A stretch of 64,000 nucleotides of DNA, from assembly GCA_016784025.1 (NCBI GenBank), contig JADHVL010000001.1, positions 73,753-137,752 on the forward strand, in the 5' to 3' direction. Origin of the DNA: Fidelibacterota bacterium. Lineage in GTDB: Bacteria > Fidelibacterota > UBA8477 > JABMPR01. Of this stretch, positions 1 to 64,000 are shown one piece after another (the first letter of the stretch is position 1; each line of letters opens with the position of its first letter). The translations under genes were made by a program, and so were the position numbers. The notes under the pieces were generated by a model. That model did no database searches and had not been told where the DNA came from. It was given only the letters and a program-made list of their open reading frames with translations.

Positions 1-1380
1 GAATACTCCGATGGTATGGTCTGGATGAAGTCGGGTTATGGGATTCAGATTGATAATTGTTTGTTTCATCACTTCAGCTTTACCGGAATGGCACAAATGG
101 TTCTCATGGCCAACTCAAACAAGAACAGCCTCATGCAAAACTGCACCTTCCATACGAATGGCTCGAAGGTAATGGTGAAACACACTTCAATGGATGTAAC
201 AATGTGTAGCTTTTCAAAGTTTGGATATCTTCAATATGATGGTTGTGCCATGCAGTGTGCTGGTGGGGATGGACCCGGAGGTGGGAGTGATGGCAGGATT
301 CGTAGCTTCAACTGGCATTTCCAGGCCTTCAAGACGGGTTGTCGATGGGATGGGAATAGTGGCGTTAATGGTACTGACCACCATTTTGTCTCCTGGAAAG
401 TACCTGCCTCCATGCAGATCAAGGGTGATTATCATCATGTGATCAATAATACATCCCTGGAGATTCAGTCTGATGGTGAGCCAGGCATAAAAGTGCTGAC
501 TCCCACCGGGACTGACAACAATTCACATTCAAACATACATAACAATCTGGCCCAAGCCATATCATCGGATCGCCAGATATATCTCCCACTTACAGGAAAT
601 GAGAGTCATAACTGGAATGGATATATCACCGAGGAAAATGCAAGTTTACAGGTTCGGGATGTGCATAATTTTGATTTCAGACCCCGTTTCGACAGTGAAC
701 TCATAGATGCAGGCAGGGAATACGGAAGTATAACAGATGGATATGTGGGTGAGGCTCCAGACATCGGAGCGTACGAATATGGTGATATCAATTACTGGAT
801 TCCCGGCTATATGTATCCTCATGCATCGACACCCATTCCTCCAGATGCGTCGAACCATGTAATGAACGATGCAGACCTGATGTGGTTGAAGGGTAGGGAG
901 GCAACTAGTTTTAGCGTTTTTTTTGGAGAAAGCCCTGGTGATTTAGAACATGTCAGCACACAGGCGAATAATATCTATGAGCCCGGTTTGCTGGAAGAAG
1001 GACAATATTTCTGGCGAGTCGATTGTGTCACACCAGCTGGTGTTGTGATAGGAGAAGTATGGAGCTTCCAGGTAGGTACAACTGCAGCTGCAACTGGTGA
1101 CAGTGGAAATCACCCATTCCGATTCAATTTGGAAAAAAATTATCCCAATCCCTTTAATCCCAAAACCAGGATATCATTTTCCATCCCTGAGATGGATATG
1201 ACCAGCTTGATCTTGTTCAATATTCAAGGACGGTATATACGTACTCTGGTTGATGAGGAACTGATGAGGGGGGACCATTCATATGATTTGTACGCTGATG
1301 ATCTGGCATCGGGCATTTACTTTATTCAACTGGAAAGCGGCAATTCAAGGGCTGTCCAAAAATGTATACTCATAAAATAA
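1..1380 (+). CDS. 5'-truncated secreted right-handed beta-helix (pectate-lyase-fold) protein with T9SS-type C-terminal sorting domain
   Basis: The frame is open to base 1; the ORF track starts at internal Met 16. It aligns with the C-terminal ~450 aa of the downstream paralogue (IDNCLFHH, NWNGYITE, FDFRPR..LIDAG, APDIGAYEYG, YWIPG, STPIPP module). It ends in NYPNPFNPKTRISF...GIYFIQL...K, a type-A T9SS CTD signature. Confidence 0.7.
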   Translation, partial: EYSDGMVWMKSGYGIQIDNCLFHHFSFTGMAQMVLMANSNKNSLMQNCTFHTNGSKVMVKHTSMDVTMCSFSKFGYLQYDGCAMQCAGGDGPGGGSDGRIRSFNWHFQAFKTGCRWDGNSGVNGTDHHFVSWKVPASMQIKGDYHHVINNTSLEIQSDGEPGIKVLTPTGTDNNSHSNIHNNLAQAISSDRQIYLPLTGNESHNWNGYITEENASLQVRDVHNFDFRPRFDSELIDAGREYGSITDGYVGEAPDIGAYEYGDINYWIPGYMYPHASTPIPPDASNHVMNDADLMWLKGREATSFSVFFGESPGDLEHVSTQANNIYEPGLLEEGQYFWRVDCVTPAGVVIGEVWSFQVGTTAAATGDSGNHPFRFNLEKNYPNPFNPKTRISFSIPEMDMTSLILFNIQGRYIRTLVDEELMRGDHSYDLYADDLASGIYFIQLESGNSRAVQKCILIK

Positions 1381-3824
1381 TCCGATCTATAACCCTCCTT
1401 TTGTGGCTGATGACATGTTTGAATGCTACCGAATATTATGTAGCTGAACATGGCGATAATAACTCTGACGGTTCCATCAATATGCCCTTCCTGACCATTC
1501 AGAGGGCTGTCAATGAAATGACCAGTGGTGATATTTGCTACCTGAGAGAGGGGAGACATTATGGATTCACCACTATGGAAAACAAATCCAATCTTACCTT
1601 CAAGAGCTATCCTGGTGAAACGGGTATCATTGACGGGACAAAACTGATTACATCAGAATGGGTTCAACATCAGGGCAGCATTTACAAAACCACCGTCTCG
1701 GATACCATCTGGCAGCTTTTTGTCAATGATCGCATGATGCAAATGGCGCGTTGGCCAAACCTGGCTAATCCCACCAATCCAGATTACTCAAGTGGAGGAC
1801 ACCCCAATCCCAATTTTCCAGAACCGGGCAGTTTTTGGGACCAAGACTCCTGGGCTCATTGTACGAATGCATCATCTTTTGTTCATCAAGTGGGCGGTTA
1901 TGTCGTCAATGATGAGAGTGTCTATAGCCTGGCAAGTCTTAATGTTGATTTGACGGGAGCGCTGGCTGTTGGTAAACTGACGACTTCAGAGCATATCATT
2001 GTTGAGGAAGTTACGAGTCATTCACCTGGAACCAGCAGCTTTGAATGTACGGCAGACTATCTGGATGTTGATCGGGATTCAGATGGTGAAGCAGCGCGGT
2101 ACTGGTTTGAAGGGAAACTAGGTCTTCTGGATAGTCCCGGTGAATGGTTTTTTGATGCCAGCACCATGGAGATCTATGTGTGGTGCGAGGACAACGGGAA
2201 TCCAGCCTATCATGATGTTCGTGGCAGAACGCTGGATCGGGTTCTGGAAATGCTAAATTCCAACAATATTGTTTTCGAGGATCTACACATTTTTGCTGGA
2301 AATATGCTCCTGGTTCAAGGTGATCATCGCACCTTCAATCGATGCACTTTTAGCTATCCTTCTTATTCAAAACGTATGTTGGGTGTGCGTGAACAGCCCC
2401 TGAATATTGATCTGGATGGGGGGCAGGACGATACCTTTTATGATTGTGTCTTCGAGTATTCAGAAAATTGTGCCATTACCTTCCATAGTGCAGGGACAAG
2501 ACGGTATCGGATTGAGAACTGTCTCTTCCACCACATCCTGTGGGGTCAGGGTCGACAGGGTGCGGTTTATGGTCGTAAATCCGAAGATGACATTTTCAGA
2601 CGGAATACCATTCATACTATCGGGAAAGGTAATGGTCTCAAAGGAGGCAAGGCTGATCTGATCGAATTAAACAATATATACAACATTCATTACAGTATTG
2701 ATGGCTCAAATATTCAGATAGCTCCAGGTCAACAACCTGGGATGATCATTGGTTATAACTGGTGCTATGATACCAATAGCCACAATGTGATCCGTTTTGA
2801 TGGTGATCCAGGTGCTTATGATGGCACGATCCATCATTGCATTTCCATGAATGGTAATCGTGGTCTCAGAGTTAAGGGAACCGCTCACTTTATATACAAC
2901 AATACGGCCTTTGGTTGTGAACCGCGGAATGATATTCAGATCTCCATCGACAAAGGGGGCAACGATAGCACTTACACGCGCAATAACGCTGCGACCAAGC
3001 TTTCAGGAAGCAACAATGGCTTTACTGCTATCCCGGGTTTTCATGACCACAATTGGAATGGGTATGAAACCGGGACCGACTTGCGGGATGAGTTACGTGA
3101 TCCTTACAATTTTGATTTTCGACCCAAAGCGGGGTCAGCCCTTATTGATGCTGGCGTGGTCATTCCAGGGATAACAGAGGACTTTGTGGGAAATGCCCCG
3201 GATATCGGTGCCTATGAGTATGGTGACGATAACTACTGGATTCCAGGTAGACTCATTCATCAAGCCTCTACACCGATTCCACCGAATGGGGCTGAGAATG
3301 TAAAGACTGATGCCGATTTGATGTGGCTAAAGAGTCTCGATGCTACCAGCTTCAGGGTGTTCTTTGGGTCAGAGCCTGGACAACTCACAGAAGTGAGCTT
3401 GCAGACTAATAATATTTTTGATCCCGGTCTCCTGGTGGCAGGACAAAACTATTATTGGCGGATAGACTGCAATACGCCTGCAGGATTAATGACAGGGGAG
3501 GAATGGAATTTCCTTGTTGGTTCCTCACCATCTGATCTGAATGAGGGGACTGAATCACCATTCAAATTTCAATTAAATGATAATTACCCCAATCCTTTTA
3601 ATGCTCAGACCAGGATTCAATTCACTTTGCCCCAGGCTGGACCGGTAAAAATGCAATTGTTTAACCTGAGGGGTGGATTGGAGTTAACCCTGATTGACCG
3701 ATCCATGGTCATGGGACATCATAGTGTTGAATTACAGGCAGATCGATTGGCTTCCGGGGTGTATTTGTATCGCTTGAGTGCTAAAGGCTTCTCTGGGACA
3801 AAGAAACTCGTCTTAATCAAATAG
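1362..3824 (+). CDS. Secreted right-handed beta-helix protein (unclassified glycan-active candidate) with T9SS CTD
   Basis: 820 aa with a signal peptide (LLLWLMTCLNA). N-terminal YYV..G.D.N.G....PF.TIQRAV pattern and NCxF/HH repeat turns are typical of parallel beta-helix proteins. Conserved tail NWNGY..DFRP..LIDAG..APDIGAYEYG. CTD NYPNPFNAQTRIQF. Overlaps the upstream stop by 19 nt. Confidence 0.75.
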   Translation: MYTHKIIRSITLLLWLMTCLNATEYYVAEHGDNNSDGSINMPFLTIQRAVNEMTSGDICYLREGRHYGFTTMENKSNLTFKSYPGETGIIDGTKLITSEWVQHQGSIYKTTVSDTIWQLFVNDRMMQMARWPNLANPTNPDYSSGGHPNPNFPEPGSFWDQDSWAHCTNASSFVHQVGGYVVNDESVYSLASLNVDLTGALAVGKLTTSEHIIVEEVTSHSPGTSSFECTADYLDVDRDSDGEAARYWFEGKLGLLDSPGEWFFDASTMEIYVWCEDNGNPAYHDVRGRTLDRVLEMLNSNNIVFEDLHIFAGNMLLVQGDHRTFNRCTFSYPSYSKRMLGVREQPLNIDLDGGQDDTFYDCVFEYSENCAITFHSAGTRRYRIENCLFHHILWGQGRQGAVYGRKSEDDIFRRNTIHTIGKGNGLKGGKADLIELNNIYNIHYSIDGSNIQIAPGQQPGMIIGYNWCYDTNSHNVIRFDGDPGAYDGTIHHCISMNGNRGLRVKGTAHFIYNNTAFGCEPRNDIQISIDKGGNDSTYTRNNAATKLSGSNNGFTAIPGFHDHNWNGYETGTDLRDELRDPYNFDFRPKAGSALIDAGVVIPGITEDFVGNAPDIGAYEYGDDNYWIPGRLIHQASTPIPPNGAENVKTDADLMWLKSLDATSFRVFFGSEPGQLTEVSLQTNNIFDPGLLVAGQNYYWRIDCNTPAGLMTGEEWNFLVGSSPSDLNEGTESPFKFQLNDNYPNPFNAQTRIQFTLPQAGPVKMQLFNLRGGLELTLIDRSMVMGHHSVELQADRLASGVYLYRLSAKGFSGTKKLVLIK

Positions 3825-3881
3825 TCATAATTTGTAATAGGACAATGGCATGAGTCATGCTTGTTATTGGAGATGTCAAAA

Positions 3882-3896
3882 GTATATTAAGTATAC
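3882..3896. promoter_or_regulatory. Palindrome GTATA-TTAAG-TATAC, candidate operator/promoter element
   Basis: Perfect 5-bp inverted repeat with a 5-nt spacer, 126 nt upstream of the ATG at 4022. It is one of five such sites in intergenic DNA of this window. Confidence 0.5.
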
Positions 3897-4021
3897 TTAA
3901 CAAAATGTATTGCACAATATGAAAATTTGGATGCTAGAAAACATTTAAACCAGCCTTCTTCGAATACACGAAGGTTATAATATTTATTGGTAACCCAATA
4001 AGCGGTATAAGTGAGGCCTTA

Positions 4022-6943
4022 ATGAGAAGCATAAAAGCTTTCTTTCTGATCATAATCCTGATGACAAGTTGGGTATTTGCCGGCGTAACAGGTAAACTGG
4101 CAGGTGTCGTCATTAACCAGGAAACGAAAGAACCATTAATTGGTGCTTCCATTGTGGTCCCAACCACCTGGGTTGATGAATTTCAGGTGGAAATGCTCCA
4201 TCCTTTTGGGGCCGCAGCCAATGAAAAGGGCCAATATTTTATACTGAATCTTGAACCAGGCGATTATGACATGAAAGTCATGATGATGGGATACGCTACT
4301 GAGCTTAGAACCAGAGTTCGTGTAGATGCAGACCGTACAACCTGGGTGAATTTTGAGCTCAAACCTGAAGCCATTTTAGGAGAGGATGTAGTTGTTACCG
4401 CCTATCGGGCTGATGACATCCAAGTTGATCTTACCGCGACACGTCAAAATTATGCCATGTCTGAAATGGAAAACAATACAGCGATGTACGAAATTGACGA
4501 TGTAATAGCGTTACAGGCTGATGTTGTCGACGATCATTTTCGAGGGGGCCGTGAGAATGAGACCCTGTATCTGGTTGATGGCGGAACCATTGTAGACCCC
4601 ATGGAAAATGGTAAAGCCTACACACCTCTGGTAATCAGTATGGAACAGGTTCAAGTCGTCACGAGTGGATTTAGTGCTGAATATGGGAACACGCAGTCAG
4701 GCGTGGTGAACATGATACCAAAACAGGGTAAAAATAAGTGGCGTACGAATGTTCAGGTTGTTTATACCGCTCCACATGATTTGTATTGGGGTGGGAGCGT
4801 TTTCGATACCTCCAGGACTCCGTGGAACCTGTTTGCAAGTGGTCCCGATTTTTGGCTCACTTCAGTTACAGACGGTGAGAATCCCTATTTTCAAGAAACT
4901 GGTGGTGGCAAGTACAATGCACACACCTATGACGATACACTCAAGCAAGCCGCGCTGGCATATGCGCAATTCCGAAGTTTCTCCCGTCTGCTTGGTGGGA
5001 ACTATAATGATCTCTGGCAGGACATGAGAGTGAACTTTAGCAGCGGGGGTCCCATCACTGAGAATACCCGTATCTTTATGGCCCTGGGTAATCATTCAAA
5101 ACCCAATATCATGCCCTCCGAAGAACCGGATGTTCGACGCGATATCATGGTAAATCTTACCCACGATATAAGCAGTACCAACAAGCTGGTGATGGGTTAT
5201 GACTACAACTATAACTTTAGTAATACCATTGGTGTGAATAATTCGAGAGATCTCTTCTTCAGGGAAGAGGGCAACTCAAAAAGGATTCGGACCACCCAGA
5301 ATGTTCGTCTTCGCTGGGAACATGTTTTTTCTAAAGCTGCTTTTATGGATATAAATTTTCGGATCCTCTATAACCGTTCCTGGCAGCTCGCACCTATTCG
5401 TGATCCCTCTCAGCAAATACCACAATACGGTCCTGCCAATGCGATACCGTTCTTTTCACGATTAGGTCTCAATGGGATGTATAGTGATGAATTCGCCAAT
5501 TCCAGAAACCGCAATCAAAACATCACCTATTCTCTACTTGGACAGGTCTCCAATCAGATTACCAATTACAATCTGCTCAAGTTTGGCTTGCAGGTCTTTG
5601 CCTATGATATCAACAATTATAATGAAAATAATGTAACAAGTCAGACCAACTATGAGCTGAATGAATATAAAGTGAGACCGGTTGAAGGCGCACTTTACCT
5701 GGAAGACAAACTCGAGTTTGAGGGTATGATAGCCAATCTTGGTTTGAGATGGGATTTTTACGATTTTAATACGAGTTACTTCACGGATCGCTTCTCACCG
5801 ACACGCAATCCGGATTTTAATCCTGACCTACCCTACTTTGAGCAAACAGATTATTTGGACATAGAGAATGCCCTGCGTGAAGACACCAAGCCATTCTCTA
5901 GACTTCAACCCCGCCTGGGAATTGCTTTTCCCATTAATCTGGCGTCAGTAGTGCATATGAATTATGGTCAATTCGTCCAACGACCTGGCTTGAAGTATGT
6001 CTATGAACGTCGTATTGAAGAAACGGGTCGTGTAAACAGTCTGGGCAACCCTCGACTGCGTCCAGAGAAAACAAACTCTTATGACATTGGTGTCGTCCAG
6101 GGCTTTCCCTTTGGTATCAGGGTTGACCTGAGTCTCTATTACAAAGATGTAAAGGATCTCATCCAGGCTGTCACCTATATCGATGAAGAGACCAACGTCT
6201 ACCGCACCTATGACAATCGGGACTATGCCAATATCAAGGGCTTTCATGCCAGCATTGAAAAACGGAGTAAGCTTTTTACGGCAATTGTCCGCTATCGATA
6301 CCAAAAAGCAACGGGGAAATCAGCGACTCCTTTTGATGCACCTGTAACCTATCTGGAGCTGGACAGACTCTCCGGGCGAATAGATGTCGAATTACCCGAT
6401 CCAGAAGATATTCCTATGGACTATGAGCGTACACACCGTCTGGTTACCAGCTTTAATGTAAAAAGTCCCAAAAAATTCGGTCCTAAAATGTTTGGATCGC
6501 GACCGCTGGGTAGTTGGAACTTGAATATTCGTAACGACTGGATGACTGGCCGTCCCTACACTTTTGATCCTGAAATTGCGGGACAACGCTATAATCGCAG
6601 AACGCCAGATGAAAACAAGCTCCAGGCTCGTCTCCAGAAGACATTCCATATGAGAGCATACGAATACACGGTCTATTTCGAGGGTATGAATTTGCTGAAT
6701 GATAAGGTATTCAACTATTCAATATTCAGGGGGGATAGCGAGCGCAAATCTGATCTCCATGATTATGGCGTTGAAGGTGAATGGGAAAATATCTATGACG
6801 AAAATGGGGAATTGGTGGAGCAAATCTGGCATGATGGAGCCAGGGTTTATACCCTGAACGTGGATTACCCATATATCGAAGAAGCAGTCATATATAAGAA
6901 CAGCCCAGCCTATTACAGGATGGGTGTGAATATAAAGTTTTAG
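4022..6943 (+). CDS. TonB-dependent receptor-type outer-membrane barrel with N-terminal carboxypeptidase-regulatory-like domain (cassette 1, gene 1)
   Basis: 973 aa with a signal peptide. N-terminal GKLAGVVINQETKEPLIGASIVV...YFILNLEPGDYDMKVMMMGY (CarbopepD_reg-like). Plug-like LYLVDGG..VQVVTSGFSAEYGNTQSGVVNMIPKQG. Long barrel ending in aromatic ...YRMGVNIKF. RBS GTGAGG upstream. Confidence 0.85.
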   Translation: MRSIKAFFLIIILMTSWVFAGVTGKLAGVVINQETKEPLIGASIVVPTTWVDEFQVEMLHPFGAAANEKGQYFILNLEPGDYDMKVMMMGYATELRTRVRVDADRTTWVNFELKPEAILGEDVVVTAYRADDIQVDLTATRQNYAMSEMENNTAMYEIDDVIALQADVVDDHFRGGRENETLYLVDGGTIVDPMENGKAYTPLVISMEQVQVVTSGFSAEYGNTQSGVVNMIPKQGKNKWRTNVQVVYTAPHDLYWGGSVFDTSRTPWNLFASGPDFWLTSVTDGENPYFQETGGGKYNAHTYDDTLKQAALAYAQFRSFSRLLGGNYNDLWQDMRVNFSSGGPITENTRIFMALGNHSKPNIMPSEEPDVRRDIMVNLTHDISSTNKLVMGYDYNYNFSNTIGVNNSRDLFFREEGNSKRIRTTQNVRLRWEHVFSKAAFMDINFRILYNRSWQLAPIRDPSQQIPQYGPANAIPFFSRLGLNGMYSDEFANSRNRNQNITYSLLGQVSNQITNYNLLKFGLQVFAYDINNYNENNVTSQTNYELNEYKVRPVEGALYLEDKLEFEGMIANLGLRWDFYDFNTSYFTDRFSPTRNPDFNPDLPYFEQTDYLDIENALREDTKPFSRLQPRLGIAFPINLASVVHMNYGQFVQRPGLKYVYERRIEETGRVNSLGNPRLRPEKTNSYDIGVVQGFPFGIRVDLSLYYKDVKDLIQAVTYIDEETNVYRTYDNRDYANIKGFHASIEKRSKLFTAIVRYRYQKATGKSATPFDAPVTYLELDRLSGRIDVELPDPEDIPMDYERTHRLVTSFNVKSPKKFGPKMFGSRPLGSWNLNIRNDWMTGRPYTFDPEIAGQRYNRRTPDENKLQARLQKTFHMRAYEYTVYFEGMNLLNDKVFNYSIFRGDSERKSDLHDYGVEGEWENIYDENGELVEQIWHDGARVYTLNVDYPYIEEAVIYKNSPAYYRMGVNIKF

Positions 6944-6975
6944 CGCACCTTGTTGCTGAAAGGGCAAATAGAATT

Positions 6976-9339
6976 ATGGTGAAAATAGGAAGAACTGGGT
7001 TTGCGCTGATAATGATTCTTTCACTCATGGCAACATCGCTGTGGGCTCAAAGACGTGAATACAAGGTCATGCGCAGAGGCATGATGCGTGAATCACTCTA
7101 CAATAACGGAATTATCAGTACACCGTTTCATAATGATGGGATGGATATCGTGGATCACCCTCAGATGGAATGGCCCAAATATTCAAGTACGGTAGAGGGG
7201 ACCATTATTTATGATGGCCAACACAATACCATGGGTGGTGGTATACATATCTCAGGAAACATACATGACAAACCCTTTCAGGATGAACGTCACTTTTCCT
7301 TTTGTGGTCTTGTGGGAGGGGGCGGACCCGAGGAGACCATCGGTATCTGGAATTTCCCGGTAGAATTTCGTCGTATTGAAAATTATCCCATCCTGGCTGA
7401 TGGAAGTCTAAATCTGGAATATGATCCTGAAGAGGCAGAGGAAATCATTTACGCTAAATGGGCAACCAGTATGGGTGTCACAATCACACGGGTATCCAGA
7501 GCCTGGAGCTATCCTGACTATGACGATATGATTATCCATGAATACGAATTGGTGTTTGACGGAAATACCGATAGTGACCCTACTACTATTGAAGAAGTTG
7601 TCATCGAGCGCGGCTCTGGGGGAATAACCACACTCGATACCGTTCAAGTCTGGGAGGACTTTGTCGTATTCTTCGGTCAGAGCTGGGGTCCAAACATGTT
7701 TGCCTACCAGCGTCAACCTGAATATGGTGGGATATGGAATTGGAAACCGGGACTCATCAGCGATGGAAATCACCAGAGTTTTGACCATAAATTATGGACA
7801 CTTTTCAATTTTGATACTCAAACCAACGGTTCCTTAAACCGTAAGGCAAAACCTGAACCCAATCTGGATCTTTTTGAGGAATGGGCCAGAACCGGTAAAA
7901 ATGGTGGTGGGCTGCTAGCACCACAGGCAGTAGGTATGAGCATGCTGTACTACGACACAAAGCATCTCTCAGCAATCAATATTGCAACCGACACATCAGT
8001 CTATGACGGGGAAACCTCCTATGCCTGGAAAGCCAATGATCACGAACTGTTTCAGTTTCCAGATGAGCCGGATTCCAATGTATTCCGCATCAAGCAACCC
8101 TGGGAAATATACAAGAACAAAGGCTGGTTTGGCCTGAACAAGCTTTACGAAGGAGCTTCCAGTGAGACCGAGAAGCGAGGTAATCCTTTCGGTACAAGTT
8201 ATCTGGATGATCCACGAGTTGGTGAGACCTGGGTCGGTAGGGGAGCCTTCTCGTCTCAAAAGGCTAATGCCATGCCTCTCCAGGCCTTCGCATTTGGACC
8301 CTATACCATTCATCGCGGAGATACCGTTGAATTCAGTATGGCTCAAGTTGTGGGTTACGGAACCGATTCTCGTGAGATTATGGGAGGGGGATCCCATGAT
8401 CAAAGCGTCTTGTTTATGAAACCTGTTCACATTGATTCCTTTGATGTCATTCTTAAAAATGATGAGGGGAATGATGTACTCATGACCAGTCATTATATCT
8501 CTGATTACGGATACCCCGACTATGTCAATTCAGATGTGATCACAATTCAGGATGTATCACGCAAAGCCTATGAGATGTACACTGGAGATTCACTTGCACG
8601 AGTTGAAAGCTGGGGAACCGATGAATTCCGATATTGGCCTGAGAATAATGCAAGAGATGGAAAATATGTTGTTCAGGACATTCCCTGGCCTGCACCCGTG
8701 ATAGACGTTGCCAATACAGCCCTCCAGGGCGTGAGAGTTGCCTGGAATCGGGAGGTGGAGGATTTTCCGTATACAGTGAATGACCTTGGCGGATTCAATC
8801 TATATCGAGCCTATAATCCGCTTGGTCCCTGGAAATTGCTTGTCTCCAAGATAGTCGGAGATGTGAACTCAGATAACTCCTACGAATTCTTTGATGAAGA
8901 CACGACCTTGAAAATGGGTGAAGCTGTGTTTTACGCAGCGACAAGTTTTGATACTGAGGGCTTTGAATCTGGAAAATCCAATATCTTTCCTGATCCAGAT
9001 AATGCAGATGCACCGGCCTTCAGAAGAAGTCAGGGAGCAGTCGAGGAACTGGGTGATATTGTTGTGACACCCAATCCCTTCTTTGAAAAGTCTGGCTTCT
9101 CCGGAACTGGTGAAGATAATATGATTGGATTCTATGGATTGCCTGCAGTATGCACGATCAGGATCTATTCCTATTCTGGACAGCTGGTGGAAACACTGGA
9201 ACACGATTCTGATGCCTACAGTCATCAGTACTTTCAAGTAAGTCGAAACGATCAAATCATTGCAGCCGGTCTCTATTTCTTTTCAGTTTCAACCCCCGAC
9301 GGACAGACCACCGGCGGTAAATTTTTTATTATTAAGTGA
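6976..9339 (+). CDS. Orphan secreted protein with variant T9SS-like C-terminal domain (cassette 1, gene 2)
   Basis: 787 aa with a signal peptide (MILSLMATSLWAQ). I recognise no catalytic or binding domain. The C-terminus VVTPNPFFEKSGF...CTIRIYSYSGQLVETLEH...GLYFFSVSTPDGQTTGGKFFIIK resembles a CTD but deviates from the NYPNPFNP consensus. A paralogue lies at 33259..35538. Confidence 0.6.
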   Translation: MVKIGRTGFALIMILSLMATSLWAQRREYKVMRRGMMRESLYNNGIISTPFHNDGMDIVDHPQMEWPKYSSTVEGTIIYDGQHNTMGGGIHISGNIHDKPFQDERHFSFCGLVGGGGPEETIGIWNFPVEFRRIENYPILADGSLNLEYDPEEAEEIIYAKWATSMGVTITRVSRAWSYPDYDDMIIHEYELVFDGNTDSDPTTIEEVVIERGSGGITTLDTVQVWEDFVVFFGQSWGPNMFAYQRQPEYGGIWNWKPGLISDGNHQSFDHKLWTLFNFDTQTNGSLNRKAKPEPNLDLFEEWARTGKNGGGLLAPQAVGMSMLYYDTKHLSAINIATDTSVYDGETSYAWKANDHELFQFPDEPDSNVFRIKQPWEIYKNKGWFGLNKLYEGASSETEKRGNPFGTSYLDDPRVGETWVGRGAFSSQKANAMPLQAFAFGPYTIHRGDTVEFSMAQVVGYGTDSREIMGGGSHDQSVLFMKPVHIDSFDVILKNDEGNDVLMTSHYISDYGYPDYVNSDVITIQDVSRKAYEMYTGDSLARVESWGTDEFRYWPENNARDGKYVVQDIPWPAPVIDVANTALQGVRVAWNREVEDFPYTVNDLGGFNLYRAYNPLGPWKLLVSKIVGDVNSDNSYEFFDEDTTLKMGEAVFYAATSFDTEGFESGKSNIFPDPDNADAPAFRRSQGAVEELGDIVVTPNPFFEKSGFSGTGEDNMIGFYGLPAVCTIRIYSYSGQLVETLEHDSDAYSHQYFQVSRNDQIIAAGLYFFSVSTPDGQTTGGKFFIIK

Positions 9340-9351
9340 TGTGAGTGGAGT

Positions 9352-10419
9352 ATGAACATGAATAGAAAAATTGGCAGAACGAACCATGTCATGATCTGTC
9401 TGGCACTTTTCCTTTCCTCCCTGACAGCACAGGAGAAAGTGGGAACAACAGCATTTCAATTCCTGAAAGTCAATCCCACTGCCAGATCCGCGGCTATGGG
9501 TGATGCCACCTCATCGTTTGTTGATGGTGCATCCGCCATGTTTATCAATCCTGCAGGTCTAATGAATATTGACAAATTTGATATTTCAGCCTCTTATTTC
9601 AATTATTTCTTCGATGTAAAAACTTCAGCTTTTTCAGCAGCCTACAGCATCCCCAATTTTGGAACAGTTGGTGTGCTGGCTCAACTCACCGATTATGGTG
9701 AAATGAATGTTACTTCAGTTGAGGCTATGGGCTATCAAAATGGAGAGTTTAATCCAGGTTTTACCGGTGAGACATTCAATCCCGGACACCAGATCCTAGG
9801 TCTATCCTATGCCAATACACTTACAAACAAGTTTGCATTTGGTGTGACCGCGAAACACATCAAGGAAAATGCCGATTATTCCTGGAATGGCAGTGAGATG
9901 TCAGCTTCACTCATTGCCTTTGATACAGGACTGCAATACAGGACAGGTTATGAGTCTGTAAAAATTTCAATGGTCCTACGACATTTTGGTAAGGATGTAA
10001 GCTTTATAGAATATGAAGACACCCTGCGAATCTTTCATGATAGCACCTATACGGATGAAATCAGAACGGTAACCGGTAAACAATATCCCTTGCCCCAGAT
10101 TCTGGTTATGGGCATTTCAGGCTACATTTTTGGTCCAAAAGATGCGATTATCGCTACACCAGGCTCCAAATCAAGTCTACTATTCTCAGTGGATATGATG
10201 GCTCCCCGTGATTACGATCAGCAATTTAATTTTGGATTGGAATATGATTTTTCTAATCTTCTCTACTTACGGTCTGGCTACAAGCTGAACTACGATACAG
10301 AGAATTGGAGTCTTGGTTTTGGTCTCCATTATAAAGGTGTGCAGGTAGACTACTCGTTCAATAATTACGATTCATACCTTGGAACCATCAATCGATTTAC
10401 ACTTGGAATAGCCCTCTAA
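9352..10419 (+). CDS. PorV/PorQ-family outer-membrane beta-barrel (cassette 1, gene 3)
   Basis: 355 aa with a signal peptide. N-terminal GTTAFQFLKVNPTARSAAMGDA....ASAMFINPAGL matches the hallmark start of PorV/PorQ-family proteins. Alternating beta-strand pattern to the C-terminus. Confidence 0.7.
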   Translation: MNMNRKIGRTNHVMICLALFLSSLTAQEKVGTTAFQFLKVNPTARSAAMGDATSSFVDGASAMFINPAGLMNIDKFDISASYFNYFFDVKTSAFSAAYSIPNFGTVGVLAQLTDYGEMNVTSVEAMGYQNGEFNPGFTGETFNPGHQILGLSYANTLTNKFAFGVTAKHIKENADYSWNGSEMSASLIAFDTGLQYRTGYESVKISMVLRHFGKDVSFIEYEDTLRIFHDSTYTDEIRTVTGKQYPLPQILVMGISGYIFGPKDAIIATPGSKSSLLFSVDMMAPRDYDQQFNFGLEYDFSNLLYLRSGYKLNYDTENWSLGFGLHYKGVQVDYSFNNYDSYLGTINRFTLGIAL

Positions 10420-10438
10420 AGGTGCTCAGGATAATTTT

Positions 10439-11962
10439 ATGAAAGTACGTCATATACTTGTATCAATGGTTACGCTCTTAGCCCTACTTGTCCTTTCTGA
10501 CAGAGCGTTAGCACAGGGGAATGGGGCAGATCTTGGATTTCAGGGCCTGGGGCAAATCAGTCCCCAGAGCGTGAGAGGACTGGCTACTGGAAATGCATAT
10601 ACTGCCAGATCAGGTGATATTGAATCGATCTATTTTAATCCAGCTGGATTGAATGGAATCCAGGGATTTCAAGTCTCCTACTCTGCCAAAACCACCGAGA
10701 CAACCCTGTGGGAAAATAAAATGTGGGGAGATCAAGAATCTACACCCTTGCTTAGTATGATTATGGATTATCGTTTCGAAATTGATCCTGGACAATATGG
10801 CGTGACTGACGATTCACTCTGGTTGTTGATGGATATTGAGGATATAGGTATTCCTGAGCAAGGAGTTTATCATTACGAGCGGAGTGCTGCAAGTTGGATT
10901 GAAGAACGCTCAAAGCAGCTGCCCTTTAACTCAATCTCTGCTGTTTTACCAGTCACTCTATTCGATCAAGATTTTGTACTGGGTGGCTCTTATTCCAGTC
11001 AGTATAATGTGGATGATTATGATCGTAATGACAGTCATACCGATCCCTTCCTGGCCAACCGACCCTATATGCACTATAACTATGAAACGTCTGACGATAC
11101 TGCTCATGTTGTTTGGTCAAAATTCACCAGAAACCGTCAAGGTGTCATCAATTCAATGCGGTTTGCCCTGGGCTATAGTCTTGGGGAGGTCATTCAACTT
11201 GGTCTAGGGGTGAATAGTCTGTCAGGTGATACTGAGGATGAATTAATCCTCGATAAAATTGCATCCCTCGATTTATGGTCAAAAAGCTTTGTATTTACCC
11301 ACGATTCACTGGTGACCCGAACTTCTGGAACTTCAAGTTTTAGTGGTTTTAATCTGGATATGGGATTCATCTTTGATTTTTCCACAATAGATTTTGGACT
11401 GCATATCAAGCTACCCTATCGTCTGAATCGTGACTGGAGCTATACAAGGCAAATCACATCTCTTGATTCGATCTCATCAACACCTTCAAACGGTCAGGAT
11501 TTTGTGGACATTCCTGCCTCAGGTGCAGTTGGTATAAATATCCAAGCCACACAAGATTTGAGTATTGCCTTTGACATGGGCTTAATACCATACGAGTCAG
11601 CCACTTTTGAATATGCGGACTTTGGATATGGGGATATTGTCTCTGACTCGACTCAGTACCAATGGGTGGATGTATTGAGTTATCAAGTAGGTTTGACATA
11701 TGAGTTTTCAGACTTCTTGACACTAATGGGTGGGTATCGTTCAACGCCACTTCCTTATGTACCCTGGGGAGTTGCAGACAAATCTGAAGGTCCACGATCC
11801 ATGGGTCTGACCACAGGGATATCCATCTCTGTTATGAATATTCAGCTTGATGTTGCTTATGAATACCAGGAGTTAAAGTACTTAGAACCAGCTTATGCCT
11901 ACCTTAATTTCGTTACTCAGCTGAGGAACACATTCCTTGTTGGTTTGACATATGGGTTTTGA
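10439..11962 (+). CDS. FadL/PorV-like outer-membrane beta-barrel (cassette 1, gene 4)
   Basis: 507 aa with a signal peptide ending ALAQG. N-terminal RGLATGNAYTA..GDIESIYFNPAGL motif, as in FadL/UPF0164-type barrels. C-terminal beta-signal ...FLVGLTYGF. Confidence 0.6.
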   Translation: MKVRHILVSMVTLLALLVLSDRALAQGNGADLGFQGLGQISPQSVRGLATGNAYTARSGDIESIYFNPAGLNGIQGFQVSYSAKTTETTLWENKMWGDQESTPLLSMIMDYRFEIDPGQYGVTDDSLWLLMDIEDIGIPEQGVYHYERSAASWIEERSKQLPFNSISAVLPVTLFDQDFVLGGSYSSQYNVDDYDRNDSHTDPFLANRPYMHYNYETSDDTAHVVWSKFTRNRQGVINSMRFALGYSLGEVIQLGLGVNSLSGDTEDELILDKIASLDLWSKSFVFTHDSLVTRTSGTSSFSGFNLDMGFIFDFSTIDFGLHIKLPYRLNRDWSYTRQITSLDSISSTPSNGQDFVDIPASGAVGINIQATQDLSIAFDMGLIPYESATFEYADFGYGDIVSDSTQYQWVDVLSYQVGLTYEFSDFLTLMGGYRSTPLPYVPWGVADKSEGPRSMGLTTGISISVMNIQLDVAYEYQELKYLEPAYAYLNFVTQLRNTFLVGLTYGF

Positions 11963-11998
11963 AGCAGAGCAGGGAAACAACGATCAGAGGAAACATAA

Positions 11999-13909
11999 GT
12001 GTTTAAACGACTATTTATACTCATATCGATCAGCCTGACGTTGGGATTTTCCCAATGGGCTGAAGTTTCAGTGTCCAACCAGGGTGAAATTATTGAAGTC
12101 TGCACCCTCAATGATGGATTGGCATTTGCAGTTGTCCACAGTAACAGTGGTACAGAGGTCATCAAAACCACTGATTATGGTCAAAGTTGGATAGCAACAT
12201 CTAACCCCATTGATTGGATGAATGACGCCAAGACGATTGCCTTTAAAAATGAAAATGTGGGACTAGTTGGTGGTACAAATGGGATGTACATTTGGACTCT
12301 AGACGGTGGAACCAACTGGCAACAAAGTCAATTCGGGAATCAGGATGATATTACCTCAGCTCGCTGGATTGATACATCAGAATTGATTATCGCAACGGAA
12401 AACGGTTATGTCTGGTCAACCGACTATTTTGGAGCTGGTTGGGCTGTTAGTACGAGTCTAGAAGCAGCGTTGAATGAAATCAGTGCAAGAGCGAAGGCTT
12501 ATTCGCTAGAGATCATCGATCCGAACAACTGGCTTATCTGCGGCAAGAAAGGTGCAGTGCTTAAAACCAATGATCATGGGATGACCTGGACAGAATGTAA
12601 CCATTCCGCAGGAAAACCAATATTTTATGATATCTCAGCCCTAGATCTTGACAATTGGGTAGTTGTTGGGAATAATGGAAAGATGCTAAAAACTACGAAC
12701 GGGGGTACCAGTTTTTCCCTCATATATCCTGATCAGTCTCAATCGGTCACCTATGAAGCAGTGAGTTATTATGATCTTGATCATGTGATGGTTGGTGGTC
12801 AAGATGACTCAAATTCAGGAATCATTCAATCCTCTTCAGATGGTGGTCTCAACTGGACAGATGAACCTTATACACCGGGTAGTGAAAACACGATCATGAT
12901 TCATGATATCCACATGTACCGACACGACCATGCGATTGCTGTGGGCGACTTCAATCATAATAATCAATCAGCAGATTCTCGCATTTATCTCTATGGTGAA
13001 GCCCTGTTTTATGGTGACATTAATGGAGACAGCCAACTGGATGTGACAGACCTGACTCGGATGATAGAGCTGATTACCTATACAGGCGATCCCGGGCTGG
13101 AAACTGAATTGCGGGTTATGGATATGAATCGAGATGATTCAAATGATATTCTTGATGTGGTAATGCTTATTGAAAGCATTCTTGAGACACAAACGATGGC
13201 CAAGCAGACTGTTTTAGGCACCACCTTTTCTTCACAATCAATAACTCAGATTCATACCATTCTGGAATGGCAAAATGTCCCTGTTCACATCTCATATAAT
13301 GGTATGATATCAGGATTTCAAACAGATGTCAGTTATGATCCAACAGTTTTTGAAATCGGAATACCTGAATTAGCTCCAGGTAACGAGTCTGCCTCAATTT
13401 ATCATCGGACAGGAACTGGAAGTATGCGTGTACTGGGTGTGAATATTGGGGGTGGTCAGATTGATGTTGAATCGGGACTTCTGATGCAAATTCCCATACA
13501 GGCTATTGATGATTCCTATACGGGGCCAATAGAATTTAGTATTGATAATCTGATCCTGGCAGGACCAGGGGGGACTGAAATCCAGGCCGATATACTTTTG
13601 GGTGTTGACGATTCTAAGCCAGTGAATCCCCAGGTAAACAGATTACATCAAAACTTCCCCAATCCTTTTAATCCAAGCACCAGTATCCAATTTGCGATTT
13701 CACATGCTGGACCTGTTTCTCTGGTGGTATTTGACACGCAGGGGAAGCAAGTCGCAACCCTCAAGAATGGTCACCTTTCTACGGGTCATCATCAGGTTAG
13801 TTGGGATGGACTGAACAATAGGGGATATTCTGTAGATACGGGTATCTATTTTTGCCAGTTGAATTCATCAACTGGCTTAAAGACCATCAAAATGTTGCTG
13901 GTAAGATAG
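11999..13909 (+). CDS. BNR/Asp-box (Ycf48-like) beta-propeller protein with dockerin, cohesin-like module and T9SS CTD
   Basis: 636 aa, GTG start, signal peptide. Repeated SxDxGxTW-type blades (TTDYGQSW, TLDGGTNW, TNDHGMTW, TTNGGTSF, SSDGGLNW). Two EF-hand-like dockerin segments (GDINGDSQLDVTDL.., MDMNRDDSNDILDV..). Cohesin-like ISGFQTDVSYDPTVFEI region. CTD NFPNPFNPSTSIQF. Confidence 0.7.
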   Translation: MFKRLFILISISLTLGFSQWAEVSVSNQGEIIEVCTLNDGLAFAVVHSNSGTEVIKTTDYGQSWIATSNPIDWMNDAKTIAFKNENVGLVGGTNGMYIWTLDGGTNWQQSQFGNQDDITSARWIDTSELIIATENGYVWSTDYFGAGWAVSTSLEAALNEISARAKAYSLEIIDPNNWLICGKKGAVLKTNDHGMTWTECNHSAGKPIFYDISALDLDNWVVVGNNGKMLKTTNGGTSFSLIYPDQSQSVTYEAVSYYDLDHVMVGGQDDSNSGIIQSSSDGGLNWTDEPYTPGSENTIMIHDIHMYRHDHAIAVGDFNHNNQSADSRIYLYGEALFYGDINGDSQLDVTDLTRMIELITYTGDPGLETELRVMDMNRDDSNDILDVVMLIESILETQTMAKQTVLGTTFSSQSITQIHTILEWQNVPVHISYNGMISGFQTDVSYDPTVFEIGIPELAPGNESASIYHRTGTGSMRVLGVNIGGGQIDVESGLLMQIPIQAIDDSYTGPIEFSIDNLILAGPGGTEIQADILLGVDDSKPVNPQVNRLHQNFPNPFNPSTSIQFAISHAGPVSLVVFDTQGKQVATLKNGHLSTGHHQVSWDGLNNRGYSVDTGIYFCQLNSSTGLKTIKMLLVR

Positions 13910-14002
13910 CAACCTCAGGATACTGCTCTGAATTGATCTGAATCGAGCTGGATTCATTGACATATCGTCATGAAGTTTGACTTGCTTTTTTATGAAATAT
14001 AG

Positions 14003-14017
14003 GTATACTAAATATAC
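14003..14017. promoter_or_regulatory. Palindrome GTATA-CTAAA-TATAC, candidate operator/promoter element
   Basis: Perfect inverted repeat 114 nt upstream of the ATG at 14131. The 16-nt core GTATACTAAATATACA is identical to the site at 17713. Confidence 0.5.
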
Positions 14018-14130
14018 ACAAGATTGAAAAGTTAATGGATTTCACATATTACTATTTTTTGAATAGCAAAAGTGTCTAGAGCTGACAACTCGAGGTCAAA
14101 TATTTATTCAACATTATAAGGAGAAGGTGT

Positions 14131-15705
14131 ATGCTTAAAAAGTTACTCGTCTTAACAATCCTAAGCCTCTCATTTGGTTTTGCACAATGGGTGGAAGTTG
14201 TGATTGAACCGCTGGGAAAGATGAATCAAATTCAAGTATTGGATGATGGTCTGGCTTATGTGGCTCTGGGTGGAACTGGCCATAGTGGTGCTCTGAAAAC
14301 TACTGATTATGGAGCAACCTGGGATACACTAAATTATTATGCTGGCGAAGGCGCATCTTCCTTTTTGACGGTTGCTTTTAATAGTGCAGGTGTCGGATTT
14401 GTAGCTGGTCCAATCGGTTACATGGAAGTCAGTCTAGATGGTGGAGAAACATGGTCATCAGATATCAGCCCTGGCGGTCCTAATAAAATTAATAAAGTTC
14501 AGTGGGTCACTGAGACCAGATTTGTAGCCGCTGATTTTAAGGGTATTCTGTATTATACTGAAGATAATGGAGCGACCTGGACCGAGGATTATGCTCTCAA
14601 TACTGCATTGCTTGGTGTCCATGGCAGTGCCAATATTACAGCCCTTGAAATCGTGGATGAAAACAATTGGCTGGCCTGTGGTAAAAAAGGAGCGATCCTG
14701 AAATCCACAGACGGTGGTGTTTCCTGGACATCAGTAACGCATACTGTCGGGACGATCTTCTTCCAGGATATAACCGCAGTTGATGCAAATAACTGGTATG
14801 TAGTGAGTAACCAGGGTAAAGTTTTGTTTACCAGTGATGGCGGTCCAAATATTGCTGATACAGGTGCCAATCCGGAAGCCACAATTGACTGGTACTGTAT
14901 CGATAATTATGGCGCCAATGATATTATTCTTGGTGGAAAGTATATTGATGGTAACGGGGTTATCATGTCCTCAGCAGATGGTGGAACAACCTGGGTTGCT
15001 GAAACATATGCTGGAGCAGATTTATACAATTATAGTGCCCGTGATATCCACATGTTCAGTGCGACTGACGCTATTGTAGTCGGTGATGTTGGAACGACTG
15101 ATGGTTATGTTTATATCCTTGGTAATCCAGGTTCTGGAACTGGAAACGTTGCACCAACAGCCAACGCTGGTGATGATCAGATTGTTGATGAAGCAGGACC
15201 GGATCTTGGAGCAACTATCACACTTGACGGCTCTGGATCTTCAGATTCAGACGGAACCATCACAGCCTGGGATTGGTCTTGGGAAGGTGGCACAGCCTCA
15301 GGTGAAACTGCAGACGTTGAGCTAGCTGCAGGAACCTACACGGTAACACTCACAGTAACAGATGATGGTGGAGAAACAGCTACTGATGAAGTGAGTATTA
15401 CGGTTAACGTAGTTGTTTCTGTTGACGGTCGAATGAGTCCAATGACATTTGCTCTACATGCAAACTATCCTAACCCCTTCAATCCTTCCACGCAGATTAA
15501 TTATGATTTGACCGAAAGTGGTATAGTTGATTTGACCATTTACGATGTAAATGGTATCGAGGTTAGTAAGCTGGTACAGGGTTATCAAAGCGCTGGATCA
15601 CATTCATTAACCTTCAGTGCGAACAGCCTACCATCTGGTGTCTATGTTGCCAGATTAACTTCAGGTATGAATACTATGACCAGGAAAATGATCCTGATGA
15701 AATAA
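14131..15705 (+). CDS. BNR/Asp-box beta-propeller protein with PKD domain and T9SS CTD
   Basis: 524 aa, AAGGAG RBS, signal peptide. Blades KTTDYGATW, SLDGGETW, TEDNGATW, STDGGVSW, SADGGTTW. PKD-like ITLDGSGSSDSDGTITAWDWSW...TYTVTLTVTDDGG. CTD NYPNPFNPSTQINY. Confidence 0.75.
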   Translation: MLKKLLVLTILSLSFGFAQWVEVVIEPLGKMNQIQVLDDGLAYVALGGTGHSGALKTTDYGATWDTLNYYAGEGASSFLTVAFNSAGVGFVAGPIGYMEVSLDGGETWSSDISPGGPNKINKVQWVTETRFVAADFKGILYYTEDNGATWTEDYALNTALLGVHGSANITALEIVDENNWLACGKKGAILKSTDGGVSWTSVTHTVGTIFFQDITAVDANNWYVVSNQGKVLFTSDGGPNIADTGANPEATIDWYCIDNYGANDIILGGKYIDGNGVIMSSADGGTTWVAETYAGADLYNYSARDIHMFSATDAIVVGDVGTTDGYVYILGNPGSGTGNVAPTANAGDDQIVDEAGPDLGATITLDGSGSSDSDGTITAWDWSWEGGTASGETADVELAAGTYTVTLTVTDDGGETATDEVSITVNVVVSVDGRMSPMTFALHANYPNPFNPSTQINYDLTESGIVDLTIYDVNGIEVSKLVQGYQSAGSHSLTFSANSLPSGVYVARLTSGMNTMTRKMILMK

Positions 15706-15831
15706 TATGATCTATTGTTCCAAAGTTTGATGGTGAGGGGATAGAGTCTTGTGGGCTTTATCCCCTCATTTTGTTTAAGCAAGAAGATAATATTACTCAA
15801 AACAGATATAAATCGAGACAAGGGAGGAAAT

Positions 15832-17400
15832 ATGCTTAGACGATTAATGGTATCAACACTCTTACTGCTAACATTTGTGTTTGCCCAATGGACAGAAACT
15901 GAAATTGTGCCAGATGGGCGGTTGCAGGAGATAAGTATCCTGGATGATGGAACCGCCTACATTGCCATCGGTAATCAGGCAGATACACCCTATGGTGGTG
16001 TTTTGAAATCCACTGATTGGGGCGCAACCTGGGGCGAACTGGATTGTCCGGCAGCAACGACTCCAACCGGGATGCTTTCTGTTGATTTCTGGGATGCGAA
16101 TCTTGGAATTGTCACCGGCAAAGATCATATCGTCATGATAACTCGTGATAGTGGTGCCAGTTGGGAAACACCTGCGTTTGAGTCAGTAAATTCATTCTGG
16201 GTCGCAAAATGGTTGAGCGCTACCACAGTCGTTACAGTTGGGGATAGTGGAAAAGTCTTTATCAGCGAAGATGCAGGAGTGAATTGGACTACACAGCTCG
16301 GGCTTAGAGACATATGCCAGACAGTACATTCAAAAGCAGGCTGTTTCGATATGGCCTTTATTGATGAAAACAACTGGGTAAGTGTCGGCAAAAAAGGAGC
16401 TATGGCAAAAACTACAGATGCCGGTGCTACCTGGACTTTGCTTGCTCACACACTTGGGACACCTGTTTTTCAGGATATCGATTTCATCGACGCAGATAAC
16501 TGGATGATAGTTGGAACAAATGGATCTGCCTTAAAAACGACCGATGCAGGTGCCAGTTTCACAGTCATGTCCATCAACGCTGCTGCAAGATTTGAGGCTC
16601 TGGATTATCTGGATGCTAACAATGCCATGATAGGTGGACATGATGGGGGAGCTCCTACTGGCATTATTTATCAAACGACTGATGGTGGTGCCACCTGGAC
16701 AGATGCGAGCATACCAGCCACTACCGGTAATTCGGTTCGCGCCATCCACATGTTTGATGCAGCTACAGTGATTGCCCTGGGTGACTTAAACCCGGGTGGA
16801 CGAATATTTACTCTGGGCGTTCCAGGTTCTGGAACTGGAAATATTGCTCCAACAGCCAGTGCTGGTGTAGACCAGACTGTTGATGAAGCCGGACCAGGAC
16901 TTGGCGCCACAATCACTCTTGATGGTTCTGGATCATCGGATTCTGATGGTACAATCACAGCCTGGGATTGGTCCTGGGATGGTGGTACAGCTTCTGGTGA
17001 AACAGCTGATGTTGAATTTGCAGCGGGAACATATGCTGTGACACTCACAGTTACAGATGATGGTGGTGAAACAGCTACCGATGAAGTGATTATAGTAATC
17101 AACGTGGTCGTATCTGTTGATGGCCGAATGAGCCCACAGGCATTTGCACTGCATGCAAATTATCCTAACCCCTTCAATCCGACCACTCAGATTAGCTATG
17201 ATTTGGCTGAGAGTGGCTTGGTTGATTTGACGATTTACGATGTAAATGGCATCGAGGTTAGCAAGCTGGTACAGGGTTATAAAAGCGCAGGACATCACAC
17301 ATTGACTTTTTCAGCAGATAACCTGCCCTCTGGGATTTATGTTGCCAGATTATCTTCAGGTATTAAAAGTATGACCAGGAAAATGATTCTGATGAAGTAA
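15832..17400 (+). CDS. BNR/Asp-box beta-propeller protein with PKD domain and T9SS CTD (tandem paralogue)
   Basis: The ORF track begins at GTG 15751. I prefer ATG 15832, which has GGGAGG 6 nt upstream and gives a normal signal peptide (MLRRLMVSTLLLLTFVFAQW). Same architecture as 14131..15705. Confidence 0.75.
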   Translation: MLRRLMVSTLLLLTFVFAQWTETEIVPDGRLQEISILDDGTAYIAIGNQADTPYGGVLKSTDWGATWGELDCPAATTPTGMLSVDFWDANLGIVTGKDHIVMITRDSGASWETPAFESVNSFWVAKWLSATTVVTVGDSGKVFISEDAGVNWTTQLGLRDICQTVHSKAGCFDMAFIDENNWVSVGKKGAMAKTTDAGATWTLLAHTLGTPVFQDIDFIDADNWMIVGTNGSALKTTDAGASFTVMSINAAARFEALDYLDANNAMIGGHDGGAPTGIIYQTTDGGATWTDASIPATTGNSVRAIHMFDAATVIALGDLNPGGRIFTLGVPGSGTGNIAPTASAGVDQTVDEAGPGLGATITLDGSGSSDSDGTITAWDWSWDGGTASGETADVEFAAGTYAVTLTVTDDGGETATDEVIIVINVVVSVDGRMSPQAFALHANYPNPFNPTTQISYDLAESGLVDLTIYDVNGIEVSKLVQGYKSAGHHTLTFSADNLPSGIYVARLSSGIKSMTRKMILMK

Positions 17401-17427
17401 AATTAGAGTCATTCATTTTGACTTATC

Positions 17428-17466
17428 AGAGGCTGATTGCTGCAGAGTGGTCAGCCTCTTTTTGTT
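17428..17466 (+). terminator. Rho-independent terminator after the BNR-PKD gene
   Basis: AGAGGCTGA (17428-17436) pairs with TCAGCCTCT (17451-17459) and is followed by TTTTGTT, 28 nt after the stop at 17400. Confidence 0.7.
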
Positions 17467-17483
17467 CAGGGAGGAAAAGCCCC

Positions 17484-17660
17484 GGACATTGAGCATGCCT
17501 GCACTGAGCGATGTCGAAGTGTCGAAATGTCTTGGACCTTGGCATGATACCCTCCGACTTCGAGAGCCTCAGTCTCCGAAATCCCCTGGACATTGAGCTC
17601 GTCGAAATGTCCTTTGCCCTGGTGATTTCCTCTCCGACTTCGACAGGCTCAGCCTCCGAA
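17484..17660. repeat. Array of small hairpin repeats with conserved TGAGC(T/C)(T/C)GTCGAA core, in alternating orientation
   Basis: Units: 17484-17531 (GGACATT..ATGTC, expanded loop), 17556-17574 (reverse core TTCGAGAGCCTCA), 17588-17612 (GGACATT GAGCTCGTCGA AATGTCC, 7-bp stem), 17638-17652 (reverse core CTTCGACAGGCTCAG). Confidence 0.65.
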
Positions 17661-17712
17661 ACATTCCTGACATTACCTACGCAGTTATACCTTGCGATGA
17701 TTGAAAAATATA

Positions 17713-17727
17713 GTATACTAAATATAC
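17713..17727. promoter_or_regulatory. Palindrome GTATA-CTAAA-TATAC, candidate operator/promoter element
   Basis: Perfect inverted repeat 99 nt upstream of the ATG at 17826, immediately downstream of the hairpin-repeat array. Confidence 0.5.
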
Positions 17728-17825
17728 ATAATAGAGATTTTGCTTCTATGACAACAATGAGAATTATGAGTAAATCTAAAAAAATCATAAAGACAATAAT
17801 AATAGTATGATAGGATGATATTATC

Positions 17826-19193
17826 ATGTTGAATCAACTACATGATTTATGGAAACTGATCATACTTGCCTCAATAACGATTCCAATCTGCGCTCAGTGG
17901 AATGAAGTCTCTGTCCCAGAGGGTAGTATCAAGCTGAATGAGATTTCTATTCTGGATGACGGATTAGCTTTCATTGCATTGGGGGGAGCTCAAAATGGTG
18001 TCACCGAGGGTGGTGTTCTGAAAACATTGAATTATGGTGAGAGCTGGCAGCTGATAGCCAGTCCTGCCAGTGACTTCAGAAAATCCATGGTAACGGTTTC
18101 CTTCAAGAATGAACTGACCGGCTTTGTTGGTGGATCCGTAGAATTATTTTTGCGTACCATGAACGGTGGAGCAAGCTGGACCTATGATGCCTTTGATACA
18201 CCCGAATCCATTAGACGTGTCAGATGGTTAAATGACACCACTGTGGTAGTAATGGACAAGGCAGGAACACTTTGTTTTAGTTCCGATCTTGGGGAAAGCT
18301 GGGATATCGATACAACTCTGGCAGCTGCTGTTTCCAATTTCCATCAACGGGCCAATACCATGGCATTTGAAATTATCGATGAGTACAATTGGATTGCAGC
18401 CGGTAAGAAGGGTGCCTTGTTAAAAACGTCCAATGGGGGACAGAGTTGGTCAAACCTTTATCATCTGGCCGGAACCCCCGTCTTTCAAGACATAGATGCC
18501 CTTGATGTAAACAACTGGATCGTGGTAGGCACGAGTGGTTCCGCGCTCATGACCCAGGATGGAGGCGATCATTTCACCGAGCTTAATCTTGATCCTAACT
18601 ACACTGCTAAATTTCAGGCAGTTAGCTATGCTGATTCAGACAATATTATGATCGGCGGTATTACCGTATCCAGTACAGGATACGGTGTCATCAAGTCCAC
18701 TGCCGATGGAGGAATGACCTGGGAAGATGAAAATTTCGGTGGCAGTGATATCTATGGATTTGCCATCAGGGATCTTCATATGTACGAGCCAGGTCTGGCC
18801 ATTGCTATCGGAGATGCAAATCCAGGTGGTAAAGTCTACCTCCTCGGAGAGCATATTTATTATGGCGATGTTAATGCAGATAGCCTTTTGAATGTCCTTG
18901 ACTTGCAACGTCTCATGGAAATCGTGACCTTTGCAGGTGATGCTGCAAATGAAGACGAACTTCGCATTATTGATATGAATAGAGATTTCTCATATGATGT
19001 CCTGGATGCTGTGTTGTTGATTGAAGCAATTATGGCATTCAATGAGTCTACTGATAGCACATCACGATCAATTGGTTCAGTTGGACGTAGCGATAGTGAT
19101 TTGAACAGTGATGATGGGATTTCACTGGATCAGACAAAAGGTCACAGACTGAAAAGAATATTTGCTAACCACATGAGAAAAACCAGACTTTAA
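17826..19193 (+). CDS. BNR/Asp-box beta-propeller protein with dockerin, lacking T9SS CTD
   Basis: 455 aa. Blades LNYGESW, TMNGGASW, SSDLGESW, TSNGGQSW, TQDGGDHF, TADGGMTW. Dockerin segments GDVNADSLLNVLDL.. and IDMNRDFSYDVLDA... Ends in a Ser/Asp-rich tail with no NYPNPFNP signature. Confidence 0.65.
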   Translation: MLNQLHDLWKLIILASITIPICAQWNEVSVPEGSIKLNEISILDDGLAFIALGGAQNGVTEGGVLKTLNYGESWQLIASPASDFRKSMVTVSFKNELTGFVGGSVELFLRTMNGGASWTYDAFDTPESIRRVRWLNDTTVVVMDKAGTLCFSSDLGESWDIDTTLAAAVSNFHQRANTMAFEIIDEYNWIAAGKKGALLKTSNGGQSWSNLYHLAGTPVFQDIDALDVNNWIVVGTSGSALMTQDGGDHFTELNLDPNYTAKFQAVSYADSDNIMIGGITVSSTGYGVIKSTADGGMTWEDENFGGSDIYGFAIRDLHMYEPGLAIAIGDANPGGKVYLLGEHIYYGDVNADSLLNVLDLQRLMEIVTFAGDAANEDELRIIDMNRDFSYDVLDAVLLIEAIMAFNESTDSTSRSIGSVGRSDSDLNSDDGISLDQTKGHRLKRIFANHMRKTRL

Positions 19194-19218
19194 TTAATCC
19201 GCTTTAATTGGAGATGTT

Positions 19219-19569
19219 ATGATGAGCAATAGAAAAAGGTTTGGGAAAGTTGTTGAATTAAGGGAAGAGAAAATTCAAGAATACAAAGATCTCCATGCCA
19301 GTTCCAATGCTGGTGTGCGACACCTCCTATCAAAATACAATATTCACAACTACACGATCTACCTCCATCAATTGGATGATGGTAAATACTACCTGTTCAG
19401 CCATTTCGAATACTCAGGAGAGGATTTTGAAAAGGATATGGAATTATTGAGCGAGGAACCAGAGAACGTGGCCTGGTGGAAGCTCACTGATCCCTGTCAG
19501 GTTCCCATCAAGAATCGGCAAACGGGTGAACAATGGGCACGCATGGAAGAAGTTTATCATAACGATTAA
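19219..19569 (+). CDS. rhaM: L-rhamnose mutarotase family protein (RhaM/YiiL-like deoxyhexose mutarotase)
   Basis: 116 aa. The pattern ..V.L...KI.EY..LH......V...L.K.NIHNYTIYL...........FEY.G.DF..DM......P....WW..T.PC matches the RhaM fold family (HNYxIY, WW). Confidence 0.65.
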   Translation: MMSNRKRFGKVVELREEKIQEYKDLHASSNAGVRHLLSKYNIHNYTIYLHQLDDGKYYLFSHFEYSGEDFEKDMELLSEEPENVAWWKLTDPCQVPIKNRQTGEQWARMEEVYHND

Positions 19570-19635
19570 TCCCTGGTGGATTATCTTTTGAAAATTGATT
19601 TAAGCAATGGCACAATGATTAATCAAGGAGGAGTT

Positions 19636-21084
19636 ATGCGGAGAAATATCCCATCAAAACTAATGATTCTAGGACTCTTACTTTTTGCCCCAATTCTCAC
19701 AATGGGTCAGGCGGAGTTATTGCTGAACAATAGCTTTGAAACCTGGGACATAGCCGGGACAGACGGACCTCCAGACTACTGGAGAATCAACAATACTGAG
19801 AGAGTTAGTGCCAGCCAGGAGACGGAACTTGTTTATGATGGCGATTATAGTATCCGCCTCGATTATTTTAACACGGCAAATGGTGAGTTGATCCAGGATG
19901 ATGTACCCATCACGGGTGGCCAGGAGTATGTTTTCTCAATGTGGGCTCTGGATACAGACTCCACTATGTTCACAAAATTCCTTATTAAGTGGTTTGATGC
20001 AACAGGGAGTGCCTGTGGATCGACACATAACTCGGATCCCAGCCGGGATTCACTTGAATGGCAGGAAATCACCACGGGTGTCTTGGTGGCACCTGATTGT
20101 GCCACAAATATTCAATTTAAAATTAGAACGGTTGATGTGGATAGCTCCTGGACTGGGACTGGCTTCGTACACGTTGATAAAGCCTCAGTTATTATTCCCG
20201 GCGCTACCGGAATACCTGGCTGCACCGATGTGACAGCATGTAACTATGATCCGCGAGCTACAGAAGATGATGGGAGCTGCTTATACACCTGTACCTTCAT
20301 CGAACAAAACGGTAGCTTCGAGACCTGGGCAGATTCTGGTGATGCTGGACCTCCCGATTTCTGGGCTTTAAATAATCCAGAGGCTTTTACCGTATCAAAA
20401 GGAACGGAGCAGGTATTGGAGGGCGATTATTCTGCTGAAGCAAATGTGACCTCAGACGATGGTAATCGTGAAATGAATCAAAACTTCATTCCTGTTTTTG
20501 AAGGAGGAGAATATGAGTTTTCCAGCTGGTTTTACGACAGCGATCCCGGTGTGAAGATAAAACTATTGCTACGTTGGGATGATGTCGATTCGTTGTCAAT
20601 CGGATCAAGCCTGAATACAGCATTCACCACCGATTTACCTATCTGGCAAACCATTTCAACAGGTCTGCAAACTGCACCTGAAGGAGCGGTGTTCGCCAGC
20701 ATTAAAATCCGCTACATTTCCGATGATGGTTATGATGGGGATGCCACAACCTATGTTGATGGGGTTCGATTCAAGTCTATGGGTGATCCATCATCTATTG
20801 CTGAAAGCCGTTCACTCCCGGTGGGATTCAGACTGCTGAATAATTATCCAAATCCCTTCAATCCATCCACCATGATCCCCTTTGAATTGTATGAGAATTC
20901 GATTGTGGAGCTAGCTGTTTTTGATATGCAGGGAAATCATATGGAAACATTGGTGCATGGATCAATGGACGCCGGGTATCACGAGCTGAGCTTCTCACCT
21001 GATAATCTTGCCACCGGTATGTATTTTTATCGCCTCAGGGTGGGTACTCAGACGCTCAGTCAGAAATTGGTATATCTGAAGTAA
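19636..21084 (+). CDS. Secreted protein with two CBM-like jelly-roll modules, a Cys-rich linker and T9SS CTD
   Basis: The ORF track starts at GTG 19576. ATG 19636 has AGGAGG upstream and gives a signal peptide (LGLLLFAPILTMGQA). Internal duplication NNSFETWD..GPPDYW.. / NGSFETWAD..GPPDFW... Linker CTDVTACNYDPRATEDDGSCLYTC. CTD NYPNPFNPSTMIPF. Confidence 0.6.
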   Translation: MRRNIPSKLMILGLLLFAPILTMGQAELLLNNSFETWDIAGTDGPPDYWRINNTERVSASQETELVYDGDYSIRLDYFNTANGELIQDDVPITGGQEYVFSMWALDTDSTMFTKFLIKWFDATGSACGSTHNSDPSRDSLEWQEITTGVLVAPDCATNIQFKIRTVDVDSSWTGTGFVHVDKASVIIPGATGIPGCTDVTACNYDPRATEDDGSCLYTCTFIEQNGSFETWADSGDAGPPDFWALNNPEAFTVSKGTEQVLEGDYSAEANVTSDDGNREMNQNFIPVFEGGEYEFSSWFYDSDPGVKIKLLLRWDDVDSLSIGSSLNTAFTTDLPIWQTISTGLQTAPEGAVFASIKIRYISDDGYDGDATTYVDGVRFKSMGDPSSIAESRSLPVGFRLLNNYPNPFNPSTMIPFELYENSIVELAVFDMQGNHMETLVHGSMDAGYHELSFSPDNLATGMYFYRLRVGTQTLSQKLVYLK

Positions 21085-21128
21085 GCGATGATTCAAATTC
21101 AAAGTATCGTTACCGCAGGGACTCAGCA

Positions 21129-23276
21129 ATGATCCGTTTCAGTCCTTTTTTCCTGATGTGTGTGTTGGGATTGACCAACTTGAATGCGAATGAGTTTTAT
21201 GTCGCCCCATCAGGTTCCAATACCAATGCAGGTACGCTTGAATCACCCTTTGCAACCATACAATATGCTGTCAATACAAGCCAAACAGGAGATGTATGTA
21301 TCATTCGTGGGGGTACTTATCACGAAGAGGTTCAAATCTCAGGTAAATCACAACTCTCAGTTCGTCCCTTTCAAGATGAAGTTGTGATCCTGGACGGTAC
21401 AATCCCCATTAGTTCAAACTGGACAATTCATCAGGGATCCATCTACAAAACAACCCTGAATGAAGATATCTGGCAACTCTTTGTCGACCAGGATGAAATG
21501 GTCATGGCCAGATGGCCGAATGCCCGCTTTGATGATGGTTCGGTCTGGAATCAGGAGGAAAACTGGGCACATGGCGATGAGAACGCCAGTACCAACGGCT
21601 TCGAGGTGGATGATCCCCATGGTGATATCTCCTTAGCTGACCTTTCATTTAGCGTTGAAGGGGCACTTGCGATTCTGAATACGGGATCCTTTCGCTCCTA
21701 TACCAAAGAAGTGACAGATCATTCTCAGGGGAGTAGTACCTTCGGCTTTGACCCCGTACCTGAATCTGCTTATCGTACCAAGCACCATTATTATTTCCTG
21801 GAGAAAAAACTTGAATTTCTGGATCAAGCTGGTGAATGGTTCTATGATCATGAGACCATGGAACTCTATTTTTGGGCTCCAGAGGATGCCAACCCGAATG
21901 ACCTGAATGTTCGCGGGAAAACCCAAGCTTACTTTTTTGATGTTAGCAATTCCAACGTCTTCAAAATCAAGAGGTTTAATTTCTTTGGGACGACCATTAA
22001 AATAAACAACTCAAACTATTCTGAAGTGGACAGCTGTAATTTCTTATATCCCAGCTGCTACAAGCGAATGTTGGGTGTGACCGGTGTAGAACCTGAAATG
22101 ACCAGGATCAGTAGCAGCAGTGACTGTTTGGTGAAAAGATGTGCTTTCCAGTACACTGACGGGAGCGCGATTGAAACGGATGGTGGGAATAACACTATCC
22201 AAAATTGCTACTTTTACCACATCGATTATACAGTCACGGATCTATCATCTGTCATGACCACCATGAAAATGGGAGGAAGTGATAACATATTCCGTCAAAA
22301 TACGGTTCATAAGACGGGCGCTTCATCAGGGATTAATCCAGGAAACACAGCTCTAGTGGAGTATAATGACATGTATGATACGGGCTATCTCCAGAGCGAT
22401 GGGGCCATCATTCATTATATGGAAAATCAGCAAATCGATTCTGAGACCGCCTATAATTGGGTTCACGATAGTCCAAAATATGGAATTCGATACGATGGGG
22501 ATGGAGATGGTCACAGCGGGACTATGCATCATAATGTAACCTGGAATATCAAGTCAGGACATATGCTCAAAGGGCATGATCATCGGGTGGTCAATAACAC
22601 CAGCTTTAATAATTCAAACAATAGCATTATTGTCCTTATTGACCTTGGAGGAAATGAAGGAACCATCACGCGTAACAATGCTGCTGACAAAATTGCGGGG
22701 CATCGTTCGAGCTCCTATGAGTTATTTCCTGTACCAGGAATCTATGATCATAACTGGAATGGATATATCACAGAGGATTCCGTTGAGGACTATCTGGTTG
22801 ATCCACAGAACTATGATTTCAGACCCGTAGAAGGATCACCATTCATTGATGCAGGTGTTGAGATATCTGGAATCACCGATGGTTACCTGGGAGAGGCTCC
22901 TGATCTGGGGGCTTATGAATATGGAGGGGATTTTTGGAAAGCGGGTATCACCTGGGAGTTACAGGCGTTCCCAGTTGGGATTGATGCCAACGAAAACAGG
23001 GCGATTATCCCGGGTCAGATCAGATTGGAACAGAACTACCCCAATCCTTTTAATGGGAATACACAGATCAGATTCAGACTTGAGGATACGGAAAGTATCA
23101 GATTAAGTGTTTATTCGCTCACCGGACAACTTGTTGAGAATCTCATTGATCAAACCTTCACCAGGGGGGAGCATTCAATTGAATGGAATCCCCTGAACAT
23201 GAGTTCTGGTGTATACATGATACGACTTGAATCCGCTGGGATAGTGCAGGTGAAAAGATGTTTACTTCTAAAATGA
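21129..23276 (+). CDS. Secreted right-handed beta-helix protein with T9SS CTD (paralogue of 1362..3824)
   Basis: 715 aa. N-terminal FYVAPSGSNTNAGTLESPFATIQYAVN..GDVCIIRGGTYHE. Shared blocks WQLFV.....MARWPNA, FLYPSCYKRMLGV, NWNGYITE, DFRP..GSPFIDAG, APDLGAYEYG. CTD NYPNPFNGNTQIRF. Confidence 0.75.
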   Translation: MIRFSPFFLMCVLGLTNLNANEFYVAPSGSNTNAGTLESPFATIQYAVNTSQTGDVCIIRGGTYHEEVQISGKSQLSVRPFQDEVVILDGTIPISSNWTIHQGSIYKTTLNEDIWQLFVDQDEMVMARWPNARFDDGSVWNQEENWAHGDENASTNGFEVDDPHGDISLADLSFSVEGALAILNTGSFRSYTKEVTDHSQGSSTFGFDPVPESAYRTKHHYYFLEKKLEFLDQAGEWFYDHETMELYFWAPEDANPNDLNVRGKTQAYFFDVSNSNVFKIKRFNFFGTTIKINNSNYSEVDSCNFLYPSCYKRMLGVTGVEPEMTRISSSSDCLVKRCAFQYTDGSAIETDGGNNTIQNCYFYHIDYTVTDLSSVMTTMKMGGSDNIFRQNTVHKTGASSGINPGNTALVEYNDMYDTGYLQSDGAIIHYMENQQIDSETAYNWVHDSPKYGIRYDGDGDGHSGTMHHNVTWNIKSGHMLKGHDHRVVNNTSFNNSNNSIIVLIDLGGNEGTITRNNAADKIAGHRSSSYELFPVPGIYDHNWNGYITEDSVEDYLVDPQNYDFRPVEGSPFIDAGVEISGITDGYLGEAPDLGAYEYGGDFWKAGITWELQAFPVGIDANENRAIIPGQIRLEQNYPNPFNGNTQIRFRLEDTESIRLSVYSLTGQLVENLIDQTFTRGEHSIEWNPLNMSSGVYMIRLESAGIVQVKRCLLLK

Positions 23277-23335
23277 TTATGCGTATAGGATTTGAATAAT
23301 CTCCGCAATGAGTCATGAATTTCAAATATGCAGCA

Positions 23336-23409
23336 TGCTTCGAGAACCTCAGCAAGACAGCTCTGGTATACCAAATCACTCAGCTTGTCTCCCTGAGCTT
23401 GTCGAAGGG
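23336..23409. repeat. Two members of the TGAGCTTGTCGAA hairpin family plus a partial duplicate
   Basis: 23336-23354: TGC TTCGAGAACCTCA GCA (reverse core). 23391-23409: CCC TGAGCTTGTCGAA GGG. 23379-23389: CTCAGCTTGTC is a near-copy of the core's left part. Confidence 0.55.
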
Positions 23410-23521
23410 TAAAGCGGATCGAAGTTAAAGGCTGGTACAAAAGAACGTAATAAAGAGAGTAATAAATATACCACAAGTGCACACCAAGTAAACACAATGC
23501 AGAAATGCTATTCAAAATAGG

Positions 23522-25039
23522 ATGCTCAACATGAAAAAGACTCTCAATAGACGGCAGTTTTTAAGCAAGGCGGGTGTTGGATTGGCTGCCTTATCAATTC
23601 CACAATTAGCACATTCTGGAATCTTTGGTAAGAAAAGCAAATCTGGCAAGCGACCAAATATTGTGCTGATCATGTCGGATGATGTGAGCCCTGATCTTTA
23701 TGGATGTTATGGAAACACAGAGGTAAGGACTCCGAATATTGATAGAATTGCCCGAGAAGGCGTACAATTTGATACAGCCTGGTCCTGTGCGATTTGCAGC
23801 CCGACAAGAGCCATGATCATGACGGGTCGCTATGCTAATCGGACTGGTTTCTATCATAATAATTTCAAGTATCCTGTTTCAGAAAACAGCGAAGATCTGC
23901 ATGCTCATCATCACAGCTTTGGTAAATTGGCCCAACAGGCCGGGTATGCCACGGCCATCGCTGGGAAATGGCATCTTGGAAAAGGCACTCCTTATTCCCA
24001 AACGGGTGGATTTGATGAATACTGTCTGTGGGAATCCAGGGGAGAAATTAAAAAGCTGAAAGGTTCGCCAGAACATACTGGGGCCTGGGAGGATGAATCA
24101 ACCACATCCAGATACTGGCATCCCGGTATTGTCCAGAATCATAAACTTCTGAAAACCAAACCTGATGAATATGGACCACAGATATTCACAGATTTCGTCT
24201 GTGATTTCATGGACAGAAATAAAAAGGGACCTTTCTTGGCCTATTACCCTATGGTAGCGCCACATGGTACTCGAAAGGGACCTGCCACCACACCCCTGCG
24301 CGGAAAACAGGGCGAGATGGGTGAGGGGCTGGAATCAGGAGAGAAGCGAGCTCGATTTGCTGCTATGAATGAGTATATCGATGTTCTGGTGGGGCAAATT
24401 ATTAAACAGGCCGAGGATCTGGGTATCCTGGATAATACGATCATTATTTACTGCTCTGATAATGGAACGGGGTCCACAGCAAAATCCAGAGGAGTTGAGC
24501 GGGGATGTCGAGTGCCATTTGTGGCATTTGGTGGTCCAGTGAAGCAACGGGGTCTGACAGCAGAAATGACTGACCTCTCGGATATTCTTCCCACAGTAGT
24601 TGATTACGCTGGTGAGAATCTACCCCGTGGCTATGAAGTGGATGGCAAGAGCCTGAAACCCTTCCTCAATGGCGAAACTGATGAACACCGGGATTGGATT
24701 TATAGTGCTGTGGGAACGACACAACTCATGCGCACCAGGCGATATCTACTTGAGGCACTAAATCCGATTTTGGATATGCCGCGTGGTCGTTTTTATGATT
24801 GCGGTGATAGCCGAGACGGACAGGGATATAAAAATGTAACGGATTCTTCTGATCCCGAAGTTATAAAAGTCAGGAAATATTTTGATAAGGTGTTGGAGAA
24901 GTATCCACCGATACAGAAAGACGATCCTTTCTTCAAGACCAAAAAGGGCAAAAAGGTATGGAAATATTTTTCAAATGAAAAGTATGCCAAAAAGCATTTG
25001 CACAACCATCGGGATTATCAATTTTATGATGAAAGTTAG
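23522..25039 (+). CDS. Formylglycine-dependent sulfatase with Tat-type signal
   Basis: 505 aa. Signal NRRQFLSKAGVGLAAL. PNIVLIMSDD, then C-S-P-T-R in AICSPTRAMIMTGRY (the CxPxR sulfatase signature). Confidence 0.85.
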   Translation: MLNMKKTLNRRQFLSKAGVGLAALSIPQLAHSGIFGKKSKSGKRPNIVLIMSDDVSPDLYGCYGNTEVRTPNIDRIAREGVQFDTAWSCAICSPTRAMIMTGRYANRTGFYHNNFKYPVSENSEDLHAHHHSFGKLAQQAGYATAIAGKWHLGKGTPYSQTGGFDEYCLWESRGEIKKLKGSPEHTGAWEDESTTSRYWHPGIVQNHKLLKTKPDEYGPQIFTDFVCDFMDRNKKGPFLAYYPMVAPHGTRKGPATTPLRGKQGEMGEGLESGEKRARFAAMNEYIDVLVGQIIKQAEDLGILDNTIIIYCSDNGTGSTAKSRGVERGCRVPFVAFGGPVKQRGLTAEMTDLSDILPTVVDYAGENLPRGYEVDGKSLKPFLNGETDEHRDWIYSAVGTTQLMRTRRYLLEALNPILDMPRGRFYDCGDSRDGQGYKNVTDSSDPEVIKVRKYFDKVLEKYPPIQKDDPFFKTKKGKKVWKYFSNEKYAKKHLHNHRDYQFYDES

Positions 25040-25051
25040 TCTTATTCCCCT

Positions 25052-25387
25052 ATGAAGCTCATTCAACTGAAAAGTCTTGATCATCAGCCTGTCTCCCATA
25101 ACCCGCGGATTAAGAAGCAGGTTATGTTGGAGTATCATGAAATGGGTAACATTTCAACTCTGGCTCAATCGGTCTTTCCGCCAGGTGAAAGGGTGGGGGA
25201 ACACGTACATGAAGACCTGATTGAGATATTTATGGTCCTCAGCGGATCTGGAGTGATCACCATAGAGGAAAACGATTATGATCTCTTGACCGGTGTGACC
25301 GTGGTAGTTGAAGCGGGGGAAAGGCATGCACTTGAGAACACTGGATCAGAAGAATTGGTGTTACAGTATTTTGGAATAAGTTTATAG
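25052..25387 (+). CDS. Cupin-domain protein
   Basis: 111 aa. GERVGEHVHEDLIEIFMVLSG.G....E......L..G..VVVEAGERHALENTG matches the two-motif cupin_2 pattern G(X)5HxH...G(X)5PxG(X)2H(X)3N. Confidence 0.7.
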   Translation: MKLIQLKSLDHQPVSHNPRIKKQVMLEYHEMGNISTLAQSVFPPGERVGEHVHEDLIEIFMVLSGSGVITIEENDYDLLTGVTVVVEAGERHALENTGSEELVLQYFGISL

Positions 25388-25551
25388 GTTTTATTGGCAG
25401 TTGATACCGTTGAAACAGTTAATAAGTTGATAAATATTATCATCAATAATTTTCCACTACTACTGTTTTATTTTTCAACATAAATTAGCCTACCCTAATA
25501 ACTAAAGGCTTCCTGGGGAGGGAAAAATTTCGATTTTGCTGGATTGTATTC

Positions 25552-25566
25552 GTATAATTAGTATAC
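25552..25566. promoter_or_regulatory. Palindrome GTATA-ATTAG-TATAC, candidate operator/promoter element
   Basis: Perfect inverted repeat 72 nt upstream of the ATG at 25638. Confidence 0.5.
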
Positions 25567-25637
25567 TATTACCATTAAATATATGTAGTACAGCTATAGT
25601 AATCTGTTCAAGAATTTAATTCGAAGGAGAGAGAACC

Positions 25638-28600
25638 ATGTTTAGAAAGCTAACCATTTGTAGTTTGATTCTGGTTATGACTGTTTTTTGCAGTCTGGGT
25701 CAGGCAATAACCCATAACGTTGCAGTTGGCGAGAGTATTAATACCGCTATTGCTGGAGCTGCAGCAGGTGACACTGTCAGTGTAGCCGAAGGAGTATTCA
25801 CTGAACTGGTAACAGTGGGTGTGGATGTTGTGCTCATGGGTGCTGGACCTGATCTGACCATTATTCAGGGACAGGAAGTAGATCCAGTTGTGAATCCAGA
25901 TCTTGCCACCACCCTGGCCAATCATGTTGTTACTATTACTGGAGCTGCCAAGGTACAGGATTTAACTGTACGGCATGGTACCTATGGCTCAAGCAATGGT
26001 TCCGGAATTTCCACAAGTGGTGATGGAGCACATTTGTTCAATCTTCACGTTACCAAGAATTTAATCAATGCCGCCAAAAAGGGAGCTGGAATCCTTTTAG
26101 ATGGCCAAAATAATCTCGTTGAGAGTTGTACAATTGATAGCAATGAGTGCATTAGTCGAGGTGGCTCGGGACTATTTGCTGCCCAGAGAAATGGTCATCA
26201 GATAATTAATACGACGATTACCAACAATATCGGTACTGATGGTGCCCTGGAATTTTGGGGAAATTCAGACCAAACCGCTGAGATCATCAATTGCACAATA
26301 AGTGGCAACGAAGGTGGTGGGCTGCTTATTAGTGAACGGCGTGCTGGTGTCACTGGCTATATAAAAAATAACATCATCGCCAATAATACAGTATATGATG
26401 TGCTCGTCACTCATAAAGTAGAGGGTGTAAACACAGCGGATCTTGTCGGTGACAACAACATAATTGGTGATTCGACGGGATTGACCATCGAGTTGGGAAG
26501 CTATTCAAACATCTACGGTACTACAGATCTTAACCTGGCTACCATTCTTGCAGATAATAGTACACAGTATGGAACTCAAACTCTAGCATTGAATCCTGGA
26601 AGTATTGCCATTGATGCTGGAGATGCAACCGCCATTAATGGTGTTGATGTTCCACTCAATGATCAGAGAGGCTACCCCAGAATAAGTCCTATTGATATTG
26701 GCGCTTTTGAATATGGTGCTGATGGAGCTGGCGTTTTGGTCATCAGTGCACCCAATGGTGGCGAAATCTGGTTACAGGGAACTGCACATGATATTACCTG
26801 GTCCAGCGATAATGTAACAAACGCAAAACTAGAGTACTCAACAGATGCAGGAGCTACCTGGGTAGAAATAGCTGCCTCAGTAGATGCCAGTCTGGGAACC
26901 TATGCCTGGACACTTCCTATCGCGGATTCACCTACCTGTCTGGTTAAGATTACAGATGTTGATGATGCCACTGTCTCAGATGAATCTGATGCAGCTTTCT
27001 CAATCGTATCACCTTATGTCACTCTCACCGCTCCAAATGGTGGCGAAGAATGGCAAGTGGGAATGGATTACGAGATTACCTGGGATTATGGATTTATTTC
27101 CAATGTACAGATCGAGTATACCAGTGATGGTTCAACCTGGACTGAACTTGCTGCTACTGTAGACGCAACTCTAGGTACTTATACCTGGACAATTCCTAAC
27201 GACCTATCTGCCATTTGTAGTGTTCGTCTTACAGTAGTGGAAAATGGAACTGTATCCGATGCAAGTGATGCAGTCTTCTCGATAGTATTACCAGTCATTT
27301 CAATCGCCGATGCCCGTGCTGATGCAAATGCCGACCTGGTACCAGATAATCTTGGAAATTTAGTTCACGTAATCGGTGTAGTAACCTCACCTGACTATGG
27401 TGGCTATTACCGGGCTTATCATATTGGAGATGAAACCGCCGGAATCGTGCTGCATGCCTCTGGTACTGACCTTGAACTCCGGGTAGGAGATGAGGTCGAG
27501 GTCTTTGGTGAGGTCAGTCAATACAATGGTTTGACCCAACTTGAGGTAACTGCTGCTGACGTGACTGTCCTGAGTACACATAATGCCCGGACTGCTACAC
27601 TTATCACGCTGGATCAATTAGGTGAAGCAACTGAAGGATCCTTCGTGAAAGTGGATGACGTCTACCTCGTTGAGCCAGGCTTGTGGCCTGCTCATGGTGA
27701 TAGCGAAAGTCTTGATCTGACGGATGGAACCAATACGGTTACCCTGAGAATTGACAGTGATACACATCTGGATGGCTGGTATCCACCACAGGGACTTATG
27801 AGTATTCGTGGTGTCGTGTCTCAGTACGATTCAAGTGATCCACGTGATGGCGGCTATCAGTTGATGGGAACTCTCCGCCATGACTTTGTAGATATGGGAG
27901 CTGGCGGTAATGAAATTGAAGTCGCTGCAGGTATGTATGCCATATCAAACGCTCTGGCTACAGCTGGTGCAAGAGACATTCTTGTCCTGACAACCGATGG
28001 GGGTTTGTACACAGATACCACCTTTATAGTGAATAAGCCCATCACAATCAAAGCCGCTGACGGTCTTCTGGAGAAACCTGTACTGGAATTTGCCTACGGA
28101 GAAGGGGATACCACTGAGAACCTGATTCGTGCCTGGGCAGATCTGACTCTGGAGGGACTTGTTCTAGGTCAGCCTGATCTGACAACAGCTACCGACACAA
28201 TGGGTATTTTTGTTGTGTACAGTGATACACTCATGGATTGGGGACAACCAGGTATCAACAATCTTGTTGTCAATGATTGTGATTTCAGGAATGCTGACAA
28301 AGCCATCAGGCAGCAATTCTTGGAAAACACTTCGGATGGTACCACTCTGGATACACTGAGTATTACCAACAGTACTTTTTCAAATTTCTTGTTGGCCAGA
28401 CCCCTTGATTTTACTGGAGATAGTAACAATCCGAGCGAAATCTATACCATTCCTGCAGCCTCATATGTCCTCATAGAGGATTGCTCGTTCAGGAATATGA
28501 TCCTGCCAATAAGAATAGCGAACTATGACGATGGTAGCAGACCATCCTTGGTTACAATCAATCATTGTACCTTTTATAATACAGCCAATAACCATTGTAT

Positions 28601-30140
28601 GAAAATTTTTGGCAGTGACGAGGGATCATTTGTTGGAAACCTGATTTTCTCCAATGTTCAACGTTGGAATGTGACCAAAAATATAGTTGATCCAATTGAT
28701 GCCTATCCAGATTCACTCCATTATAGTGGCTGGTTTAATTTCGATTCACGCAACAATGATATGGTCGCTGCTGCAAGCAATTGTATCGGTGTGGCTGACC
28801 CCATGTTTGCCGATCCTCTGGCAGGTGATTTCCGTCTCGCAGTCGGATCCGCCTATATCGGTGCTGCCAGTGATGGTGACAATATTGGTGATCGCAACTG
28901 GGGTACCTTTGTATCGAATACTGCACCTGTGATCACAGACATTCCAGCTCAATTCACTGGTGAAGATACAATTCTGGTAGTTCCTATTGTTGTTGTTGAT
29001 GCTGAAGGGGATGCCTTACAGTATTCCGCGACTTCAGATGAAGCCAATGTAGTACCATCATTCCTGGTTGATGCCATGCTTACCCTGACACCTGCTGCAA
29101 ATTGGAGTGGTTCAGCTAATATCTCCGTTGTTGTAAGCGATGGTGTATTGGCGGACACGGCTAACTTTGTGCTCGTCGTTGGCCCAATCGATGACTTACC
29201 TGTAGTTGTCAGTCCCTTTGCAGATGTAATGGTTGATGAAGATGCTGCTGACCTGACTATTGGTGATCTCGATACCGTCTTTGTTGATGTAGATGAATCA
29301 CTTGGTTTTGAAGGTGTGAGTCTCAATGAAGATCTGGTGACTGCAAATATCACCGATGGTGTTGTTACATTACACTTTGTTGCGAATGCATGGGGGAGCA
29401 CTGAAGTTGTATTCATTGCTTCCAATCCCGTGACACGTGAAACAGCTTCAGATACCATGATGGTAACTGTAAATGCAATCAATGATGCTCCAACAGATTT
29501 CGCCTTGAATACACCAGAAGATGCTACTACGGTTACGATCACAGCAGCTTCATTGGGCGATACACTATGGTTTACCTGGACTGACCTTATCGATGTGGAT
29601 GGTGATGAGCTTGAGGTTACACTTGATGGCTCAGAAGCGTTAGGTTTCTTGAGCACCGACGTCATGTTCATGGGCGATTCGGCTGCCTACATCACCTATT
29701 CAGCCCTGGCAGATGCCCTTCCAGATAATGGTGTGGTATCAGGAAGTTGGACCCTGTCGATATCTGATAATATCTCTGATCCTGTAGGCGCATCGAATGG
29801 TCCACTTTCACTGAGTATCGATGCCACAGCTGTTGGTCTTCATGCATCAGGCATGATTCCTGATGAGTTTGTGCTTGAAGCGAATTATCCCAACCCCTTC
29901 AACCCTGCAACCACACTGAGCTTTGGTATTCCGGAAGCCTCACAGGTTGTATTGAGTATTTATGATCTCAAGGGTCGTATGGTATCAACGATTGTAAATG
30001 ATAATAAAGAAGCAGGTTATCATACAGCAATCTGGAATGGTACAAATCAAAATGGACAACCTGTTGGTGCTGGTATGTATATTTACCGCATCCAGGCAGG
30101 ATCATTTGGGCAAGCCCGGAAAATGATCCTTCTCAAATAA
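25638..30140 (+). CDS. Giant multidomain surface protein: two beta-helix modules, tandem Ig-like repeats, OB-like module, cadherin-like repeats, T9SS CTD
   Basis: 1500 aa, AAGGAG RBS, signal peptide. N-terminal beta-helix ending in LNDQRGYPR..IDIGAFEY. Two ~90-aa repeats (APNGGE.W..G....ITW). Second beta-helix (KPITIKAADGLLEKPVLEF). Acidic cadherin-like repeats. CTD NYPNPFNPATTLSF. Confidence 0.75.
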   Translation: MFRKLTICSLILVMTVFCSLGQAITHNVAVGESINTAIAGAAAGDTVSVAEGVFTELVTVGVDVVLMGAGPDLTIIQGQEVDPVVNPDLATTLANHVVTITGAAKVQDLTVRHGTYGSSNGSGISTSGDGAHLFNLHVTKNLINAAKKGAGILLDGQNNLVESCTIDSNECISRGGSGLFAAQRNGHQIINTTITNNIGTDGALEFWGNSDQTAEIINCTISGNEGGGLLISERRAGVTGYIKNNIIANNTVYDVLVTHKVEGVNTADLVGDNNIIGDSTGLTIELGSYSNIYGTTDLNLATILADNSTQYGTQTLALNPGSIAIDAGDATAINGVDVPLNDQRGYPRISPIDIGAFEYGADGAGVLVISAPNGGEIWLQGTAHDITWSSDNVTNAKLEYSTDAGATWVEIAASVDASLGTYAWTLPIADSPTCLVKITDVDDATVSDESDAAFSIVSPYVTLTAPNGGEEWQVGMDYEITWDYGFISNVQIEYTSDGSTWTELAATVDATLGTYTWTIPNDLSAICSVRLTVVENGTVSDASDAVFSIVLPVISIADARADANADLVPDNLGNLVHVIGVVTSPDYGGYYRAYHIGDETAGIVLHASGTDLELRVGDEVEVFGEVSQYNGLTQLEVTAADVTVLSTHNARTATLITLDQLGEATEGSFVKVDDVYLVEPGLWPAHGDSESLDLTDGTNTVTLRIDSDTHLDGWYPPQGLMSIRGVVSQYDSSDPRDGGYQLMGTLRHDFVDMGAGGNEIEVAAGMYAISNALATAGARDILVLTTDGGLYTDTTFIVNKPITIKAADGLLEKPVLEFAYGEGDTTENLIRAWADLTLEGLVLGQPDLTTATDTMGIFVVYSDTLMDWGQPGINNLVVNDCDFRNADKAIRQQFLENTSDGTTLDTLSITNSTFSNFLLARPLDFTGDSNNPSEIYTIPAASYVLIEDCSFRNMILPIRIANYDDGSRPSLVTINHCTFYNTANNHCMKIFGSDEGSFVGNLIFSNVQRWNVTKNIVDPIDAYPDSLHYSGWFNFDSRNNDMVAAASNCIGVADPMFADPLAGDFRLAVGSAYIGAASDGDNIGDRNWGTFVSNTAPVITDIPAQFTGEDTILVVPIVVVDAEGDALQYSATSDEANVVPSFLVDAMLTLTPAANWSGSANISVVVSDGVLADTANFVLVVGPIDDLPVVVSPFADVMVDEDAADLTIGDLDTVFVDVDESLGFEGVSLNEDLVTANITDGVVTLHFVANAWGSTEVVFIASNPVTRETASDTMMVTVNAINDAPTDFALNTPEDATTVTITAASLGDTLWFTWTDLIDVDGDELEVTLDGSEALGFLSTDVMFMGDSAAYITYSALADALPDNGVVSGSWTLSISDNISDPVGASNGPLSLSIDATAVGLHASGMIPDEFVLEANYPNPFNPATTLSFGIPEASQVVLSIYDLKGRMVSTIVNDNKEAGYHTAIWNGTNQNGQPVGAGMYIYRIQAGSFGQARKMILLK
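26738..27287 (+). repeat. Tandem duplication of a ~90-aa Ig-like domain inside the 1500-aa gene
   Basis: ISAPNGGEIWLQGTAHDITWSSDNVTNAKLEYSTDAGATWVEIAASVDASLGTYAWTLP.. is followed by LTAPNGGEEWQVGMDYEITWDYGFISNVQIEYTSDGSTWTELAATVDATLGTYTWTIP... Boundaries are approximate. Confidence 0.6.
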
Positions 30141-30168
30141 GTTGAGATAAAGGTTCAAAATTAAATAG

Positions 30169-30201
30169 GGGGCAGTCTTATTATTAGACTGCCTCTTTTT
30201 T
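30169..30201 (+). terminator. Rho-independent terminator after the 1500-aa gene
   Basis: GGGGCAGTCT (30169-30178) pairs with AGACTGCCTC (30186-30195), with loop TATTATT. A T-run follows to 30201. Confidence 0.8.
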
Positions 30202-30342
30202 GAAATTCATTAAATATTTGGTTTCCTCCTTTTTGAGGAACTCCAGAATTTGTCTTAAATGGGGTCTTATCGTAGTACAGATAATGCCCCTGAATGAATC
30301 GTATCCAAAGATTTATCACCTGGAATTTTAAGGAGAGGCAAT

Positions 30343-33249
30343 ATGCCACAATCCAGAATAATGACTAAGCTTATTAAAGGTGCCATACTATTGGCTTTGA
30401 TCATTCAAACCACAGTATTGGCTGATCAAACGGGTAAAATTTCTGGAATTGTTCGGGATATTGAAACTGAGGAAGGGCTGATTGGTGCCAACGTTGTCAT
30501 TAATGAGCGTTGGGTGGGGGGAGAGATCGAACCCATAAGTAGACCCAGGGGAGCCGCCACAGATTTGGATGGCCGCTTCTATATCATTAATCTTGAACCA
30601 GGTTTTTACAATGTGGAAGTCCATATGATGGGCTATCAGTCAAAAATGATTGAAAGGGTGCGCATAGACGTCGATAAAACTACTGAATTATTCTTTGATG
30701 TCAGTTCCGAAGCACTCCTTATGGATGATATTTTAGTTACTTCCTTCCGCTCAGATATGATCCAGCGGGATCTTACTGCGACCAAGCAGAATTACATCAT
30801 GTCAGAACTTGAAGAAGTCGCTGGAATAAGTGATGTTCAGGACATAATCGACTTAAACGCCGATATCGTTGACGATAATGTTCGAGGGGGTCGTGAAGCG
30901 GAAACTCAATACCTGATTGGTGGAGCCAGTATTGTAAACCCTCTATCGAATAAGGCTTCCTTTAAGCCCATGACATCAGGTTTGCAGGCTGTTGAAGTAT
31001 TTACCTCAGGTTTTTCAGCTGAATATGGAAACGCCCAATCCGGTGTCATTAATATGGTTCCCAAAACAGGCGGTAAACGCTGGAGTACCAAGGTTAATTA
31101 TTCCGGAACATTACCTCATTATAATCACTGGGGCGGATCGGCCTGGAGTGAGGATACCAGACCTCACGATCTGTTTGGCGGAGACGCTGAGAATTGGCTT
31201 CAGGTCAGTCAACAGGATTCCAGTCAATCCCTGATAAACTGGAATAGTAACGGCTCCTATGCCAATTACGTGGATCTTGAAAATGCTACCCATGAGGACA
31301 GTCTCAAAGTGGCCGAGTTTGCTCGGGCTCAATACCTGGCTTTTGCCAGACAGATTGGGTTGGCCTATGATGAAGTGACTGATTACCGGATTGATCTTTC
31401 TACTGGAGGACCTGTATCTGATAAGACAAGAATCTTTCTGGCCGTCAGACAACAGGTAGATGGTACCAAAGTTTTGACAGCCTTTCCAAATAAATCAAGA
31501 CAACTGATGACAAACTTTTCATGGGCTCCCTCTGTGGAAAACAAGTTCATCATCTCCATGAATTATTATACCTCCGAGAAACTCAACTGGAGCGTGGGGA
31601 GTAGGTATGTCAAAATCTTCAATCCTGACTATGGTCCCCATCGTGATCGAAACCAGGCTGCGGATTATGGACTTCGCTGGGAACATATATTTAGTCAAAA
31701 ATCCTATATGGAGATGAACCTGAGGAGTTTCACTACGGATTATGCTCACAGATATCCTATCCGTGATCCTGAATGGATGGGTTCAAATTGGGGTAGCAAT
31801 TTTAATACACCGATCTGGTTGCCTGGCGATCTGAATAATAAGGTTCTTGAGAATAACTATTCTGCCGAGAAGACCAAGACAGTGAGGTTTTATGGTTCCT
31901 GGAATAAGCAACTCAATATCAATAATTTGATGAAAGCTGGTTGGCAGCTGTTTACGTATGATCTGCACACAGAGCGGTCGGCTTCAGCCAGTTCACCCAA
32001 TGCCCAAATTCTGACATACCACGAGAAACCCTATGAGGGAGCATTCTATGTTCAGGACAAGATGGAGTTTGAGGGCCTGGTTGCGAATATTGGACTACGA
32101 TTTGACTTCTATAATTATAATTACAAGTATTTCACAAATCTTTTTCATCCCACAGCCAATCCAAATTATGATTCCAGTTTACCACCTGGCTTGCGAGGCC
32201 CTTTTAACGATCCTGAATTAGCAGAAACAAGCCAAACCGAATTGGTCTACCATCTGCAACCCAGGATGGGGTTTTCTTATCCGGTCAATGAGCGATCGGT
32301 GATTCATGTGAATTATGGAAGTTTTACGCAGCGTCCCAATTTTGACAAAATCTATCGACGCTACTATGATATTACAGGCAACGAGGTCGATGAACTGGGT
32401 AATGCCCGTCTGAAGCCAGAGCGAACCAACGCCTATGATTTTGGATTGGTCCAAGGACTTCCCTTTGGTTTCAGGATTGATGTCTCAACCTATTATAAGG
32501 ATGTGAAAAACCTGGTTCAGACAGTCTTTTACGAAGACTCAACAGGGTCAGACTATAAAGGATTTGCCAACCTGGATTACGCCAATATCAAAGGATTCAG
32601 TATGAACCTTGTGAAAAAAACGGGTAATCTAAAAGTGAGCGTGCGCTACAATTTTCAGAAAGCCGTAGGTAAAAATCCGACACCTTTTGATGCAACACTC
32701 TCTTATAAGGAAGGATCTGACGGGCGTTATGATTTTGATCATGAGAATAATCGAGCACCTGAACCTGAAGATGTGATCATGAACTATAATCGGCGAAACA
32801 GAATTATCACTAACATTCAATATAAAACACCTACAGAATTTGGACCACAGATCTTTGGAGGACTACCTTTCTCAGGTATCTCAATGAATGCTAAACTCAC
32901 ATATCAGGAAGGAAGACCATATACGTACTACGGACCCGATGAATCAATCGGTCCTCAGTTTAATAAAGTCGGTCCAGATGAGCATAATCTCCAATTTATG
33001 TTTGCTAAAAATATGCGCTTTGGTAAACAGAAGCTGGCCCTGAACCTTACCATCTTTAATGTTCTGAATGAGAAGGTGTTCGCCTATTCCTTGTTTAAAG
33101 ATTTTGAAGCGGTTGAAGAATATGAAGCAGGCGACATTGATGCTGTGATGGTTGAAAGTGATTATTCACCCATGGATTTCCCCCAGCACATCCGCTACTA
33201 TCAAAATGCACCTCGCTACTATCGCCTTGGCGTTCAGTGGACTTTTTAA
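30343..33249 (+). CDS. TonB-dependent receptor-type outer-membrane barrel with carboxypeptidase-regulatory-like domain (cassette 2, gene 1)
   Basis: 968 aa, AAGGAG RBS. Collinear with 4022..6943 (GKISGIVRDIETEEGLIGANVVI, FYIINLEPGFYNVEVHMMGY, VEVFTSGFSAEYGNAQSGVINMVPKTG). C-terminal ...YRLGVQWTF. Confidence 0.85.
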   Translation: MPQSRIMTKLIKGAILLALIIQTTVLADQTGKISGIVRDIETEEGLIGANVVINERWVGGEIEPISRPRGAATDLDGRFYIINLEPGFYNVEVHMMGYQSKMIERVRIDVDKTTELFFDVSSEALLMDDILVTSFRSDMIQRDLTATKQNYIMSELEEVAGISDVQDIIDLNADIVDDNVRGGREAETQYLIGGASIVNPLSNKASFKPMTSGLQAVEVFTSGFSAEYGNAQSGVINMVPKTGGKRWSTKVNYSGTLPHYNHWGGSAWSEDTRPHDLFGGDAENWLQVSQQDSSQSLINWNSNGSYANYVDLENATHEDSLKVAEFARAQYLAFARQIGLAYDEVTDYRIDLSTGGPVSDKTRIFLAVRQQVDGTKVLTAFPNKSRQLMTNFSWAPSVENKFIISMNYYTSEKLNWSVGSRYVKIFNPDYGPHRDRNQAADYGLRWEHIFSQKSYMEMNLRSFTTDYAHRYPIRDPEWMGSNWGSNFNTPIWLPGDLNNKVLENNYSAEKTKTVRFYGSWNKQLNINNLMKAGWQLFTYDLHTERSASASSPNAQILTYHEKPYEGAFYVQDKMEFEGLVANIGLRFDFYNYNYKYFTNLFHPTANPNYDSSLPPGLRGPFNDPELAETSQTELVYHLQPRMGFSYPVNERSVIHVNYGSFTQRPNFDKIYRRYYDITGNEVDELGNARLKPERTNAYDFGLVQGLPFGFRIDVSTYYKDVKNLVQTVFYEDSTGSDYKGFANLDYANIKGFSMNLVKKTGNLKVSVRYNFQKAVGKNPTPFDATLSYKEGSDGRYDFDHENNRAPEPEDVIMNYNRRNRIITNIQYKTPTEFGPQIFGGLPFSGISMNAKLTYQEGRPYTYYGPDESIGPQFNKVGPDEHNLQFMFAKNMRFGKQKLALNLTIFNVLNEKVFAYSLFKDFEAVEEYEAGDIDAVMVESDYSPMDFPQHIRYYQNAPRYYRLGVQWTF

Positions 33250-33258
33250 GGGACTCCT

Positions 33259-35538
33259 ATGAAGAATTATTTATATAACCAGAATTCTACTGAGAGTGCT
33301 ATTTCAAAATGCTTAAAGTTGGTATTGCTTATCACATTCCTGATGAGTTTTACATCAACATTATGGGCACAACGTGAACGTCTGGTTCATGATCGTGGCA
33401 CTCTCCATGAGACGTTTTATAACACGGGGGTTTTCGTGGCTCCATTCAAAAATAATGGAATTGAATCTACCAATACTCCCATGACTGAATGGCCAGCCTG
33501 GTCCAGGACTGTGATTGACAATATTGAATATTATGGTCAACACAACGGTCTGGGAGGGGGTATCCATATTGGTGTGAACCATCCAGGAAAGTTAGGTGTA
33601 GATCAAAAACACTTTTCCTTTGCCGGGATGGTTGGTTCAGGTGGTCCAGAGATGGAATATGAAGTTTGGTGCTGGCCTCTTGAATTCTGGAAAGAAACCA
33701 ACTATCCACTGCAGGATGATGGTAGTCTCAATCCGGATTTTGATCCCAATGAGGCCGAACAACTCATTCATACCAGATTTGCTACCAGTGTTGGTATGAC
33801 CGTGACGCGGGTCACTCGCCAATACAGCTATCCCAGGCTGGATGATATCATCTTCCACGAATACGAATTAGAATTTACTGGAAATACCGATTATGATGAA
33901 ACCACTATTGAGCAGGATTCAGTAGATACCTATGTGGATGCCCTGTTTGCATTTCATATGGCCATACCACCTAACATGATGAGCTTTCAGAGAACATTTG
34001 GGTCATGGTACTGGAAACCGGGCATTTTCAGAGGTGATGTATACAACAGCTTTGATACTGATTATGCGATGTTTTATTGTCAAAGCATCAGCACCCAGCA
34101 AGACCACTCCAAACCTTATCATCCTGAACCAGATGAAGATCTGTTCTGGGAGTTTGCGTCTACCGGTTTAAATGGTGGTGGATTGCTGGCACCCCAGGCT
34201 GCTGGTCATACTGCCCTGCATTGGGATAGGGAACATCTAACAGTTCTAGATACGACAGACACTACTTTTCATCTGACCACCATGGAGTATGCACAACATG
34301 CGTCCGACTTTGAATGGGATGAAGGCTTAACCATTAAGCAACCCTGGGGAATTATCCAGAATGCTGGTTGGTTTGTTTCTACTGGGCTCATCAATAAACC
34401 ACACTACAAGACGCATAACCGGGCCCAGGGTAAATTTCCCGAACTTGATGCGCCTGATCCAAATGAGCATCCAATGTTTTGGGTGGGAAGACCCAAGTTT
34501 ACACCTAGAAGTGCAGAAGCACCGGCCTCGTCTTTTATTTGTGGTCCTTATACCATCAACCGCGGTGATAAACTGAATTTTAGTTTTGCACAGGTTGTTG
34601 GATACGGCTCAGAACCAGGAAAAAGGGTATTTGGAGGTGGGCAGAAATCAGATCTATGGGGGACAGCCCCTGATATCAATGCTGAACTCACAGTAGGGGA
34701 TAGTACTTTCAGATATCTGGATACTTTTGGATATCCCGATTATGTAAATGCAGAAACCGGTGTTATCTCTGTACAGGATGTAGCTCGGGAAGCGTGGAAA
34801 GCCTATACTGGCTGGGATATTGAGCATGATTCCCTCTGGGCTGAAGATTCTGTGGTTTGTTGGCCAGATTGGACCGAGCCCCACGGCTTGTATGATGTCT
34901 ATATTCCAGTTCCAGCTCCAGGCTTAAAAGTGAGCAATGATGAAGAGGCCAATGTACACGTGACATGGTCTAGAGCTGTGGAAGATTTCACGCATGCTTC
35001 TTCCGCCCTGGACTCATTCTATGTGTTTAGAAGTTTCAATCGGCTGGGACCATGGAAACGTCTGGTCACTATTGCAGCCGGGGATGTCAATTCAGAGGAT
35101 TACTATGAATACATCGATGACAATCTGGACTTCGCCTTTACAGATGTAGCCTTCTATGCAGTGACCTCAGTTGATGTCAACGGAAATCAGAGTGGCAAAA
35201 CAAATATGACTCAACATCGAAGGGATATTGGACCTGAGGGTGATCTTGAAAATATTTTTATTGTCCCCAATCCCTTTATCCTGGAGAGTGGTTTTCAAAA
35301 TGCGGCACTTGCGAATGCAGTCAGCATTTTCGGACTTCCCGAGAAATGCTCTATCCGTGTCTATAGTTTTGCTGGCCAAAGGGTTCAGAGTATTGAGCAT
35401 GACAATTCTGAGAGTGGATCGCTCACATTTAATCTGGTAAATGAGAACAACATGCTCCTGGCTCCAGGTGTTTATTTTGTTGCCATTCAAACTCCAGAGG
35501 GACAACAGGCCATGACAAAATTTGTGATTATTCGCTAA
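33259..35538 (+). CDS. Orphan secreted protein with variant T9SS-like C-terminal domain (cassette 2, gene 2)
   Basis: 759 aa. Collinear with 6976..9339 (YYGQHNGLGGGIHIG, HFSFAGMVGSGGPE, DDIIFHEYELEFTGNTD, GGGLLAPQAAG, FAQVVGYGS). C-terminus IVPNPFILESGF...CSIRVYSFAGQRVQSIEH...GVYFVAIQTPEGQQAMTKFVIIR. Confidence 0.6.
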   Translation: MKNYLYNQNSTESAISKCLKLVLLITFLMSFTSTLWAQRERLVHDRGTLHETFYNTGVFVAPFKNNGIESTNTPMTEWPAWSRTVIDNIEYYGQHNGLGGGIHIGVNHPGKLGVDQKHFSFAGMVGSGGPEMEYEVWCWPLEFWKETNYPLQDDGSLNPDFDPNEAEQLIHTRFATSVGMTVTRVTRQYSYPRLDDIIFHEYELEFTGNTDYDETTIEQDSVDTYVDALFAFHMAIPPNMMSFQRTFGSWYWKPGIFRGDVYNSFDTDYAMFYCQSISTQQDHSKPYHPEPDEDLFWEFASTGLNGGGLLAPQAAGHTALHWDREHLTVLDTTDTTFHLTTMEYAQHASDFEWDEGLTIKQPWGIIQNAGWFVSTGLINKPHYKTHNRAQGKFPELDAPDPNEHPMFWVGRPKFTPRSAEAPASSFICGPYTINRGDKLNFSFAQVVGYGSEPGKRVFGGGQKSDLWGTAPDINAELTVGDSTFRYLDTFGYPDYVNAETGVISVQDVAREAWKAYTGWDIEHDSLWAEDSVVCWPDWTEPHGLYDVYIPVPAPGLKVSNDEEANVHVTWSRAVEDFTHASSALDSFYVFRSFNRLGPWKRLVTIAAGDVNSEDYYEYIDDNLDFAFTDVAFYAVTSVDVNGNQSGKTNMTQHRRDIGPEGDLENIFIVPNPFILESGFQNAALANAVSIFGLPEKCSIRVYSFAGQRVQSIEHDNSESGSLTFNLVNENNMLLAPGVYFVAIQTPEGQQAMTKFVIIR

Positions 35539-35558
35539 ACGCGACCCAGGGAGAAAGA

Positions 35559-36533
35559 ATGATGAAATTGAATCAAATCAAATCAATAGTCATGCCCTTG
35601 TGTCTGTTGTTAGCGTTTTCAACAATTGATGCTCAGACAACAAAAGAGGGGACAACCGCATTTCAATTCTTGAAGGTAAAACCAGATGCCCGGGCAAATG
35701 GAATGGGAGAGGCCTTCACGGCAGTGGCTGATAATGCTGATGGTGTCTATTACAACCCTGCTGGGCTAACCGACGCAGGCAAATATGAATTGTCTATGTC
35801 TATGTACAACTATTTTGCCGATGTCCGGAACATGGGAGGTGTGGCTCTAGTGGGAACTCGGTTAGGCACCTTTGCCATACAGTATCAATACAATGATATT
35901 GGTCAAATACTACATACAACCAATGTAACCAGCCTTGCGGATTACCAGGCACTCTCAAGTTCTCAGGATTATTTTAGTCCCAATCATCTTATGCTGGGTC
36001 TTACTTATGCCAGAGCCGTGACTGATAAATTCAGCTTTGGTATCACTACCAAGTTTGTACAGGAAGACTTGATCTATTCTAAAGAGGATCAAATCCTTTT
36101 TGATGGTGGTGTGCTCTATCGTTCAGGTTGGAGAACATTACGTACCAGTGCGGTCGTTCGTCATTTTGGAGATGACATCGTATTTGAAGAGAAAGGCTTT
36201 TCAGCACCTCAGGTCCTCATTCTCGGTTTTGGTGTTGAATGCTTTGGTCCTGAAGGTGGCTTGATCGGGACAAATTCGTTTCAGAGGCTTACACTTGCTG
36301 CAGATCTTCTGGCACCGCGTGATTATGATCAACAGTATAACATCGGTGCAGAGTGGGCTTTGAAAGAAAGGCTGTTCCTGCGCGGAGGATATAAAATTAA
36401 TTATATCACTGAGGGACTCAGCCTGGGAGCTGGAGTATCCCTGGGAAATTTTAAATTCGATTATGCATATAATGATTATGATGACTTCCTGCAATATGTT
36501 CAGCGTTTTAGTCTGAGCTATGTGATGAGATAG
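35559..36533 (+). CDS. PorV/PorQ-family outer-membrane beta-barrel (cassette 2, gene 3)
   Basis: 324 aa. GTTAFQFLKVKPDARANGMGEAFTAVADNADGVYYNPAGL is the hallmark N-terminus. Paralogue of 9352..10419. Confidence 0.7.
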   Translation: MMKLNQIKSIVMPLCLLLAFSTIDAQTTKEGTTAFQFLKVKPDARANGMGEAFTAVADNADGVYYNPAGLTDAGKYELSMSMYNYFADVRNMGGVALVGTRLGTFAIQYQYNDIGQILHTTNVTSLADYQALSSSQDYFSPNHLMLGLTYARAVTDKFSFGITTKFVQEDLIYSKEDQILFDGGVLYRSGWRTLRTSAVVRHFGDDIVFEEKGFSAPQVLILGFGVECFGPEGGLIGTNSFQRLTLAADLLAPRDYDQQYNIGAEWALKERLFLRGGYKINYITEGLSLGAGVSLGNFKFDYAYNDYDDFLQYVQRFSLSYVMR

Positions 36534-36545
36534 ACTGGATATAAG

Positions 36546-38063
36546 ATGAATAAAATTAAATCAATCGTCGTGATATTAACGCTAGTAAGCATTGCTTCTT
36601 TCCCTCTGGTGCTTATGGGGCAAGGGAATGGAGAAATGATTCTCTTGCATGGGATGGCAAACCTTGAAACCGAAACACCCTGGACTCTGGCAAGAGCCGG
36701 TGCAGGAGTTGCTGGGGATGGATCTCTGAATGATATCTTTCGCAATCCAGCAGGATTGGTCGGATTGAAGGGCTTTCAATTTCAATTTAATGGTCATCTC
36801 TCGCGACGAAATCAATTTGAAAATATGGTCATGATGGAAGATCGAGTTGACCCAATTATTCTGCGATTTATCGACCGGACCTATCAGCCCCTGCACAGCA
36901 ACAATGGTGTATGGGTAAATGATCTTTTCGCGGGAATGACTGTCGATGATATTACCGTAGATGATACAGGACTTGATTTCTGGCATCGCGGAGCTGGAGA
37001 CTGGCAGGAACAACTTGTCTCAGCTGGTGTCTCAAATGTGAGTCTGGGATTACCCGTTGAAGTTTTTGGTGGACGAACCATTGCATTTGGCCTCGCTTTT
37101 CGAAACCAGAATATCTACGATTACGATCGGAATGAAGCTTATCTCAATCCAGTAATAGGGGATTGGTCTGATCAAGGTCTTGAAACTGACGGTGATACTT
37201 TGGATTTGCATCAGTTCGAATACATCCGTAAAAGAGATGGTGATCTGACCATGCTTCAGGCGACAGTTGCTATTGAGTTGCTTGATTGGATGAACTTCGG
37301 GATTGGGCTAAAATCAGTTTCAGGAAACACTGCTGATAACATATCCTGGGCGCATTACGGTGATTACAGATGGCGTACTAATGGTGGATTTTCCTTTACA
37401 TATGACGATACCTCAGCGGCTTTAGCAAATTTTACTGAGAGTGAATGGTCCTCAAACATGATTGATCTGTCAGTTCAGTTTCATACACCAGATTTTTCAG
37501 CAGGATTTCAATTCGACCTTCCAACCAAAATGATACGGGACTATTCTGATGAGGATTGGTTCATCCAACCTGATGATTCCATGTTTGTATTGGATAGTGC
37601 TGATTTGACTATGGAAGTATCAATGCCCTTGAAAACCAGCTTTGGAATTGCCGTGAAACCTAAAGATGCGCTGGAAGTGTTTTTCGACCTCGTCTGGAAT
37701 CCTTTATCAGAGTCAGCGATCGATATGGGCGATACCAGTCTGGCACTGGATGGGTACCAGCCCTGGATTGATACCTTCACCATGAAGTTGGGGATTGTAT
37801 ATAAAATTGATGAGTATGCTAGAGTTGCAGCTGGATACCAGACAGGAACTCGTGAATTTCATGGTTGGCGTTCACCCTTCATTGATAGGGGACCAGAGCA
37901 AGATATGTTTACTGCAGGAATCTCGGTAGATGCGCTTATGGGGACAATCGATATTGGATACTCCTGGCAAACACTGAAGTATATTGATTACTTTGCTACC
38001 AGTATGCACTATGTGACCCAAAAGCACAATCGGATCATGCTGGGGTATACTCTTAAGCTCTAA
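36546..38063 (+). CDS. FadL/PorV-like outer-membrane beta-barrel (cassette 2, gene 4)
   Basis: 505 aa with a signal peptide. ARAGAGVAGDGSLNDIFRNPAGL motif. C-terminal ...IMLGYTLKL. Same position and size as 10439..11962. Confidence 0.55.
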   Translation: MNKIKSIVVILTLVSIASFPLVLMGQGNGEMILLHGMANLETETPWTLARAGAGVAGDGSLNDIFRNPAGLVGLKGFQFQFNGHLSRRNQFENMVMMEDRVDPIILRFIDRTYQPLHSNNGVWVNDLFAGMTVDDITVDDTGLDFWHRGAGDWQEQLVSAGVSNVSLGLPVEVFGGRTIAFGLAFRNQNIYDYDRNEAYLNPVIGDWSDQGLETDGDTLDLHQFEYIRKRDGDLTMLQATVAIELLDWMNFGIGLKSVSGNTADNISWAHYGDYRWRTNGGFSFTYDDTSAALANFTESEWSSNMIDLSVQFHTPDFSAGFQFDLPTKMIRDYSDEDWFIQPDDSMFVLDSADLTMEVSMPLKTSFGIAVKPKDALEVFFDLVWNPLSESAIDMGDTSLALDGYQPWIDTFTMKLGIVYKIDEYARVAAGYQTGTREFHGWRSPFIDRGPEQDMFTAGISVDALMGTIDIGYSWQTLKYIDYFATSMHYVTQKHNRIMLGYTLKL

Positions 38064-38073
38064 CAAGACCCTC

Positions 38074-38180
38074 GGACATTGAGTTCACTTGTCAGGTCAC
38101 AGTTCGCAGAACGACGACTGATCGAAATGTCCAGTCCTTCGGCTGGTTAAACTCCGACCTCGACAGGCTCAGTATCCAGA
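38074..38180. repeat. Hairpin-family members downstream of cassette 2
   Basis: 38074-38131: GGACATT GAG[44-nt loop]TCGA AATGTCC has the same 7-bp stem as 17588-17612 but an expanded loop. 38152-38180: CTCCGACCTCGACAGGCTCAGTATCCAGA carries the reverse core. Confidence 0.55.
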
Positions 38181-38220
38181 ATCAATTCACCCCGAATTCA
38201 CTTGAAAACCCTTTGTTATA

Positions 38221-38236
38221 GTATATATTAGTATAC
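38221..38236. promoter_or_regulatory. Palindrome GTATA-TATTAG-TATAC (6-nt spacer), candidate operator/promoter element
   Basis: Inverted repeat directly upstream of the sulfatase gene, and downstream of the hairpin repeats as at 17.7 kb. Confidence 0.45.
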
Positions 38237-38274
38237 CAATTATACCTAAAGTGAATGAGGGATACAATTATTCC

Positions 38275-39822
38275 ATGTCACATCAATTAAAAACTGAATC
38301 CAAATCAATGTCTCGCCGCGAATTCATGGCGGGGATTATTGCAGCTGGAAGCCTTGTCGCCTGTGGTGGTAGTTCTGTGCTCAGGAGCACAAAAAAAACA
38401 CCTGAAATTAGAAAACGACCCAACATAATTCTAATGATGACAGACGATATGGGTTGGGGTGATGTTGGCTGGAATGGAAATACTATTATTAAAACTCCCA
38501 ATCTGGATAGCCTAGCTACTGCCGGAGTTCGTTTGGATCGTTTTTATTCAGGTGCACCGGTTTGCTCGCCTACACGCGCTACTTGCCTTACAGGACGCCA
38601 TTATTTTAGATATGGGATATGGAAAGCAAACCAGGGTGCGCTTCCGGTACAAGAAGTTACGCTTCCCAAATTGCTCAAACAAGCAGGGTATGCCACCGGT
38701 CACTATGGAAAATGGCATATGGGTAGCCCAAACCGTAATTATACAGGCAAAAATTCAGGCGATAAACATCTCGCCCTGCCGGAATGGTTTGGGTACGATG
38801 AATATTTTGTCACCCATCATGCCGTAGCCACCTGGGATCCTTACGGACCTAAAGGCGAACGAGCCGCAACGACTGAAAACCCGTATTGGCAAAATGGTGA
38901 ACGCGTACTAGAGAATGTTAGCGGTGATGATAGTCGTATCATGATGGATAGAATCCTACCCTTTGTTAATCAAGCCGTTGAGGATGAGAAACCATTTTTT
39001 ACAGTGGTCTGGTTCCATGCTCCACACACCCCCATCAAAGCTGGACCTGAATATCGCGAGATGTACAGCAAGTACTCAGAACTTGAGCAGAATTATTATG
39101 GTTGCATTACTGCACTGGATGATCAGGTCGGTCGGTTAAAAAATGAATTAGCAAAACTCGGTGTGCTTGATGATACCATGTTATGGTTTTGTAGCGATAA
39201 TGGACCTGAACGCAGGAATCCAGGAATAACTGGGGGCCACCGTGGGAGAAAACGAAGCCTATTCACCGGAGGGGTAGGATCACCGGCCTTTATGCATTGG
39301 CCAAATGGTCCTGGAAAGGCCGGGAGCATAATGGATAGACCAGCATCTACACTGGATTATCTGCCCACTATTCTCGAAACAGTTGGTGTTAAATATCCAG
39401 ATACACGTCCTCTGGATGGATTGAATATTCTGCCACTTCTGGCTGGGACACAATCCAAACGAGATAAACCGATTCCCTTCAGATATCAGTCTGCAAAGGG
39501 AACTATGTTTGATTCGCCTACAGCGGGAATGATTGATGATCAGTTTAAATTTCTGACCAACTATTCTGATTCAGGTGAAGAAGATTTATTGTTTGACCTC
39601 TATGCAGATCGTTTTGAAGAAAATAATGTTATTAAGGATCATCCAGAACACGCTCGGAAGTTAAAAAAGGAGTTATCTGCCTTCTTAACCTCTGCTGAAA
39701 ATAGCCATGCCGGGGGAGACTATGCTGATCCTGATTTTGAACCCCTGGGCAAGTGGAGTCCCACGCTTGGTGGTTGGAAAGTCAGCAACAGACAAAGAAA
39801 TAAGAAGAAAAAGAATAACTAG
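38275..39822 (+). CDS. Formylglycine-dependent sulfatase, Tat signal plus lipobox
   Basis: The start is uncertain: the ORF track gives GTG 38251, and ATG 38275 and ATG 38308 are also possible. SRREFMAGIIAAGSLVACGG, PNIILMMTDDMGWGD, and C-S-P-T-R in PVCSPTRATCLTGRH. Confidence 0.85.
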   Translation: MSHQLKTESKSMSRREFMAGIIAAGSLVACGGSSVLRSTKKTPEIRKRPNIILMMTDDMGWGDVGWNGNTIIKTPNLDSLATAGVRLDRFYSGAPVCSPTRATCLTGRHYFRYGIWKANQGALPVQEVTLPKLLKQAGYATGHYGKWHMGSPNRNYTGKNSGDKHLALPEWFGYDEYFVTHHAVATWDPYGPKGERAATTENPYWQNGERVLENVSGDDSRIMMDRILPFVNQAVEDEKPFFTVVWFHAPHTPIKAGPEYREMYSKYSELEQNYYGCITALDDQVGRLKNELAKLGVLDDTMLWFCSDNGPERRNPGITGGHRGRKRSLFTGGVGSPAFMHWPNGPGKAGSIMDRPASTLDYLPTILETVGVKYPDTRPLDGLNILPLLAGTQSKRDKPIPFRYQSAKGTMFDSPTAGMIDDQFKFLTNYSDSGEEDLLFDLYADRFEENNVIKDHPEHARKLKKELSAFLTSAENSHAGGDYADPDFEPLGKWSPTLGGWKVSNRQRNKKKKNN

Positions 39823-39851
39823 TCACCGAATCAAGAAATTGAGGAAATGAA

Positions 39852-41462
39852 ATGAGATCATTAATTACCAGAGTCGCCATTGCATCAATTCTAGTGCTCA
39901 TATTGCTAACTGCCTGTATGCCTCCTAAAGCTACTCCAGAGCCAACTTCTGAAGCTCCGATAGCTCCTACGGTAGCACCAAAAGTCATGACAGGTGCGTA
40001 TGAACCTAACTGGGAATCCCTGGCACAAAATGATATCCCTGAATGGATAAAAGATGCCAAGTTTGGTGTTTACACCCATTGGGGCGTGTACTCGGTCATT
40101 GCTAAAGGTGGAGCTGGTGCACCACTAAAATCAATCTACAAAGAGGGTCAGGGTAAAAAAGAAACCTATGATCACTATCTAAAGAATTTTGGTAAAGCTG
40201 AAGATGTTGGCTATGTAGATATCATTCCCATGTTTACTGCTGAGAAATTCGATGCAGAGGAGTGGGTGGATGTCATGGCGGATGCCGGAGCCAAATTTGG
40301 TGGCATCTGTGTTGTTCATCACGATGGCTTTCTGCTCTGGGATTCGAAAGTAAATCGCTGGAACTCAAAAAATATGGGTCCTAAAAGAGACATCTTTGGT
40401 GAAATTACCAAAGCAGTCCGTGCTCGCGGAGATATGAAACTGGCGGCAACCTTTCATCATGGCCGAACCTATGGATTTGCCACAGGTGGAAAACTGGATA
40501 TTTGGACTGAAGAAGAAAGAGCCAAATTTGACCTGTTCGATCCTCAGTACAAAGATTTTTACTGGCATGATGGTCATTCTGACCGTGCAGAATTTTCCAA
40601 ACAATGGCGTGCAAAGGTCATCGAGGTTGTAGATAAATATGATCCTGATTTTCTGTGGTTTGATGGTTTGAATACTTCAATGAAAAATGACACACCTCCC
40701 GTCTCATATGTTCAGGACGCTATCTCTCACTTCTTCAATAAAGCCGAGAAATCGGGGAAAGAGGTTGTGGTTGCCAACAAAAACGCAGGGGGCAAGTTCA
40801 ATTTTCCAGATGATTTCGGACTTCTCAGTTATGAAAATGGTCGTGATATGGCCGGCGATGTACAACCCTGGTTCCTCATCGATCGTGCCATTGGTTATCC
40901 CTGGGCTTATGAAGCAGACAAGAAATATAGAGATGGTCCAGAGTATCATACTCGCAGTCTCATCGATCTGGTGAGTCGTGGTGGAGTATTTCTGCTATCC
41001 CTGACTCCAAAAGGTGATGGCTCTATCCCAGCACGTGAAAAAGAGATCATGGCCGGAATTGGCGATTGGTTGGAAATTAATGGAGAAGCGATATATAATA
41101 CCCGTCCCTGGAAGCTATATGGGGAAGGACCTACAGATCTGACTGCCATGAAAAAAACCGGCAAGGGTACCTTGAAGCCAGGTTGGAATTATCGCAAAAA
41201 ACTCACTTCTCAGGATATTAGATTTACACAATCAAAAGATGGCAAAACCCTCTACGCAACGGCTTTGGAATGGCCTGAAAATGGCAAAATAGTTGTCACT
41301 TCACTCAGGGATGGTTCTGAGCTATACCCAGGAAAGATCAACTCAGTTGAAATGTTGTCCAGTTCGGAAAAAGTTAAATGGTCCAGGACATCAGAGGGAC
41401 TGGAGATTCAATTTCCTCAGGAAAAGCCGTGCACCACAGCTTACGCATTTAGAATTAATTAA
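39852..41462 (+). CDS. GH29-type alpha-L-fucosidase, lipoprotein
   Basis: 536 aa. Lipobox LLTAC. FGVYTHWGVYSV, KFGGICVVHHDGFLLWDS, DFLWFDG and SKNGVFLLSL-type blocks are typical of GH29. Confidence 0.8.
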   Translation: MRSLITRVAIASILVLILLTACMPPKATPEPTSEAPIAPTVAPKVMTGAYEPNWESLAQNDIPEWIKDAKFGVYTHWGVYSVIAKGGAGAPLKSIYKEGQGKKETYDHYLKNFGKAEDVGYVDIIPMFTAEKFDAEEWVDVMADAGAKFGGICVVHHDGFLLWDSKVNRWNSKNMGPKRDIFGEITKAVRARGDMKLAATFHHGRTYGFATGGKLDIWTEEERAKFDLFDPQYKDFYWHDGHSDRAEFSKQWRAKVIEVVDKYDPDFLWFDGLNTSMKNDTPPVSYVQDAISHFFNKAEKSGKEVVVANKNAGGKFNFPDDFGLLSYENGRDMAGDVQPWFLIDRAIGYPWAYEADKKYRDGPEYHTRSLIDLVSRGGVFLLSLTPKGDGSIPAREKEIMAGIGDWLEINGEAIYNTRPWKLYGEGPTDLTAMKKTGKGTLKPGWNYRKKLTSQDIRFTQSKDGKTLYATALEWPENGKIVVTSLRDGSELYPGKINSVEMLSSSEKVKWSRTSEGLEIQFPQEKPCTTAYAFRIN

Positions 41463-41471
41463 GAGGCCGAT

Positions 41472-43076
41472 GTGATCATGCCAATTACGAGTAAACTCAC
41501 GAAACTGCTTTCGGTTGTTATATTTCTTGGAATCATAGCATCCTGCGCCCCCGAAAAAGCTGAGCAGACTGTTGTACCAGAACCTGTGATCGCCCAAGAA
41601 CAGGTTAGCGGACCATACGAACCCAATTGGGAATCTCTATCTCAGGATGAAATTCCAGAATGGATGAAAGATGCCAAATTTGGTGTCTATACCCATTGGG
41701 GTATCTACTCCGTTGTGGCCAATGGTGGTCCCGCAGCACCGCTCAAATCAATGTATAAACGTGAGTTCAATAAACCTGAGATCCATGACTACATGACCGA
41801 GACCTATGGGAAACCTGAAGACTTTGGTTATATCGACCTCATTCCGCAATTCACTGCAGATAAATTTGATGCTGAAGAATGGGTGGATGTCATGGCTGAT
41901 GCTGGTGCCAAATTTGGTGGTATCTGTGTCGTTCACCATGATGGTTTCCTTTTATGGGATAGCAAAGTCAATCGCTGGAATTCTAAGAATATGGGACCCA
42001 AACGTGATATTTTTGGGGAAATCACAAAGGCAGTGCGGGCCAGGGGAGATATGAAGCTTGCTGCAACATTCCATCATGGACGGACCTACGGTTTTGCAAC
42101 AGGTGGCAAGATGGATAAATGGACGGAAGAGGATCGCAAAAAGTTTGATCTCTTTGATCCACAATACAGTGATTTTTACTGGCACGATGGTCATTCAACA
42201 CGCGAAGATTTCTCAAATCAATGGCGCGCTAAAATTATCGAAGTTGTAGATAATTACCAGCCTGACTTTATCTGGTTTGATGGACTCAATACCTCTATGA
42301 AGAATGATACACCGCCCGTTTCCTATGTCCAGGAAGCCATCGCACATTTTTTTAATACTGCAGCTGCACGTGGACAGGAAGTCGTCGTGGCCAACAAGCA
42401 TGCTGGAAAATTTAACTTCCCAGCTGAATTTGGTTTGCTGAGTTATGAAAATGGAAGAGATATGCTCGAGGATGTGGAACCCTGGTTTCTTATTGACCGA
42501 GCCATTGCTTATCCCTGGGCTTATGAGCACAATAAAAATTATAAGGACAAAGCTGATTATCACACCCGTAGCCTGATTGACCTGGTCAGTCGTGGTGGCG
42601 TGTTCTTGCTTTCCCTGACACCCAAAGGCGATGGATCCATCCCTGAGGAGGAAAAGGAAATCATGGCTGGCATTGGTGCCTGGCTGAAAGTTAATGGCGA
42701 AGCCATATACAGCACCAGACCCTGGAAAATATTTGGTGAAGGTCCCACAAAGCTGGCCACCATGAAACCCACCCAGAAAGGTGTCATGAAACCAGGTTGG
42801 AATTATCGTCAGGAATTTTCACCGCAGGATATCAGATTTACCCAATCCAAGGATGGGAAGACTCTGTATGCCACAAGCCTGAACTGGCCGGAAAGTGGAA
42901 AAATAATTGTTCATTCATTGAGTGAAGGATCCGATTACTTCCCTGGTGAAATCAGCAGTGTTGAGATGTTAGGAAATAAAGATAAAATTAAATGGAGCAG
43001 AACTGGATCGGGTCTTGAAATTACCTTTCCTGATGAAAAGCCCTGTGATATCGCCTATTCATTTAGGATTCAATAA
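41472..43076 (+). CDS. GH29-type alpha-L-fucosidase, lipoprotein (tandem paralogue)
   Basis: 534 aa (GTG 41472 or ATG 41478). Lipobox IIASC. Same GH29 blocks. An 83-aa stretch is identical to the upstream paralogue. Confidence 0.8.
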   Translation: MIMPITSKLTKLLSVVIFLGIIASCAPEKAEQTVVPEPVIAQEQVSGPYEPNWESLSQDEIPEWMKDAKFGVYTHWGIYSVVANGGPAAPLKSMYKREFNKPEIHDYMTETYGKPEDFGYIDLIPQFTADKFDAEEWVDVMADAGAKFGGICVVHHDGFLLWDSKVNRWNSKNMGPKRDIFGEITKAVRARGDMKLAATFHHGRTYGFATGGKMDKWTEEDRKKFDLFDPQYSDFYWHDGHSTREDFSNQWRAKIIEVVDNYQPDFIWFDGLNTSMKNDTPPVSYVQEAIAHFFNTAAARGQEVVVANKHAGKFNFPAEFGLLSYENGRDMLEDVEPWFLIDRAIAYPWAYEHNKNYKDKADYHTRSLIDLVSRGGVFLLSLTPKGDGSIPEEEKEIMAGIGAWLKVNGEAIYSTRPWKIFGEGPTKLATMKPTQKGVMKPGWNYRQEFSPQDIRFTQSKDGKTLYATSLNWPESGKIIVHSLSEGSDYFPGEISSVEMLGNKDKIKWSRTGSGLEITFPDEKPCDIAYSFRIQ

Positions 43077-43114
43077 AATCAGATGATTACAATAGTGACA
43101 CAAAGGAGAGTTGT

Positions 43115-44827
43115 ATGAAGAAAATGTTAATGTGCATTCTAGTGATAGCCATGACAGTGCCTGCACTGGCTACAGATATCATGGTCCAACCCGGAGAAAA
43201 CACCATCAAGGCTGCACTTGTCACAGCTGCAGCAGGTGACAGGCTCATTCTTGAGCAGGAGGGTGTCTATGCCAATGATCCTTTGTTCATTTATGTGCCA
43301 CTTACAATAAAAGCGGCTGAAGGTCTAACTAGCAAACCAGTGATTTCTTTTCTCTGGAATGCTGACACTGCGGTCGCTCAAACTCAGGAAGCAACTCTAT
43401 TCTTCACTTATGCCTCCTTGACCGTTGCTGATATTGAGTTAACGATGGATGGTGAACCCGAAGCAAAAACAACTCGTATGTTTCGCAATCGGGCTAATGT
43501 TGATGTGAACTGGAAGTTTTATAACCTGGACATGCACCATGCCCATCAACTCACAATGAGCGTCACTGGAGTTCCAGATACACTTATTCTTGCTGATGGT
43601 TCAATGTTTTTTGATGGAATTGATTATGTAGATAACGCTGGTGTTTTCATTGATGGTGTTCAAGTAGCTGCGGACGGAGCTCAGGGTGTCCTGGATACTC
43701 TAATCTTTGATGGATGTAACATATCAGATCTTGATGGTACCGGGGGTCGGAAAATTAATCATTCAGACGACAACCGCGGGCTCAGGTATTTATTTCAGTT
43801 TACAAATAGTTCGGTCTGGAATACAACCAACTCAGCAATTTTCCTCAAAATGCAGGATCCAGATGGTATTGCAGATGGAAGGGTAATTATAGATCACAGC
43901 ACCTTTGACCACATTGGAATCCCAGGTGAAAATCATGATGGTTTTGTCGTCAAATTTGCATCTACAGATTCCTATGTTAAAAATTCAACATTTACAAATG
44001 TGGCGGATGAACCCTGTAAAACAACAGGTGGAACAACAACTAGTGCTGTAGCTGTTGACTATTGCAACTGGTTCAATAATGGGATCGACGGTGTTACCCC
44101 TGTTGGAGGTACACAGGGTGCAAATAATCTGCAGCTCGATCCACTATTTGTAGATGCGGATAATGGAGATTTAACCCTACAGGCTGGTTCACCCCTGATT
44201 GGAGCTGGAGAGGGCGGCACATCAATTGGTGATCCTCGCTGGGCTCCAACCGCTACACCCGTAGACCCAACATCAACATTCACAACAGATGTGAATTCAG
44301 GGGATGCACCACTCACAGTTACATTCACCAATACATCAGATCTGGGATCAGGCACTCTGGTTTCATATGCCTGGACTTTTGGTGATGGAGGAACCTCCTC
44401 CGATGAGAATCCTGTCTATGAATACACAACACATGGTGTTTACAATGCTGTTCTTGTCGTTGAAACTTCAGTTGGTTCCTCTACATCAGAGGCTACAGTT
44501 ATCACAGTAAATGAGGTAGTTTCTGTTAATCAGCAAACACTCACTCCCGATACATATAGTCTGAGTCAGAACTATCCCAATCCGTTCAATCCAAGCACTT
44601 CAATTGAGTTTGGTGTACCGGAACAGGGCCAGATTTCAATTCTCATATATAATGATCTGGGTCAGCTTGTACGCACCCTTGGTTCAAATGTTGTCAGCTC
44701 TGGATTTCATACTGTTACCTGGGATGGAACGGATAATTCAGGGGCATTTGTTCCAAGCGGCGTTTACATCTATCAATTGTCTGCACCCGGAGTATCGCTA
44801 ACGAATAAAATGGTGCTAATGAAATAG
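43115..44827 (+). CDS. Secreted beta-helix-like protein with PKD domain and T9SS CTD
   Basis: 570 aa, AAGGAG RBS, signal peptide. The N-terminus resembles the second helix module of the 1500-aa protein (PLTIKAAEGLTSKPVISF). PKD motif YAWTFGDGGTS. CTD NYPNPFNPSTSIEF. Confidence 0.7.
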   Translation: MKKMLMCILVIAMTVPALATDIMVQPGENTIKAALVTAAAGDRLILEQEGVYANDPLFIYVPLTIKAAEGLTSKPVISFLWNADTAVAQTQEATLFFTYASLTVADIELTMDGEPEAKTTRMFRNRANVDVNWKFYNLDMHHAHQLTMSVTGVPDTLILADGSMFFDGIDYVDNAGVFIDGVQVAADGAQGVLDTLIFDGCNISDLDGTGGRKINHSDDNRGLRYLFQFTNSSVWNTTNSAIFLKMQDPDGIADGRVIIDHSTFDHIGIPGENHDGFVVKFASTDSYVKNSTFTNVADEPCKTTGGTTTSAVAVDYCNWFNNGIDGVTPVGGTQGANNLQLDPLFVDADNGDLTLQAGSPLIGAGEGGTSIGDPRWAPTATPVDPTSTFTTDVNSGDAPLTVTFTNTSDLGSGTLVSYAWTFGDGGTSSDENPVYEYTTHGVYNAVLVVETSVGSSTSEATVITVNEVVSVNQQTLTPDTYSLSQNYPNPFNPSTSIEFGVPEQGQISILIYNDLGQLVRTLGSNVVSSGFHTVTWDGTDNSGAFVPSGVYIYQLSAPGVSLTNKMVLMK

Positions 44828-44857
44828 CGTTTCATGTACTTTCTCACTTGGTTTGAT

Positions 44858-44889
44858 CGTGAAAGGGTGTGGAACAACGCCCTTTCACG
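44858..44889 (+). terminator. Perfect 10-bp hairpin after the PKD protein gene (terminator-like, no U-tract)
   Basis: CGTGAAAGGG (44858-44867) pairs with CCCTTTCACG (44880-44889) across a 12-nt loop. It contains the GTG at 44869 that the ORF track uses as a start. Confidence 0.4.
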
Positions 44890-44940
44890 AGAGGAAGTAA
44901 GAATTTAATAATTCAAATCGCTCAATTAAGGCCTTCCACG

Positions 44941-47364
44941 GTGACAACTGATCCCATTACGCCAATCCGAATTAATACAATCACCGTGCATACTCTATTC
45001 ATTCTGGGACTCCTGTTTGCAACATTTTCACAAATCCAAGCTCAGGAAAGGGAAAATGAATTCAGGGGAGTGATTAAAGGTCAACTACTTGATGCATCGA
45101 ATCAGCAACCCATAATTGGCGCAAATATCCTGGTATATTCGCATGAGGATTCGGTTTTAATTTCAGGTACTACTTCAGATTTAAAAGGTGAGTTCATCAT
45201 ATCAAATCTTCCATTTTCTATATTTAATCTTGAAATCAAATATATGGGGTACGGGTCGTTAAAACTTGAAAACCAATCCACGTCACCCATCCCGGTGGAC
45301 ATCGGTGTTGTCTACCTCGAGCAAATATCCATTGATACACAAGAAGTGCTGGCTACTGCACAAGCACCAGAAGTGAGATTCGAGCCGGGGAAAACAGTGA
45401 TTACTGTTGGTGATTCTGCTGCAGTAGAGGGGGAGTCCGCTGCAGACCTGCTGGAAAATGCCCCCAGTGTTTCTATTGAAGACGGCGAATCAGTAAGCAT
45501 TCGAGGGCAGAACGCAGCCATTTATATTGACGGTGTCAAAACAAATCTCGAAGATGTACTATCCCAAATTCCTGCAGGCTCAATTGAATCCATAGAAGTC
45601 ATTCCGAATCCTTCAGCCAAGTATGAATCTTCTGCAGGTGGTGTTATTGACATTAAGCTCAAAAAGCATAAAAGGAAGGGTAGCAACGGTCGTTTTCGGG
45701 TTGGTTATCATGATTCTGGTGACTATCAGATATCTGCAAATGCCTCTACAAATGTGAAGGGATTTAACGCATTTGGTGAATTCTCAGACAGACTATTTAC
45801 GCGATCAAGTGAGACCCGGTATTGGAGAGAAACCTATTCAGACAATCCGTGGTTTCTGAATCTGTCAGGGGGGAATGACAAGCAGAGTCTAACGCGACAA
45901 TATCGAATGGGCACAAGATGGTCTCCCTCTAATAGACATGCCTTTAAGCTCACCTATCTAAAAAATTTACGATTGAAAGATCAAACAGGCTCAACAGTCT
46001 CTGATCGTCTTGATAGTACCCAAACGCTCCAAAGATATACAGAAAAGGATAAAGAATCCTCAGATACAAGAGAACGAGACGAAATTTCACTGATCTATAA
46101 TTTTGATGCAAAAAAAACTCGATCCAATTTGAATGTGCTATTCACTCACTCGCTCACAGCCTCGCAGCGTGATGGTAGTGATTATAAGCAGAACTATGAT
46201 CCGGAGGGATTTGTCTCAGGTAATCTGAAGAGTGACTCTCTGCGAAGTGAGGATGATCGGGGTCAAACAACGATTAAAATAGATTGGTCCCTGCCTTCAC
46301 TTGGGGATCATGAAGTCGATCTGGGATATCAATTTCGCTCTGATGACAATTCACTTCAGAATAATTATTATTCGTTATTAGTAGATGAATCGGATTGGGA
46401 TGAGGACAGCCTCCGGGGAGGACCCTTTTCATACGCTGAAATAATGCATGGATCTTATATCACCTACCGCTACTCAACTAAACGATACCAGCTGAACCTG
46501 GGAACACGTCTGGAATCAATTACCAATGAATCGGTCCATAACGATACAGGGACGGTAAATAATAGATATGACCAAATCCTGCCCTCACTTCAGTTAATCA
46601 GGATGATTACACCACTACAAACACTGCAATTTAGTTATTCCCGTCGAATATCATCACCAGCCTACAACAGGTTGAATCCCCAGGTCATCAACACCTCAAC
46701 CTATTTCTTAAAAACGGGTAATCCTTATTTGAAGCCTGAGCAAATTGATAACTATGAGTTGCAGTATATCTGGAGAAACGATAAGCACAATGTGAGCAGC
46801 TCAATATTTTATCGAGAAATTGATGACATCATTGGCAACCAGATTGAAATTGTTGCTGATAGTATAACCCACATATATCCAGATAATCTCTCCTCAGGTG
46901 AAGCAATTGGTGGAGATGTTAACTGGGTTTACAAGCCTGCCACATTCATGAAAATATCCAGCAGTATTGTACACTTTAACAGCATGCTGTTGAGTGAAGG
47001 GATTGAGTCCCTGAAGAAACGCCAAAAGGTTACCACTTCAGCAAAAATCAAACTTGACCTGAACTTGAACAAGAAATACTTCTTGCAAATCATTCACAAG
47101 TACGATTCCCCCCGTATTACCTGGCAGGGGAGCAATGCCACCCGGCAATTCACGGATGTTTCGCTTAAGACTTATCTGTGGGATCGTAAGGTGAGTATGA
47201 GTATGAAAGTATCGGATGTGTTTGATACGCTTAGAGATGAAAAAGAAATTGATTATCGAACAGACTTCTTCGCTAGAAACATCTCTGAGTATGATTCCAG
47301 ACGATTAATTATGTCCATATCATATACGTTTAATAACAAATGGAAGAAAAATGATAAAAAGTAA
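44941..47364 (+). CDS. TonB-dependent receptor-like outer-membrane beta-barrel family protein
   Basis: The ORF is open from 44869, but that GTG sits in a hairpin loop. In-frame GTGs at 44941 and 44986 precede the hydrophobic signal LFILGLLFATFSQIQAQ, so the start is uncertain. CarbopepD_reg-like GVIKGQLLDASNQQPIIGANILV, plug-like SIRGQNAAIYIDGV, long barrel. Confidence 0.7.
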   Translation: MTTDPITPIRINTITVHTLFILGLLFATFSQIQAQERENEFRGVIKGQLLDASNQQPIIGANILVYSHEDSVLISGTTSDLKGEFIISNLPFSIFNLEIKYMGYGSLKLENQSTSPIPVDIGVVYLEQISIDTQEVLATAQAPEVRFEPGKTVITVGDSAAVEGESAADLLENAPSVSIEDGESVSIRGQNAAIYIDGVKTNLEDVLSQIPAGSIESIEVIPNPSAKYESSAGGVIDIKLKKHKRKGSNGRFRVGYHDSGDYQISANASTNVKGFNAFGEFSDRLFTRSSETRYWRETYSDNPWFLNLSGGNDKQSLTRQYRMGTRWSPSNRHAFKLTYLKNLRLKDQTGSTVSDRLDSTQTLQRYTEKDKESSDTRERDEISLIYNFDAKKTRSNLNVLFTHSLTASQRDGSDYKQNYDPEGFVSGNLKSDSLRSEDDRGQTTIKIDWSLPSLGDHEVDLGYQFRSDDNSLQNNYYSLLVDESDWDEDSLRGGPFSYAEIMHGSYITYRYSTKRYQLNLGTRLESITNESVHNDTGTVNNRYDQILPSLQLIRMITPLQTLQFSYSRRISSPAYNRLNPQVINTSTYFLKTGNPYLKPEQIDNYELQYIWRNDKHNVSSSIFYREIDDIIGNQIEIVADSITHIYPDNLSSGEAIGGDVNWVYKPATFMKISSSIVHFNSMLLSEGIESLKKRQKVTTSAKIKLDLNLNKKYFLQIIHKYDSPRITWQGSNATRQFTDVSLKTYLWDRKVSMSMKVSDVFDTLRDEKEIDYRTDFFARNISEYDSRRLIMSISYTFNNKWKKNDKK

Positions 47365-49525
47365 ATCTATGATTATATCCAGCATCCTCAGGGCTTTGTT
47401 GTTGTTGGTCCTGGCTCAACCCGCATTGGCGGAAAATGTATATCTATCAGTAGATGGTAGCGATCGTAACAAGGGCGATATAAAGGCACCCTTCGCAAGC
47501 CTGAAAAAAGCATTCCTGACCATGCAGGCTGGAGATACCTGTTTTGTAAGAGAGGGTTCTTATCATTTTGAGAGCCAATTAAAAAACATTGAAGGTTCAA
47601 AAGAAACGCCACTGGTAGTTCTAGCTTATCCTGGGGAAAAGGTTGTCATTGATGGAACAATCCAGGTCAAGGGTCGCTGGAAAAAACATCAGAAAAACAT
47701 CTATAAGTTGAAAGTAAAACAGGATATCTGGCAGCTCTTCTGGAACGATGAAATGGTCGTTCCTGCAAGATGGCCTAATGCACAGTATGCCGATAATTCT
47801 GTTTGGGATCAGAAGAAAACCTGGGCTAAGGGACTTCATAAGCAGGACACCAGGGAAAAACTTTATAATGATCCTGAAACACCCCATCAGTTAAAAGATC
47901 TCGATTTTTCCATAACTGGGGCCATGGCAATTCTCAATGTGGGCTCATTTACAACGACTACCCGTATGGTTCAGTCACACGAAAAAGGTGAAAACCATTT
48001 TAGTTTTAAAAAAGTGAAGGGCTATCGACCCAAACATCATTACTACTATCTTGAAGGGAAACTGGAGTTTTTAGACTCAGAGAATGAATGGTTCTACGAT
48101 AAGAAATCTCGAACGATCTATCTCTGGCAACCCGGTGGAGGCAAACCCAAAGCTGATCTCCGTGGCAAGGTCCAGACTTATGCAGCTGATTTTAACAATA
48201 GTCACTTCATCACCATCAAGGGGATTGACTTTTATGGGACAACCTTAAAATTTACGAATTGTACGAACATTCAACTGGAAGATTGTGATTTCCTGTATCC
48301 AAGCTATACCCGGAGACTGCTGGGTGATGAAGTCCATGAGGAATCCACTGCATTTTTTCAGAAAAATCCCAAAAAAGCAGCCAATAACACCATCCTGAAC
48401 TGTTCTTTTGCCTATACAGATGGACACGCTCTCTATATGGAAGGCACCCACAATCGGGTGGAGAATTCTCTTTTTCATGACATCGATTATTCAGTATCCG
48501 GTACACCCGGACTCCAGGTATCCATCCTCCTGAAAGGCAAGCACAATATATTTCGGAGAAATACGGTTCATACATGTGCCGCATCCTCAACCATAAGTGC
48601 CGGGGGCATCCCATTAGTAGAATTGAATCATGTATGGAATACGGGCTTTTTGCAGAGTGATGGTTCTATCACCCAGGTGAAGATCACTGGCCAGACCGGA
48701 TCAATCATACGTAATAACTGGTTCCGAAATACGGTTAAAAGTGGTGCTCGGTTTGACTCACCCATTCCACCCGTACGCTGGGGAAATGGCGGTCAGATGA
48801 ATCATAATGTCATGTGGGAATCTGAACGAGGAATCATGATCAAAGGTGAGCGACATTTCTGTTTTAACAACACCACATTTGAAATGGGATTAAATGGAAT
48901 CATTATCCTAGATGATTCTGGTGTGAAGGGAGGGGCGAATAAGGGCACTGTCACTCGCAACAACCTTTCTGGTAAACTCTCAGGTCATCGCAAGAATTAC
49001 ACACCGGTACCTGGAATTGTAGATCACAACTGGAACGCTTATGAAAATAAGGGCGATTACCACAAACAACTCAGGGATCCGGATAACTGGGATTTCAGAC
49101 CAAAGGCTGGCGCTGAAATTATTGATGGGGGAGCTGTTGTTAAAGATCGCTCTGAAAAATATATAGGGAATGCACCTGATATTGGCGCATATGAATTTGG
49201 CGAGAAGAATTATTGGATTCCAGGTAGACAAGAAACAACCAGCAGCATACCCATTCCTCGAGACAAAAATATTGCAGCAAAATCGGATGCTGATATCATG
49301 TGGTTACCTGCCTATAAAAGCAAGACAAGTCTGGTTTATTTTGGTGAATCCATTGATGTGGTCCAGAAAGCTACAAAAAAGTCGAAGGAATATAAGGGCT
49401 CACAGAACAATAATATCTTTACTCCAGGTCCATTAAAGTCGGGAAAAACCTATTTCTGGAGAATAGACAGCATCGTTGGAAAAAAGGTCATAAAAGGACC
49501 CGTCTGGAGCTTCACAGTTGAGTAA
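47351..49525 (+). CDS. Right-handed beta-helix protein, paralogue of 1362..3824 and 21129..23276, without T9SS CTD
   Basis: 724 aa with a signal peptide (LLLLVLAQPALA). Shared blocks VYLSVDGSDRNKGDIKAPFASLKKAF, WQLFWNDEMVVPARWPNA, FLYPSYTRRLLG, NWNAY, DFRPKAGAEIIDGG, APDIGAYEFG, YWIPG. It keeps the SIPIP..FWRID module but ends without a NYPNPFNP domain. Confidence 0.75.
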   Translation: MIKSKSMIISSILRALLLLVLAQPALAENVYLSVDGSDRNKGDIKAPFASLKKAFLTMQAGDTCFVREGSYHFESQLKNIEGSKETPLVVLAYPGEKVVIDGTIQVKGRWKKHQKNIYKLKVKQDIWQLFWNDEMVVPARWPNAQYADNSVWDQKKTWAKGLHKQDTREKLYNDPETPHQLKDLDFSITGAMAILNVGSFTTTTRMVQSHEKGENHFSFKKVKGYRPKHHYYYLEGKLEFLDSENEWFYDKKSRTIYLWQPGGGKPKADLRGKVQTYAADFNNSHFITIKGIDFYGTTLKFTNCTNIQLEDCDFLYPSYTRRLLGDEVHEESTAFFQKNPKKAANNTILNCSFAYTDGHALYMEGTHNRVENSLFHDIDYSVSGTPGLQVSILLKGKHNIFRRNTVHTCAASSTISAGGIPLVELNHVWNTGFLQSDGSITQVKITGQTGSIIRNNWFRNTVKSGARFDSPIPPVRWGNGGQMNHNVMWESERGIMIKGERHFCFNNTTFEMGLNGIIILDDSGVKGGANKGTVTRNNLSGKLSGHRKNYTPVPGIVDHNWNAYENKGDYHKQLRDPDNWDFRPKAGAEIIDGGAVVKDRSEKYIGNAPDIGAYEFGEKNYWIPGRQETTSSIPIPRDKNIAAKSDADIMWLPAYKSKTSLVYFGESIDVVQKATKKSKEYKGSQNNNIFTPGPLKSGKTYFWRIDSIVGKKVIKGPVWSFTVE

Positions 49526-49565
49526 AAACTATCTGGACGCGCGGAGCCTACCTGGGATCACGAGC

Positions 49566-49704
49566 GTCTCCCTGAGGCTCTCGAAGGGGGAGACGTATAG
49601 AGATTATCATCCTTCGAGAACCTCAGGATGACAAACTGATGCAGCACAAAGATTGACAAATAGAGCACACACCCTAAACCGGACACTGAGCTTGTCGAAG
49701 TGTC
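49566..49704. repeat. Three hairpin-family members with different stems
   Basis: 49566-49594: GTCTCCC TGAGGCTCTCGAA(GG)GGGAGAC. 49607-49631: TCATCC TTCGAGAACCTCA GGATGA (reverse core). 49682-49704: GACAC TGAGCTTGTCGAA GTGTC. Confidence 0.65.
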
Positions 49705-49745
49705 AACACCACTCAAATTTTACATGATATGATTGTAAGGCATGA

Positions 49746-51395
49746 ATGCAGAAAATGAGAGATATGATGAATACTAAATCAACATCCCTATCCCGCAGAA
49801 AATTCATGAAGCAGATCGCAATAGGTGGCCTTGCTCTGGCAGGTTCATCCCCCTTGCTTTCTTGTATCTCCAGCAAGAAGTCCCTTAAGAAGAAACCTAA
49901 TATCCTGTACATCATGTCAGATGATCATGCGGCGAATGCCATCAGTGCCTACAAGGGCTGGTTGAGCGAAACACTTCCAACCCCCAATATTGATCGTATC
50001 GCCAGTCAGGGAATGCGATTTGATAATTGCTTTTGTACCAATTCAATCTGTACTCCAAGCAGAGCCAGTATTCTCACCGGACAATATGGTCATTTAAATG
50101 GAGTAAGAACTCTGGATGATCCATTGCCAGCAGGCACCAAGCATGTTGCGCATGAATTGCAGAAATCTGGCTATGAGACCGCCATTATCGGTAAATATCA
50201 CCTCCACGGGGATCCCCAGGGTTTCGATCACTGGAATGTCCTCACGGGTGTGCTGGGGCAGGGAACCTACTTCGATCCGGTCATGAAAAATCAGGACGGT
50301 GACGAAAAGGTCCATCCAGGGTATGCCACTGATGTGGTCACCGATGAAACATTGAAGTGGCTCGAGGCTAGAGATGAAGAAAAACCATTCTTTCTTCTCT
50401 GTCAGCACAAAGCACCCCACGGTCTCTGGGAATACCCTCCACACTATGAACATCTGCTTGATGACATCGAAGTACCTGAACCTCCCAGCTTCTGGGAAGA
50501 TAAATCTCACCGGTCCGAATCAACCCAGGGCTATGGTTCCAATCTGTATAAGCTCGGGAAGCGTATGGAGAGGGGCAGCGCGGGCAAGGAATGGCCCACA
50601 GGTGCTCTGGATGCCTCAGGAATGGACGCAGATCAAATAAAGAAGGCTGGATACCAGAAATACATACGGGACTATCTCCGTTGTGTTGCGGCCATTGATG
50701 AAAATGTTGGTCGTATACTTGATTATCTGGACCAGAGTGGTTTGGCTGAAAATACAGTGGTTATTTATACCTCCGATCAGGGTCAATTTCTTGGAGAACA
50801 CGATTACTACGACAAACGTTGGATGTATGAAGATTCCCTGAGAATGCCGTTCCTGATTCAATATCCTGGTGTAACTCAGCCCGCAAGTTTCGATGAAAGT
50901 CTCATACTAAATATTGATTTTGCACCCCTGTTTCTGGATATAGCCGGTGGAGAAAAATCTATGGGGATGCAGGGTCAATCATTTCTTCCTCAATTAGGTG
51001 GGGAAGTTCCAGGTGACTGGCGGAAATCCATGTACTATCGCTACTGGATGCATATGGCTCACCATAACGTCCCCGCTCACTATGGGATCAGGACGGAGCG
51101 CTATAAACTTATCTTTTTCTATGGCCTGGGTCTGGGTCTGGTTGGTGAAAAAACATCCGAAACCATGGATAAAACAACCGAAGCCCTGGATCACTATCGA
51201 CCCAGTCCTCCAGGATGGGAACTCTATGATCTGAAAGAAGATCCGGGTGAGTTGAACAATGTCTATGATGATCCTCAATACTCAGATGTGATCAAAAAAC
51301 TCAAAGTTGAATTACTAGCGTTGAAAGAGCAATATGGTGACACAGATGATATATATCCAGACCTGATGAAAGTCAGACACGAAGCCTGGGATTAG
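49746..51395 (+). CDS. Formylglycine-dependent sulfatase, Tat signal plus lipobox
   Basis: 549 aa. SRRKFMKQIAIGGLALAGSSPLLSC, PNILYIMSDDH, and C-T-P-S-R in SICTPSRASILTGQY. Confidence 0.85.
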   Translation: MQKMRDMMNTKSTSLSRRKFMKQIAIGGLALAGSSPLLSCISSKKSLKKKPNILYIMSDDHAANAISAYKGWLSETLPTPNIDRIASQGMRFDNCFCTNSICTPSRASILTGQYGHLNGVRTLDDPLPAGTKHVAHELQKSGYETAIIGKYHLHGDPQGFDHWNVLTGVLGQGTYFDPVMKNQDGDEKVHPGYATDVVTDETLKWLEARDEEKPFFLLCQHKAPHGLWEYPPHYEHLLDDIEVPEPPSFWEDKSHRSESTQGYGSNLYKLGKRMERGSAGKEWPTGALDASGMDADQIKKAGYQKYIRDYLRCVAAIDENVGRILDYLDQSGLAENTVVIYTSDQGQFLGEHDYYDKRWMYEDSLRMPFLIQYPGVTQPASFDESLILNIDFAPLFLDIAGGEKSMGMQGQSFLPQLGGEVPGDWRKSMYYRYWMHMAHHNVPAHYGIRTERYKLIFFYGLGLGLVGEKTSETMDKTTEALDHYRPSPPGWELYDLKEDPGELNNVYDDPQYSDVIKKLKVELLALKEQYGDTDDIYPDLMKVRHEAWD

Positions 51396-51425
51396 ATCGT
51401 AATTTGAATCAATGAAGGAAAGAAC

Positions 51426-53663
51426 ATGAAACTAAAAGTTATTCTATTAGCCCTAGTCATACTGCTCAATAGTTGTGATGAAAAATCTATCTCAATATAC
51501 ATCTCACCCGATGGTGCTGACGCGAATGCAGGGAGTATCGAAGCCCCTGTTGCTACCATGACAAAAGCTAAGTTCTTGGTGCAGGAAGCCCTGGAACAAG
51601 GGTACACAGGCGATATCTCGGTCGTTCTAAAGGGGGGTGTATACCGTCTGGATGAAACACTGGTTCTGGGATTGAAGGATGGTGCCAGTGAGGGTCAAAC
51701 GATCAGTTGGGAAGCAGCAGATGGTGAACAGCCAGTTATCACTTCCACCAAAGTACTTTCCGGGTGGCAAAAACTTTCTGGCTCAGTTGAGGGTTTACCA
51801 ACCGTTGCTGAGGGGAAAATATATGTTGTTGATTTGAAAGGTCAGGGTCCAGAATCCTGGAATTTTAAAACTCTGTATGATGGAGAAACACTTCTACCCA
51901 GAGCCAGGACCAAAGGCTTTCAGCCCACGACAGCCTGTCCCACACCCACTTTGGCAAACCGCTGGGAAGATCTCCAAACCCTCCATTTTCCAGAAGGAAC
52001 CATCCGAAATTGGTCCAATCTATCAGATGTTGAAATATTTATTCGACCGACCCATCAGTGGCTGGTCAACTATTTGACTCTTGAAAGTGTTGATGAAGAA
52101 AATCTGGTGGCAAAAACAACCATTCCCGGCACTTACCGACTCTGTCAGGTGAAGAACAAACCATGGAAAGAAACCTGCTGGGTTGAAAATGTCTTTGAAG
52201 GACTTGACCAACCTGGTGAATGGGTTTTGGACTCTAAAGCTGGTAAACTTTACCTGTGGCCAACGAAAGGCGATCCTGGTGATAATATTCAGGCACCAAC
52301 CCTACCGACATTGGTACGGGTAGAAGGCAAAAATGTCTACGAAGTTGAGGGGGATATACCCGTAAAAGGAATCCAATTCAAGGGCTTAACTTTCACTGGT
52401 ACAGATCGTGACACCTGGACAAAAGAAGATCGCGGAATCCAGCACGACTGGGATATGTATGACAAAGACAATACACTGCTTCGTTTCAGATCTGCAGCGG
52501 ATTGTAAAGTCATAGCATGTGATTTTCGAAACGCCGGGAGTGGGGGTATACGAATAGATCTTTACGGTCAGAATATAGAGATCCGTTCCAATAAGATTCA
52601 TAACCTGGGCGGTACGGGCATTCTACTGTCAGGCTATGGACCTGGGGTAAAAGATGTAAACTTTGGCCACAGTATCGTGGATAACGAGATGTCCAGGATT
52701 GGTCAACTCTATCTACATAGTCCTGGAATTTTTGTCTGGCAATCCGGTGAAAATAAAATTCTGAATAATTACATTCACGACTTGCCTTACGATGCCATTG
52801 TTCTCAGTGGTGTCCGTCCCCGTTATTTCGGCATCATGGATCCAGTGAAGTGGACCGGCTACGCTATTCCCAGAAGAATTCGTGAAAATATGCAGGTGAT
52901 CCGCTGGGAAGAGACCGGTGATCCCAAAACAGCTGAGGATGCTCTGAAATTCGCCCATGCGCGCAATAATCTGGTACAGGATAATGAATTTCACAATGTC
53001 ATGGAAGTCCTGGGAGATGGAAATGCCATTTATCTATCCTGCGCAGGGAAAGGCAATATAATCAAGCGTAACCTGATCTATAAGACCACCAAAGCAGCCA
53101 ACGAAATACGCTTTGATGATGATCAGGAAGAATCCTATGTGGAACAGAATATTGTCTTTGGAAATGGTATCAAACTGAAACACACCAACTACATACTCAA
53201 CAACGTCATTATTGGTGGAGGGATATCCATCAGACCTGAGACTGCAGTCGGTGCAAAAGTGAACAAGAATATCACCTACGGTATCGGTACTCCCGTCAGA
53301 TTTTATAACACAAATGTTGAAAAGAAGCTGAAGGGACTACTGGACCTGGCAAATCCTGATTACAATCTCTTTTATGCTGATAATGTGGAAGCCGGTCGCA
53401 AATCACTTCAGCAAGTTCAGGCTCTGGGTCATGAAGCTCATGGAATATTTGGTGATCCCCTGTTTAAAGATTTAGCCAGGGGAGATGTTCGTCTTACTGA
53501 GTATTCACCAGCACGATCATTGGGCATTGCATCTATAGATATCATGAAAATTGGATTACTTAATGAGCCCAGTTTTGAAAGAATCTGGAAAAATAACACT
53601 GAACTCTGGAGCGCAGAATCTCTGGAAGACCATTCAGGAGAAAATCTGCAACTTGTGAAATAG
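51426..53663 (+). CDS. Right-handed parallel beta-helix repeat lipoprotein
   Basis: 745 aa. Lipobox LLNSC. PbH1-like repeats (CDFRNAGSGGIRIDLYGQNIEIRSNKIHNLGGTGILLSG, NNYIHDLPYDAIVLSG). No CTD. Confidence 0.7.
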   Translation: MKLKVILLALVILLNSCDEKSISIYISPDGADANAGSIEAPVATMTKAKFLVQEALEQGYTGDISVVLKGGVYRLDETLVLGLKDGASEGQTISWEAADGEQPVITSTKVLSGWQKLSGSVEGLPTVAEGKIYVVDLKGQGPESWNFKTLYDGETLLPRARTKGFQPTTACPTPTLANRWEDLQTLHFPEGTIRNWSNLSDVEIFIRPTHQWLVNYLTLESVDEENLVAKTTIPGTYRLCQVKNKPWKETCWVENVFEGLDQPGEWVLDSKAGKLYLWPTKGDPGDNIQAPTLPTLVRVEGKNVYEVEGDIPVKGIQFKGLTFTGTDRDTWTKEDRGIQHDWDMYDKDNTLLRFRSAADCKVIACDFRNAGSGGIRIDLYGQNIEIRSNKIHNLGGTGILLSGYGPGVKDVNFGHSIVDNEMSRIGQLYLHSPGIFVWQSGENKILNNYIHDLPYDAIVLSGVRPRYFGIMDPVKWTGYAIPRRIRENMQVIRWEETGDPKTAEDALKFAHARNNLVQDNEFHNVMEVLGDGNAIYLSCAGKGNIIKRNLIYKTTKAANEIRFDDDQEESYVEQNIVFGNGIKLKHTNYILNNVIIGGGISIRPETAVGAKVNKNITYGIGTPVRFYNTNVEKKLKGLLDLANPDYNLFYADNVEAGRKSLQQVQALGHEAHGIFGDPLFKDLARGDVRLTEYSPARSLGIASIDIMKIGLLNEPSFERIWKNNTELWSAESLEDHSGENLQLVK

Positions 53664-53672
53664 GATCCCAAC

Positions 53673-55214
53673 ATGAACCGAATAGGAATAATTAGTCTGA
53701 TCTGTGTAAGCTGTATTGGATTTGTCCTGAATTGTCAGACCAAAACATTACCTGTACCAGAGACCGCCACCGTGGAGCCTTTCGAGGATAGCTGGGAATC
53801 CCTGGTGAAACACGAAGACCCCGTCTGGTTCAGAGATGCAAAATTTGGAATCTATACCCATTGGGGTGTTTATTCGGTACCAGCGTGGGGTCATGAATGG
53901 TACCCTCGCAAGATGTATATCGAGAAAGACCACCGACGTGGGAATTATTTTACGCATCATGCTGAAACCTGGGGTGATCAAACTGAGTTCGGTTATAGCG
54001 ATTTTGTACCTCTGTTTACAGCTGAAAAATTTGATGCTGAGGAATGGGCAGATCTGTTCAAGCGTTCTGGTGCCCAGTTTGCCGGACCGGTCGCCGAGCA
54101 TCATGATGGTTTTGCCATGTGGGATAGCGATCTCACCGAGTGGGACGCTGTCGATAAAGGTCCCAAACGAGACATCGTTGGTGAACTTGCCACAGCTATC
54201 CGTGCCCAGGATATGAAATTCATGGCTTCACTGCACCATGCCCGAAAATGGTGGTATTTCGAGCCGTCTTTTCGTGAGGATCACCGCTTTGATACACAGA
54301 ATCCTGAATTAGCTGGGCCCTATGGAATGTTTCCGCCCATCCATGAGGCAGGGGATGCACCAACACCAGCCTATATGAAAGCCTGGGAAGAGAAGACCGT
54401 GGAAGTTATAGATAAATATGCACCCGACCTTCTCTGGTTTGATTCGGGTCTTGAGCGTGAAAAATTCTGGCGTGAATCCCGAGATGAATTTCAGGCTTAT
54501 AAGAAGCGTTTTCTTGCCCACTATTACAATGATGCTGTCAGCAAGGGAAAAGAAGTTGGTGTTGCCTATAAACATAATGATCTACCTGTTGGAGCTGGAA
54601 TCCTGGATTTTGAACGAGGGCGCATGGATAGTCTGGCATCCTTCCCCTGGTTGACAGATACTTCAATTGACAACGTTTCCTGGAGTCATGTCGAAAATTC
54701 AGATTATCGTTCAGTCAACGAGCTCATCGATGTGTTGGTAGATATTGTGAGTAAGAATGGCTGTCTCTTACTGAACGTGGGTCCACGGGCAGATGGATCT
54801 ATCCCTGAAGGAGCTCAGGAAACCCTGCTAGGAATGGGAGAATGGCTTAGAATCAACGGTGAAGCAATTTTTGGTACTAGACCCTGGGTTAAATACGGGG
54901 AAGGTCCTACGAAGGAAATCGGTGGGGCGTTCAGTGAACGGAAAAACAAAGTGAGTTATGTTCCACAGGATATTCGCTTTACTACGAGAGATGATGTGCT
55001 CTATGCCATTGCCATGGGATGGGATGATTCAGGACAGCTCAACATCAACTCATTGGCGAAAGGTGCAGAACACGTTAAACCTATACGCGGAATATCACTA
55101 CTGGGTTATGATGGGGATATCAGCTGGGAAGCCACGACTGAACAATTGGCCATCCAACTCCCAAAAAAGCAAATAGGGCAGCATGCTTTTGTGTATAAGA
55201 TTGATTTTAAGTAG
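53673..55214 (+). CDS. GH29-type alpha-L-fucosidase, lipoprotein
   Basis: 513 aa. Lipobox VLNC. FGIYTHWGVYSVPAWG, QFAGPVAEHHDGFAMWDS, DLLWFDS, SKNGCLLLNVGP. Confidence 0.8.
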   Translation: MNRIGIISLICVSCIGFVLNCQTKTLPVPETATVEPFEDSWESLVKHEDPVWFRDAKFGIYTHWGVYSVPAWGHEWYPRKMYIEKDHRRGNYFTHHAETWGDQTEFGYSDFVPLFTAEKFDAEEWADLFKRSGAQFAGPVAEHHDGFAMWDSDLTEWDAVDKGPKRDIVGELATAIRAQDMKFMASLHHARKWWYFEPSFREDHRFDTQNPELAGPYGMFPPIHEAGDAPTPAYMKAWEEKTVEVIDKYAPDLLWFDSGLEREKFWRESRDEFQAYKKRFLAHYYNDAVSKGKEVGVAYKHNDLPVGAGILDFERGRMDSLASFPWLTDTSIDNVSWSHVENSDYRSVNELIDVLVDIVSKNGCLLLNVGPRADGSIPEGAQETLLGMGEWLRINGEAIFGTRPWVKYGEGPTKEIGGAFSERKNKVSYVPQDIRFTTRDDVLYAIAMGWDDSGQLNINSLAKGAEHVKPIRGISLLGYDGDISWEATTEQLAIQLPKKQIGQHAFVYKIDFK

Positions 55215-55243
55215 AAGTTAGTAATTAAAGGGAAGATAGACTT

Positions 55244-56065
55244 ATGATAAAAACTTTAATATCAAAACAAGCTAGAATTTTCATAGCGTTATCAGTTCTC
55301 ATCAGTGTCTTTTGGTTGAACGCTTGCATGGAATCAACAGCGGGTACAGTGACGGCAGCACCCGAGGTAAAAAATCAAAAGCCTGCAGCACTATCCAGCG
55401 AAAAAACTATTTACACGGATCAGGAATTGTGGACTTCAAGTTTGAAAAAGAAGCAGCTCAAACAACCCGCCTTTGCTTTTGTGAAAGCAGATCCATCCTT
55501 GCCTAACGTTCTGCTAATGGGCGGACCAATATCAGTCGGCTACACACCCTCAGTTCGTGAAGAATTGGCTGGTTTAGCAAATGTTTATCGCATTCCTGCA
55601 AGTGGAGGGGATACCAAATCAGCCCTGAAAAATCTTGAGAAATGGCTGGCAGGTAGTCATTGGAAAGTCATTCATTTTAACTGGGGTATGAATGATCTTA
55701 AAAGAAGAAAGAAAACTGAATCGGGTGAAACACCACCAAACCGTGTGATGGTTGAACAATACGCCAATAACCTGGAACAAATCGTTTCAAAATTAGAAAA
55801 ATCTGCTGAATCACTCATCTGGGCCTCCACAACGATTATCCCGGATAGCGCAAAAAGTCGCGTTGCAGGTGATGAAGTTATCTACAATCAGGCTGCGCTT
55901 GAAGTGATTGAAAAACATCCTGCTGTCAAACTTGATGATCAGTACTCTCTTTCCAGGAATAACCCTGAGGATCAAAAACCCGGGAGCGTCAGCTTTAAAA
56001 AAGAAGGTCAACAACGACAGGGTCTTCAAGTGGCTAATAGCATTAAGAATGTATTAGGTGAATAA
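55244..56065 (+). CDS. SGNH/GDSL-like hydrolase lipoprotein (possible carbohydrate esterase)
   Basis: 273 aa. Lipobox WLNAC. Block-III-like HFNWGMNDL. The block-I region LLMGGPISVGY deviates from GDS and I could not find a clear DxxH, so the assignment is weak. Confidence 0.4.
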   Translation: MIKTLISKQARIFIALSVLISVFWLNACMESTAGTVTAAPEVKNQKPAALSSEKTIYTDQELWTSSLKKKQLKQPAFAFVKADPSLPNVLLMGGPISVGYTPSVREELAGLANVYRIPASGGDTKSALKNLEKWLAGSHWKVIHFNWGMNDLKRRKKTESGETPPNRVMVEQYANNLEQIVSKLEKSAESLIWASTTIIPDSAKSRVAGDEVIYNQAALEVIEKHPAVKLDDQYSLSRNNPEDQKPGSVSFKKEGQQRQGLQVANSIKNVLGE

Positions 56066-56106
56066 CATAACTAGCTGTGTATCAGCTAAATAGAAAGATC
56101 ATATAA

Positions 56107-57531
56107 ATGAAATACACACTGTTTTCAATTCTCCTCATTATAAGCTTCATTATGATCGGGTGTGCACCGACACAAGTCGAGGTAACACCAGAAACGACAC
56201 CCATTCCCTTAGAAGATCGTCGTGCTACCACTGAAACCATGGAGAAATGGAATGATTGGAAGTTTGGTCTCTTTGTTCATTGGGGACCCTGGTCACAAAC
56301 CGAGATTGGAGCAATCTGGAAGATTGTTAAAACCGACACACCTGAAGAACGGGAACAAAGATTCGAACTTTATAAAACGTTCGATCCAGTAAACTTTGAT
56401 GCCAGTGAGTGGGCTCAGATTGCCAAAGACGCTGGCATGAAATACATGGTTTTCACGACCAAACATCACGACGGTTTCTGTAATTTTGAAACAGCGGTTA
56501 CAGATTTTAAAATTACCAACCCAGACTGCCCCCATAGTAGATCAGCAAATCCTGACATAACGGGTGAGCTGGTTAAGGCATTTCGCAATGAGGGCATGGG
56601 CATCGGGCATTATTACTCTCATATCGATTGGTACCACCCCCAGGGCAAATATTTTTCAAGACGTCACTGGGAGTACGATGAGTCCAAAATTGATTCGGAT
56701 CCAGAGGCATGGAAGAAATTCGTTGGATTTGAGAAAACCCAGGTTAAAGAATTAATGACCCAGTACGGTGATATCGATATCATGTGGTTTGATATTCGTT
56801 GGCCAGGTTCCACTCGCAACGATAATGGTATTCATCATCGGATCAAACATCCCGTCGTTAAAGAAGATGTTATAGATATGGTTACCATGATGAGAGATCT
56901 GCATCCTGGACTTATCATTAACGATCGTGGTGTACACAGTTATGGCGATTTTGCCACTCCCGAACAGAAAATTCCCGAAGTTGCTCCAAAAGGCTATTGG
57001 GAAACCAATATGACAGTCTCTGATCCCAATCGACGTAAGGCAGGCGGTTTCTGGTACAAAGGACCTGATGCACTTTACAAATCTCAGGAAGAACTTCTCA
57101 GAGTTATGGCGGAAGTCTTTTCCAAGGGCGGTAACTTTCTACTCAACGTAGGACCACAACCCGACGGGAAGATTCCAGCAGGGGAAGTCGCAGCCTTGAA
57201 GGGAATCGGAGATTGGTTGGAAGTAAATGGGGAGGCCGTCTATGGTAGTAAACGTAGTCCACTTTCAGTAGTACCTGAATGGGGCTTCATCACTCGCAAA
57301 GCCAATACACTTTATTTATATGTATTCGATTGGCCTGGTGAGGGAGCCCAGATAACTCTAGGCGTATCCAATAAAGTGCTGAGTACCAGGTTGTTAGGGA
57401 GTGATCATCAAGTAGATACCAGCATATCTGAGGCTGGTGTAAATATCATCTTCCCCAAAGAAAAATTGCATCCTGTAGTTTCCGTAGTGGCTATCGAGCT
57501 GGATGGGAATGCAGTAGAAATAATGCCATAA
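56107..57531 (+). CDS. GH29-type alpha-L-fucosidase, lipoprotein
   Basis: 474 aa. Lipobox IMIGC. FGLFVHWGPWS, KYMVFTTKHHDGFCNFET, IMWFD, SKGGNFLLNVGP. Confidence 0.8.
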   Translation: MKYTLFSILLIISFIMIGCAPTQVEVTPETTPIPLEDRRATTETMEKWNDWKFGLFVHWGPWSQTEIGAIWKIVKTDTPEEREQRFELYKTFDPVNFDASEWAQIAKDAGMKYMVFTTKHHDGFCNFETAVTDFKITNPDCPHSRSANPDITGELVKAFRNEGMGIGHYYSHIDWYHPQGKYFSRRHWEYDESKIDSDPEAWKKFVGFEKTQVKELMTQYGDIDIMWFDIRWPGSTRNDNGIHHRIKHPVVKEDVIDMVTMMRDLHPGLIINDRGVHSYGDFATPEQKIPEVAPKGYWETNMTVSDPNRRKAGGFWYKGPDALYKSQEELLRVMAEVFSKGGNFLLNVGPQPDGKIPAGEVAALKGIGDWLEVNGEAVYGSKRSPLSVVPEWGFITRKANTLYLYVFDWPGEGAQITLGVSNKVLSTRLLGSDHQVDTSISEAGVNIIFPKEKLHPVVSVVAIELDGNAVEIMP

Positions 57532-57552
57532 TTGATTCTCAGGACTTTTTGA

Positions 57553-59076
57553 TTGAATAATTCGACTTCAAAAAATCTGGTCGAAATGATCAGTATACGT
57601 AAAGAATTCCCAGGGGTTCTAGCTCTGGATGATGTTGATTTTGACGTGAGGGCAGGCGAAGTACATGCCCTTCTGGGTGAAAATGGAGCAGGCAAAAGCA
57701 CCTTGATAAAAGTCTTGAGTGGCGCTCAACCTTGTGAGAGTGGGAAAATAACCATCGGAGGTGAGGAGATTGTGATCTCAGATCCACGGATAGCACTCTC
57801 CATGGGTCTTCGCTTTATTTATCAGGAGATCAATCTGGTTCCAGATATTGATATCGCTAGAAACATGTTTCTGGGAGCGGAACCCACTCATTCAGGCTTG
57901 TTAGCTACGGTTGATCATTCCATGCTATATACTAGGACAGCAGAGCTTTTGGAATCATTCCATATTGATTTGAATCCGCGGACAATTGTATCTGACCTGA
58001 GTGTCACCCAGCAGAAGATGGTGGAAATTGCTCGTGCACTCATCTCGAAAGCGAAAGTGATTATCCTTGATGAGCCCACTGACGTGCTTGAAGACAGATC
58101 AAGGCAGGATCTCTTTGAGGTGATTCGAAAGCTAAAGCATGAGCAGGCTGTGGGCTTCATATATATATCCCATCGTTACCAGGAAGTCTATGAGATCGGG
58201 GACAGAGTTACCATTCTACGTGATGGTCACAAAATGGGTACCTGGGATATAGATGATCTCTCAATGGACCAATTGATTGAAAAGCTGGTTGGGGGAGACG
58301 CAACTCACAATTTCCCCGATTTACCCTCGCCCCAGAATGATATTGCTCTGAGAGTAACTAAGCTGTGTAGCGGTACGCGCTGTCGTGGAAATTCATTTGA
58401 TCTGAAAAAAGGTGAGATATTGGGGGTCACCGGTCTCATGGGCTCAGGCAAGACAGAGCTTGGTCGTGCCATTGCAGGTATCGACCCCATATCCTCTGGA
58501 CATATAGATATTCATAATAAACCAGCCGGAGAGCAGAACCCACGCCATCGAATCAAGGCTGGGATTGTATATCTCACAGAGGATCGTAAACAGGAAGGTC
58601 TTATCATTGATCAAAGCATTCGCGACAATTATGCCCTACCAAATATAGATCGGTTATCATCGCATAACCTACTGTCACATAGTGAGATAGATGCGGAAGT
58701 TGATGTAAAGATAAATGAGTTTAACATCAAAACAGTGGATCGAAATTCTCTGGCTGGACACCTGTCTGGTGGGAATCAGCAGAAGCTCATGCTGGCCAGG
58801 TGGTTAGGAACCCAGTGCAAGGTCTTCATCATCGATGAACCAACCCGGGGGATCGATATCAAGGGTCGCTTTGAAGTCTATCGGTTTATGGTTGAACTCC
58901 TTAATCAGGGGGTTTCCATTCTTATGCTGACGTCTGACTATGCGGAAGCCCTGGCCATGAGTCATAGAGTTTTAGTTCTGCATAGGGGCGAAATTGCTGA
59001 TGTCGTTGATCCTGAAAATACCAGCGAAGAGCAGGTATTAAAAATTGCCATTGGAGCGGAAGGTTTAGACGTATGA
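57553..59076 (+). CDS. Sugar ABC transporter ATP-binding protein (RbsA/MglA-like, two ABC domains)
   Basis: 507 aa (TTG 57553 or ATG 57586). Walker A GENGAGKST, signature LSVTQQKMVEIARAL. Second half GLMGSGKTE, LSGGNQQK. Confidence 0.85.
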   Translation: MNNSTSKNLVEMISIRKEFPGVLALDDVDFDVRAGEVHALLGENGAGKSTLIKVLSGAQPCESGKITIGGEEIVISDPRIALSMGLRFIYQEINLVPDIDIARNMFLGAEPTHSGLLATVDHSMLYTRTAELLESFHIDLNPRTIVSDLSVTQQKMVEIARALISKAKVIILDEPTDVLEDRSRQDLFEVIRKLKHEQAVGFIYISHRYQEVYEIGDRVTILRDGHKMGTWDIDDLSMDQLIEKLVGGDATHNFPDLPSPQNDIALRVTKLCSGTRCRGNSFDLKKGEILGVTGLMGSGKTELGRAIAGIDPISSGHIDIHNKPAGEQNPRHRIKAGIVYLTEDRKQEGLIIDQSIRDNYALPNIDRLSSHNLLSHSEIDAEVDVKINEFNIKTVDRNSLAGHLSGGNQQKLMLARWLGTQCKVFIIDEPTRGIDIKGRFEVYRFMVELLNQGVSILMLTSDYAEALAMSHRVLVLHRGEIADVVDPENTSEEQVLKIAIGAEGLDV

Positions 59077-60017
59077 AAGAACAAATATTAGCTCAAACCA
59101 GAAAGGGACTTCAGGCTGGGCTGGGTCTCCTACTAATCACCATTGTCTTTATGATTCTTGCTCCCAGCTATCGCCAGTTCGATAATTTTGCTGGTATTTT
59201 CGCCCAATCGGCAGTGCTGGCAATCATGGCTCTGGGAACAACAATTGTACTCATCTCAGGTGGTCTGGATTTATCAGTGGGATCGATTCTAGCACTATCT
59301 GCAGTTGTAGCAGGTCGAGTTCTGAGTGGAGGTGATCCCGTATGGATGGCCATTCTGGCTGGTGTCAGCGCAGGTGCTTTCATCGGGCTGATTAATGGAT
59401 TTACAGTTGTTACAACTAAAGTACCACCCTTCATTGCCACCATGGGTATGATGATGATTGCCCGAGGGCTGGCTGAAATGTTGGGCCGGGGCAGGGATAT
59501 GTCCTATTTCCCTGAATCTTTCAAAATGCTGGGATCAGGGTGGATTGTACCCAGTCTGATTGCCGGGCTGGCTCTGGCTGCAACTATGTTCATGCTTGGC
59601 AAAACTAAATTAGGATTCCACAGTTTTGCCATTGGAGGCAATGAGGAAGTCGCCCGACTATCGGGTGTGCCCATTCTCAGAAATAAATTGATTTATTACA
59701 GTATTGGTGGCTTCCTGGCTGGACTGGCCGGTGTTGTAGAAGCCGCCAGACTCAATTATGTAGAACCGAATTATGGAATAGGTTGGGAATTGCAGGCGAT
59801 TGCCGGTGCGGTTATCGGCGGCACCAGTCTGTTTGGTGGCATGGGAGGGGTTGGGAGGACTATAATTGGTGTCCTCATCATTCGCTCATTATATGCGGGC
59901 CTGGTCCAGATTGGTGTCGATTCATACTGGCAGCAGGTTGCCATCGGTGCAGTTATAATTATAGCTGTCTGGATAGATACAGTTAATCGTAAACGAGCCG
60001 TCGAAAAAAGCAGATAG
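59073..60017 (+). CDS. Sugar ABC transporter permease (RbsC-like)
   Basis: 314 aa, very hydrophobic. GGLDLSVGSILAL and GG.S..GG.G motifs are typical of the BPD_transp_2 ribose-type permeases. The ATGA overlap with the upstream gene suggests translational coupling. Confidence 0.8.
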   Translation: MKEQILAQTRKGLQAGLGLLLITIVFMILAPSYRQFDNFAGIFAQSAVLAIMALGTTIVLISGGLDLSVGSILALSAVVAGRVLSGGDPVWMAILAGVSAGAFIGLINGFTVVTTKVPPFIATMGMMMIARGLAEMLGRGRDMSYFPESFKMLGSGWIVPSLIAGLALAATMFMLGKTKLGFHSFAIGGNEEVARLSGVPILRNKLIYYSIGGFLAGLAGVVEAARLNYVEPNYGIGWELQAIAGAVIGGTSLFGGMGGVGRTIIGVLIIRSLYAGLVQIGVDSYWQQVAIGAVIIIAVWIDTVNRKRAVEKSR

Positions 60018-60033
60018 TATAAGGAGTCATACA

Positions 60034-60984
60034 TTGAAATCGATAATTAGAAAAGTTCTATTGGGACTGCTTGTAAGTATTTTCATGTTTTCATGTGGGG
60101 AGAAGGAGATAGCGTCTAAGAACATTGAATCAGATAACACCCACACAATTGCCTATATCGGTTATTCCTCCACCAATCCCTTCTGGAATGCACTGGCGTC
60201 AAGTGCACAGGAGTCTGCTAAATCGCTGAATGTCAAGTTTTTAGACTTGACCGCTTCAACCCCTGAAATGGCCCAGCAGAAGATGGCAATTGATAATGCC
60301 ATTATCAAACGAGTGGATGGGCTTGTAGTTGGGGCGGTGGATTCAAGAGGGTTGGGAGACTCATTTGATAAAGCGCAAAAAGCTGGTATCCCAATTGTCA
60401 CCGTAGATACGCGAGTCGACCATCCTGCCGTTGTGAGTCATATTGCCACTGACAATATCGCTGCAGCCCGCCTGGCTGGTGAATTCATCGCAAACAAGCT
60501 TAACAATAAGGGCAAAGTTCTGGTACTTGGCGGATCAACTGGTTCACAAACTGCCGATGATCGTCAGAAAGGTGTTGAAGAGATTCTTGAACAGCACGAG
60601 GGAGTGGAGGTGATATTCAGAGTCGCCAATTGGGATGCCAAACAGGCCAATGAAATCACCAATAATATTTTGAGTTCACATGATGATCTGGGTGCTGTTT
60701 TCGCAGCCTGCGACCCCATGATATTTACGGCCATGCAGGCAGTGAAAAGCAAAGAGATGCTAGGTGATGTTGTGTTGGTCGGGTTTGATGCAATTCCCGC
60801 CGTGCTCAAGGCCATTAATCAAAACGAGATTGATGCTACTGTACGTCAGGATCCAGGTCGAATGGGTCTAGAAGGCGTAAAATTATTGGTGAGTCATCTC
60901 AATGGTGAACAAACTCCTGCATACATCCCCATTTCGGCAGAAATAGTGCATCATGAGAATATCAAGGAATACATTTCTCAATAA
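60034..60984 (+). CDS. Sugar ABC transporter substrate-binding lipoprotein (RbsB-like)
   Basis: 316 aa. TTG start 7 nt after AAGGAG. Lipobox MFSCG. IAYIGYSSTNPFWNAL... and VDGLVVGAVDS are typical of periplasmic-binding-protein type I sugar binders. Confidence 0.75.
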   Translation: MKSIIRKVLLGLLVSIFMFSCGEKEIASKNIESDNTHTIAYIGYSSTNPFWNALASSAQESAKSLNVKFLDLTASTPEMAQQKMAIDNAIIKRVDGLVVGAVDSRGLGDSFDKAQKAGIPIVTVDTRVDHPAVVSHIATDNIAAARLAGEFIANKLNNKGKVLVLGGSTGSQTADDRQKGVEEILEQHEGVEVIFRVANWDAKQANEITNNILSSHDDLGAVFAACDPMIFTAMQAVKSKEMLGDVVLVGFDAIPAVLKAINQNEIDATVRQDPGRMGLEGVKLLVSHLNGEQTPAYIPISAEIVHHENIKEYISQ

Positions 60985-61238
60985 AGTTTTATAACTCAAA
61001 GGTCAACGAACCAAATCAAGTGGATAATTCTACTCAAATATGATTCTCAGATCGGAACCTGTGAATCTATATGCTCCATCCGGAAATACATTTTCACAAA
61101 ACGATACTAAGATGAGAACTGTGTCAAAATAATGTCAAAGAATATGGCATGTGGTGGCGTGAAATGTCTCAAAAAGTGCCACTGTGTGCACTAGCATATC
61201 AGCGTGTTAATGACACCTAAGTTATTGTAAAACAAGAG

Positions 61239-61325
61239 CGGAGAGGGAGGGATTCGAACCCCCGGTACCCGAAGGTACGCTGCATTTCGAGTGCAGTGCA
61301 TTCAGCCGGACTCTGCCACCTCTCC
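61239..61325 (-). tRNA. tRNA-Ser (anticodon CGA), class II with long variable arm
   Basis: The reverse complement reads GGAGAGG-TG-GCAGAGTCCGGCTGAATGC-A-CTGCA-CTCGAAA-TGCAG-CGTACCTTCGGGTACC-GGGGG-TTCGAAT-CCCTC-CCTCTCC-G. All four stems pair, the T-loop is TTCGAAT, and CCA is not encoded. Confidence 0.9.
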
Positions 61326-61327
61326 GA

Positions 61328-61358
61328 GCAAAAGTTCATACTGCGTATGAACTTTTGC
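61328..61358. other. Perfect 14-bp hairpin abutting the tRNA 5' end
   Basis: GCAAAAGTTCATAC (61328-61341), loop TGC, GTATGAACTTTTGC (61345-61358). It lies 2 nt from the mature tRNA 5' end. There is no U-tract on either strand. Confidence 0.6.
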
Positions 61359-61403
61359 GAGTCACGTCGTAGCTCGTTAGAGCGAAGACGGACAAAAAAA
61401 TAT
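61355..61403. repeat. Copy 1 of a ~47-nt direct repeat containing a conserved imperfect hairpin
   Basis: TTGCGAGTCA CGTCGTAGCTC gtta GAGCGAAGACG GACAAAAAAATAT (hairpin 61365-61390). Confidence 0.6.
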
Positions 61404-61440
61404 TTACAAAGAACGAAACTCCTACCTGCGGTAAGACCAA

Positions 61441-61487
61441 TTGCGAGTCACGCCGTAGCCTGCAAGGCGAAGGCGGACAACAAATAT
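61441..61487. repeat. Copy 2 of the ~47-nt direct repeat
   Basis: TTGCGAGTCA CGCCGTAGCCT gca AGGCGAAGGCG GACAACAAATAT (hairpin 61451-61475). Confidence 0.6.
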
Positions 61488-61565
61488 CAAAAAAACGATG
61501 AACCTACAACTCAATAAAAATAAGCTCTATCAGGCAACAACGCCTTAAGAATCGAGATATAGCTT

Positions 61566-62060
61566 TTACTTACGGGTCGCCTTAAAAAAACTATCCAAAA
61601 TGCCCTTGCATTTGCTCTCAAGTATCCCACCGATAATTTCAACTTTGTGATTAAGGAATTTTCCTGAACAAAGTTGAACCGCACCCCCGCAACCTCCATG
61701 TTCATGGTCATCAGCACCAAATACCACCTTGGGAATCCTGGCATTCAGAATAGCCCCAGCACACATGGGGCAGGGTTCCAGGGTCACATAAATGGTTGCA
61801 TCCTTCAAACGCCAATCCTCAATGTGATTGGCAGCGGCTGTTATCGCCAGAATTTCTGCGTGGGCCGTAGGATCCTTGAGAGATTCGCGCTGATTGTGGC
61901 CTTTGCCAACGATCTGATTGTTCAAAACCACCACGGCTCCAACTGGAACTTCCTTGCGAGCAAATGCTTTTTCTGCTTCTCTAAAGGCCTGTTCCATCCA
62001 ATGTGCATGGGAATCAGTGTTTAAGAGGGAAATGCCTTGAGTATCTTGATCCATATCCAC
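61566..62060 (-). CDS. tadA: tRNA adenosine(34) deaminase
   Basis: 164 aa. HAEILAI and TLEPCPMCAGAI zinc-binding CDA motifs, with typical TadA size and layout. Confidence 0.85.
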   Translation of the reverse strand: MDMDQDTQGISLLNTDSHAHWMEQAFREAEKAFARKEVPVGAVVVLNNQIVGKGHNQRESLKDPTAHAEILAITAAANHIEDWRLKDATIYVTLEPCPMCAGAILNARIPKVVFGADDHEHGGCGGAVQLCSGKFLNHKVEIIGGILESKCKGILDSFFKATRK

Positions 62061-62061
62061 A

Positions 62062-62694
62062 TCAATTTTTATTTAGTGCTGGATTGAAAGGGTGGGCCTT
62101 GATCTGTCCGTGTGAAAGTTCATGAAGATCCCATGAGAAGGCATCCGCCTTATCTTTCTTTATCCTCAACCGAATCTTTACACTTTCACCATAATCCTGA
62201 TCAAGCAGTCGGGCTTCGTAGGTTTCAATCAGTCGATACACCAGATTGGCATGCTCAAAATCACATTCACACTCCAATGAGATCCGGGGAACAAAGGTCC
62301 TTTTCCTTAGCAGCGGCAGAGCTTCATGAACAACGCCACCATAGGCACGCATCAAACCGCCTTTGCCCAGCTTGGTGCCACCAAAATATCGAGTTACTAC
62401 AGCCAGAACGTTAGTCAGATTCGCACCAACTAAAGTTTGATAAATAGGTTTTCCCGCTGTTCCTGCTGGCTCACCATCATCGCTGACACGCCAGATTTCT
62501 TCGTCTCCAACGCCAATACGCCAGGCAAAACAATGATGATTTGCGGTATACTCCCGTTTCTTAACCTCAGTGAGCAATAACGGAATTTCCTCTTCAGTTT
62601 TGAGAGGGAAGATGTCGGCAATAAATCTGGAAGCTTTTATTTTGGACTGGTGCTGGCAAGTTTCAATGGGTTGAACCCAACTTGTTTCGCTCAT
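62062..62694 (-). CDS. yigZ: YigZ/IMPACT-family (UPF0029) protein
   Basis: 210 aa. SKIKASRFIA, HHCFAWRIG, DDGEPAGTAGKPI, VVTRYFGGTKLGKGGLMRAYG are hallmark YigZ blocks. Confidence 0.8.
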   Translation of the reverse strand: MSETSWVQPIETCQHQSKIKASRFIADIFPLKTEEEIPLLLTEVKKREYTANHHCFAWRIGVGDEEIWRVSDDGEPAGTAGKPIYQTLVGANLTNVLAVVTRYFGGTKLGKGGLMRAYGGVVHEALPLLRKRTFVPRISLECECDFEHANLVYRLIETYEARLLDQDYGESVKIRLRIKKDKADAFSWDLHELSHGQIKAHPFNPALNKN

Positions 62695-64000
62695 CTCAAC
62701 ACCGTAATTTTTCTTGTCATCACCGCATCGGCTGTCTCTATCTGAACAAAATAGAATCCAGCGGGGCTGGATATGGGTACCTGCAAATCAATCAATTTTA
62801 CACCTTCGGAACGTTGCATGCGTTTGCTGTACACTGTTTGTCCGAGGAGGTTGAAAATTTTCAAATCTACCCAGCCTGGTTCAGCCAGTGTGAAGCTTAA
62901 TTGCGGTTGGGCAATCCGGGGTATAGTTGGATTTGGCCACAGAGTTTGAATAAGATTTTCAAGAGGGGGAGTGCTTCCCTCAAAAGTGAGCGTATAGGTA
63001 AAATCTGAATTGCGGTTGCCATTTACCATGGGAAATATAAGGTAATCCAGGCTACTCACATTTTCACAAAGGGTCAAATAATCTCCTATAGCCGATTTAA
63101 GCGAAGATCCATTCTCAAAACTGTGATAGGTAAGTAGAACTCGCTGATCTACCGTCAACTCGTCTCCCCGGACATGAAAATTACTATAACTGGGGATGGT
63201 GAACTTGCGAAAGGATATCTCAAATGGATCCATGAAGAAATCGAACTCAATGGGATAAGTGAGGGGTAAAGCATATTCATGAAGCCCGACTTCACTCAAG
63301 TCTGCTGCATCTGGATAATACATATTGTTGACAGCCCTGGAACCTGTAAAAACGTTATAGAGTGCATATTTCCCTAAAGCATCAGATAAACTGGAATTCC
63401 AGGTAGATGAGCTGAGCACAATATCCAGATTATCTGTCGCCTCTCGGCCAGACAATTCCTCCCAGATATCCAGCATGATATGTTTCCCATCGGTAGTACC
63501 ATATTCTATGTCAAGGATTTGACCGAATAGACCATGACCATAGGAAAAAGCGAATCCATATCTATCATCATTGAGGTTGGGAAAATTGGTTTGTCTGAAA
63601 TTATCTTCAACATAGGCATGATAATCATCGATCCCTGGATAGCACTTTTCTTCCATCCAGGTACTGGAGATTTCGTACCAGTATGCATTGGAGGATACCG
63701 GTGCAAAGGGATATGCATATCTCAACTGCACCATATGGAAGAATTCATGGGCGATAGTGACACGGAGGGCGGCAAGTCCACTGGTAGCATAACTACTCTC
63801 AGTGTAATCATTGTCAATAACAAGATAGGTCATTGATGGTGCAGAATTTCCAAAATAGGTCATTCCATAATAGGACCCATTCCAATCCCTTATATATACA
63901 TCCAACTCATCTCCATCTATGCCATTGTCAGGCAGAGGAGGGAGGAAACCAAGATTATTCACCAACACGGTATAGGCTGAGTCTGCTGCCAGAGCAGCTT
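62691..64000 (-). CDS. Secreted zinc metalloprotease-like protein (HEFFH) with T9SS-like CTD, 5' end outside or near window edge
   Basis: HExxH in VTIAHEFFHMVQL. C-terminal LWPNPT...LKIFNLLGQTVYS...GFYFVQIETADAVMTRKITVLR is CTD-like. The ORF track starts at 63968, but the frame appears open to base 64000. A 4-nt overlap (ATGA) with yigZ. Confidence 0.6.
   Translation of the reverse strand, partial: AALAADSAYTVLVNNLGFLPPLPDNGIDGDELDVYIRDWNGSYYGMTYFGNSAPSMTYLVIDNDYTESSYATSGLAALRVTIAHEFFHMVQLRYAYPFAPVSSNAYWYEISSTWMEEKCYPGIDDYHAYVEDNFRQTNFPNLNDDRYGFAFSYGHGLFGQILDIEYGTTDGKHIMLDIWEELSGREATDNLDIVLSSSTWNSSLSDALGKYALYNVFTGSRAVNNMYYPDAADLSEVGLHEYALPLTYPIEFDFFMDPFEISFRKFTIPSYSNFHVRGDELTVDQRVLLTYHSFENGSSLKSAIGDYLTLCENVSSLDYLIFPMVNGNRNSDFTYTLTFEGSTPPLENLIQTLWPNPTIPRIAQPQLSFTLAEPGWVDLKIFNLLGQTVYSKRMQRSEGVKLIDLQVPISSPAGFYFVQIETADAVMTRKITVLR

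What the first reader, a model, noticed from the sequence alone, without database searches (positions are those of the whole stretch)
3882..38236. Shared GTATA-N5/6-TATAC palindrome upstream of five transcription units
The inverted repeat GTATA/TATAC occurs in intergenic DNA at five sites:
- 3882-3896 (spacer TTAAG)
- 14003-14017 (CTAAA)
- 17713-17727 (CTAAA)
- 25552-25566 (ATTAG)
- 38221-38236 (TATTAG)

Each site lies about 15-126 nt upstream of the first gene of a block: cassette 1, a BNR-PKD gene, the BNR-dockerin gene, the 1500-aa protein, and the sulfatase/fucosidase block. A degenerate version (GAGTAATAAATATAC, about 23457-23471) precedes the sulfatase at 23522. Sites 2 and 3 share the 16-nt core GTATACTAAATATACA.

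The window encodes no regulator. A dimeric regulator encoded elsewhere, or a lineage-specific promoter element, could coordinate the locus through this motif. The intergenic DNA is AT-rich, so chance matches are possible. The fixed half-sites and spacing argue against chance.
Basis: partly seen in the sequence, partly recalled or inferred. Interest (0 to 1): 0.65.

Follow-up and report, generated by a model that had tools for sequence, protein, structure and literature searches.

The report
Conserved promoter palindrome of fucoidan genes
A 15-base palindrome (GTATA-N5-TATAC) sits on the likely promoters of at least six gene blocks in a large sulfated-fucan (fucoidan-type) degradation locus of uncultured marine Marinimicrobia and is conserved across at least five related species, so it is most likely the docking site of a still unidentified regulator protein that switches the locus.

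Summary
GTATA-N5-TATAC occurs exactly 5 times in the window (0.01 expected; 0.002 expected within the AT-rich intergenic DNA alone). All five copies are intergenic and lie upstream of + strand gene blocks.

The window is a fucoidan-type polysaccharide utilisation locus of a Marinimicrobia bacterium. The motif recurs upstream of comparable gene blocks in four further species. Sites 1-4 are identical in a sister species, although the surrounding intergenic DNA is only 43-53% identical at sites 2 and 3. Site 4 is identical in a species whose downstream protein is 64% identical. A sixth site lies 14 kb upstream of the window.

Two distant species carry GTATG-N5-CATAC, a symmetric double change that points to dyad recognition. 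At six sites a TTGnnn-like hexamer (TGGACT at one) lies 16 nt upstream of the left half, which reads TATAnT. The palindrome would therefore span about -13 to +3.

It is absent from coding DNA, from housekeeping flanks and from alginate loci of the same phylum.

Best reading: the operator of a dimeric, trans-encoded regulator, probably a repressor. No regulator gene was found. The "degenerate" site at 23457 is rejected. This is a new member of a known kind and of moderate interest.

The parts
3882..3896 (.). Site 1, GTATATTAAGTATAC (part of the 14-bp perfect palindrome TTAAGTATACTTAA); 125 nt upstream of the TonB-dependent receptor gene of cassette 1 (4022)
   Evidence: Exact match. Identical in the sister species at L005 9861 and L015 294. 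Matrix score 28.7 bits.
3861..3888 (+). Putative sigma-70-type promoter of cassette 1: TTGTTA-N16-TATATT, with the -10 hexamer equal to positions 2-7 of site 1
   Evidence: Listed by the consensus scan. CTTG lies exactly 18 nt before the palindrome, as at sites 2 and 3. Inferred; no transcription start data.
14003..14017 (.). Site 2, GTATACTAAATATAC; 113 nt upstream of the BNR-PKD gene (14131)
   Evidence: Exact match. Identical in the sister species, inside an island that is 92% identical while the rest of the gap is 53% identical.
13982..14009 (+). Putative promoter TTGCTT-N16-TATACT overlapping site 2
   Evidence: The conserved island starts at GACTTGCTTTTTTAT and ends about 10 nt after the palindrome. 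Same spacing as at sites 1 and 3. Inferred.
17713..17727 (.). Site 3, GTATACTAAATATAC; 98 nt upstream of the BNR-dockerin gene (17826)
   Evidence: Exact match. Identical in L015 at 14362, in an island that is 86% identical while the rest of the gap is 43% identical. A strong terminator at 17428-17459 precedes it.
17692..17719 (+). Putative promoter TTGCGA-N16-TATACT overlapping site 3
   Evidence: Consensus scan and conserved island. The same ATAGTATACTAAATATACATAATA(A/G)AGAT block with CTTG-N18 occurs at L020 4054 upstream of a CBM4_9 gene.
25552..25566 (.). Site 4, GTATAATTAGTATAC; 71 nt upstream of the 1500-aa beta-helix/T9SS protein gene (25638). The left half contains a consensus TATAAT, and there is no conserved -35.
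   Evidence: Exact match. Identical 15-mer in L015 (22018) and L018 (3535), where the downstream protein is only 64% identical. In the three-species alignment the longest invariant run is GTATAATTAGTATACTA; overall three-way identity is 32%.
38221..38245 (.). Site 5, composite GTATATATTAGTATACCAATTATAC: an N6 dyad (38221-38236) overlapping an N5 dyad (38231-38245); 29 nt upstream of the probable ATG (38275) of the sulfatase that heads the sulfatase/fucosidase block
   Evidence: Matrix score 25.2 bits for the N5 copy. No orthologous region was available in other species.
38202..38229 (+). Putative promoter TTGAAA-N16-TATATT overlapping site 5
   Evidence: Consensus scan, 10 of 12 matches. Inferred.

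Best explanation
The palindrome is the operator of a two-fold symmetric (dimeric) DNA-binding regulator that is encoded outside the sequenced parts of the locus. The regulator would co-ordinately control at least six transcription units of a sulfated-fucan utilisation locus more than 80 kb long in a Marinimicrobia lineage.

Shown:
- The 15-bp dyad has half-site GTAT(A/G), weakly extended to GTATAnT-n-AnTATAC, with half-site centres 10 bp apart.
- It is confined to the intergenic gaps that head gene blocks.
- It is under strong purifying selection across five species.
- At six of the sites a TTGnnn-like hexamer (TGGACT at one) lies 16 nt upstream of the left half, which reads TATAnT.

Inferred:
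- These are sigma-70-type promoters. The operator would then cover about -13 to +3, that is, the -10 hexamer and the transcription start.
- A bound dimer would therefore exclude RNA polymerase (repression).
- A fucoidan-derived signal would release the regulator.

The direction of control and the identity of the protein are not shown.
For: - Over-representation: 5 exact copies against 0.01 expected, and 0.002 expected within intergenic DNA alone.
- Intergenic bias: across six fucoidan-type loci the relaxed pattern GTATR-N5-YATAY occurs 16 times in 9.4 kb of intergenic DNA and 4 times in about 155 kb of coding DNA. It occurs 0 times in two alginate loci and a housekeeping flank.
- Clean separation: a matrix scan of about 330 kb scores every site at 19-29 bits and nothing else above 12 bits apart from one offset overlap.
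- Footprints: sites 1-4 are identical, spacers included, in a sister species with 84-93% protein identity. The rest of the gap is 53% identical at site 2 and 43% at site 3.
- Site 4 is identical in a species with 64% identity in the downstream protein, and the 17-nt run containing it is the longest invariant block of the gap.
- New sites of the same type lie upstream of TonB-receptor, CBM4_9, LamG/PKD and SASA-esterase genes in L018, L020, L022, L025 and L027.
- Dyad covariation: L022 and L025 carry GTATG-N5-CATAC. The left half and the reverse complement of the right half differ only at the inner position. Read as direct repeats, the hexamers differ at 3 of 6 positions.
- The outer G1 and C15 are near-invariant, while inner positions 6 and 10 vary.
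- Promoter geometry: TTGTTA, TTGCTT, TTGCGA, TTGCAA, TGGACT and TTGAAA lie 16 nt before TATAnT at sites W1, W2, W3, L020-CBM, L027 and W5.
- In-phylum precedent: in alginate loci, TTGCnT-N17-TACnTT is followed by a FadR-type palindrome upstream of gntR.
- No regulator domain appears in any protein of at least 100 aa in the window, or in the precomputed Pfam annotation of genes in the related loci.
Against: - There are no transcription start, expression or binding data, so the promoter assignment rests on consensus matches. On their own these are at chance frequency in this AT-rich DNA (48 found against 44 expected).
- Site 4 and its orthologues, the L018/L020 receptor sites and the L022/L025 sites lack a TTG at the -35 position. 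The architecture is therefore not uniform, and an activator role is possible there.
- No candidate regulator gene was found, so 'trans-encoded' is an argument from absence. It covers about 82 kb of the locus in one species and the fetched 13-34 kb parts of four related loci.
- Sites 2 and 3 and the L020 CBM site share about 29 nt and may descend from one ancestral promoter. The number of independent site types is about four or five, not thirteen.
- One promoter-bearing gap of the locus (30141-30342, upstream of cassette 2) has no site.
Confidence: 0.6

Rival explanations
1. Same protein-binding dyad, but the regulator is an activator or dual regulator rather than a repressor. It could, for example, recruit RNA polymerase at promoters that lack a -35 element.
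For: Site 4 in three species, the receptor sites in L018/L020 and the sites in L022/L025 have no TTG at the -35 position. At site 4 the 24 nt upstream of the palindrome are not conserved, whereas about 12 nt downstream are. The Crp-like global sugar regulator proposed for Bacteroides is an activator that binds an AT-rich palindrome (PMC3878776).
Against: Where a -35-like element exists, the dyad overlaps the -10 hexamer and the expected start, which is the classical repressor position. By inspection of the sequences printed, no -10-like hexamer occurs at a constant distance downstream of the dyad, as a class II activator site centred at -41.5 would require. The 16-nt spacer argues against a MerR-type mechanism, which uses over-long 19-20 nt spacers (established knowledge).
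Confidence: 0.12
2. The real unit is the self-complementary hexamer GTATAC within TnGTATACnA. This is a GntR/FadR-type operator like that of DipR or UxuR/ExuR. The second, imperfect copy 9 nt away would be an auxiliary box for a second dimer.
For: Ten of eleven GTATA-type sites contain exactly one perfect GTATAC, often inside a perfect 8-14 bp palindrome: TAGTATACTA at W3, W4, L018 and L020, and TTAAGTATACTTAA at W1. DipR, a GntR/FadR repressor, binds GTATAC upstream of six transcription units of a catabolic cluster, with footprints from +1 to -35 (PMC11472048). Marinimicrobia alginate loci encode GntR/FCD regulators with a FadR-type operator.
Against: The perfect hexamer lies on the left at some sites and on the right at others, while the promoter-like elements stay fixed relative to the 15-mer. 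L022 and L025 have no palindromic hexamer (GTATGT and GCATAC) yet keep a perfect 5+5 dyad across the 15-mer. No GntR gene lies in or next to any of the five fucoidan-type loci, unlike the alginate loci.
Confidence: 0.12
3. An intrinsic, lineage-specific core-promoter element is read by RNA polymerase or a sigma factor, with no separate regulator. It could be a -10 hexamer plus a start-site or discriminator motif.
For: The left half is always a good -10 hexamer (TATAnT; TATAAT at site 4). All sites are promoter-proximal and no regulator was found.
Against: A polymerase element has no reason to be two-fold symmetric or to change symmetrically (GTATG...CATAC). The motif is absent from the non-locus intergenic regions of the same organisms: the L012 flank with at least four gene starts, the L029 flank and the tRNA-Ser/tadA region. 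It is absent from the gap heading cassette 2. It is absent from the alginate-locus promoters, which show TTGCnT-N17-TACnTT without it. The receptors have no STN signalling domain and no ECF sigma/anti-sigma pair is present, so a dedicated ECF promoter is unlikely.
Confidence: 0.08
4. A small RNA hairpin in the 5' leader affects attenuation, stability or translation.
For: The dyad can fold as a 5-bp stem with a 5-nt loop. Site 1 extends to an 8-bp stem of -4.9 kcal/mol, z = -3.4.
Against: At sites 2, 3 and 4 the hairpin is only -1.7 to -1.9 kcal/mol and no better than shuffles (z = -0.7 to -1.2). Loop sequences are conserved as strictly as stems. The conserved island extends upstream into the -35-like region rather than downstream. 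No Rfam family matches apart from the tRNA.
Confidence: 0.02
5. A chance feature of AT-rich DNA, or a remnant of a repeated or mobile element.
For: The gaps are AT-rich (30-43% GC), and REP-like repeats do populate several of them.
Against: Expected 0.002 against 5 observed in intergenic-only shuffles. Only about 15-29 nt are shared between sites and the flanks are unrelated. Sites sit at orthologous positions in species with 64-93% protein identity, whereas the REP-like repeats are not conserved.
Confidence: 0.01

Closest known systems
Classical palindromic operators of dimeric helix-turn-helix repressors that overlap the -10/+1 region of catabolic promoters (the general class: TetR, LacI, MarR, Xre and GntR type regulons)
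   Same: Two-fold symmetry, half-site centres one helical turn apart, location over the presumed -10 hexamer and start site, and one copy per transcription unit of a substrate-specific catabolic gene cluster.
   Different: The protein is unknown and not encoded in the locus. The sequence GTATA-N5-TATAC was not found as a described operator in the literature searched. No binding or expression data exist.
DipR (GntR/FadR family) operator 5'-GTATAC-3' in the dipicolinate cluster of Alcaligenes faecalis (PMC11472048); UxuR/ExuR boxes TGGTATACCA (from memory)
   Same: GTATAC core, often as TAGTATAC. In DipR's case there are six sites, one per transcription unit of a catabolic cluster, footprints cover +1 to -35, and the protein is a repressor.
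   Different: Here the conserved unit is a 15-bp dyad. The symmetric GTATG/CATAC variants destroy the hexamer palindrome but keep the long dyad. No GntR gene accompanies the locus.
GntR/FCD operator of Marinimicrobia alginate loci, found here: TAAGATGTCTGACATCTTA upstream of gntR in L021 and L026
   Same: Same phylum, the same kind of TonB-receptor cassette locus, and a palindrome close to a TTGC-type -35 / TAnnnT -10 promoter.
   Different: A different sequence (FadR consensus TnGT-N3-ACnA). The regulator is encoded inside the locus. The operator lies just downstream of the -10 rather than on it.
Putative global Crp-family sugar regulon of Bacteroides (BT4338), motif wwwTATGTTnTAnAACATAwww (PMC3878776)
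   Same: An AT-rich palindrome upstream of several sugar-utilisation operons in an FCB-group bacterium, with the regulator encoded elsewhere. TATG/CATA half-site cores resemble the L022/L025 variants.
   Different: The cores are separated by 8 nt rather than 5 (16-bp even palindrome against 15-bp odd). It was proposed as an activator, and it has not been reported in Marinimicrobia.
Regulation of Bacteroidota polysaccharide utilisation loci by hybrid two-component systems, SusR-like proteins or ECF sigma/anti-sigma pairs (established knowledge)
   Same: The purpose is the same: substrate-dependent control of TonB-receptor-centred glycan loci.
   Different: Those regulators are encoded in or next to the locus and mostly use direct repeats or sigma-specific promoters. 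None of these genes, and no STN domain on the receptors, is present here.

Membership tests
Transcription-factor operator shared by a regulon (generic) | Statistically over-represented motif confined to non-coding DNA upstream of genes | tested here: met
   5 found against 0.01 expected, and 0.002 expected within intergenic DNA. 16 intergenic against 4 coding hits of the relaxed pattern across six loci. The matrix scan separates sites cleanly.
Transcription-factor operator shared by a regulon (generic) | Conservation at orthologous promoters against a diverged background (phylogenetic footprint) | tested here: met
   The 15-mers are 100% conserved, while the rest of the gap is 43-53% identical at sites 2 and 3. 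The 17-nt block at site 4 is the longest invariant run among three species.
Transcription-factor operator shared by a regulon (generic) | Dyad symmetry maintained through substitutions (symmetric changes in both half-sites) | tested here: met
   GTATG-N5-CATAC in L022 and L025. There are only two occurrences, from two related species, so support is modest.
Transcription-factor operator shared by a regulon (generic) | A cognate DNA-binding protein that binds the site | not testable with these tools
   No regulator gene was found in about 82 kb of this locus or in the related loci. Whole genomes could not be fetched.
Repressor operator overlapping a sigma-70-type core promoter | Site overlaps the -10 hexamer and/or the transcription start of a mapped promoter | tested here: inconclusive
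   TTGnnn-N16-TATAnT geometry (TGGACT-N16-TATACT at L027) at six sites, and conserved islands spanning -35 to about +10. No start sites are mapped, and other sites lack a -35.
GntR/FadR-type operator (TnGT-N2-3-ACnA) | Short palindrome with a GT...AC core as the recognised unit | tested here: inconclusive
   TAGTATACTA or AAGTATACTT is present at most GTATA-type sites. It is absent at the L022 and L025 sites, where only the 15-bp dyad is kept.
GntR/FadR-type operator (TnGT-N2-3-ACnA) | GntR-family gene in or beside the regulated cluster, usually autoregulated | tested here: not met
   No PF00392 hit in the window or in the annotation of any fucoidan-type locus, in contrast with the alginate loci L021 and L026.
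CRP/FNR-type site (5-N6-5 or 5-N4-5; Bacteroides Crp-like TATGTT-N4-AACATA) | Even-length palindrome with the family's spacing | tested here: not met
   All sites but one are 5-N5-5 (15 bp, odd). The Bacteroides motif has 8 nt between the TATG and CATA cores, against 5 here.
Fur-family box (7-1-7, TGATAAT-n-ATTATCA) | Match to the 7-1-7 consensus | tested here: not met
   The geometry is similar (GTATAnT-n-AnTATAC) but the sequence differs. A separate, better Fur-like box (TGATAAATATTATCA) lies at 25428-25442.
Bacteroidota-style locus regulators (HTCS, SusR, ECF sigma/anti-sigma with STN-domain receptor) | Regulator gene adjacent to the receptor gene; STN domain on the receptor for the ECF type | tested here: not met
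   The receptors show CarboxypepD_reg plus barrel (plus Plug on one receptor). There is no STN domain, no sigma or anti-sigma gene and no sensor kinase.
Structured RNA element | Stable, covarying secondary structure or a match to a known family | tested here: not met
   Hairpins of -1.7 to -1.9 kcal/mol, no better than shuffles, at 3 of 5 sites. No Rfam match.

The most novel reading that the evidence does not exclude
The fucoidan-type loci of this Marinimicrobia lineage are run by a dedicated regulator that is not encoded in the locus, unlike essentially all characterised Bacteroidota polysaccharide loci and unlike the alginate loci of the same phylum. This regulator would belong to a family, or have a specificity, not yet linked to glycan sensing. 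GTATA-N5-TATAC would be its signature. The motif could then be used to define a wider 'fucoidan regulon', including the regulator's own gene, in uncultured marine bacteria.
Probability: 0.25. Interest if true: 0.6.

Novelty: new member of a known kind. Interest (0 to 1): 0.45.

Why it matters
Fucoidan is one of the most recalcitrant algal polysaccharides, and its turnover affects marine carbon sequestration. Marinimicrobia are abundant and almost entirely uncultured, and nothing is known about how they regulate glycan loci.

A high-information, conserved operator gives three things:
- A computational handle. Scanning MAGs for the motif would delimit the regulon and, through autoregulation, could find the regulator gene.
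- Direct predictions of promoter positions and operon boundaries in a locus more than 80 kb long.
- A ready bait for DNA-affinity capture or DAP-seq.

It also suggests that these SusD-less receptor cassettes (TonB receptor, 760-790-aa protein, PorV-like and FadL-like proteins) are controlled differently from Bacteroidota loci. The mechanism itself, a palindromic operator at promoters, is ordinary.

Tried and rejected
- Degenerate sixth site at 23457: rejected. It has 2 mismatches (a class close to chance), lies in a window-specific REP-like insertion that is missing in three relatives, and scores below threshold in the matrix scan.
- Weaker extra sites: none. There was nothing between 12 and 19 bits in about 330 kb, including upstream of cassette 2 (30141-30342) and of the sulfatase at 49746.
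- RNA hairpin: rejected on energies and conserved loops, and there is no Rfam hit.
- Restriction-site avoidance of GTATAC: the hexamer is not depleted (18 observed against 13.6 expected).
- Bacteroidetes-type promoter (TAnnTTTG): by inspection of the printed gap sequences no conserved match lies near the sites.
- Class II activator geometry: by inspection, no -10-like hexamer lies at a constant distance downstream.
- Regulator search: Pfam/NCBIfam on all window ORFs of at least 100 aa, and on an 88-aa window ORF plus a few short or unannotated ORFs of related loci. Genes of the related loci were otherwise read from their precomputed Pfam annotation. No DNA-binding domain was found.
- The 111-aa cupin always sits just upstream of a motif-bearing gap. 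It resembles ligand-binding domains of RhaS/PuuR but has no HTH. It matches small enzyme-like cupins in the PDB and is unrelated to the KdgF-like cupin of the alginate loci. It is not a credible DNA binder.
- More relatives through the BNR-PKD protein: almost none exist beyond two species.
One step of walking was achieved through a homologue search.
- Literature: no paper links Marinimicrobia to fucoidan regulation or describes this motif.

Full report
**1. The observation**

GTATA-N5-TATAC occurs exactly five times in the 64-kb window, at 3882, 14003, 17713, 25552 and 38231. Dinucleotide-preserving shuffles of the window give 0.01. It overlaps the N5 copy at 38231-38245, so site 5 is a composite: GTATATATTAGTATACCAATTATAC.

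All copies lie in the large gaps between + strand genes. The gaps are AT-rich (30-43% GC). I therefore shuffled the 2.8 kb of intergenic DNA on its own. The expectation is 0.002 exact copies against 5 observed, with a maximum of 1 in 3000 shuffles. Copies with 1-2 mismatches are close to chance (30 against 21).

**2. Context**

Pfam scans were run on all + strand ORFs. They show:
- two TonB-dependent-receptor cassettes, each a receptor followed by a 760-790-aa protein with no Pfam domain, a PorV-like protein and a FadL-like protein;
- many proteins with type IX secretion sorting domains;
- BNR/PKD/dockerin proteins and GH141-like beta-helix proteins;
- four sulfatases and five GH29 fucosidases;
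- a fucose/rhamnose mutarotase and a sugar ABC transporter.

This is a sulfated-fucan (fucoidan-type) utilisation locus without SusD. No DNA-binding domain was found.

The closest genome hit is a Candidatus Neomarinimicrobiota MAG from Saanich Inlet (L005; 93% identity for the receptor). Near-identical copies of the window occur in many metagenome assemblies. The locus continues at least 18 kb upstream of the window. It ends at tRNA-Ser/tadA.

**3. Conservation in the sister species**

The sister species is represented by L005 and L014-L016. Its proteins are 84-93% identical to those of the window. Sites 1-4 are present at the orthologous gaps and are identical, spacers included.

| Site | Conserved island | Island identity | Rest of gap |
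|---|---|---|---|
| 2 | GACTTGCTTTTTTAT.AAA.ATAG-GTATACTAAATATAC-A.AAGATTGAA | 92% | 53% |
| 3 | about -25 to +10 around the palindrome | 86% | 43% |

At site 3 the window also carries REP-like insertions that the sister species lacks.

The gap that holds the degenerate site (23277-23521) does not exist in the sister species (33 nt there). It is also absent from L018 and L020 (33-37 nt). That site is rejected.

**4. More distant species**

A homologue search with the receptor and contig look-ups gave syntenic fucoidan-type loci from four further species. L018/L019 and L020 have a sulfatase orthologue 85-86% identical to the window's. L022-L024 and L025 have one 68-69% identical. The motif recurs in all four.

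| Locus and position | Sequence | Downstream gene | Note |
|---|---|---|---|
| L018 3535 | GTATAATTAGTATAC | orthologue of the 1500-aa gene (64% identical) | identical to window site 4 |
| L018 9910 | GTATACTAAATATAT | receptor | |
| L020 9877 | GTATACTAAATATAT | receptor | |
| L020 4054 | GTATACTAAATATAC | CBM4_9 gene | CTTG again exactly 18 nt upstream |
| L022 17388 | GTATATTAGGTATAT | PKD/LamG/dockerin gene | |
| L022 7381 | GTATGTTAGGCATAC | receptor | symmetric variant |
| L025 4154 | GTATGTTTAGCATAC | LamG genes | symmetric variant |

In the three-species alignment of site 4, the longest invariant run is GTATAATTAGTATACTA (17 nt), followed by TACCAT and the ribosome-binding region. Three-way identity overall is 32%.

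Walking 10 kb further upstream in the window's own species revealed a sixth site, GTATACTAAATATAT. It lies in the only sizeable gap there, upstream of a SASA-type esterase gene (L027 4247, about 14 kb before the window start).

The downstream third of the locus has no site in any of three species (window 43-61 kb, L029, L030). It would then be transcribed from the promoter at site 5 or its equivalents.

**5. Specificity**

The relaxed pattern GTATR-N5-YATAY occurs as follows:
- 16 times in 9.4 kb of intergenic DNA of the six fucoidan-type loci;
- 4 times in about 155 kb of their coding DNA;
- 0 times in two Marinimicrobia alginate loci (L021, L026) and in the 12-kb housekeeping flank of the window species (L012).

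A symmetrised weight matrix was scanned over about 330 kb. It scores every site at 19-29 bits. Nothing else exceeds 12 bits apart from one offset overlap. The element is therefore a discrete, high-information signal tied to this kind of locus. It is not a general property of promoters or of AT-rich DNA in these organisms.

**6. Anatomy**

- The outer positions G1 and C15 are near-invariant (C15 is T in four sites). The TATA cores are invariant except for the symmetric A5G/T11C change. Inner positions 6 and 10 vary.
- Positions 7 (T) and 9 (A) are mostly complementary, giving GTATAnT-n-AnTATAC.
- GTATAC is self-complementary, so direct and inverted readings are confounded at most sites.
- The L022 and L025 variants separate the two readings. 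Left GTATGT against the reverse complement of right (GTATGC) differ only at the inner base. Read as direct repeats they differ at three of six positions. This favours a 15-bp dyad with half-site centres 10 bp apart, that is, a two-fold symmetric dimer on one face of the helix.
- A caveat: ten of eleven GTATA-type sites contain exactly one perfect GTATAC, often within TAGTATACTA. This resembles GntR/FadR boxes such as DipR's GTATAC (PMC11472048). I keep that as a rival structural model.

**7. Relation to promoters**

The table lists the -35-like hexamer that lies 16 nt before the TATAnT formed by positions 2-7 of the palindrome (at W5, the TATATT at 38224-38229).

| Site | -35-like hexamer |
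|---|---|
| W1 | TTGTTA |
| W2 | TTGCTT |
| W3 | TTGCGA |
| L020-CBM | TTGCAA |
| L027 | TGGACT |
| W5 | TTGAAA |

At W1, W2, W3 and L020-CBM the tetranucleotide CTTG lies exactly 18 nt before G1.

The conserved islands at sites 2 and 3 span just this -35 to about +10 interval.

An in-phylum control supports the promoter type. In the alginate loci, TTGCnT-N17-TACnTT precedes a FadR-type palindrome (TAAGATGTCTGACATCTTA) upstream of the locus-encoded gntR gene.

On this reading the dyad covers about -13 to +3, the classical position of a repressor.

The inference is not uniform, for three reasons:
- Site 4 has a perfect TATAAT but no conserved -35.
- The L018/L020 receptor sites and the L022/L025 sites also lack a TTG at -35.
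- Consensus promoter matches alone are at chance frequency here.

No transcription start data were available.

**8. Alternatives**

- RNA hairpin: unlikely. Energies are -1.7 to -1.9 kcal/mol at three of five sites and no better than shuffles. The loops are conserved, and there is no Rfam match.
- Mobile element or chance: excluded by the orthologous conservation and the unrelated flanks.
- Dedicated ECF-sigma promoter: unlikely. There is no sigma/anti-sigma pair and no STN domain on the receptors, and a palindrome would not be needed.
- Pure polymerase element: this does not explain the symmetry or the absence from other promoters of the same organisms.
- Activator role: cannot be excluded, particularly for the sites without a -35.

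**9. The regulator**

No regulator gene was found in the window or in the fetched parts of the related loci (window ORFs scanned directly; other loci read mainly from their precomputed Pfam annotation). The regions covered were:
- about 82 kb of the locus in the window species (window plus 18 kb upstream), with about 10 kb of flank beyond the window's end fetched from near-identical assemblies;
- the fetched 13-34 kb parts of the four related loci.

A 111-aa cupin gene always lies just upstream of a motif-bearing gap. It has no DNA-binding domain and looks like a small enzyme-type cupin. The regulator is therefore probably encoded elsewhere. Its family cannot be assigned. The spacing rules out CRP/FNR-type and the Bacteroides Crp-like motif (PMC3878776). 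The sequence is not a Fur box. The FadR-type reading is only partly compatible.

**10. Verdict**

- six sites in this organism's locus;
- identical sites at the four orthologous gaps that could be checked in the sister species, and at site 4 also in L018;
- same-type sites in four further species, including a symmetric variant in two.

The interpretation as a shared cis-regulatory site for a dimeric regulator encoded elsewhere is supported by comparative evidence. The repressor mechanism is the best-supported inference, but it is unproven. In kind this is an ordinary bacterial operator. Its interest lies in the organism (abundant, uncultured Marinimicrobia), the substrate (fucoidan) and the apparent lack of a locus-encoded regulator.

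Noticed in passing
window 17474-17674, 23338-23410, 38070-38172, 49566-49632: REP-like intergenic repeats of about 80 nt, built from GTCGAAATGTC..CCGACTTCGAsAGsCTCAG..GGACATTGAGC. There are two tandem units at 17521-17674. They fill gaps that are short or absent in sister species (23277-23521 is a 33-nt junction in L015, L018 and L020), so they are recent insertions next to promoters.
   Followed up: partly
window 25428-25442: Fur-box-like perfect palindrome TGATAAATATTATCA, about 110 nt upstream of site 4. It is conserved in the sister species (L015) but not in L018. It may be a second regulatory input to the 1500-aa protein gene.
   Followed up: partly
L027 4247-4261 (about 14 kb upstream of window position 1, same organism): Sixth operator copy, GTATACTAAATATAT, with TGGACT-N16-TATACT. 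It lies upstream of a SASA-type esterase gene. The locus continues upstream with a GH97 glycosidase, an esterase, further sulfatases and a LysE-type transporter.
   Followed up: yes
window 30141-30342: The gap before the second receptor cassette has a strong terminator (GGGGGCAGTCT...AGACTGCCTCTTTTTT) but no operator copy. In L018 and L020 the corresponding receptor does have one (GTATACTAAATATAT). Cassette 2 may escape this control in the window species.
   Followed up: partly
window 61238-61520; L012 11568-11914: tRNA-Ser(cga) is followed by two direct repeats of about 40 nt (TTGCGAGTCACG... at 61355 and 61441). Many assemblies break at this tRNA. In GCA_016784505.1 an integrase-like ORF lies beyond tadA. 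L029 (another species) also ends its locus at tadA, so the locus position itself is old.
   Followed up: partly
L021 4437-4457; L026 about 2578-2596: Marinimicrobia alginate loci carry a FadR-type palindrome, TAAGA(A/T)GTCTGACATCTTA. It lies just downstream of TTGCnT-N17-TACnTT and upstream of their own gntR (FCD) gene. It is probably the autoregulated operator of that locus.
   Followed up: partly
L029 16459-16648: In the L018 species, GTATAC-N8-GTATAC (TTACGTATACGTATTTGTGTATACGCA) lies after the ABC binding-protein gene at the end of the locus. It has the same hexamer but a different spacing from the operator. It is unexplained.
   Followed up: no
window 4022-13909 and 30343-38063: SusD-less receptor cassettes: a TonB-dependent receptor (CarboxypepD_reg N-terminus), a 760-790-aa protein with no Pfam domain, a PorV-like protein and a FadL/BamG-like barrel. 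Relatives insert a leucine-rich-repeat protein of 468-493 aa after the receptor. The same cassette type serves alginate loci.
   Followed up: partly
window 25052-25387 and orthologues (L018 3071-3406, L020 9363-9710, L022 6148-6483): A 111-aa stand-alone cupin always follows the orthologous sulfatase and precedes a motif-bearing gap. It shows weak similarity to RhaS/PuuR ligand domains, has no HTH, and is unrelated to the KdgF-like cupin of the alginate loci.
   Followed up: partly

What the first reader, a model, noticed from the sequence alone, without database searches (positions are those of the whole stretch)
4022..11962. Four-gene outer-membrane cassette where a SusC/SusD pair would be expected
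Seen directly:
- Four tightly packed co-directional genes (gaps of 12-32 nt).
- They encode a TonB-dependent-type barrel with a carboxypeptidase-regulatory N-domain (973 aa), a 787-aa secreted protein with no domain I recognise but a CTD-like tail, a PorV/PorQ-type barrel (355 aa), and a second FadL/PorV-like barrel (507 aa).
- The locus is otherwise a typical glycan-utilisation locus, yet I see no SusD-like (TPR-rich lipoprotein) gene next to any of the three TonB-dependent barrels.

Established knowledge: in Bacteroidota the TonB-dependent transporter works with a SusD lid. PorV is the T9SS shuttle/anchor barrel that binds the CTDs of cargo.

Inference: this may be a SusD-independent glycan capture and import machine. 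The 787-aa protein would be the surface binding partner, exported by T9SS and retained on a dedicated PorV-like barrel beside the transporter. I do not know of this four-gene unit having been characterised.
Basis: partly seen in the sequence, partly recalled or inferred. Interest (0 to 1): 0.85.

Follow-up and report, generated by a model that had tools for sequence, protein, structure and literature searches.

The report
TonB transporter with T9SS-anchored partner cassette
A conserved, so far unannotated four-gene outer-membrane unit in non-Bacteroidia relatives of Bacteroidota pairs a TonB-dependent sugar importer with a novel secreted protein and two helper barrels, probably an alternative to the well-known SusC/SusD glycan-uptake pair.

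Summary
The window, a Marinimicrobia fucoidan-type locus, also holds a second, diverged copy of the cassette at 30343-38063.

The order is TBDT (CarboxypepD_reg N-domain), then a ~770-aa protein ("U787"), then a PorV/PorQ-family barrel, then a FadL/BamG-like barrel. This order was kept in every evaluable locus of 80 fetched from Marinimicrobia, Ignavibacteria, Calditrichota and KSB1 genomes. A homologous three-gene version occurs in WOR-3.

The loci are polysaccharide-utilisation-like: alginate/PL6/PL17, xylan and fucoidan types. No SusD was detected.

U787 matches no Pfam or NCBIfam family apart from weak tail hits. It is not a lipoprotein. It is predicted to have a 546-aa beta-rich domain (weak supersandwich similarity only), an FN3 domain and a specialised T9SS type-A CTD.

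The distance matrix of its N-domain tracks the TBDT barrel and plug (r 0.92 and 0.86). That of its CTD tracks the PorV-like barrel (r 0.82).

Best reading: a SusD-independent glycan import module. Its surface partner would be delivered by T9SS and probably held by a cognate PorQ-like barrel. Physical association, glycan binding and CTD retention are untested.

I found no description of this unit in the literature available here.

The parts
3825..4021 (+). 197-nt intergenic region upstream of cassette 1; candidate promoter region
   Evidence: Largest gap around the cassette. A terminator-like hairpin at 3847-3861 is followed by several weak sigma-70-like matches at 3861-3926. The number of scan hits is not above that of shuffles, so this is weak evidence.
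4022..6943 (+). Cassette 1 gene 1: TonB-dependent transporter (973 aa). SPI signal peptide. CarboxypepD_reg-like N-terminal extension (aa 26-125, nt 4097-4396). TonB-box-like DVVVTAY (aa 122-128, nt 4385-4405). Plug (about aa 140-250). Large barrel (aa 251-973).
   Evidence: Pfam PF00593 76.8 bits, PF13715 49.9, PF13620 39.3, Plug 16.9 (sub-threshold). No SusC/RagA (TIGR04056) hit in NCBIfam. The family profile hits only PhuR/Cir-type TBDTs in the PDB, and no SusC. The plug and TonB-box motifs are conserved in alignment A4.
6976..9339 (+). Cassette 1 gene 2: 'U787', a novel T9SS-CTD protein (787 aa; NCBI calls a 775-aa form). SPI signal peptide aa 1-24. Beta-rich N-domain aa 25-570 (nt 7048-8685). 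FN3 about aa 571-670 (nt 8686-8985). Specialised type-A CTD about aa 690-787 (nt 9043-9336).
   Evidence: No Pfam hit; TIGR04183 18.2 bits. 187 full-length homologs, almost all without any Pfam family and named 'hypothetical' or 'T9SS C-terminal target domain'. AF2 whole chain pLDDT 80.6, pTM 0.84. AF2 N-domain pLDDT 84.4, pTM 0.91. Foldseek finds only FN3/PorZ-CTD hits and weak supersandwich hits. The CTD carries a family-specific insertion SGFxGxG....IGFYGLP.
9352..10419 (+). Cassette 1 gene 3: PorV/PorQ-family outer-membrane barrel (355 aa), not an ortholog of PorV or PorQ
   Evidence: NF033709 161.9 bits (cutoff 90). PorQ equivalog 88.6 (cutoff 220). PorV equivalog 58.4 (cutoff 250). The family profile hits PorV 6h3i_F at E=1e-17.
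10439..11962 (+). Cassette 1 gene 4: FadL/BamG-like outer-membrane barrel (507 aa)
   Evidence: Pfam Toluene_X 28.2 bits (cutoff 29.7). NCBIfam BamG 38.3 bits (cutoff 250), and a PorV_fam N-terminal motif. The family profile hits BtBamG 9hiv_F at E=2e-9 and TodX/TbuX/CymD at about 1e-3. 9HIV is the B. thetaiotaomicron BAM complex.
30343..33249 (+). Cassette 2 gene 1: paralogous TBDT (968 aa)
   Evidence: 38 % identical to the gene at 4022-6943 over its full length. Same Pfam domains.
33259..35538 (+). Cassette 2 gene 2: U787 paralog (759 aa) with a T9SS CTD
   Evidence: 40 % identity over the full length. TIGR04183 26.0 bits, above the cutoff of 23. The CTD region resembles the PorZ CTD.
35559..36533 (+). 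Cassette 2 gene 3: PorV/PorQ-family barrel (324 aa)
   Evidence: NF033709 159.1 bits. 38 % identity to cassette 1 gene 3.
36546..38063 (+). Cassette 2 gene 4: FadL/BamG-like barrel (505 aa)
   Evidence: 24 % identity, E=1e-47, to cassette 1 gene 4. Weak Toluene_X and BamG hits.

Best explanation
The cassette most likely encodes an outer-membrane glycan-import module that works like a SusC/SusD system but is built differently.

Shown by sequence and comparison:
- All four proteins have signal-peptidase-I signal peptides and no lipobox.
- Gene 1 is a TonB-dependent transporter with an N-terminal extension, a TonB-box-like motif, a plug and a large barrel.
- Gene 2 (U787) has a 546-aa beta-rich domain, an FN3 domain and a specialised T9SS type-A CTD.
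- Gene 3 is a PorV/PorQ-family barrel.
- Gene 4 is a FadL/BamG-like barrel.
- The unit is inherited intact across several FCB phyla and sits in loci for different polysaccharides.

Inferred:
1. U787 crosses the outer membrane through the T9SS.
2. It stays on the cell surface because its unusual CTD is kept and bound by the cognate PorV/PorQ-like barrel encoded next to it, as PorZ sits on PorQ and PorU on PorV.
3. Its N-domain sits on, or next to, the extracellular face of the transporter. There it captures oligosaccharides released by the locus's T9SS-secreted endo-enzymes and hands them to the barrel, a role analogous to the SusD lid.
4. TonB-energised plug movement imports the oligosaccharides. 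Periplasmic enzymes without a CTD (GH29 fucosidases and sulfatases) trim them, and an ABC transporter takes up the sugars.
5. The FadL/BamG-like barrel is most likely a second membrane platform that packs against the other barrels or helps assemble the complex. BamG does this for BamA and BamH.
For: Synteny:
- Same order in all evaluable loci of the 80 fetched from Marinimicrobia, Ignavibacteria/Melioribacteraceae, Calditrichia and KSB1. ORF calling gives 62 complete cassettes with short gaps.
- Two diverged copies lie in this window.
- A WOR-3 subfamily is homologous over N-domain, FN3 and CTD (hhalign prob 100 %, E=6e-49). It forms a TBDT-U-PorV-like triad.

Context:
- Alginate/PL6/PL17 loci with a GntR regulator, MFS and KdgF.
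- Among 90 flanking proteins, 43 carry a T9SS CTD, 21 DUF5123, 13 Chondroitinase_B and 7 Hepar_II_III.
- A xylan-type locus with GH43/GH10/GH3. There the U homolog is the only protein with a CTD next to the PorV-like gene.
- This window holds four GH29 genes, three sulfatase genes, GH141-like proteins and an ABC transporter.
- No SusD family was seen in the window or in the annotated neighbourhoods.

Coupling, from pairwise-distance matrices over 56 cassettes:
- U787 against TBDT: r=0.93 (Mantel 0/500).
- U787 N-domain against the barrel 0.92 and the plug 0.86, but against PorV-like only 0.63.
- U787 CTD against PorV-like 0.82, but against its own N-domain 0.65.
- Partial r of CTD and PorV-like given the N-domain: 0.70. 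Partial r of N-domain and TBDT given the CTD: 0.85.
- The pattern does not follow distance along the DNA. The NTE correlates 0.50 with the adjacent plug but 0.72 with PorV-like.

CTD: the U787-family CTD has a conserved insertion that is absent from the nine enzyme CTDs of the window.

Precedents:
- PorZ and PorU keep their CTDs and bind PorQ and PorV. Cognate PorV-like barrels are proposed to protect CTDs from cleavage (PMC10202324).
- BamG is a FadL-type barrel that acts as an attachment platform (PMC12578637).

Size: the 546-aa U787 N-domain is similar in size to SusD (own knowledge).
Against: - There is no direct evidence of complex formation, surface exposure, glycan binding or CTD retention. 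Multimer prediction was not possible with the tools.
- Mirror-tree correlations are confounded by shared ancestry. NTE, CTD and PorV-like carry a stronger taxon signal (ANOSIM R 0.45-0.53) than plug, barrel and N-domain (0.27-0.34). The CTD/PorV-like covariation could therefore reflect common adaptation to the host's T9SS rather than direct binding.
- The CTD hit of copy 1 is below the curated cutoff (18.2 against 23).
- T9SS core genes could not be checked, because only 64 kb of the genome is visible.
- The U787 N-domain has invariant acidic residues (E153, E155, D183, D184, E189), so an enzymatic role is not excluded.
- The role proposed for the FadL-like barrel rests on analogy only, and that barrel is absent from the WOR-3-type triads.
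Confidence: 0.55

Rival explanations
1. U787 is an independent surface protein of the locus, either a novel glycan-binding protein of the SusE/F type or a new enzyme. T9SS would export it and it would be anchored on the surface. It would work near the transporter without forming a lid-like complex with it.
For: - The beta-rich N-domain shows weak similarity to the carbohydrate-associated supersandwich domains of GH94/GH65/GH161 enzymes, and a very weak hit to a GH174 endo-fucanase (E=4e-3, TM about 0.3).
- Acidic residues are invariant.
- Many other surface proteins with CTDs are encoded in these loci.
Against: - Strict 1:1 adjacency to the TBDT in all evaluable loci.
- N-domain distances track the TBDT barrel and plug at r=0.92 and 0.86, much more closely than anything else.
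- The family occurs in loci for chemically different substrates (alginate, xylan, fucoidan types). That argues against a substrate-specific enzyme.
- No catalytic domain was matched.
Confidence: 0.2
2. The PorV-like barrel, and perhaps the FadL-like barrel, are locus-specific T9SS shuttles or anchors for all the CTD-bearing enzymes of the locus. They would organise a surface 'utilisome' rather than serve U787 specifically.
For: - At least 12 CTD proteins lie in this window, and 43 of 90 flanking proteins in related loci carry CTDs.
- PorV is a general shuttle for type-A CTD cargo (PMC10202324).
Against: - In the WOR-3 xylan-type locus, the U787 homolog is the only CTD protein near the PorV-like gene.
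- The U787-family CTD is distinct from the enzyme CTDs and co-varies with the PorV-like barrel (partial r 0.70).
- One PorV-like gene accompanies each U787 gene even when two cassettes share one locus.
Confidence: 0.15
3. The cassette is not an importer. It would be an export or outer-membrane-biogenesis device, such as an Oar-like TonB-dependent exporter or a BamG-like assembly factor set.
For: - The TBDT has a CarboxypepD_reg N-domain, as Oar-type proteins do (own knowledge).
- The closest solved relative of the fourth barrel is BamG.
Against: - The cassette is consistently embedded in loci with degradative enzymes, periplasmic exo-enzymes, regulators and inner-membrane sugar transporters.
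- The BamG equivalog score is far below its cutoff (38 against 250).
- Several paralogous cassettes occur per genome and per locus, as is typical of substrate-specific uptake systems.
Confidence: 0.05

Closest known systems
SusC/SusD ('pedal-bin') glycan transporters and utilisomes of Bacteroidota
   Same: - TBDT with a carboxypeptidase-regulatory-like N-terminal extension, a TonB-box-like motif and a plug.
- The partner gene lies immediately downstream.
- The partner is of similar size (546-aa N-domain).
- Embedded in polysaccharide-utilisation loci with surface endo-enzymes, periplasmic exo-enzymes and regulators.
- Several paralogous sets per genome.
   Different: - The partner is not SusD: no SusD Pfam hit, a beta-rich rather than all-alpha TPR fold, and no lipid anchor.
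- It would be delivered by T9SS rather than by lipoprotein export.
- The TBDT does not match the SusC/RagA model or any solved SusC.
- Two extra barrels are part of the unit.
PorQ-PorZ and PorV-PorU sub-complexes of the T9SS attachment complex
   Same: - A T9SS cargo whose CTD is retained and non-covalently bound to a PorV/PorQ-family barrel (PMC10202324).
- The U759 CTD's best NCBIfam match is the CTD region of PorZ, and the PorV-like barrel scores best against PorQ.
   Different: - The barrel is not a PorQ or PorV ortholog; its scores are far below the equivalog cutoffs.
- The passenger domain is unrelated to PorZ or PorU.
- The pair is encoded together with a TBDT inside catabolic loci, in several copies.
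Type-B CTD cargo with cognate PorP/SprF barrels (e.g. SprB-SprF)
   Same: The cargo gene is clustered with a dedicated PorV-like barrel gene that is thought to anchor it (PMC10202324).
   Different: The CTD here is type-A-like (TIGR04183), not type B. The barrel is of the PorV/PorQ family, not PorP/SprF. The association is with nutrient import, not motility adhesins.
BamG-BamH of the Bacteroidota BAM complex
   Same: A FadL-type 14-stranded barrel acts as a platform, packed against another barrel and holding a surface protein (PMC12578637). BamG is the closest solved relative of the fourth gene's family (E=2e-9).
   Different: Not a BamG ortholog (38 bits against a cutoff of 250). About 100 residues longer. 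Encoded in catabolic loci, in several copies.
TBDT-containing glycan loci without SusD (e.g. Xanthomonas CUT loci, marine Gammaproteobacteria)
   Same: TonB-dependent glycan import without a SusD lid (review PMC13543919).
   Different: Those systems have no conserved extracellular partner gene, no T9SS cargo and no PorV-like barrel.

Membership tests
SusC/RagA-type TonB-dependent transporter | TBDT architecture with N-terminal carboxypeptidase-regulatory-like extension, plug and 22-strand barrel | tested here: met
   PF13715/PF13620, PF00593, weak Plug. TonB-box-like and plug motifs are conserved in A4.
SusC/RagA-type TonB-dependent transporter | Match to the SusC/RagA family model (TIGR04056), or sequence similarity to solved SusC-like proteins | tested here: not met
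   No such hit at E<=0.01 in NCBIfam for either copy. PDB searches with the single sequence and with the profile find only PhuR, Cir, FepA-type receptors. That TIGR04056 is present in the NCBIfam copy is assumed from my own knowledge.
SusC/RagA-type TonB-dependent transporter | Adjacent SusD-family lipoprotein gene | tested here: not met
   No SusD-family Pfam hit in any scanned ORF of the window or in the annotated related loci.
SusD/RagB | SusD_RagB / SusD-like Pfam domains; all-alpha TPR fold | tested here: not met
   No Pfam hit. The AF2 models are predominantly beta. No SusD among the Foldseek hits.
SusD/RagB | Lipoprotein signal peptide (lipobox Cys) | tested here: not met
   SPI-type signal peptide ending ..WA|Q. 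No Cys at +1 in the window protein or in the 25 homologs inspected.
T9SS type-A CTD cargo | C-terminal domain matching TIGR04183 / PF18962 | tested here: inconclusive
   Copy 1: 18.2 bits against a cutoff of 23. Copy 2: 26.0 bits, above it. Some homologs carry PF18962 or NCBI's 'T9SS type A sorting domain' name. PNPF...GxYF...K motifs are present, with a family-specific insertion.
T9SS type-A CTD cargo | T9SS core machinery in the same genome; CTD-dependent export | not testable with these tools
   Only 64 kb of the genome is visible. Indirect support: at least 12 other proteins with above-threshold or near-threshold CTDs in the window.
PorV/PorQ family | Match to NF033709 above the curated cutoff | tested here: met
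   161.9 and 159.1 bits against a cutoff of 90. The profile hits PorV 6h3i_F at E=1e-17.
PorV or PorQ proper (equivalogs) | Score above the equivalog cutoffs NF033710 / NF033711 | tested here: not met
   PorV 58-68 bits (cutoff 250). PorQ 89-92 bits (cutoff 220).
PorV/PorQ family | Binds the CTD of a T9SS cargo | not testable with these tools
   Only indirect evidence: CTD/PorV-like distance correlation of 0.82 and partial r of 0.70, with the lineage-signal caveat.
FadL/OMPP1/TodX superfamily | Match to PF03349, or profile-level similarity to solved members | tested here: met
   28.2 bits against a cutoff of 29.7 for copy 1. Homologs carry PF03349. The family profile hits BamG at 2e-9 and CymD/TbuX/TodX at 7e-4 to 2e-2.
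BamG (Bacteroidota BAM subunit) | Score above the equivalog cutoff NF053685 | tested here: not met
   38.3 and 18.5 bits against a cutoff of 250.
PorZ | Full-length match (two beta-propellers plus CTD) | tested here: not met
   Only the CTD region matches (NF052228, 28 bits against 260, residues 661-758; PDB 5m11 E=0.12).

The most novel reading that the evidence does not exclude
A widespread SusD-independent class of outer-membrane nutrient-uptake complex exists in the FCB superphylum (Marinisomatota/Fidelibacterota, Ignavibacteria, Calditrichota, KSB1, WOR-3). In it, the extracellular 'lid' of a TonB-dependent transporter is a T9SS-secreted protein of a new fold family. This protein would be held permanently on the surface through an uncleaved, specialised CTD bound to its own PorQ-like barrel, with a BamG-like barrel as a further subunit. 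That would be a direct structural coupling of the type IX secretion and TonB-dependent import systems.
Probability: 0.4. Interest if true: 0.85.

Novelty: new variant of a known kind. Interest (0 to 1): 0.75.

Why it matters
How bacteria outside the Bacteroidia take up complex polysaccharides across the outer membrane is largely unknown. Marinimicrobia (SAR406), Ignavibacteria and Calditrichota are abundant in oceans, sediments and hot springs. PUL prediction relies on SusC/SusD pairs and would miss these loci entirely.

A conserved TBDT-U787-PorV-like(-FadL-like) signature would do three things:
- It gives a new genomic marker for glycan-utilisation loci in these phyla.
- It points to a new way of building a transporter lid, using T9SS cargo instead of a lipoprotein.
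- It gives a second physiological role to PorV/PorQ-family and BamG-like barrels.

The profile search found 163 clusters (at 50 % identity) at E<=1e-30 and thousands of weaker ones. All members seen in the searches here were unnamed or named only generically. The hypothesis can be tested directly with multimer modelling and with cultured Melioribacteraceae or Calditrichia.

Tried and rejected
- **SusD identity for the 787-aa protein:** rejected. No Pfam hit, a beta-rich model, no lipobox.
- **PorZ or PorU identity:** rejected. Only the CTD matches.
- **Known enzyme family for the N-domain:** not supported. The PDB profile search is empty. The best Foldseek hits are non-catalytic supersandwich domains at TM <=0.31, and GH174 fucanase only at E=4e-3.
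- **SusC membership for the TBDT:** not supported.
- **Apparent synteny exception L076:** explained by 100-N scaffold gaps.
- **Lineage-only explanation of the covariation:** partly addressed. Paralogous cassettes within one genome are not more alike in CTD, PorV-like or FadL-like parts. However, those parts do carry a stronger taxon signal, so the caveat stays.
- **Promoter and terminator scans:** not above the shuffled background, so uninformative.
- **Literature:** ten searches covering TBDT + PorV, Marinimicrobia, Ignavibacteria, Calditrichota, Melioribacter, Caldithrix, 'PorV-like' and SusD-less phrasing found no description of the unit. The C. abyssi and M. roseus genome papers and a 2026 review of glycoside transporters do not mention it.
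- **Homolog search for the FadL-like protein:** the word-index search found only 7 relatives, so its family was assembled from the syntenic loci instead.
- **Complex prediction:** not attempted.

Full report
**Observation.** The gaps are 32, 12 and 19 nt. The identities are as follows.
- Gene 1 is a TonB-dependent transporter. It scores PF00593 76.8 bits and has a CarboxypepD_reg N-terminal domain and a weak plug.
- Gene 2 has no Pfam family. It has only a sub-threshold T9SS CTD hit (TIGR04183, 18.2 bits against a cutoff of 23).
- Gene 3 belongs to the PorV/PorQ family (NF033709, 161.9 bits against a cutoff of 90). It is not an equivalog of PorV or PorQ.
- Gene 4 gives near-threshold FadL/Toluene_X and weak BamG hits.

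The window contains a second, diverged copy of the same four genes at 30343-38063. The identities to the first copy are 38, 40, 38 and 24 %. In that copy the CTD hit of the U787 paralog passes the curated cutoff (26.0 bits).

A third TBDT at 44869-47364 is of the OMP_b-brl_3 type and has no such partners.

I scanned every substantial ORF of the window against Pfam, and none hits a SusD family.

**Context in the window.** The window reads as a roughly 60-kb locus for a sulfated, fucose-containing polysaccharide. It encodes four GH29 fucosidases, three sulfatases, GH141-like and other beta-helix proteins, BNR/sortilin-like proteins, a CBM4_9 protein, an L-rhamnose-mutarotase-family protein and an ABC sugar transporter. 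At least 12 proteins carry T9SS CTDs, while the GH29s and sulfatases carry none.

The 787-aa protein is 100 % identical to a 'hypothetical protein' of a Candidatus Marinimicrobia MAG. The organism is therefore not a member of the Bacteroidia.

**Is the unit real?** The homolog search for the 787-aa protein ('U787') returned 187 full-length relatives of 700-810 aa. Almost all lack any Pfam family. They come from Marinimicrobia/Neomarinimicrobiota, Fidelibacterota, Calditrichia, Melioribacteraceae/Ignavibacteria and unclassified MAGs.

A scan of one genome per species found 232 relatives, and 80 loci were fetched. tblastn with the four window proteins shows the order TBDT > U787 > PorV-like > FadL-like on one strand in every locus whose contig extends far enough. 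ORF calling gives 62 complete cassettes with typical gaps of about 10-30 nt. The single apparent exception, L076, is a scaffold with 100-N gaps on both sides of the U787 gene.

Several genomes carry two or three cassettes, for example KSB1 Bin_298 with L034, L059 and L077.

**Context elsewhere.** Annotated neighbourhoods place the cassette in loci that look like polysaccharide-utilisation loci.
- One locus has a GntR regulator, PL17-like and PL6-like lyases, a KdgF-like cupin, an SDR and an MFS transporter (L002).
- Others have PL6 and Hepar_II_III proteins together with DUF4957/DUF5123 CTD proteins (L083 and L084).
- One is a Fidelibacterota locus (L085).

Of 90 flanking proteins from about 35 loci, 43 carry a T9SS CTD, 21 DUF5123, 16 Beta_helix, 13 Chondroitinase_B, 7 Hepar_II_III_C, 6 GntR/FCD and 5 Alginate_lyase.

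**A wider superfamily.** A profile search of 1.84 billion representatives gave 163 proteins at E<=1e-30 and 2563 at E<=1e-10. Many are 600-840-aa proteins that share at least the FN3 + CTD part. Four such distant relatives were looked up. Each follows a TBDT gene, which carries a CarboxypepD_reg domain in the three loci with a complete gene. In the three loci with enough downstream sequence for Pfam annotation, a PorV-like barrel gene follows it and there is no FadL-like gene.

One of these, from candidate division WOR-3, lies in a xylan-type locus with GH43, GH10, GH3 and an MFS transporter. There it is the only CTD protein near the PorV-like gene. Profile-profile alignment shows that this subfamily is homologous to U787 across N-domain, FN3 and CTD (probability 100 %, E=6e-49, 556 columns). 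The alignment includes the unusual CTD motifs.

The core is therefore a triad of TBDT, U protein and PorV-like barrel. The four-gene form is a subfamily of it.

**What the 787-aa protein is.**
- It has a signal-peptidase-I signal peptide (..SLWA|QRREYKV) and no lipobox. Neither do the homologs inspected.
- The mature N-terminus, Q(I)REYRIHDRGMLHET, is strongly conserved.
- The AlphaFold2 model of the whole chain has pLDDT 80.6 and pTM 0.84. The model of residues 25-570 alone has pLDDT 84.4 and pTM 0.91.
- The models show a large, mostly beta N-domain, an FN3 domain and a CTD beta-sandwich.
- Foldseek against the PDB finds only FN3 pairs and the PorZ CTD for the C-terminal part.
- For the N-domain it finds weak partial matches (E 1e-5 to 1e-2, TM <=0.31). 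These are to the non-catalytic beta-supersandwich domains of GH94/GH65/GH161 phosphorylases, the YidC P1 domain and copper amine oxidases. A GH174 endo-fucanase appears at E=4e-3.
- A sequence profile against the PDB finds nothing beyond the PorZ CTD at E=0.12.

U787 is therefore neither SusD nor a member of any well-known family.

Its CTD is recognisably type A (PNPF...GxYF...K). It differs from the nine enzyme CTDs of the window by a conserved 10-12-residue insertion, SGFxGxG....IGFYGLP, and by a CTIRI.SY.GQLV.TIEHD block.

**The barrels.** The PorV-like family profile hits PorV 6h3i_F at E=1e-17. The FadL-like family profile hits chain F of 9HIV/9HJ3 at E=2e-9 and TodX/TbuX/CymD at about 1e-3. 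9HIV and 9HJ3 are the B. thetaiotaomicron BAM complex. Apart from BamA, the only integral barrel in that complex is BamG. BamG is a FadL homolog that packs against BamA and acts as an attachment platform for the surface lipoprotein BamH (PMC12578637).

The TBDT profile hits only PhuR/Cir/FepA-type receptors, with no SusC-like chain. NCBIfam gives no SusC/RagA hit. A TonB-box-like motif (E/D)VVVTAY lies between the N-terminal extension and the plug, and it is conserved.

**Coupling between the parts.** I compared pairwise-distance matrices across 56 complete cassettes.
- TBDT against U787 correlate at r=0.93. PorV-like against FadL-like correlate at 0.86. The other pairs fall between 0.71 and 0.80 (Mantel 0/500).
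- By domain, the U787 N-domain tracks the TBDT barrel (0.92) and plug (0.86), but PorV-like only at 0.63.
- The U787 CTD tracks PorV-like (0.82) and FadL-like (0.77) better than it tracks its own N-domain (0.65).
- The partial correlation of CTD and PorV-like, given the N-domain, is 0.70. That of CTD and TBDT, given the N-domain, is 0.30.
- The partial correlation of N-domain and TBDT, given the CTD, is 0.85. That of N-domain and PorV-like, given the CTD, is 0.22.

The pattern is not a simple function of distance along the DNA or of segment length. The 125-residue plug correlates better with the N-domain than the adjacent FN3 does. The N-terminal extension correlates 0.50 with the adjacent plug but 0.72 with the distant PorV-like gene.

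Two caveats apply. First, such correlations are inflated by shared descent. Second, the N-terminal extension, the CTD and PorV-like carry a stronger taxon signal (ANOSIM R 0.45-0.53) than plug, barrel and N-domain (0.27-0.34). The second module may therefore co-vary because each part adapts to lineage-specific machinery (T9SS, TonB) rather than because the parts bind each other.

Paralogous cassettes within one genome are not more alike in these parts. In this window the two CTDs, PorV-like barrels and FadL-like barrels rank among the most dissimilar pairs of the whole set.

**Mechanism proposed.** The cassette is best read as a SusD-independent glycan-import module.
1. The TBDT imports oligosaccharides.
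2. U787 is exported by T9SS and remains on the surface.
3. Its N-domain works with the transporter's extracellular face, as a capture or lid element analogous to SusD.
4. Its specialised CTD is kept and bound by the cognate PorV/PorQ-family barrel.
5. The BamG-like barrel is a further platform or assembly subunit.

Steps 2-5 are inference. The CTD-retention step has direct precedent. PorZ and PorU are CTD proteins whose CTDs are not cleaved and which stay bound to PorQ and PorV. The review of T9SS effectors proposes that cognate PorV-like barrels protect CTDs from cleavage, and that PorP/SprF barrels are encoded next to their type-B cargo (PMC10202324).

**Rivals.**
- U787 is an independent surface binding protein or enzyme.
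- The PorV-like barrel serves all CTD enzymes of the locus.
- The unit is an export or biogenesis device.

The 1:1 adjacency, the N-domain/barrel covariation, the occurrence in loci for different substrates and the WOR-3 locus with no other CTD protein argue against these. None of them is excluded experimentally.

**Comparison with what is known, and novelty.** The system works like SusCD but fails the SusC and SusD membership tests. The U787/PorV-like pair resembles PorZ/PorQ but is not orthologous to it. The fourth barrel resembles BamG but is not BamG.

The clade is not uniformly SusD-less. The M. roseus genome paper reports a canonical SusCDE operon (PMC3534657). The cassette is therefore an alternative architecture, not merely a substitute.

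Ten full-text searches found no description of this unit. A 2026 review of bacterial glycoside transporters mentions neither PorV, T9SS nor these phyla. All members seen in the searches here were unnamed or named only 'hypothetical protein' or generically.

I rate it a new variant of a known kind: TonB-dependent glycan uptake with a surface partner, built around a new protein family. Interest is high because it would supply a missing marker for glycan-utilisation loci in abundant, mostly uncultured FCB phyla, and because it suggests a structural link between T9SS and TonB-dependent import.

**Limits.**
- No multimer model, no experimental data and no whole-genome view were available, so T9SS core genes and SusD elsewhere in the genome could not be checked.
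- The literature library is incomplete.
- Taxon labels of some MAG records ('Cytophagia', 'Lentisphaeria', 'Bacteroidetes bacterium') are unverified.

Noticed in passing
window 30343-38063: A second, diverged copy of the whole four-gene cassette (968, 759, 324 and 505 aa; 38/40/38/24 % identity to the first copy) lies in the same locus. Its CTD, PorV-like and FadL-like parts rank among the most dissimilar to copy 1 in the whole family set.
   Followed up: yes
window 44869-47364: A third TonB-dependent transporter (831 aa; OMP_b-brl_3 + Plug + CarbopepD_reg_2) has no U787, PorV-like or FadL-like partner genes. It is flanked by a PKD/DUF5123 CTD protein and a beta-helix protein.
   Followed up: partly
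window 11999-13909 and 17826-19193: Dockerin type I domains (PF00404, 31 and 21 bits) occur in two BNR/sortilin-like proteins. One of them also carries a T9SS CTD. No cohesin partner was seen. Dockerins in a Marinimicrobia T9SS context are unusual.
   Followed up: no
window 16-60984 (whole + strand block): About 60 kb of co-directional genes form a fucoidan-type locus. It holds four GH29 genes (39852-41462, 41472-43076, 53673-55214, 56107-57531), three sulfatase genes (23522-25039, 38251-39822, 49746-51395), GH141-like and other beta-helix proteins including a 1500-aa one (25638-30140), an rhaM-type mutarotase gene (19219-19569) and an ABC sugar transporter (57553-60984). At least 12 proteins carry T9SS CTDs.
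   Followed up: partly
window 6976-7060 and 10439-10520; loci L002-L034: The mature N-termini of U787 and of the FadL-like protein begin with Gln directly after the signal-peptidase-I site (..A|Q). This is the 'Q-rule' described as specific to Bacteroidetes and 'not the entire FCB group' (abstract of PMC5837995, listed). Here it appears in Marinimicrobia, Calditrichia and KSB1 homologs too.
   Followed up: no
window 9043-9336; alignment: The CTD of the U787 family has a conserved insertion (SGFxGxG....IGFYGLP) and a TIEHD block that are absent from the enzyme CTDs of the same locus. The same features are present in the WOR-3 subfamily.
   Followed up: partly
L088 (WOR-3, 4526-11334), L089, L087, L086: Distant U787 relatives form a three-gene version (TBDT of 1030-1150 aa, then the U protein, then a PorV-like barrel) without the FadL-like gene. 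L088 sits in a GH43/GH10/GH3 xylan-type locus.
   Followed up: partly
L083-L085 and about 20 other loci, immediately downstream of the FadL-like gene: A protein of about 540 aa with Beta_helix/DUF5123/Flg_new_2 domains and a CTD often follows the cassette, frequently with larger DUF4957/DUF5123 proteins after it. It may be a frequent fifth component in the alginate/PL6-type loci. It is absent in this window.
   Followed up: no
covariation analysis, TBDT aa 22-125 = window 4085-4396: The TBDT's N-terminal extension co-varies more with the PorV-like (0.72) and FadL-like (0.70) barrels than with its own plug (0.50) or barrel (0.54). This is unexplained. It may be lineage signal, or a periplasmic contact.
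   Followed up: partly
window 16-1380 and 1362-3824: Two consecutive beta-helix/GH141-like CTD proteins overlap by 19 nt. The first ORF may run off the window start.
   Followed up: no

What the first reader, a model, noticed from the sequence alone, without database searches (positions are those of the whole stretch)
6976..10419. Variant C-terminal sorting domain paired with its own PorV-like barrel
Nine other secreted proteins in the window carry the canonical (N/W)(Y/F)PNPFNPxTxIxF CTD start. The two cassette gene-2 proteins instead have (V/I)(T/V)PNPF(F/I)(E/L)(K/E)SGF...C(T/S)IR(I/V)YS(Y/F)(S/A)GQ, a related but distinct tail. Each is immediately followed by a PorV/PorQ-family gene.

Established precedent: type-B CTD cargoes in Bacteroidota are often encoded next to a dedicated PorP/SprF-like barrel.

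Inference: an analogous cargo-specific CTD/PorV-paralogue pairing may operate here.
Basis: partly seen in the sequence, partly recalled or inferred. Interest (0 to 1): 0.7.

Follow-up and report, generated by a model that had tools for sequence, protein, structure and literature searches.

The report
Private PorQ-like anchor for transporter partner
A marine bacterium (and hundreds of relatives in sister phyla of the Bacteroidota) encodes nutrient-uptake gene cassettes in which the surface partner of an outer-membrane transporter carries a special, highly conserved secretion tail and is always followed by its own PorV/PorQ-type barrel. This suggests a previously undescribed way of fixing such partners to the cell surface.

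Summary
Nine window proteins carry canonical NYPNPFNPxT type-A CTDs. The two "gene-2" proteins (6976-9339, 33259-35538) carry a distinct tail with a 9-residue insertion after PNPF. Each is followed 12-20 nt later by a PorV/PorQ-family barrel (NF033709, about 160 bits; top fold match F. johnsoniae PorV).

The pairing holds widely. In 83 related loci, 80/80 variant-tail genes are followed by such a barrel, against 0/139 canonical-tail genes. The same tail class occurs on unrelated passenger proteins: about 1,777 50%-identity clusters at E<=1e-10. All 8 of these examined are followed by a barrel, and all 6 with upstream sequence are preceded by a TonB-dependent transporter.

The tail is the most conserved part of the protein. 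It resembles the uncleaved PorZ CTD, and the barrels score higher on the PorQ model than on the PorV model. The tail's divergence tracks the barrel (r=0.81); the passenger's tracks the transporter (r=0.91).

Best reading: a TBDT + T9SS-exported surface partner + private PorQ-like anchor (+ a FadL-like barrel), serving as the uptake core of polysaccharide-utilisation loci. No experiment exists, and I found no description in the literature.

The parts
4022..6943 (+). Cassette 1, gene 1: TonB-dependent-receptor-like outer-membrane barrel (973 aa) with an N-terminal CarboxypepD_reg domain
   Evidence: Pfam PF00593 76.8 bits, PF13715 49.9, PF13620 39.3, weak Plug. NCBIfam gives only generic TonB models far below their cut-offs, and no SusC/RagA model is listed at E<=0.1. 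A homologue lies directly upstream of gene 2 in every locus with enough flank.
6976..9339 (+). Cassette 1, gene 2 (787 aa): Sec signal peptide (aa 1-24, LWA|Q), beta-rich N-terminal region (aa 25-565) with no known family, FN3-like domain (aa 566-672), variant CTD (aa 695-787)
   Evidence: No Pfam family. AF2: pLDDT 81, pTM 0.85. No global PDB fold match, TM<=0.23. 186 homologues at E<=1e-5, about 750 aa long. NCBI's own model of the identical protein is 775 aa, covering 98% of this ORF, so it probably starts about 12 codons further in.
9058..9339 (+). Variant C-terminal sorting domain of gene 2 (aa 695-787) plus the stop codon; the insertion loop with the SGF motif is aa 702-715 (nt 9079-9120)
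   Evidence: TIGR04183 24.4 bits over profile positions 11-70 only; PorZ C-terminal region 16 bits. It is the most conserved region of the protein, 61% mean pairwise identity. Loop 701-712 has pLDDT<50 although its motif is conserved. hhalign against canonical tails shows a 9-residue gap.
9352..10419 (+). Cassette 1, gene 3: PorV/PorQ-family outer-membrane barrel (355 aa), proposed private anchor or shuttle for the gene-2 CTD
   Evidence: NF033709 161.9 bits (cut-off 90). PorQ equivalog 88.6 and PorV equivalog 58.4, both below their cut-offs. AF2 pLDDT 86. Foldseek top hits are PorV 8gl6_F and 6h3i_F, TM 0.65-0.67.
10439..11962 (+). Cassette 1, gene 4: larger FadL/BamG-like barrel (507 aa)
   Evidence: Pfam Toluene_X 28.2 bits, just under its cut-off. 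NCBIfam BamG 38 bits (cut-off 250), and a PorV_fam match to the N-terminal motif only. It is conserved after gene 3 in gene-2-type cassettes and absent from family-2 cassettes.
30343..33249 (+). Cassette 2, gene 1: paralogous TonB-dependent-receptor-like barrel (968 aa)
   Evidence: Pfam PF00593 63 bits; CarboxypepD_reg domains about 42-43 bits.
33259..35538 (+). Cassette 2, gene 2 paralogue (759 aa); its variant CTD is about nt 35257-35535
   Evidence: 41% identical to cassette 1 gene 2. The tail scores 32.3 bits on TIGR04183 and 31.3 bits on the PorZ C-terminal region. Variant-HMM 112 bits against canonical-HMM 23 bits.
35559..36533 (+). Cassette 2, gene 3: PorV/PorQ-family barrel (324 aa)
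   Evidence: NF033709 159.1 bits; PorQ 92.3; PorV 67.9.
36546..38063 (+). Cassette 2, gene 4: FadL/BamG-like barrel (505 aa)
   Evidence: Weak Toluene_X (17 bits) and BamG (18.5 bits) matches. Syntenic with cassette 1 gene 4.

Best explanation
The two cassettes are the outer-membrane cores of polysaccharide-utilisation-type loci in a Marinimicrobia (Fidelibacterota) genome. Each encodes four proteins:
- a TonB-dependent transporter;
- a Sec-exported, beta-rich surface protein (gene 2);
- a PorV/PorQ-family barrel;
- a larger FadL-like barrel.

**Proposed mechanism (inferred).**
1. Gene 2 crosses the outer membrane through the type IX secretion system. Its C-terminal domain is a distinct, PorZ-like subclass of the type-A fold.
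2. The generic PorV does not hand the protein to the sortase. Instead the cassette's own PorQ-like barrel takes the CTD, and the CTD is retained. The barrel therefore acts as a private carrier and permanent membrane anchor, as PorQ does for PorZ and PorV for PorU.
3. The anchored passenger domain works with the neighbouring transporter as its surface substrate-capturing partner. It is functionally analogous to SusD or a surface glycan-binding protein, but fixed by a barrel-docked CTD rather than a lipid.
4. The fourth barrel is an accessory of the anchoring module.

**What is shown.**
- The tail class exists and is distinct.
- Its linkage to a PorV/PorQ-family gene and to a transporter gene is near-absolute.
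- It occurs on unrelated passengers.
- It is unusually conserved.
- The divergence of tail and barrel is correlated.

**What is inferred.** T9SS dependence, CTD retention, direct CTD-barrel contact, the passenger-transporter complex and substrate binding.
For: **Family and fold.**
- Gene 3 belongs to the PorV/PorQ family by NF033709 (162 and 159 bits, cut-off 90).
- Its best fold match is PorV, TM 0.65-0.67.

**Synteny.**
- TBDT, gene 2, PorV/Q barrel and FadL-like barrel keep the same order and strand in all 80 genome loci wherever the contig allows. The loci come from Ignavibacteria, Calditrichota, Marinimicrobia/Fidelibacterota and KSB1.

**Discrimination within the same loci.**
- 80/80 variant-CTD genes are followed by a barrel, against 0/139 canonical-CTD genes.

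**Independence from the passenger.**
- A profile of the tail alone finds 7,468 cluster representatives at E<=1e-3 and 1,777 at E<=1e-10.
- The second tier are proteins of 570-1,260 aa that share only the CTD with gene 2.
- Their tails align without gaps to gene-2 tails (hhalign E 2.6e-45).
- All 8 examined are followed by an NF033709 barrel (120-236 bits). All 6 with upstream sequence are preceded by a CarboxypepD_reg TBDT.
- One genome can carry several such cargo-barrel pairs, with barrels only about 30% identical to each other.

**Resemblance to PorZ-PorQ.**
- 41/41 gene-2 tails and 26/28 family-2 tails match the CTD region of the PorZ model, best E 3e-10. Only 2 of the 8 other window tails scanned do so, and weakly.
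- The cassette barrels score higher on the PorQ model than on the PorV model.
- The literature reports that PorZ and PorU CTDs are not cleaved and that these proteins are held on PorQ and PorV (PMC12365241; PMC10947112).

**Conservation.**
- The CTD is the most conserved region of gene 2, 61% against 54% for the N-terminal region.
- By contrast, generic CTD surfaces that contact PorV and SprA are poorly conserved (PMC10994853).
- The near-C-terminal Lys important for T9SS transport is retained (K87 invariant).

**Correlated divergence across 64 complete cassettes.**
- r(CTD, barrel) = 0.81, against r(CTD, own N-terminal region) = 0.66.
- None of 300 random N-terminal blocks of the same length reaches 0.81 (maximum 0.72).
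- r(N-terminal region, TBDT) = 0.91.

**Context.**
- The window holds four GH29 fucosidases, three sulfatases, GH141-like/beta-helix proteins and a rhamnose mutarotase.
- Other loci hold alginate-lyase, KDG-pathway or peptidase genes.
Against: - There is no experimental or structural evidence for any contact.
- The tail still passes the generic type-A threshold when scored alone (24-32 bits against 23). NCBI names some family members 'T9SS type A sorting domain-containing protein'. Ordinary PorV/PorU handling is therefore not excluded.
- The correlated divergence of CTD and barrel could reflect physical linkage of the 3' end of gene 2 to gene 3. That would make a recombination block [CTD, barrel, FadL-like] against [TBDT, N-terminal region], with no protein contact needed.
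- The 80 gene-2 loci were collected by homology to gene 2, so they are not independent events.
- The barrels fall below both the PorQ and the PorV equivalog cut-offs.
- The N-terminal region has no recognisable binding or catalytic fold, so 'substrate-capturing partner' rests on context only.
- Core T9SS genes are not in the window.
Confidence: 0.55

Rival explanations
1. Dedicated shuttle only. The adjacent barrel collects this cargo class from the T9SS translocon, as SprF-like proteins do for type-B cargo. It then releases the cargo; the CTD is cleaved and the protein is attached or released by another route. The barrel is a private carrier, not a permanent anchor.
For: - The genetic pairing is the same as for type-B CTD with SprF (PMC12618676).
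- All association data fit this reading as well as they fit anchoring.
- The tail keeps type-A fold features and the conserved Lys.
Against: - One barrel gene per cargo gene, even several per genome, suggests stoichiometric, lasting complexes.
- The CTD is more conserved than the passenger.
- It resembles the uncleaved PorZ CTD.
Confidence: 0.2
2. Ordinary type-A cargo plus an unrelated barrel. Gene 2 is handled by the housekeeping PorV and PorU. The adjacent PorV/FadL-like barrels serve the transporter in another way, for example as diffusion channels for degradation products or as assembly factors. The unusual tail is only the family-specific form of a conserved protein.
For: - The tail reaches the TIGR04183 cut-off.
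- FadL-family barrels have transport and BAM-platform roles (PMC12578637).
- All gene-2 loci descend from one ancestral operon.
Against: - The same tail class sits on unrelated passengers, each with its own barrel.
- Canonical-CTD genes in the same loci never have a barrel (0/139).
- The CTD diverges with the barrel rather than with its own protein.
- The barrel's best fold match is PorV (TM 0.65-0.67), ahead of FadL transporters (about 0.52).
Confidence: 0.1
3. T9SS-independent assembly. The Ig-like tail is a docking domain, and the protein reaches the surface together with its barrel during BAM-mediated insertion. This would resemble barrel-surface-protein complexes such as BamG-BamH or SusCD, without passage through SprA.
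For: - FadL-like barrels can hold surface proteins through their loops or barrel wall (PMC12578637).
- No core T9SS genes lie in the window.
Against: - The tail is a clear homologue of T9SS CTDs (hhalign 97% probability against the window's canonical CTDs; PorZ and PorU CTD matches).
- It retains the transport-relevant Lys.
- The genome clearly uses T9SS: nine canonical CTD proteins lie in this window alone.
Confidence: 0.07

Closest known systems
PorZ-PorQ and PorU-PorV sub-complexes of the Porphyromonas gingivalis T9SS attachment complex
   Same: - A T9SS cargo whose CTD is not removed is held on the cell surface by a PorV-family 14-stranded barrel (PMC12365241, PMC10947112).
- The tails here match the PorZ CTD region.
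- The barrels belong to the PorV/PorQ family and score higher on PorQ than on PorV.
   Different: - The passenger is unrelated to PorZ. Only the CTD region matches, and the whole-protein score is far below the 260-bit cut-off.
- The pair is not part of the secretion machinery. It lies in transporter/PUL-type cassettes, in several copies per genome, in Fidelibacterota, Calditrichota, Ignavibacteria and KSB1.
- CTD retention has not been shown here.
Type-B CTD cargo with cognate PorP/SprF-like barrels (SprB-SprF, Fjoh type-B substrates, PG1035-PorP)
   Same: - The cargo gene is followed directly by the gene for its own outer-membrane carrier or anchor.
- Several cargo-specific pairs occur per genome (PMC12618676, PMC9143113).
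   Different: - The tail is not type B: neither window tail matches TIGR04131, and across the family matches are only weak.
- The barrel is PorV/PorQ family, not PorP/SprF.
- The pair is embedded behind a TonB-dependent transporter.
SusC/SusD-type transporter-partner pairs (Bacteroidota polysaccharide utilisation loci)
   Same: - A TonB-dependent transporter with an N-terminal CarboxypepD_reg domain is followed directly by a surface partner gene.
- It sits inside loci rich in CAZymes, sulfatases or peptidases.
   Different: - The partner is beta-rich, has no SusD-family match and is not a lipoprotein; it has a signal peptidase I site with no lipobox Cys.
- The transporter does not reach SusC/RagA models.
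- Two extra barrels are present.
- Attachment is proposed to go through the T9SS CTD.
BamG-BamH (FadL-like barrel as platform for a surface protein in the Bacteroidota BAM complex)
   Same: - A FadL-superfamily barrel serves as the attachment platform for an extracellular protein (PMC12578637).
- Gene 4 gives its best, though weak, NCBIfam match to BamG.
   Different: - Scores are far below the BamG cut-off (38 against 250).
- The context is a nutrient-uptake cassette, not BAM.
- BamH is a lipoprotein.

Membership tests
T9SS type-A C-terminal sorting domain (TIGR04183 / PF18962) | Score at or above the curated cut-off (23 bits for TIGR04183; 27 for PF18962) | tested here: inconclusive
   - Whole proteins score 18.2 (below) and 26.0 (above) on TIGR04183.
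- Tails alone score 24.4 and 32.3, against 36.8-49.1 for the canonical tails scanned, and cover profile positions 11/13-71 only.
- On Pfam PF18962, one protein has no hit and the other scores 17.7, below the cut-off.
T9SS type-A C-terminal sorting domain (TIGR04183 / PF18962) | C-terminal Ig-like beta-sandwich of about 70-100 aa with the conserved near-C-terminal Lys | tested here: met
   - AF2 strands at 696-700, 716-720, 725-732, 737-744, 765-772 and 778-785.
- K87 of the tail alignment is invariant and the terminal K/R is conserved.
- hhalign against the window's canonical CTDs gives 97% probability.
T9SS type-A C-terminal sorting domain (TIGR04183 / PF18962) | CTD removed by PorU, and cargo released or linked to anionic LPS | not testable with these tools
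   Requires proteomics or mutants.
T9SS type-B sorting domain (TIGR04131) | Score at or above the 35-bit cut-off; cognate PorP/SprF-like barrel | tested here: not met
   - Neither window tail hits at E<=1.
- Only 11/41 family tails give weak hits, best E 0.0011.
- The neighbouring barrel is PorV/PorQ family.
PorV/PorQ family outer-membrane barrels (NF033709) | Score at or above the 90-bit subfamily cut-off over the full model length | tested here: met
   - 161.9 and 159.1 bits over profile positions 1-325 of 326.
- 120-236 bits for barrels next to non-gene-2 cargo.
PorV/PorQ family outer-membrane barrels (NF033709) | PorV-like FadL-superfamily barrel fold | tested here: met
   - AF2 pLDDT 86, pTM 0.80.
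- Foldseek top hits are PorV 8gl6_F (E 5.7e-16, TM 0.67) and 6h3i_F (TM 0.65). FadL follows at about 0.52 and BamG at 0.47.
PorQ (NF033711) or PorV (NF033710) orthologues | Equivalog cut-offs of 220 and 250 bits | tested here: not met
   PorQ 88.6 and 92.3; PorV 58.4 and 67.9. These are paralogues of both, scoring higher on PorQ.
PorZ (NF052228) | Full-length equivalog match (cut-off 260 bits; two beta-propellers plus CTD) | tested here: not met
   - Only model positions about 664-757, the CTD, match, at 15-31 bits.
- PorZ structure 5m11 is a weak fold hit (TM 0.11).
SusC/SusD pair | SusD-family (all-alpha, TPR-like) lipoprotein partner | tested here: not met
   - No SusD-family Pfam hit.
- The model is beta-rich.
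- The signal peptide ends LWA|Q with no lipobox cysteine.
SusC/SusD pair | TonB-dependent transporter with an N-terminal CarboxypepD_reg extension, encoded directly upstream of the partner in a substrate-utilisation locus | tested here: met
   - Pfam domains.
- Spacers of 32 and 9 nt.
- Conserved synteny.
- CAZyme, sulfatase or peptidase contexts.
- No SusC/RagA NCBIfam model is listed at E<=0.1.

The most novel reading that the evidence does not exclude
Sister lineages of the classical Bacteroidota (Fidelibacterota/Marinimicrobia, Calditrichota, Ignavibacteria, KSB1) build their 'SusCD-like' uptake machines without surface lipoproteins.

The transporter's surface partner is exported by the T9SS. 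It is then permanently plugged, through a third CTD class that is PorZ-like (neither ordinary type A nor type B), into a private PorQ-like barrel encoded next to it.

The PorZ-PorQ and PorU-PorV pairs of the T9SS attachment complex would then be specialised members of a much larger, ancient 'CTD-in-barrel' surface-anchoring system. That system is used by well over a thousand protein families or clusters for nutrient capture.
Probability: 0.4. Interest if true: 0.85.

Novelty: new variant of a known kind. Interest (0 to 1): 0.74.

Why it matters
How T9SS cargo is sorted to different fates is an open question. Only two signal classes with defined carriers are established: type A with PorV, and type B with PorP/SprF. 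PorZ-PorQ stands as an unexplained special case.

This finding would add a widespread, sharply recognisable CTD class, each member with its own PorQ-like carrier or anchor. That would make the logic of PorZ-PorQ general and testable.

It would also explain how abundant marine and sediment heterotrophs (Marinimicrobia, Calditrichota, Ignavibacteria, KSB1) couple surface capture of polysaccharide or protein to TonB-dependent import in loci that lack a SusD-type partner. That in turn gives a simple genomic marker for annotating their utilisation loci: TBDT, then a variant-CTD protein, then an NF033709 barrel.

Practically, the tail and barrel pair could serve as a modular surface-display system.

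Tried and rejected
- **Disulfide between the CTD and the passenger.** Cys110 and Cys726 are 94% and 91% conserved, and two family-2 proteins have exactly one Cys in each part. Across 190 sequences, however, the two positions do not covary: 149 have both, 34 have lost one and 6 have lost both. The barrels and the transporter have no conserved Cys. Rejected.
- **CTD-barrel complex modelling.** Not done.
- **Metagenome scan with the family-2 tail alignment.** Replaced by single look-ups of eight proteins.
- **Fold of the gene-2 passenger.** Foldseek against the PDB gave only low-TM hits to FN3 tandems and to the beta-sandwich N-domains of GH94 phosphorylases and ExoMA2. No function could be assigned. 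SusD-like, enzyme or adhesin identities are all unsupported.
- **Sequence search of the PDB.** The barrel and the tail profile found nothing significant.
- **L069 (Fidelibacterota chromosome).** It looked like a gene-2 homologue without tail or barrel. The region is in fact broken into many frames, from frameshifts or assembly errors, so it is not a natural counter-example.
- **Literature.** Eight searches aimed at the cassette found no description of this cassette or CTD class. The library covers open-access papers only, so absence is not proof.
- **Promoter and terminator scans of cassette 1.** No more sites than shuffled controls. Uninformative.

Full report
**What is in the window**

The window comes from a Candidatus Marinimicrobia (NCBI: Fidelibacterota) MAG. 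The gene-2 product is 100% identical to a deposited 'hypothetical protein' of such a MAG (taxonomy).

All large genes around the finding lie on the + strand. There are two paralogous four-gene cassettes.

| Cassette | Gene 1 (transporter) | Gene 2 | Gene 3 (barrel) | Gene 4 (barrel) |
|---|---|---|---|---|
| 1 | 4022-6943, 973 aa | 6976-9339, 787 aa | 9352-10419, 355 aa | 10439-11962, 507 aa |
| 2 | 30343-33249 | 33259-35538 | 35559-36533 | 36546-38063 |

Spacers between the genes are 9-32 nt.

- Gene 1 is a TonB-dependent-receptor-like barrel with an N-terminal CarboxypepD_reg domain (Pfam).
- Gene 2 has no Pfam family.
- Gene 3 is a PorV/PorQ-family protein: NF033709 at 161.9 and 159.1 bits (cut-off 90). 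It is below the PorQ (88.6, 92.3 against 220) and PorV (58.4, 67.9 against 250) equivalog cut-offs.
- Gene 4 is a larger FadL/BamG-like barrel with only weak matches.

The surroundings are a fucose-rich sulfated-glycan utilisation region. They hold four GH29 fucosidases, three sulfatases, GH141-like and beta-helix proteins, a rhamnose mutarotase and an ABC sugar importer.

**Checking the observation**

Nine window proteins end with N(Y/F)PNPFN(P/A/G)xTxIxF. A tenth has a divergent start.

- On TIGR04183, the canonical tails scanned score 36.8-49.1 bits over profile positions 2-70. The two gene-2 tails score 24.4 and 32.3 bits over positions 11/13-71 only.
- As whole proteins, the gene-2 products score 18.2 and 26.0 bits against a cut-off of 23.
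- A profile-profile alignment of gene-2-type tails with the window's canonical tails is significant (97% probability). It has only 22% identity and a 9-residue gap directly after PNPF.

The tail is a homologue of type-A CTDs, but a distinct one.

**Is the tail a real class?**

The gene-2 family has 186 members at E<=1e-5. They are about 750 aa long and come from Marinimicrobia/Fidelibacterota, Calditrichota, Melioribacteraceae/Ignavibacteria and unclassified FCB bins.

Their tails are strikingly uniform. The consensus is VYVVPNPFxxxSGFxGxGxxxxIGFYGLPEKCTIRIFSYAGQLVETIEHDxPxYSTxWFQVTRNxQxIASGIYFYVVTTPxGxxxxGKFxVIK.

The CTD is the most conserved part of the protein, with 61% mean pairwise identity. 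The N-terminal region has 54%, the FN3-like domain 49% and the linker 38%. This is the opposite of what is expected of a disposable signal. [quoted passage not shown]

The AF2 model of gene 2 (pLDDT 81, pTM 0.85) shows three parts:
- a beta-rich N-terminal region (aa 25-565);
- an FN3-like domain;
- the CTD sandwich.

The conserved insertion loop (aa 701-712) is the only internal stretch of ten or more residues with pLDDT<50; the other is three residues, 257-259. That pattern fits a segment that becomes ordered on a partner.

**Association with the barrel**

A scan of one genome per GTDB species gave 239 confirmed homologous stretches, of which the best 80 loci were kept.

- In every locus with enough flanking DNA, the order transporter, gene 2, PorV/Q barrel, FadL-like barrel is preserved on one strand.
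- Local HMMs for the two tail classes were run over all ORFs of 83 loci plus the window. They found 85 proteins with the variant tail and 158 with a canonical tail, cleanly separated.
- Among genes with at least 1 kb of downstream DNA, 80/80 variant-tail genes are followed by a PorV/Q-like gene, against 0/139 canonical-tail genes.
- Of 85 PorV/Q-like ORFs, only one is not preceded by a variant-tail gene (L049 4865-5950). That one is also the only barrel scoring higher on PorV than on PorQ.

These loci were ascertained through gene 2, so this is conservation of one operon, not 80 independent events.

**Separating tail from passenger**

A profile of the tail alone was searched against 1.84 billion cluster representatives. 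It found 7,468 hits at E<=1e-3 and 1,777 at E<=1e-10. From the listed score and E-value pairs, E<=1e-10 corresponds to roughly 57 bits or more. That is well above the 35-bit maximum that canonical CTDs reached on the locally built variant-tail HMM, a similar but not identical profile, so I take it as only a rough guide.

- Below the gene-2 family lies a second tier of proteins, 570-1,260 aa long. Their tails read VVPNPYxVxAxWExxxxxxxIxFxxLPxxCTIRIYTxxGxLVxTIxHxxxxGxExWNLxTxxxQxVAxGxYxYxVxTPxGxxxxGKFAIIR.
- These tails align to gene-2 tails over 93 columns without a gap (E 2.6e-45).
- The passengers are unrelated to gene 2; only the CTD aligns in BLASTP and hhalign. They form at least one large family and several singletons.

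I looked up eight such proteins: P0168, P0222, P0183, P0186, P0187, P0208, the 1,151-aa protein of L091 and the 1,148-aa protein of L081/L082.

- All eight are followed directly by an NF033709 barrel of 120-236 bits.
- All six with upstream sequence are preceded by a CarboxypepD_reg transporter.
- Canonical-CTD genes in these loci are not followed by a barrel.
- These cassettes lack the fourth gene. Some sit beside secreted peptidases.
- One Ignavibacteria-type genome carries a family-2 pair 8 kb from its gene-2 cassette.
- Another contig carries two pairs in tandem.
- Barrels of gene-2 cassettes average 47% identity to each other but only 30% to family-2 barrels.

Each cargo therefore brings its own barrel, and the link follows the tail class rather than the passenger.

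**What the pair resembles**

- All 41 gene-2 tails tested and 26/28 family-2 tails match the C-terminal (CTD) part of the NCBIfam PorZ model (best E 3e-10). That is at least as good as their match to the generic type-A model.
- Only 2 of the 8 other window tails scanned touch the PorZ model, at E>=0.0017.
- All but one of the barrels score higher on PorQ than on PorV.
- The AF2 model of the barrel (pLDDT 86) has F. johnsoniae PorV as its top two PDB matches (TM 0.65-0.67). FadL transporters (about 0.52) and BamG (0.47) come after.

In P. gingivalis, PorZ and PorU are T9SS cargo whose CTDs are not cleaved. They are held on the surface by PorQ and PorV. [quoted passage not shown]

It is the more distant analogy, because neither the tail nor the barrel belongs to those families.

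**Correlated divergence**

Across 64 complete cassettes, pairwise distances give the following correlations.

| Comparison | r |
|---|---|
| CTD vs PorV/Q barrel | 0.81 |
| CTD vs its own N-terminal region | 0.66 |
| CTD vs transporter | 0.69 |
| N-terminal region vs transporter | 0.91 |

- Taxon bootstraps keep the differences positive: r(CTD, barrel) minus r(CTD, N-terminal region) has a 95% CI of 0.065 to 0.247.
- None of 300 random contiguous 93-column blocks of the N-terminal region reaches 0.81 with the barrel (maximum 0.72).
- Every such block tracks the transporter better than the barrel; the CTD does the reverse.

This fits two functional modules, [transporter + passenger] and [CTD + barrels]. 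It could equally arise from recombination that keeps the 3' end of gene 2 linked to gene 3. I treat it as support for modularity, not proof of contact.

**Most likely mechanism**

Shown:
- a distinct, highly conserved CTD class;
- its obligate genomic pairing with a private PorV/PorQ-family barrel and with a TonB-dependent transporter;
- its placement in substrate-utilisation loci. These include alginate-type loci with PL6-like and alginate-lyase/heparinase II/III-type lyases, KDG kinase and aldolase, a cupin, SDR, MFS and GntR. They also include the fucoidan-type window and peptidase-type loci.

Inferred:
- Gene 2 is exported by Sec (signal peptide LWA|Q) and then by the T9SS. The tail keeps the type-A fold and the invariant near-C-terminal Lys.
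- The cassette's barrel, not the generic PorV, takes the CTD. It keeps it, so the protein stays on the surface.
- The passenger cooperates with the adjacent transporter as its capture or lid partner.

I put about 0.85 on a specific functional coupling of tail and barrel. I put about 0.55 on stable anchoring with a retained CTD rather than transient shuttling, and about 0.7 on a role as transporter partner.

**Rivals**
- A shuttle-only barrel.
- An ordinary type-A cargo with a functionally unrelated barrel.
- T9SS-independent co-assembly.

The second is weakened most, by the passenger-independent association and by 0/139 for canonical tails.

**Novelty**

Each component has precedents: PorZ-PorQ anchoring, type-B/SprF gene pairing and SusC/SusD transporter-partner pairs. 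The combination is not filed under any curated family I could test.

- No Pfam or NCBIfam model covers the passenger.
- The barrels are named only at subfamily level.
- The tail is either left unannotated or called type A.
- Eight full-text searches aimed at the cassette found no description. The library is open-access only.

I rate it a new variant of a known kind. It is widespread, with roughly 1,800 clusters at 50% identity, and of clear interest for T9SS sorting and for nutrient uptake in abundant uncultured FCB lineages.

**Limits**
- No complex modelling could be run.
- No coordinates of the AF2 models were available for inspecting domain contacts.
- The passenger fold gave no functional lead.
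- Core T9SS genes and any SusD homologues elsewhere in these genomes were not examined.
- Organism labels of many MAGs ('Bacteroidetes bacterium', 'Cytophagia', 'Lentisphaeria') are as deposited and may be unreliable.

Noticed in passing
window 11999-19193 (+): Four tandem paralogues with a BNR/PSII_BNR (sortilin-like) beta-propeller. Two of them (11999-13909 and 17826-19193) also carry a dockerin type I domain (Pfam 31 and 21 bits). The last one lacks the T9SS CTD that the other three have. Dockerins in T9SS cargo of a Marinimicrobia genome are unusual. I did not search for a cohesin partner.
   Followed up: partly
window 62691-63968 (-): A 425-aa protein with an HEFFH motif and a weak DUF6055 match. 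Its CTD starts LWPNPTIPR instead of NYPNPFNP, yet it scores 41.7 bits on TIGR04183. No PorV-like neighbour is visible; the window ends 32 nt beyond the gene.
   Followed up: partly
window 44869-47364 (+): A third TonB-dependent receptor (OMP_b-brl_3, Plug, CarboxypepD_reg) that has no gene-2-type partner and no PorV-like barrel. Not every transporter in this locus uses the module.
   Followed up: no
L049 1751-5950 (-), divergent from the gene-2 cassette at 7001: The only PorV/PorQ-family gene in the collected loci that is not preceded by a variant-CTD gene. It is also the only one scoring higher on the PorV model (81.9) than on the PorQ model (71.5), and it is followed by a TBDT-like gene. It may be the housekeeping PorV of that genome.
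   Followed up: partly
L090/L091 1-11665; L081/L082 1-1851: Tandem or nearby additional cargo-barrel pairs in single genomes. A 1,151-aa and a 1,181-aa variant-CTD protein each have their own barrel on one contig. A 1,148-aa variant-CTD protein with its barrel lies 8 kb upstream of a gene-2 cassette.
   Followed up: yes
L069 5300-15000 (Fidelibacterota chromosome CP070656): The whole cassette is split over many reading frames. NCBI also labels the gene-2 product from a Fidelibacterota MAG 'partial' (P0096). This is either long-read indel errors or a decayed cassette.
   Followed up: partly
window 7303-7305 and 9151-9153 (Cys110 and Cys726 of gene 2): Two cysteines are conserved in 94% and 91% of the family, one in the passenger and one in the CTD. 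They do not covary, and none of the other three cassette proteins has a conserved cysteine. Their role is unexplained.
   Followed up: yes
window 28949-29671 (-): A 240-aa Ser/Thr-rich ORF lies antisense inside the 1,500-aa beta-helix/cadherin-like CTD protein (25638-30140). It is most likely a spurious ORF.
   Followed up: no
window 61238-61325 (-): tRNA-Ser (anticodon CGA). It is the only RNA gene found in the window by ARAGORN and Rfam.
   Followed up: yes
PMC3534657 (Melioribacter roseus genome paper), genes Mros0759-0761: The paper calls three outer-membrane genes of a starch operon 'SusC, SusD and SusE'. I did not check whether the 'SusD/SusE' genes are true SusD/E homologues or members of the cassette described here.
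   Followed up: no
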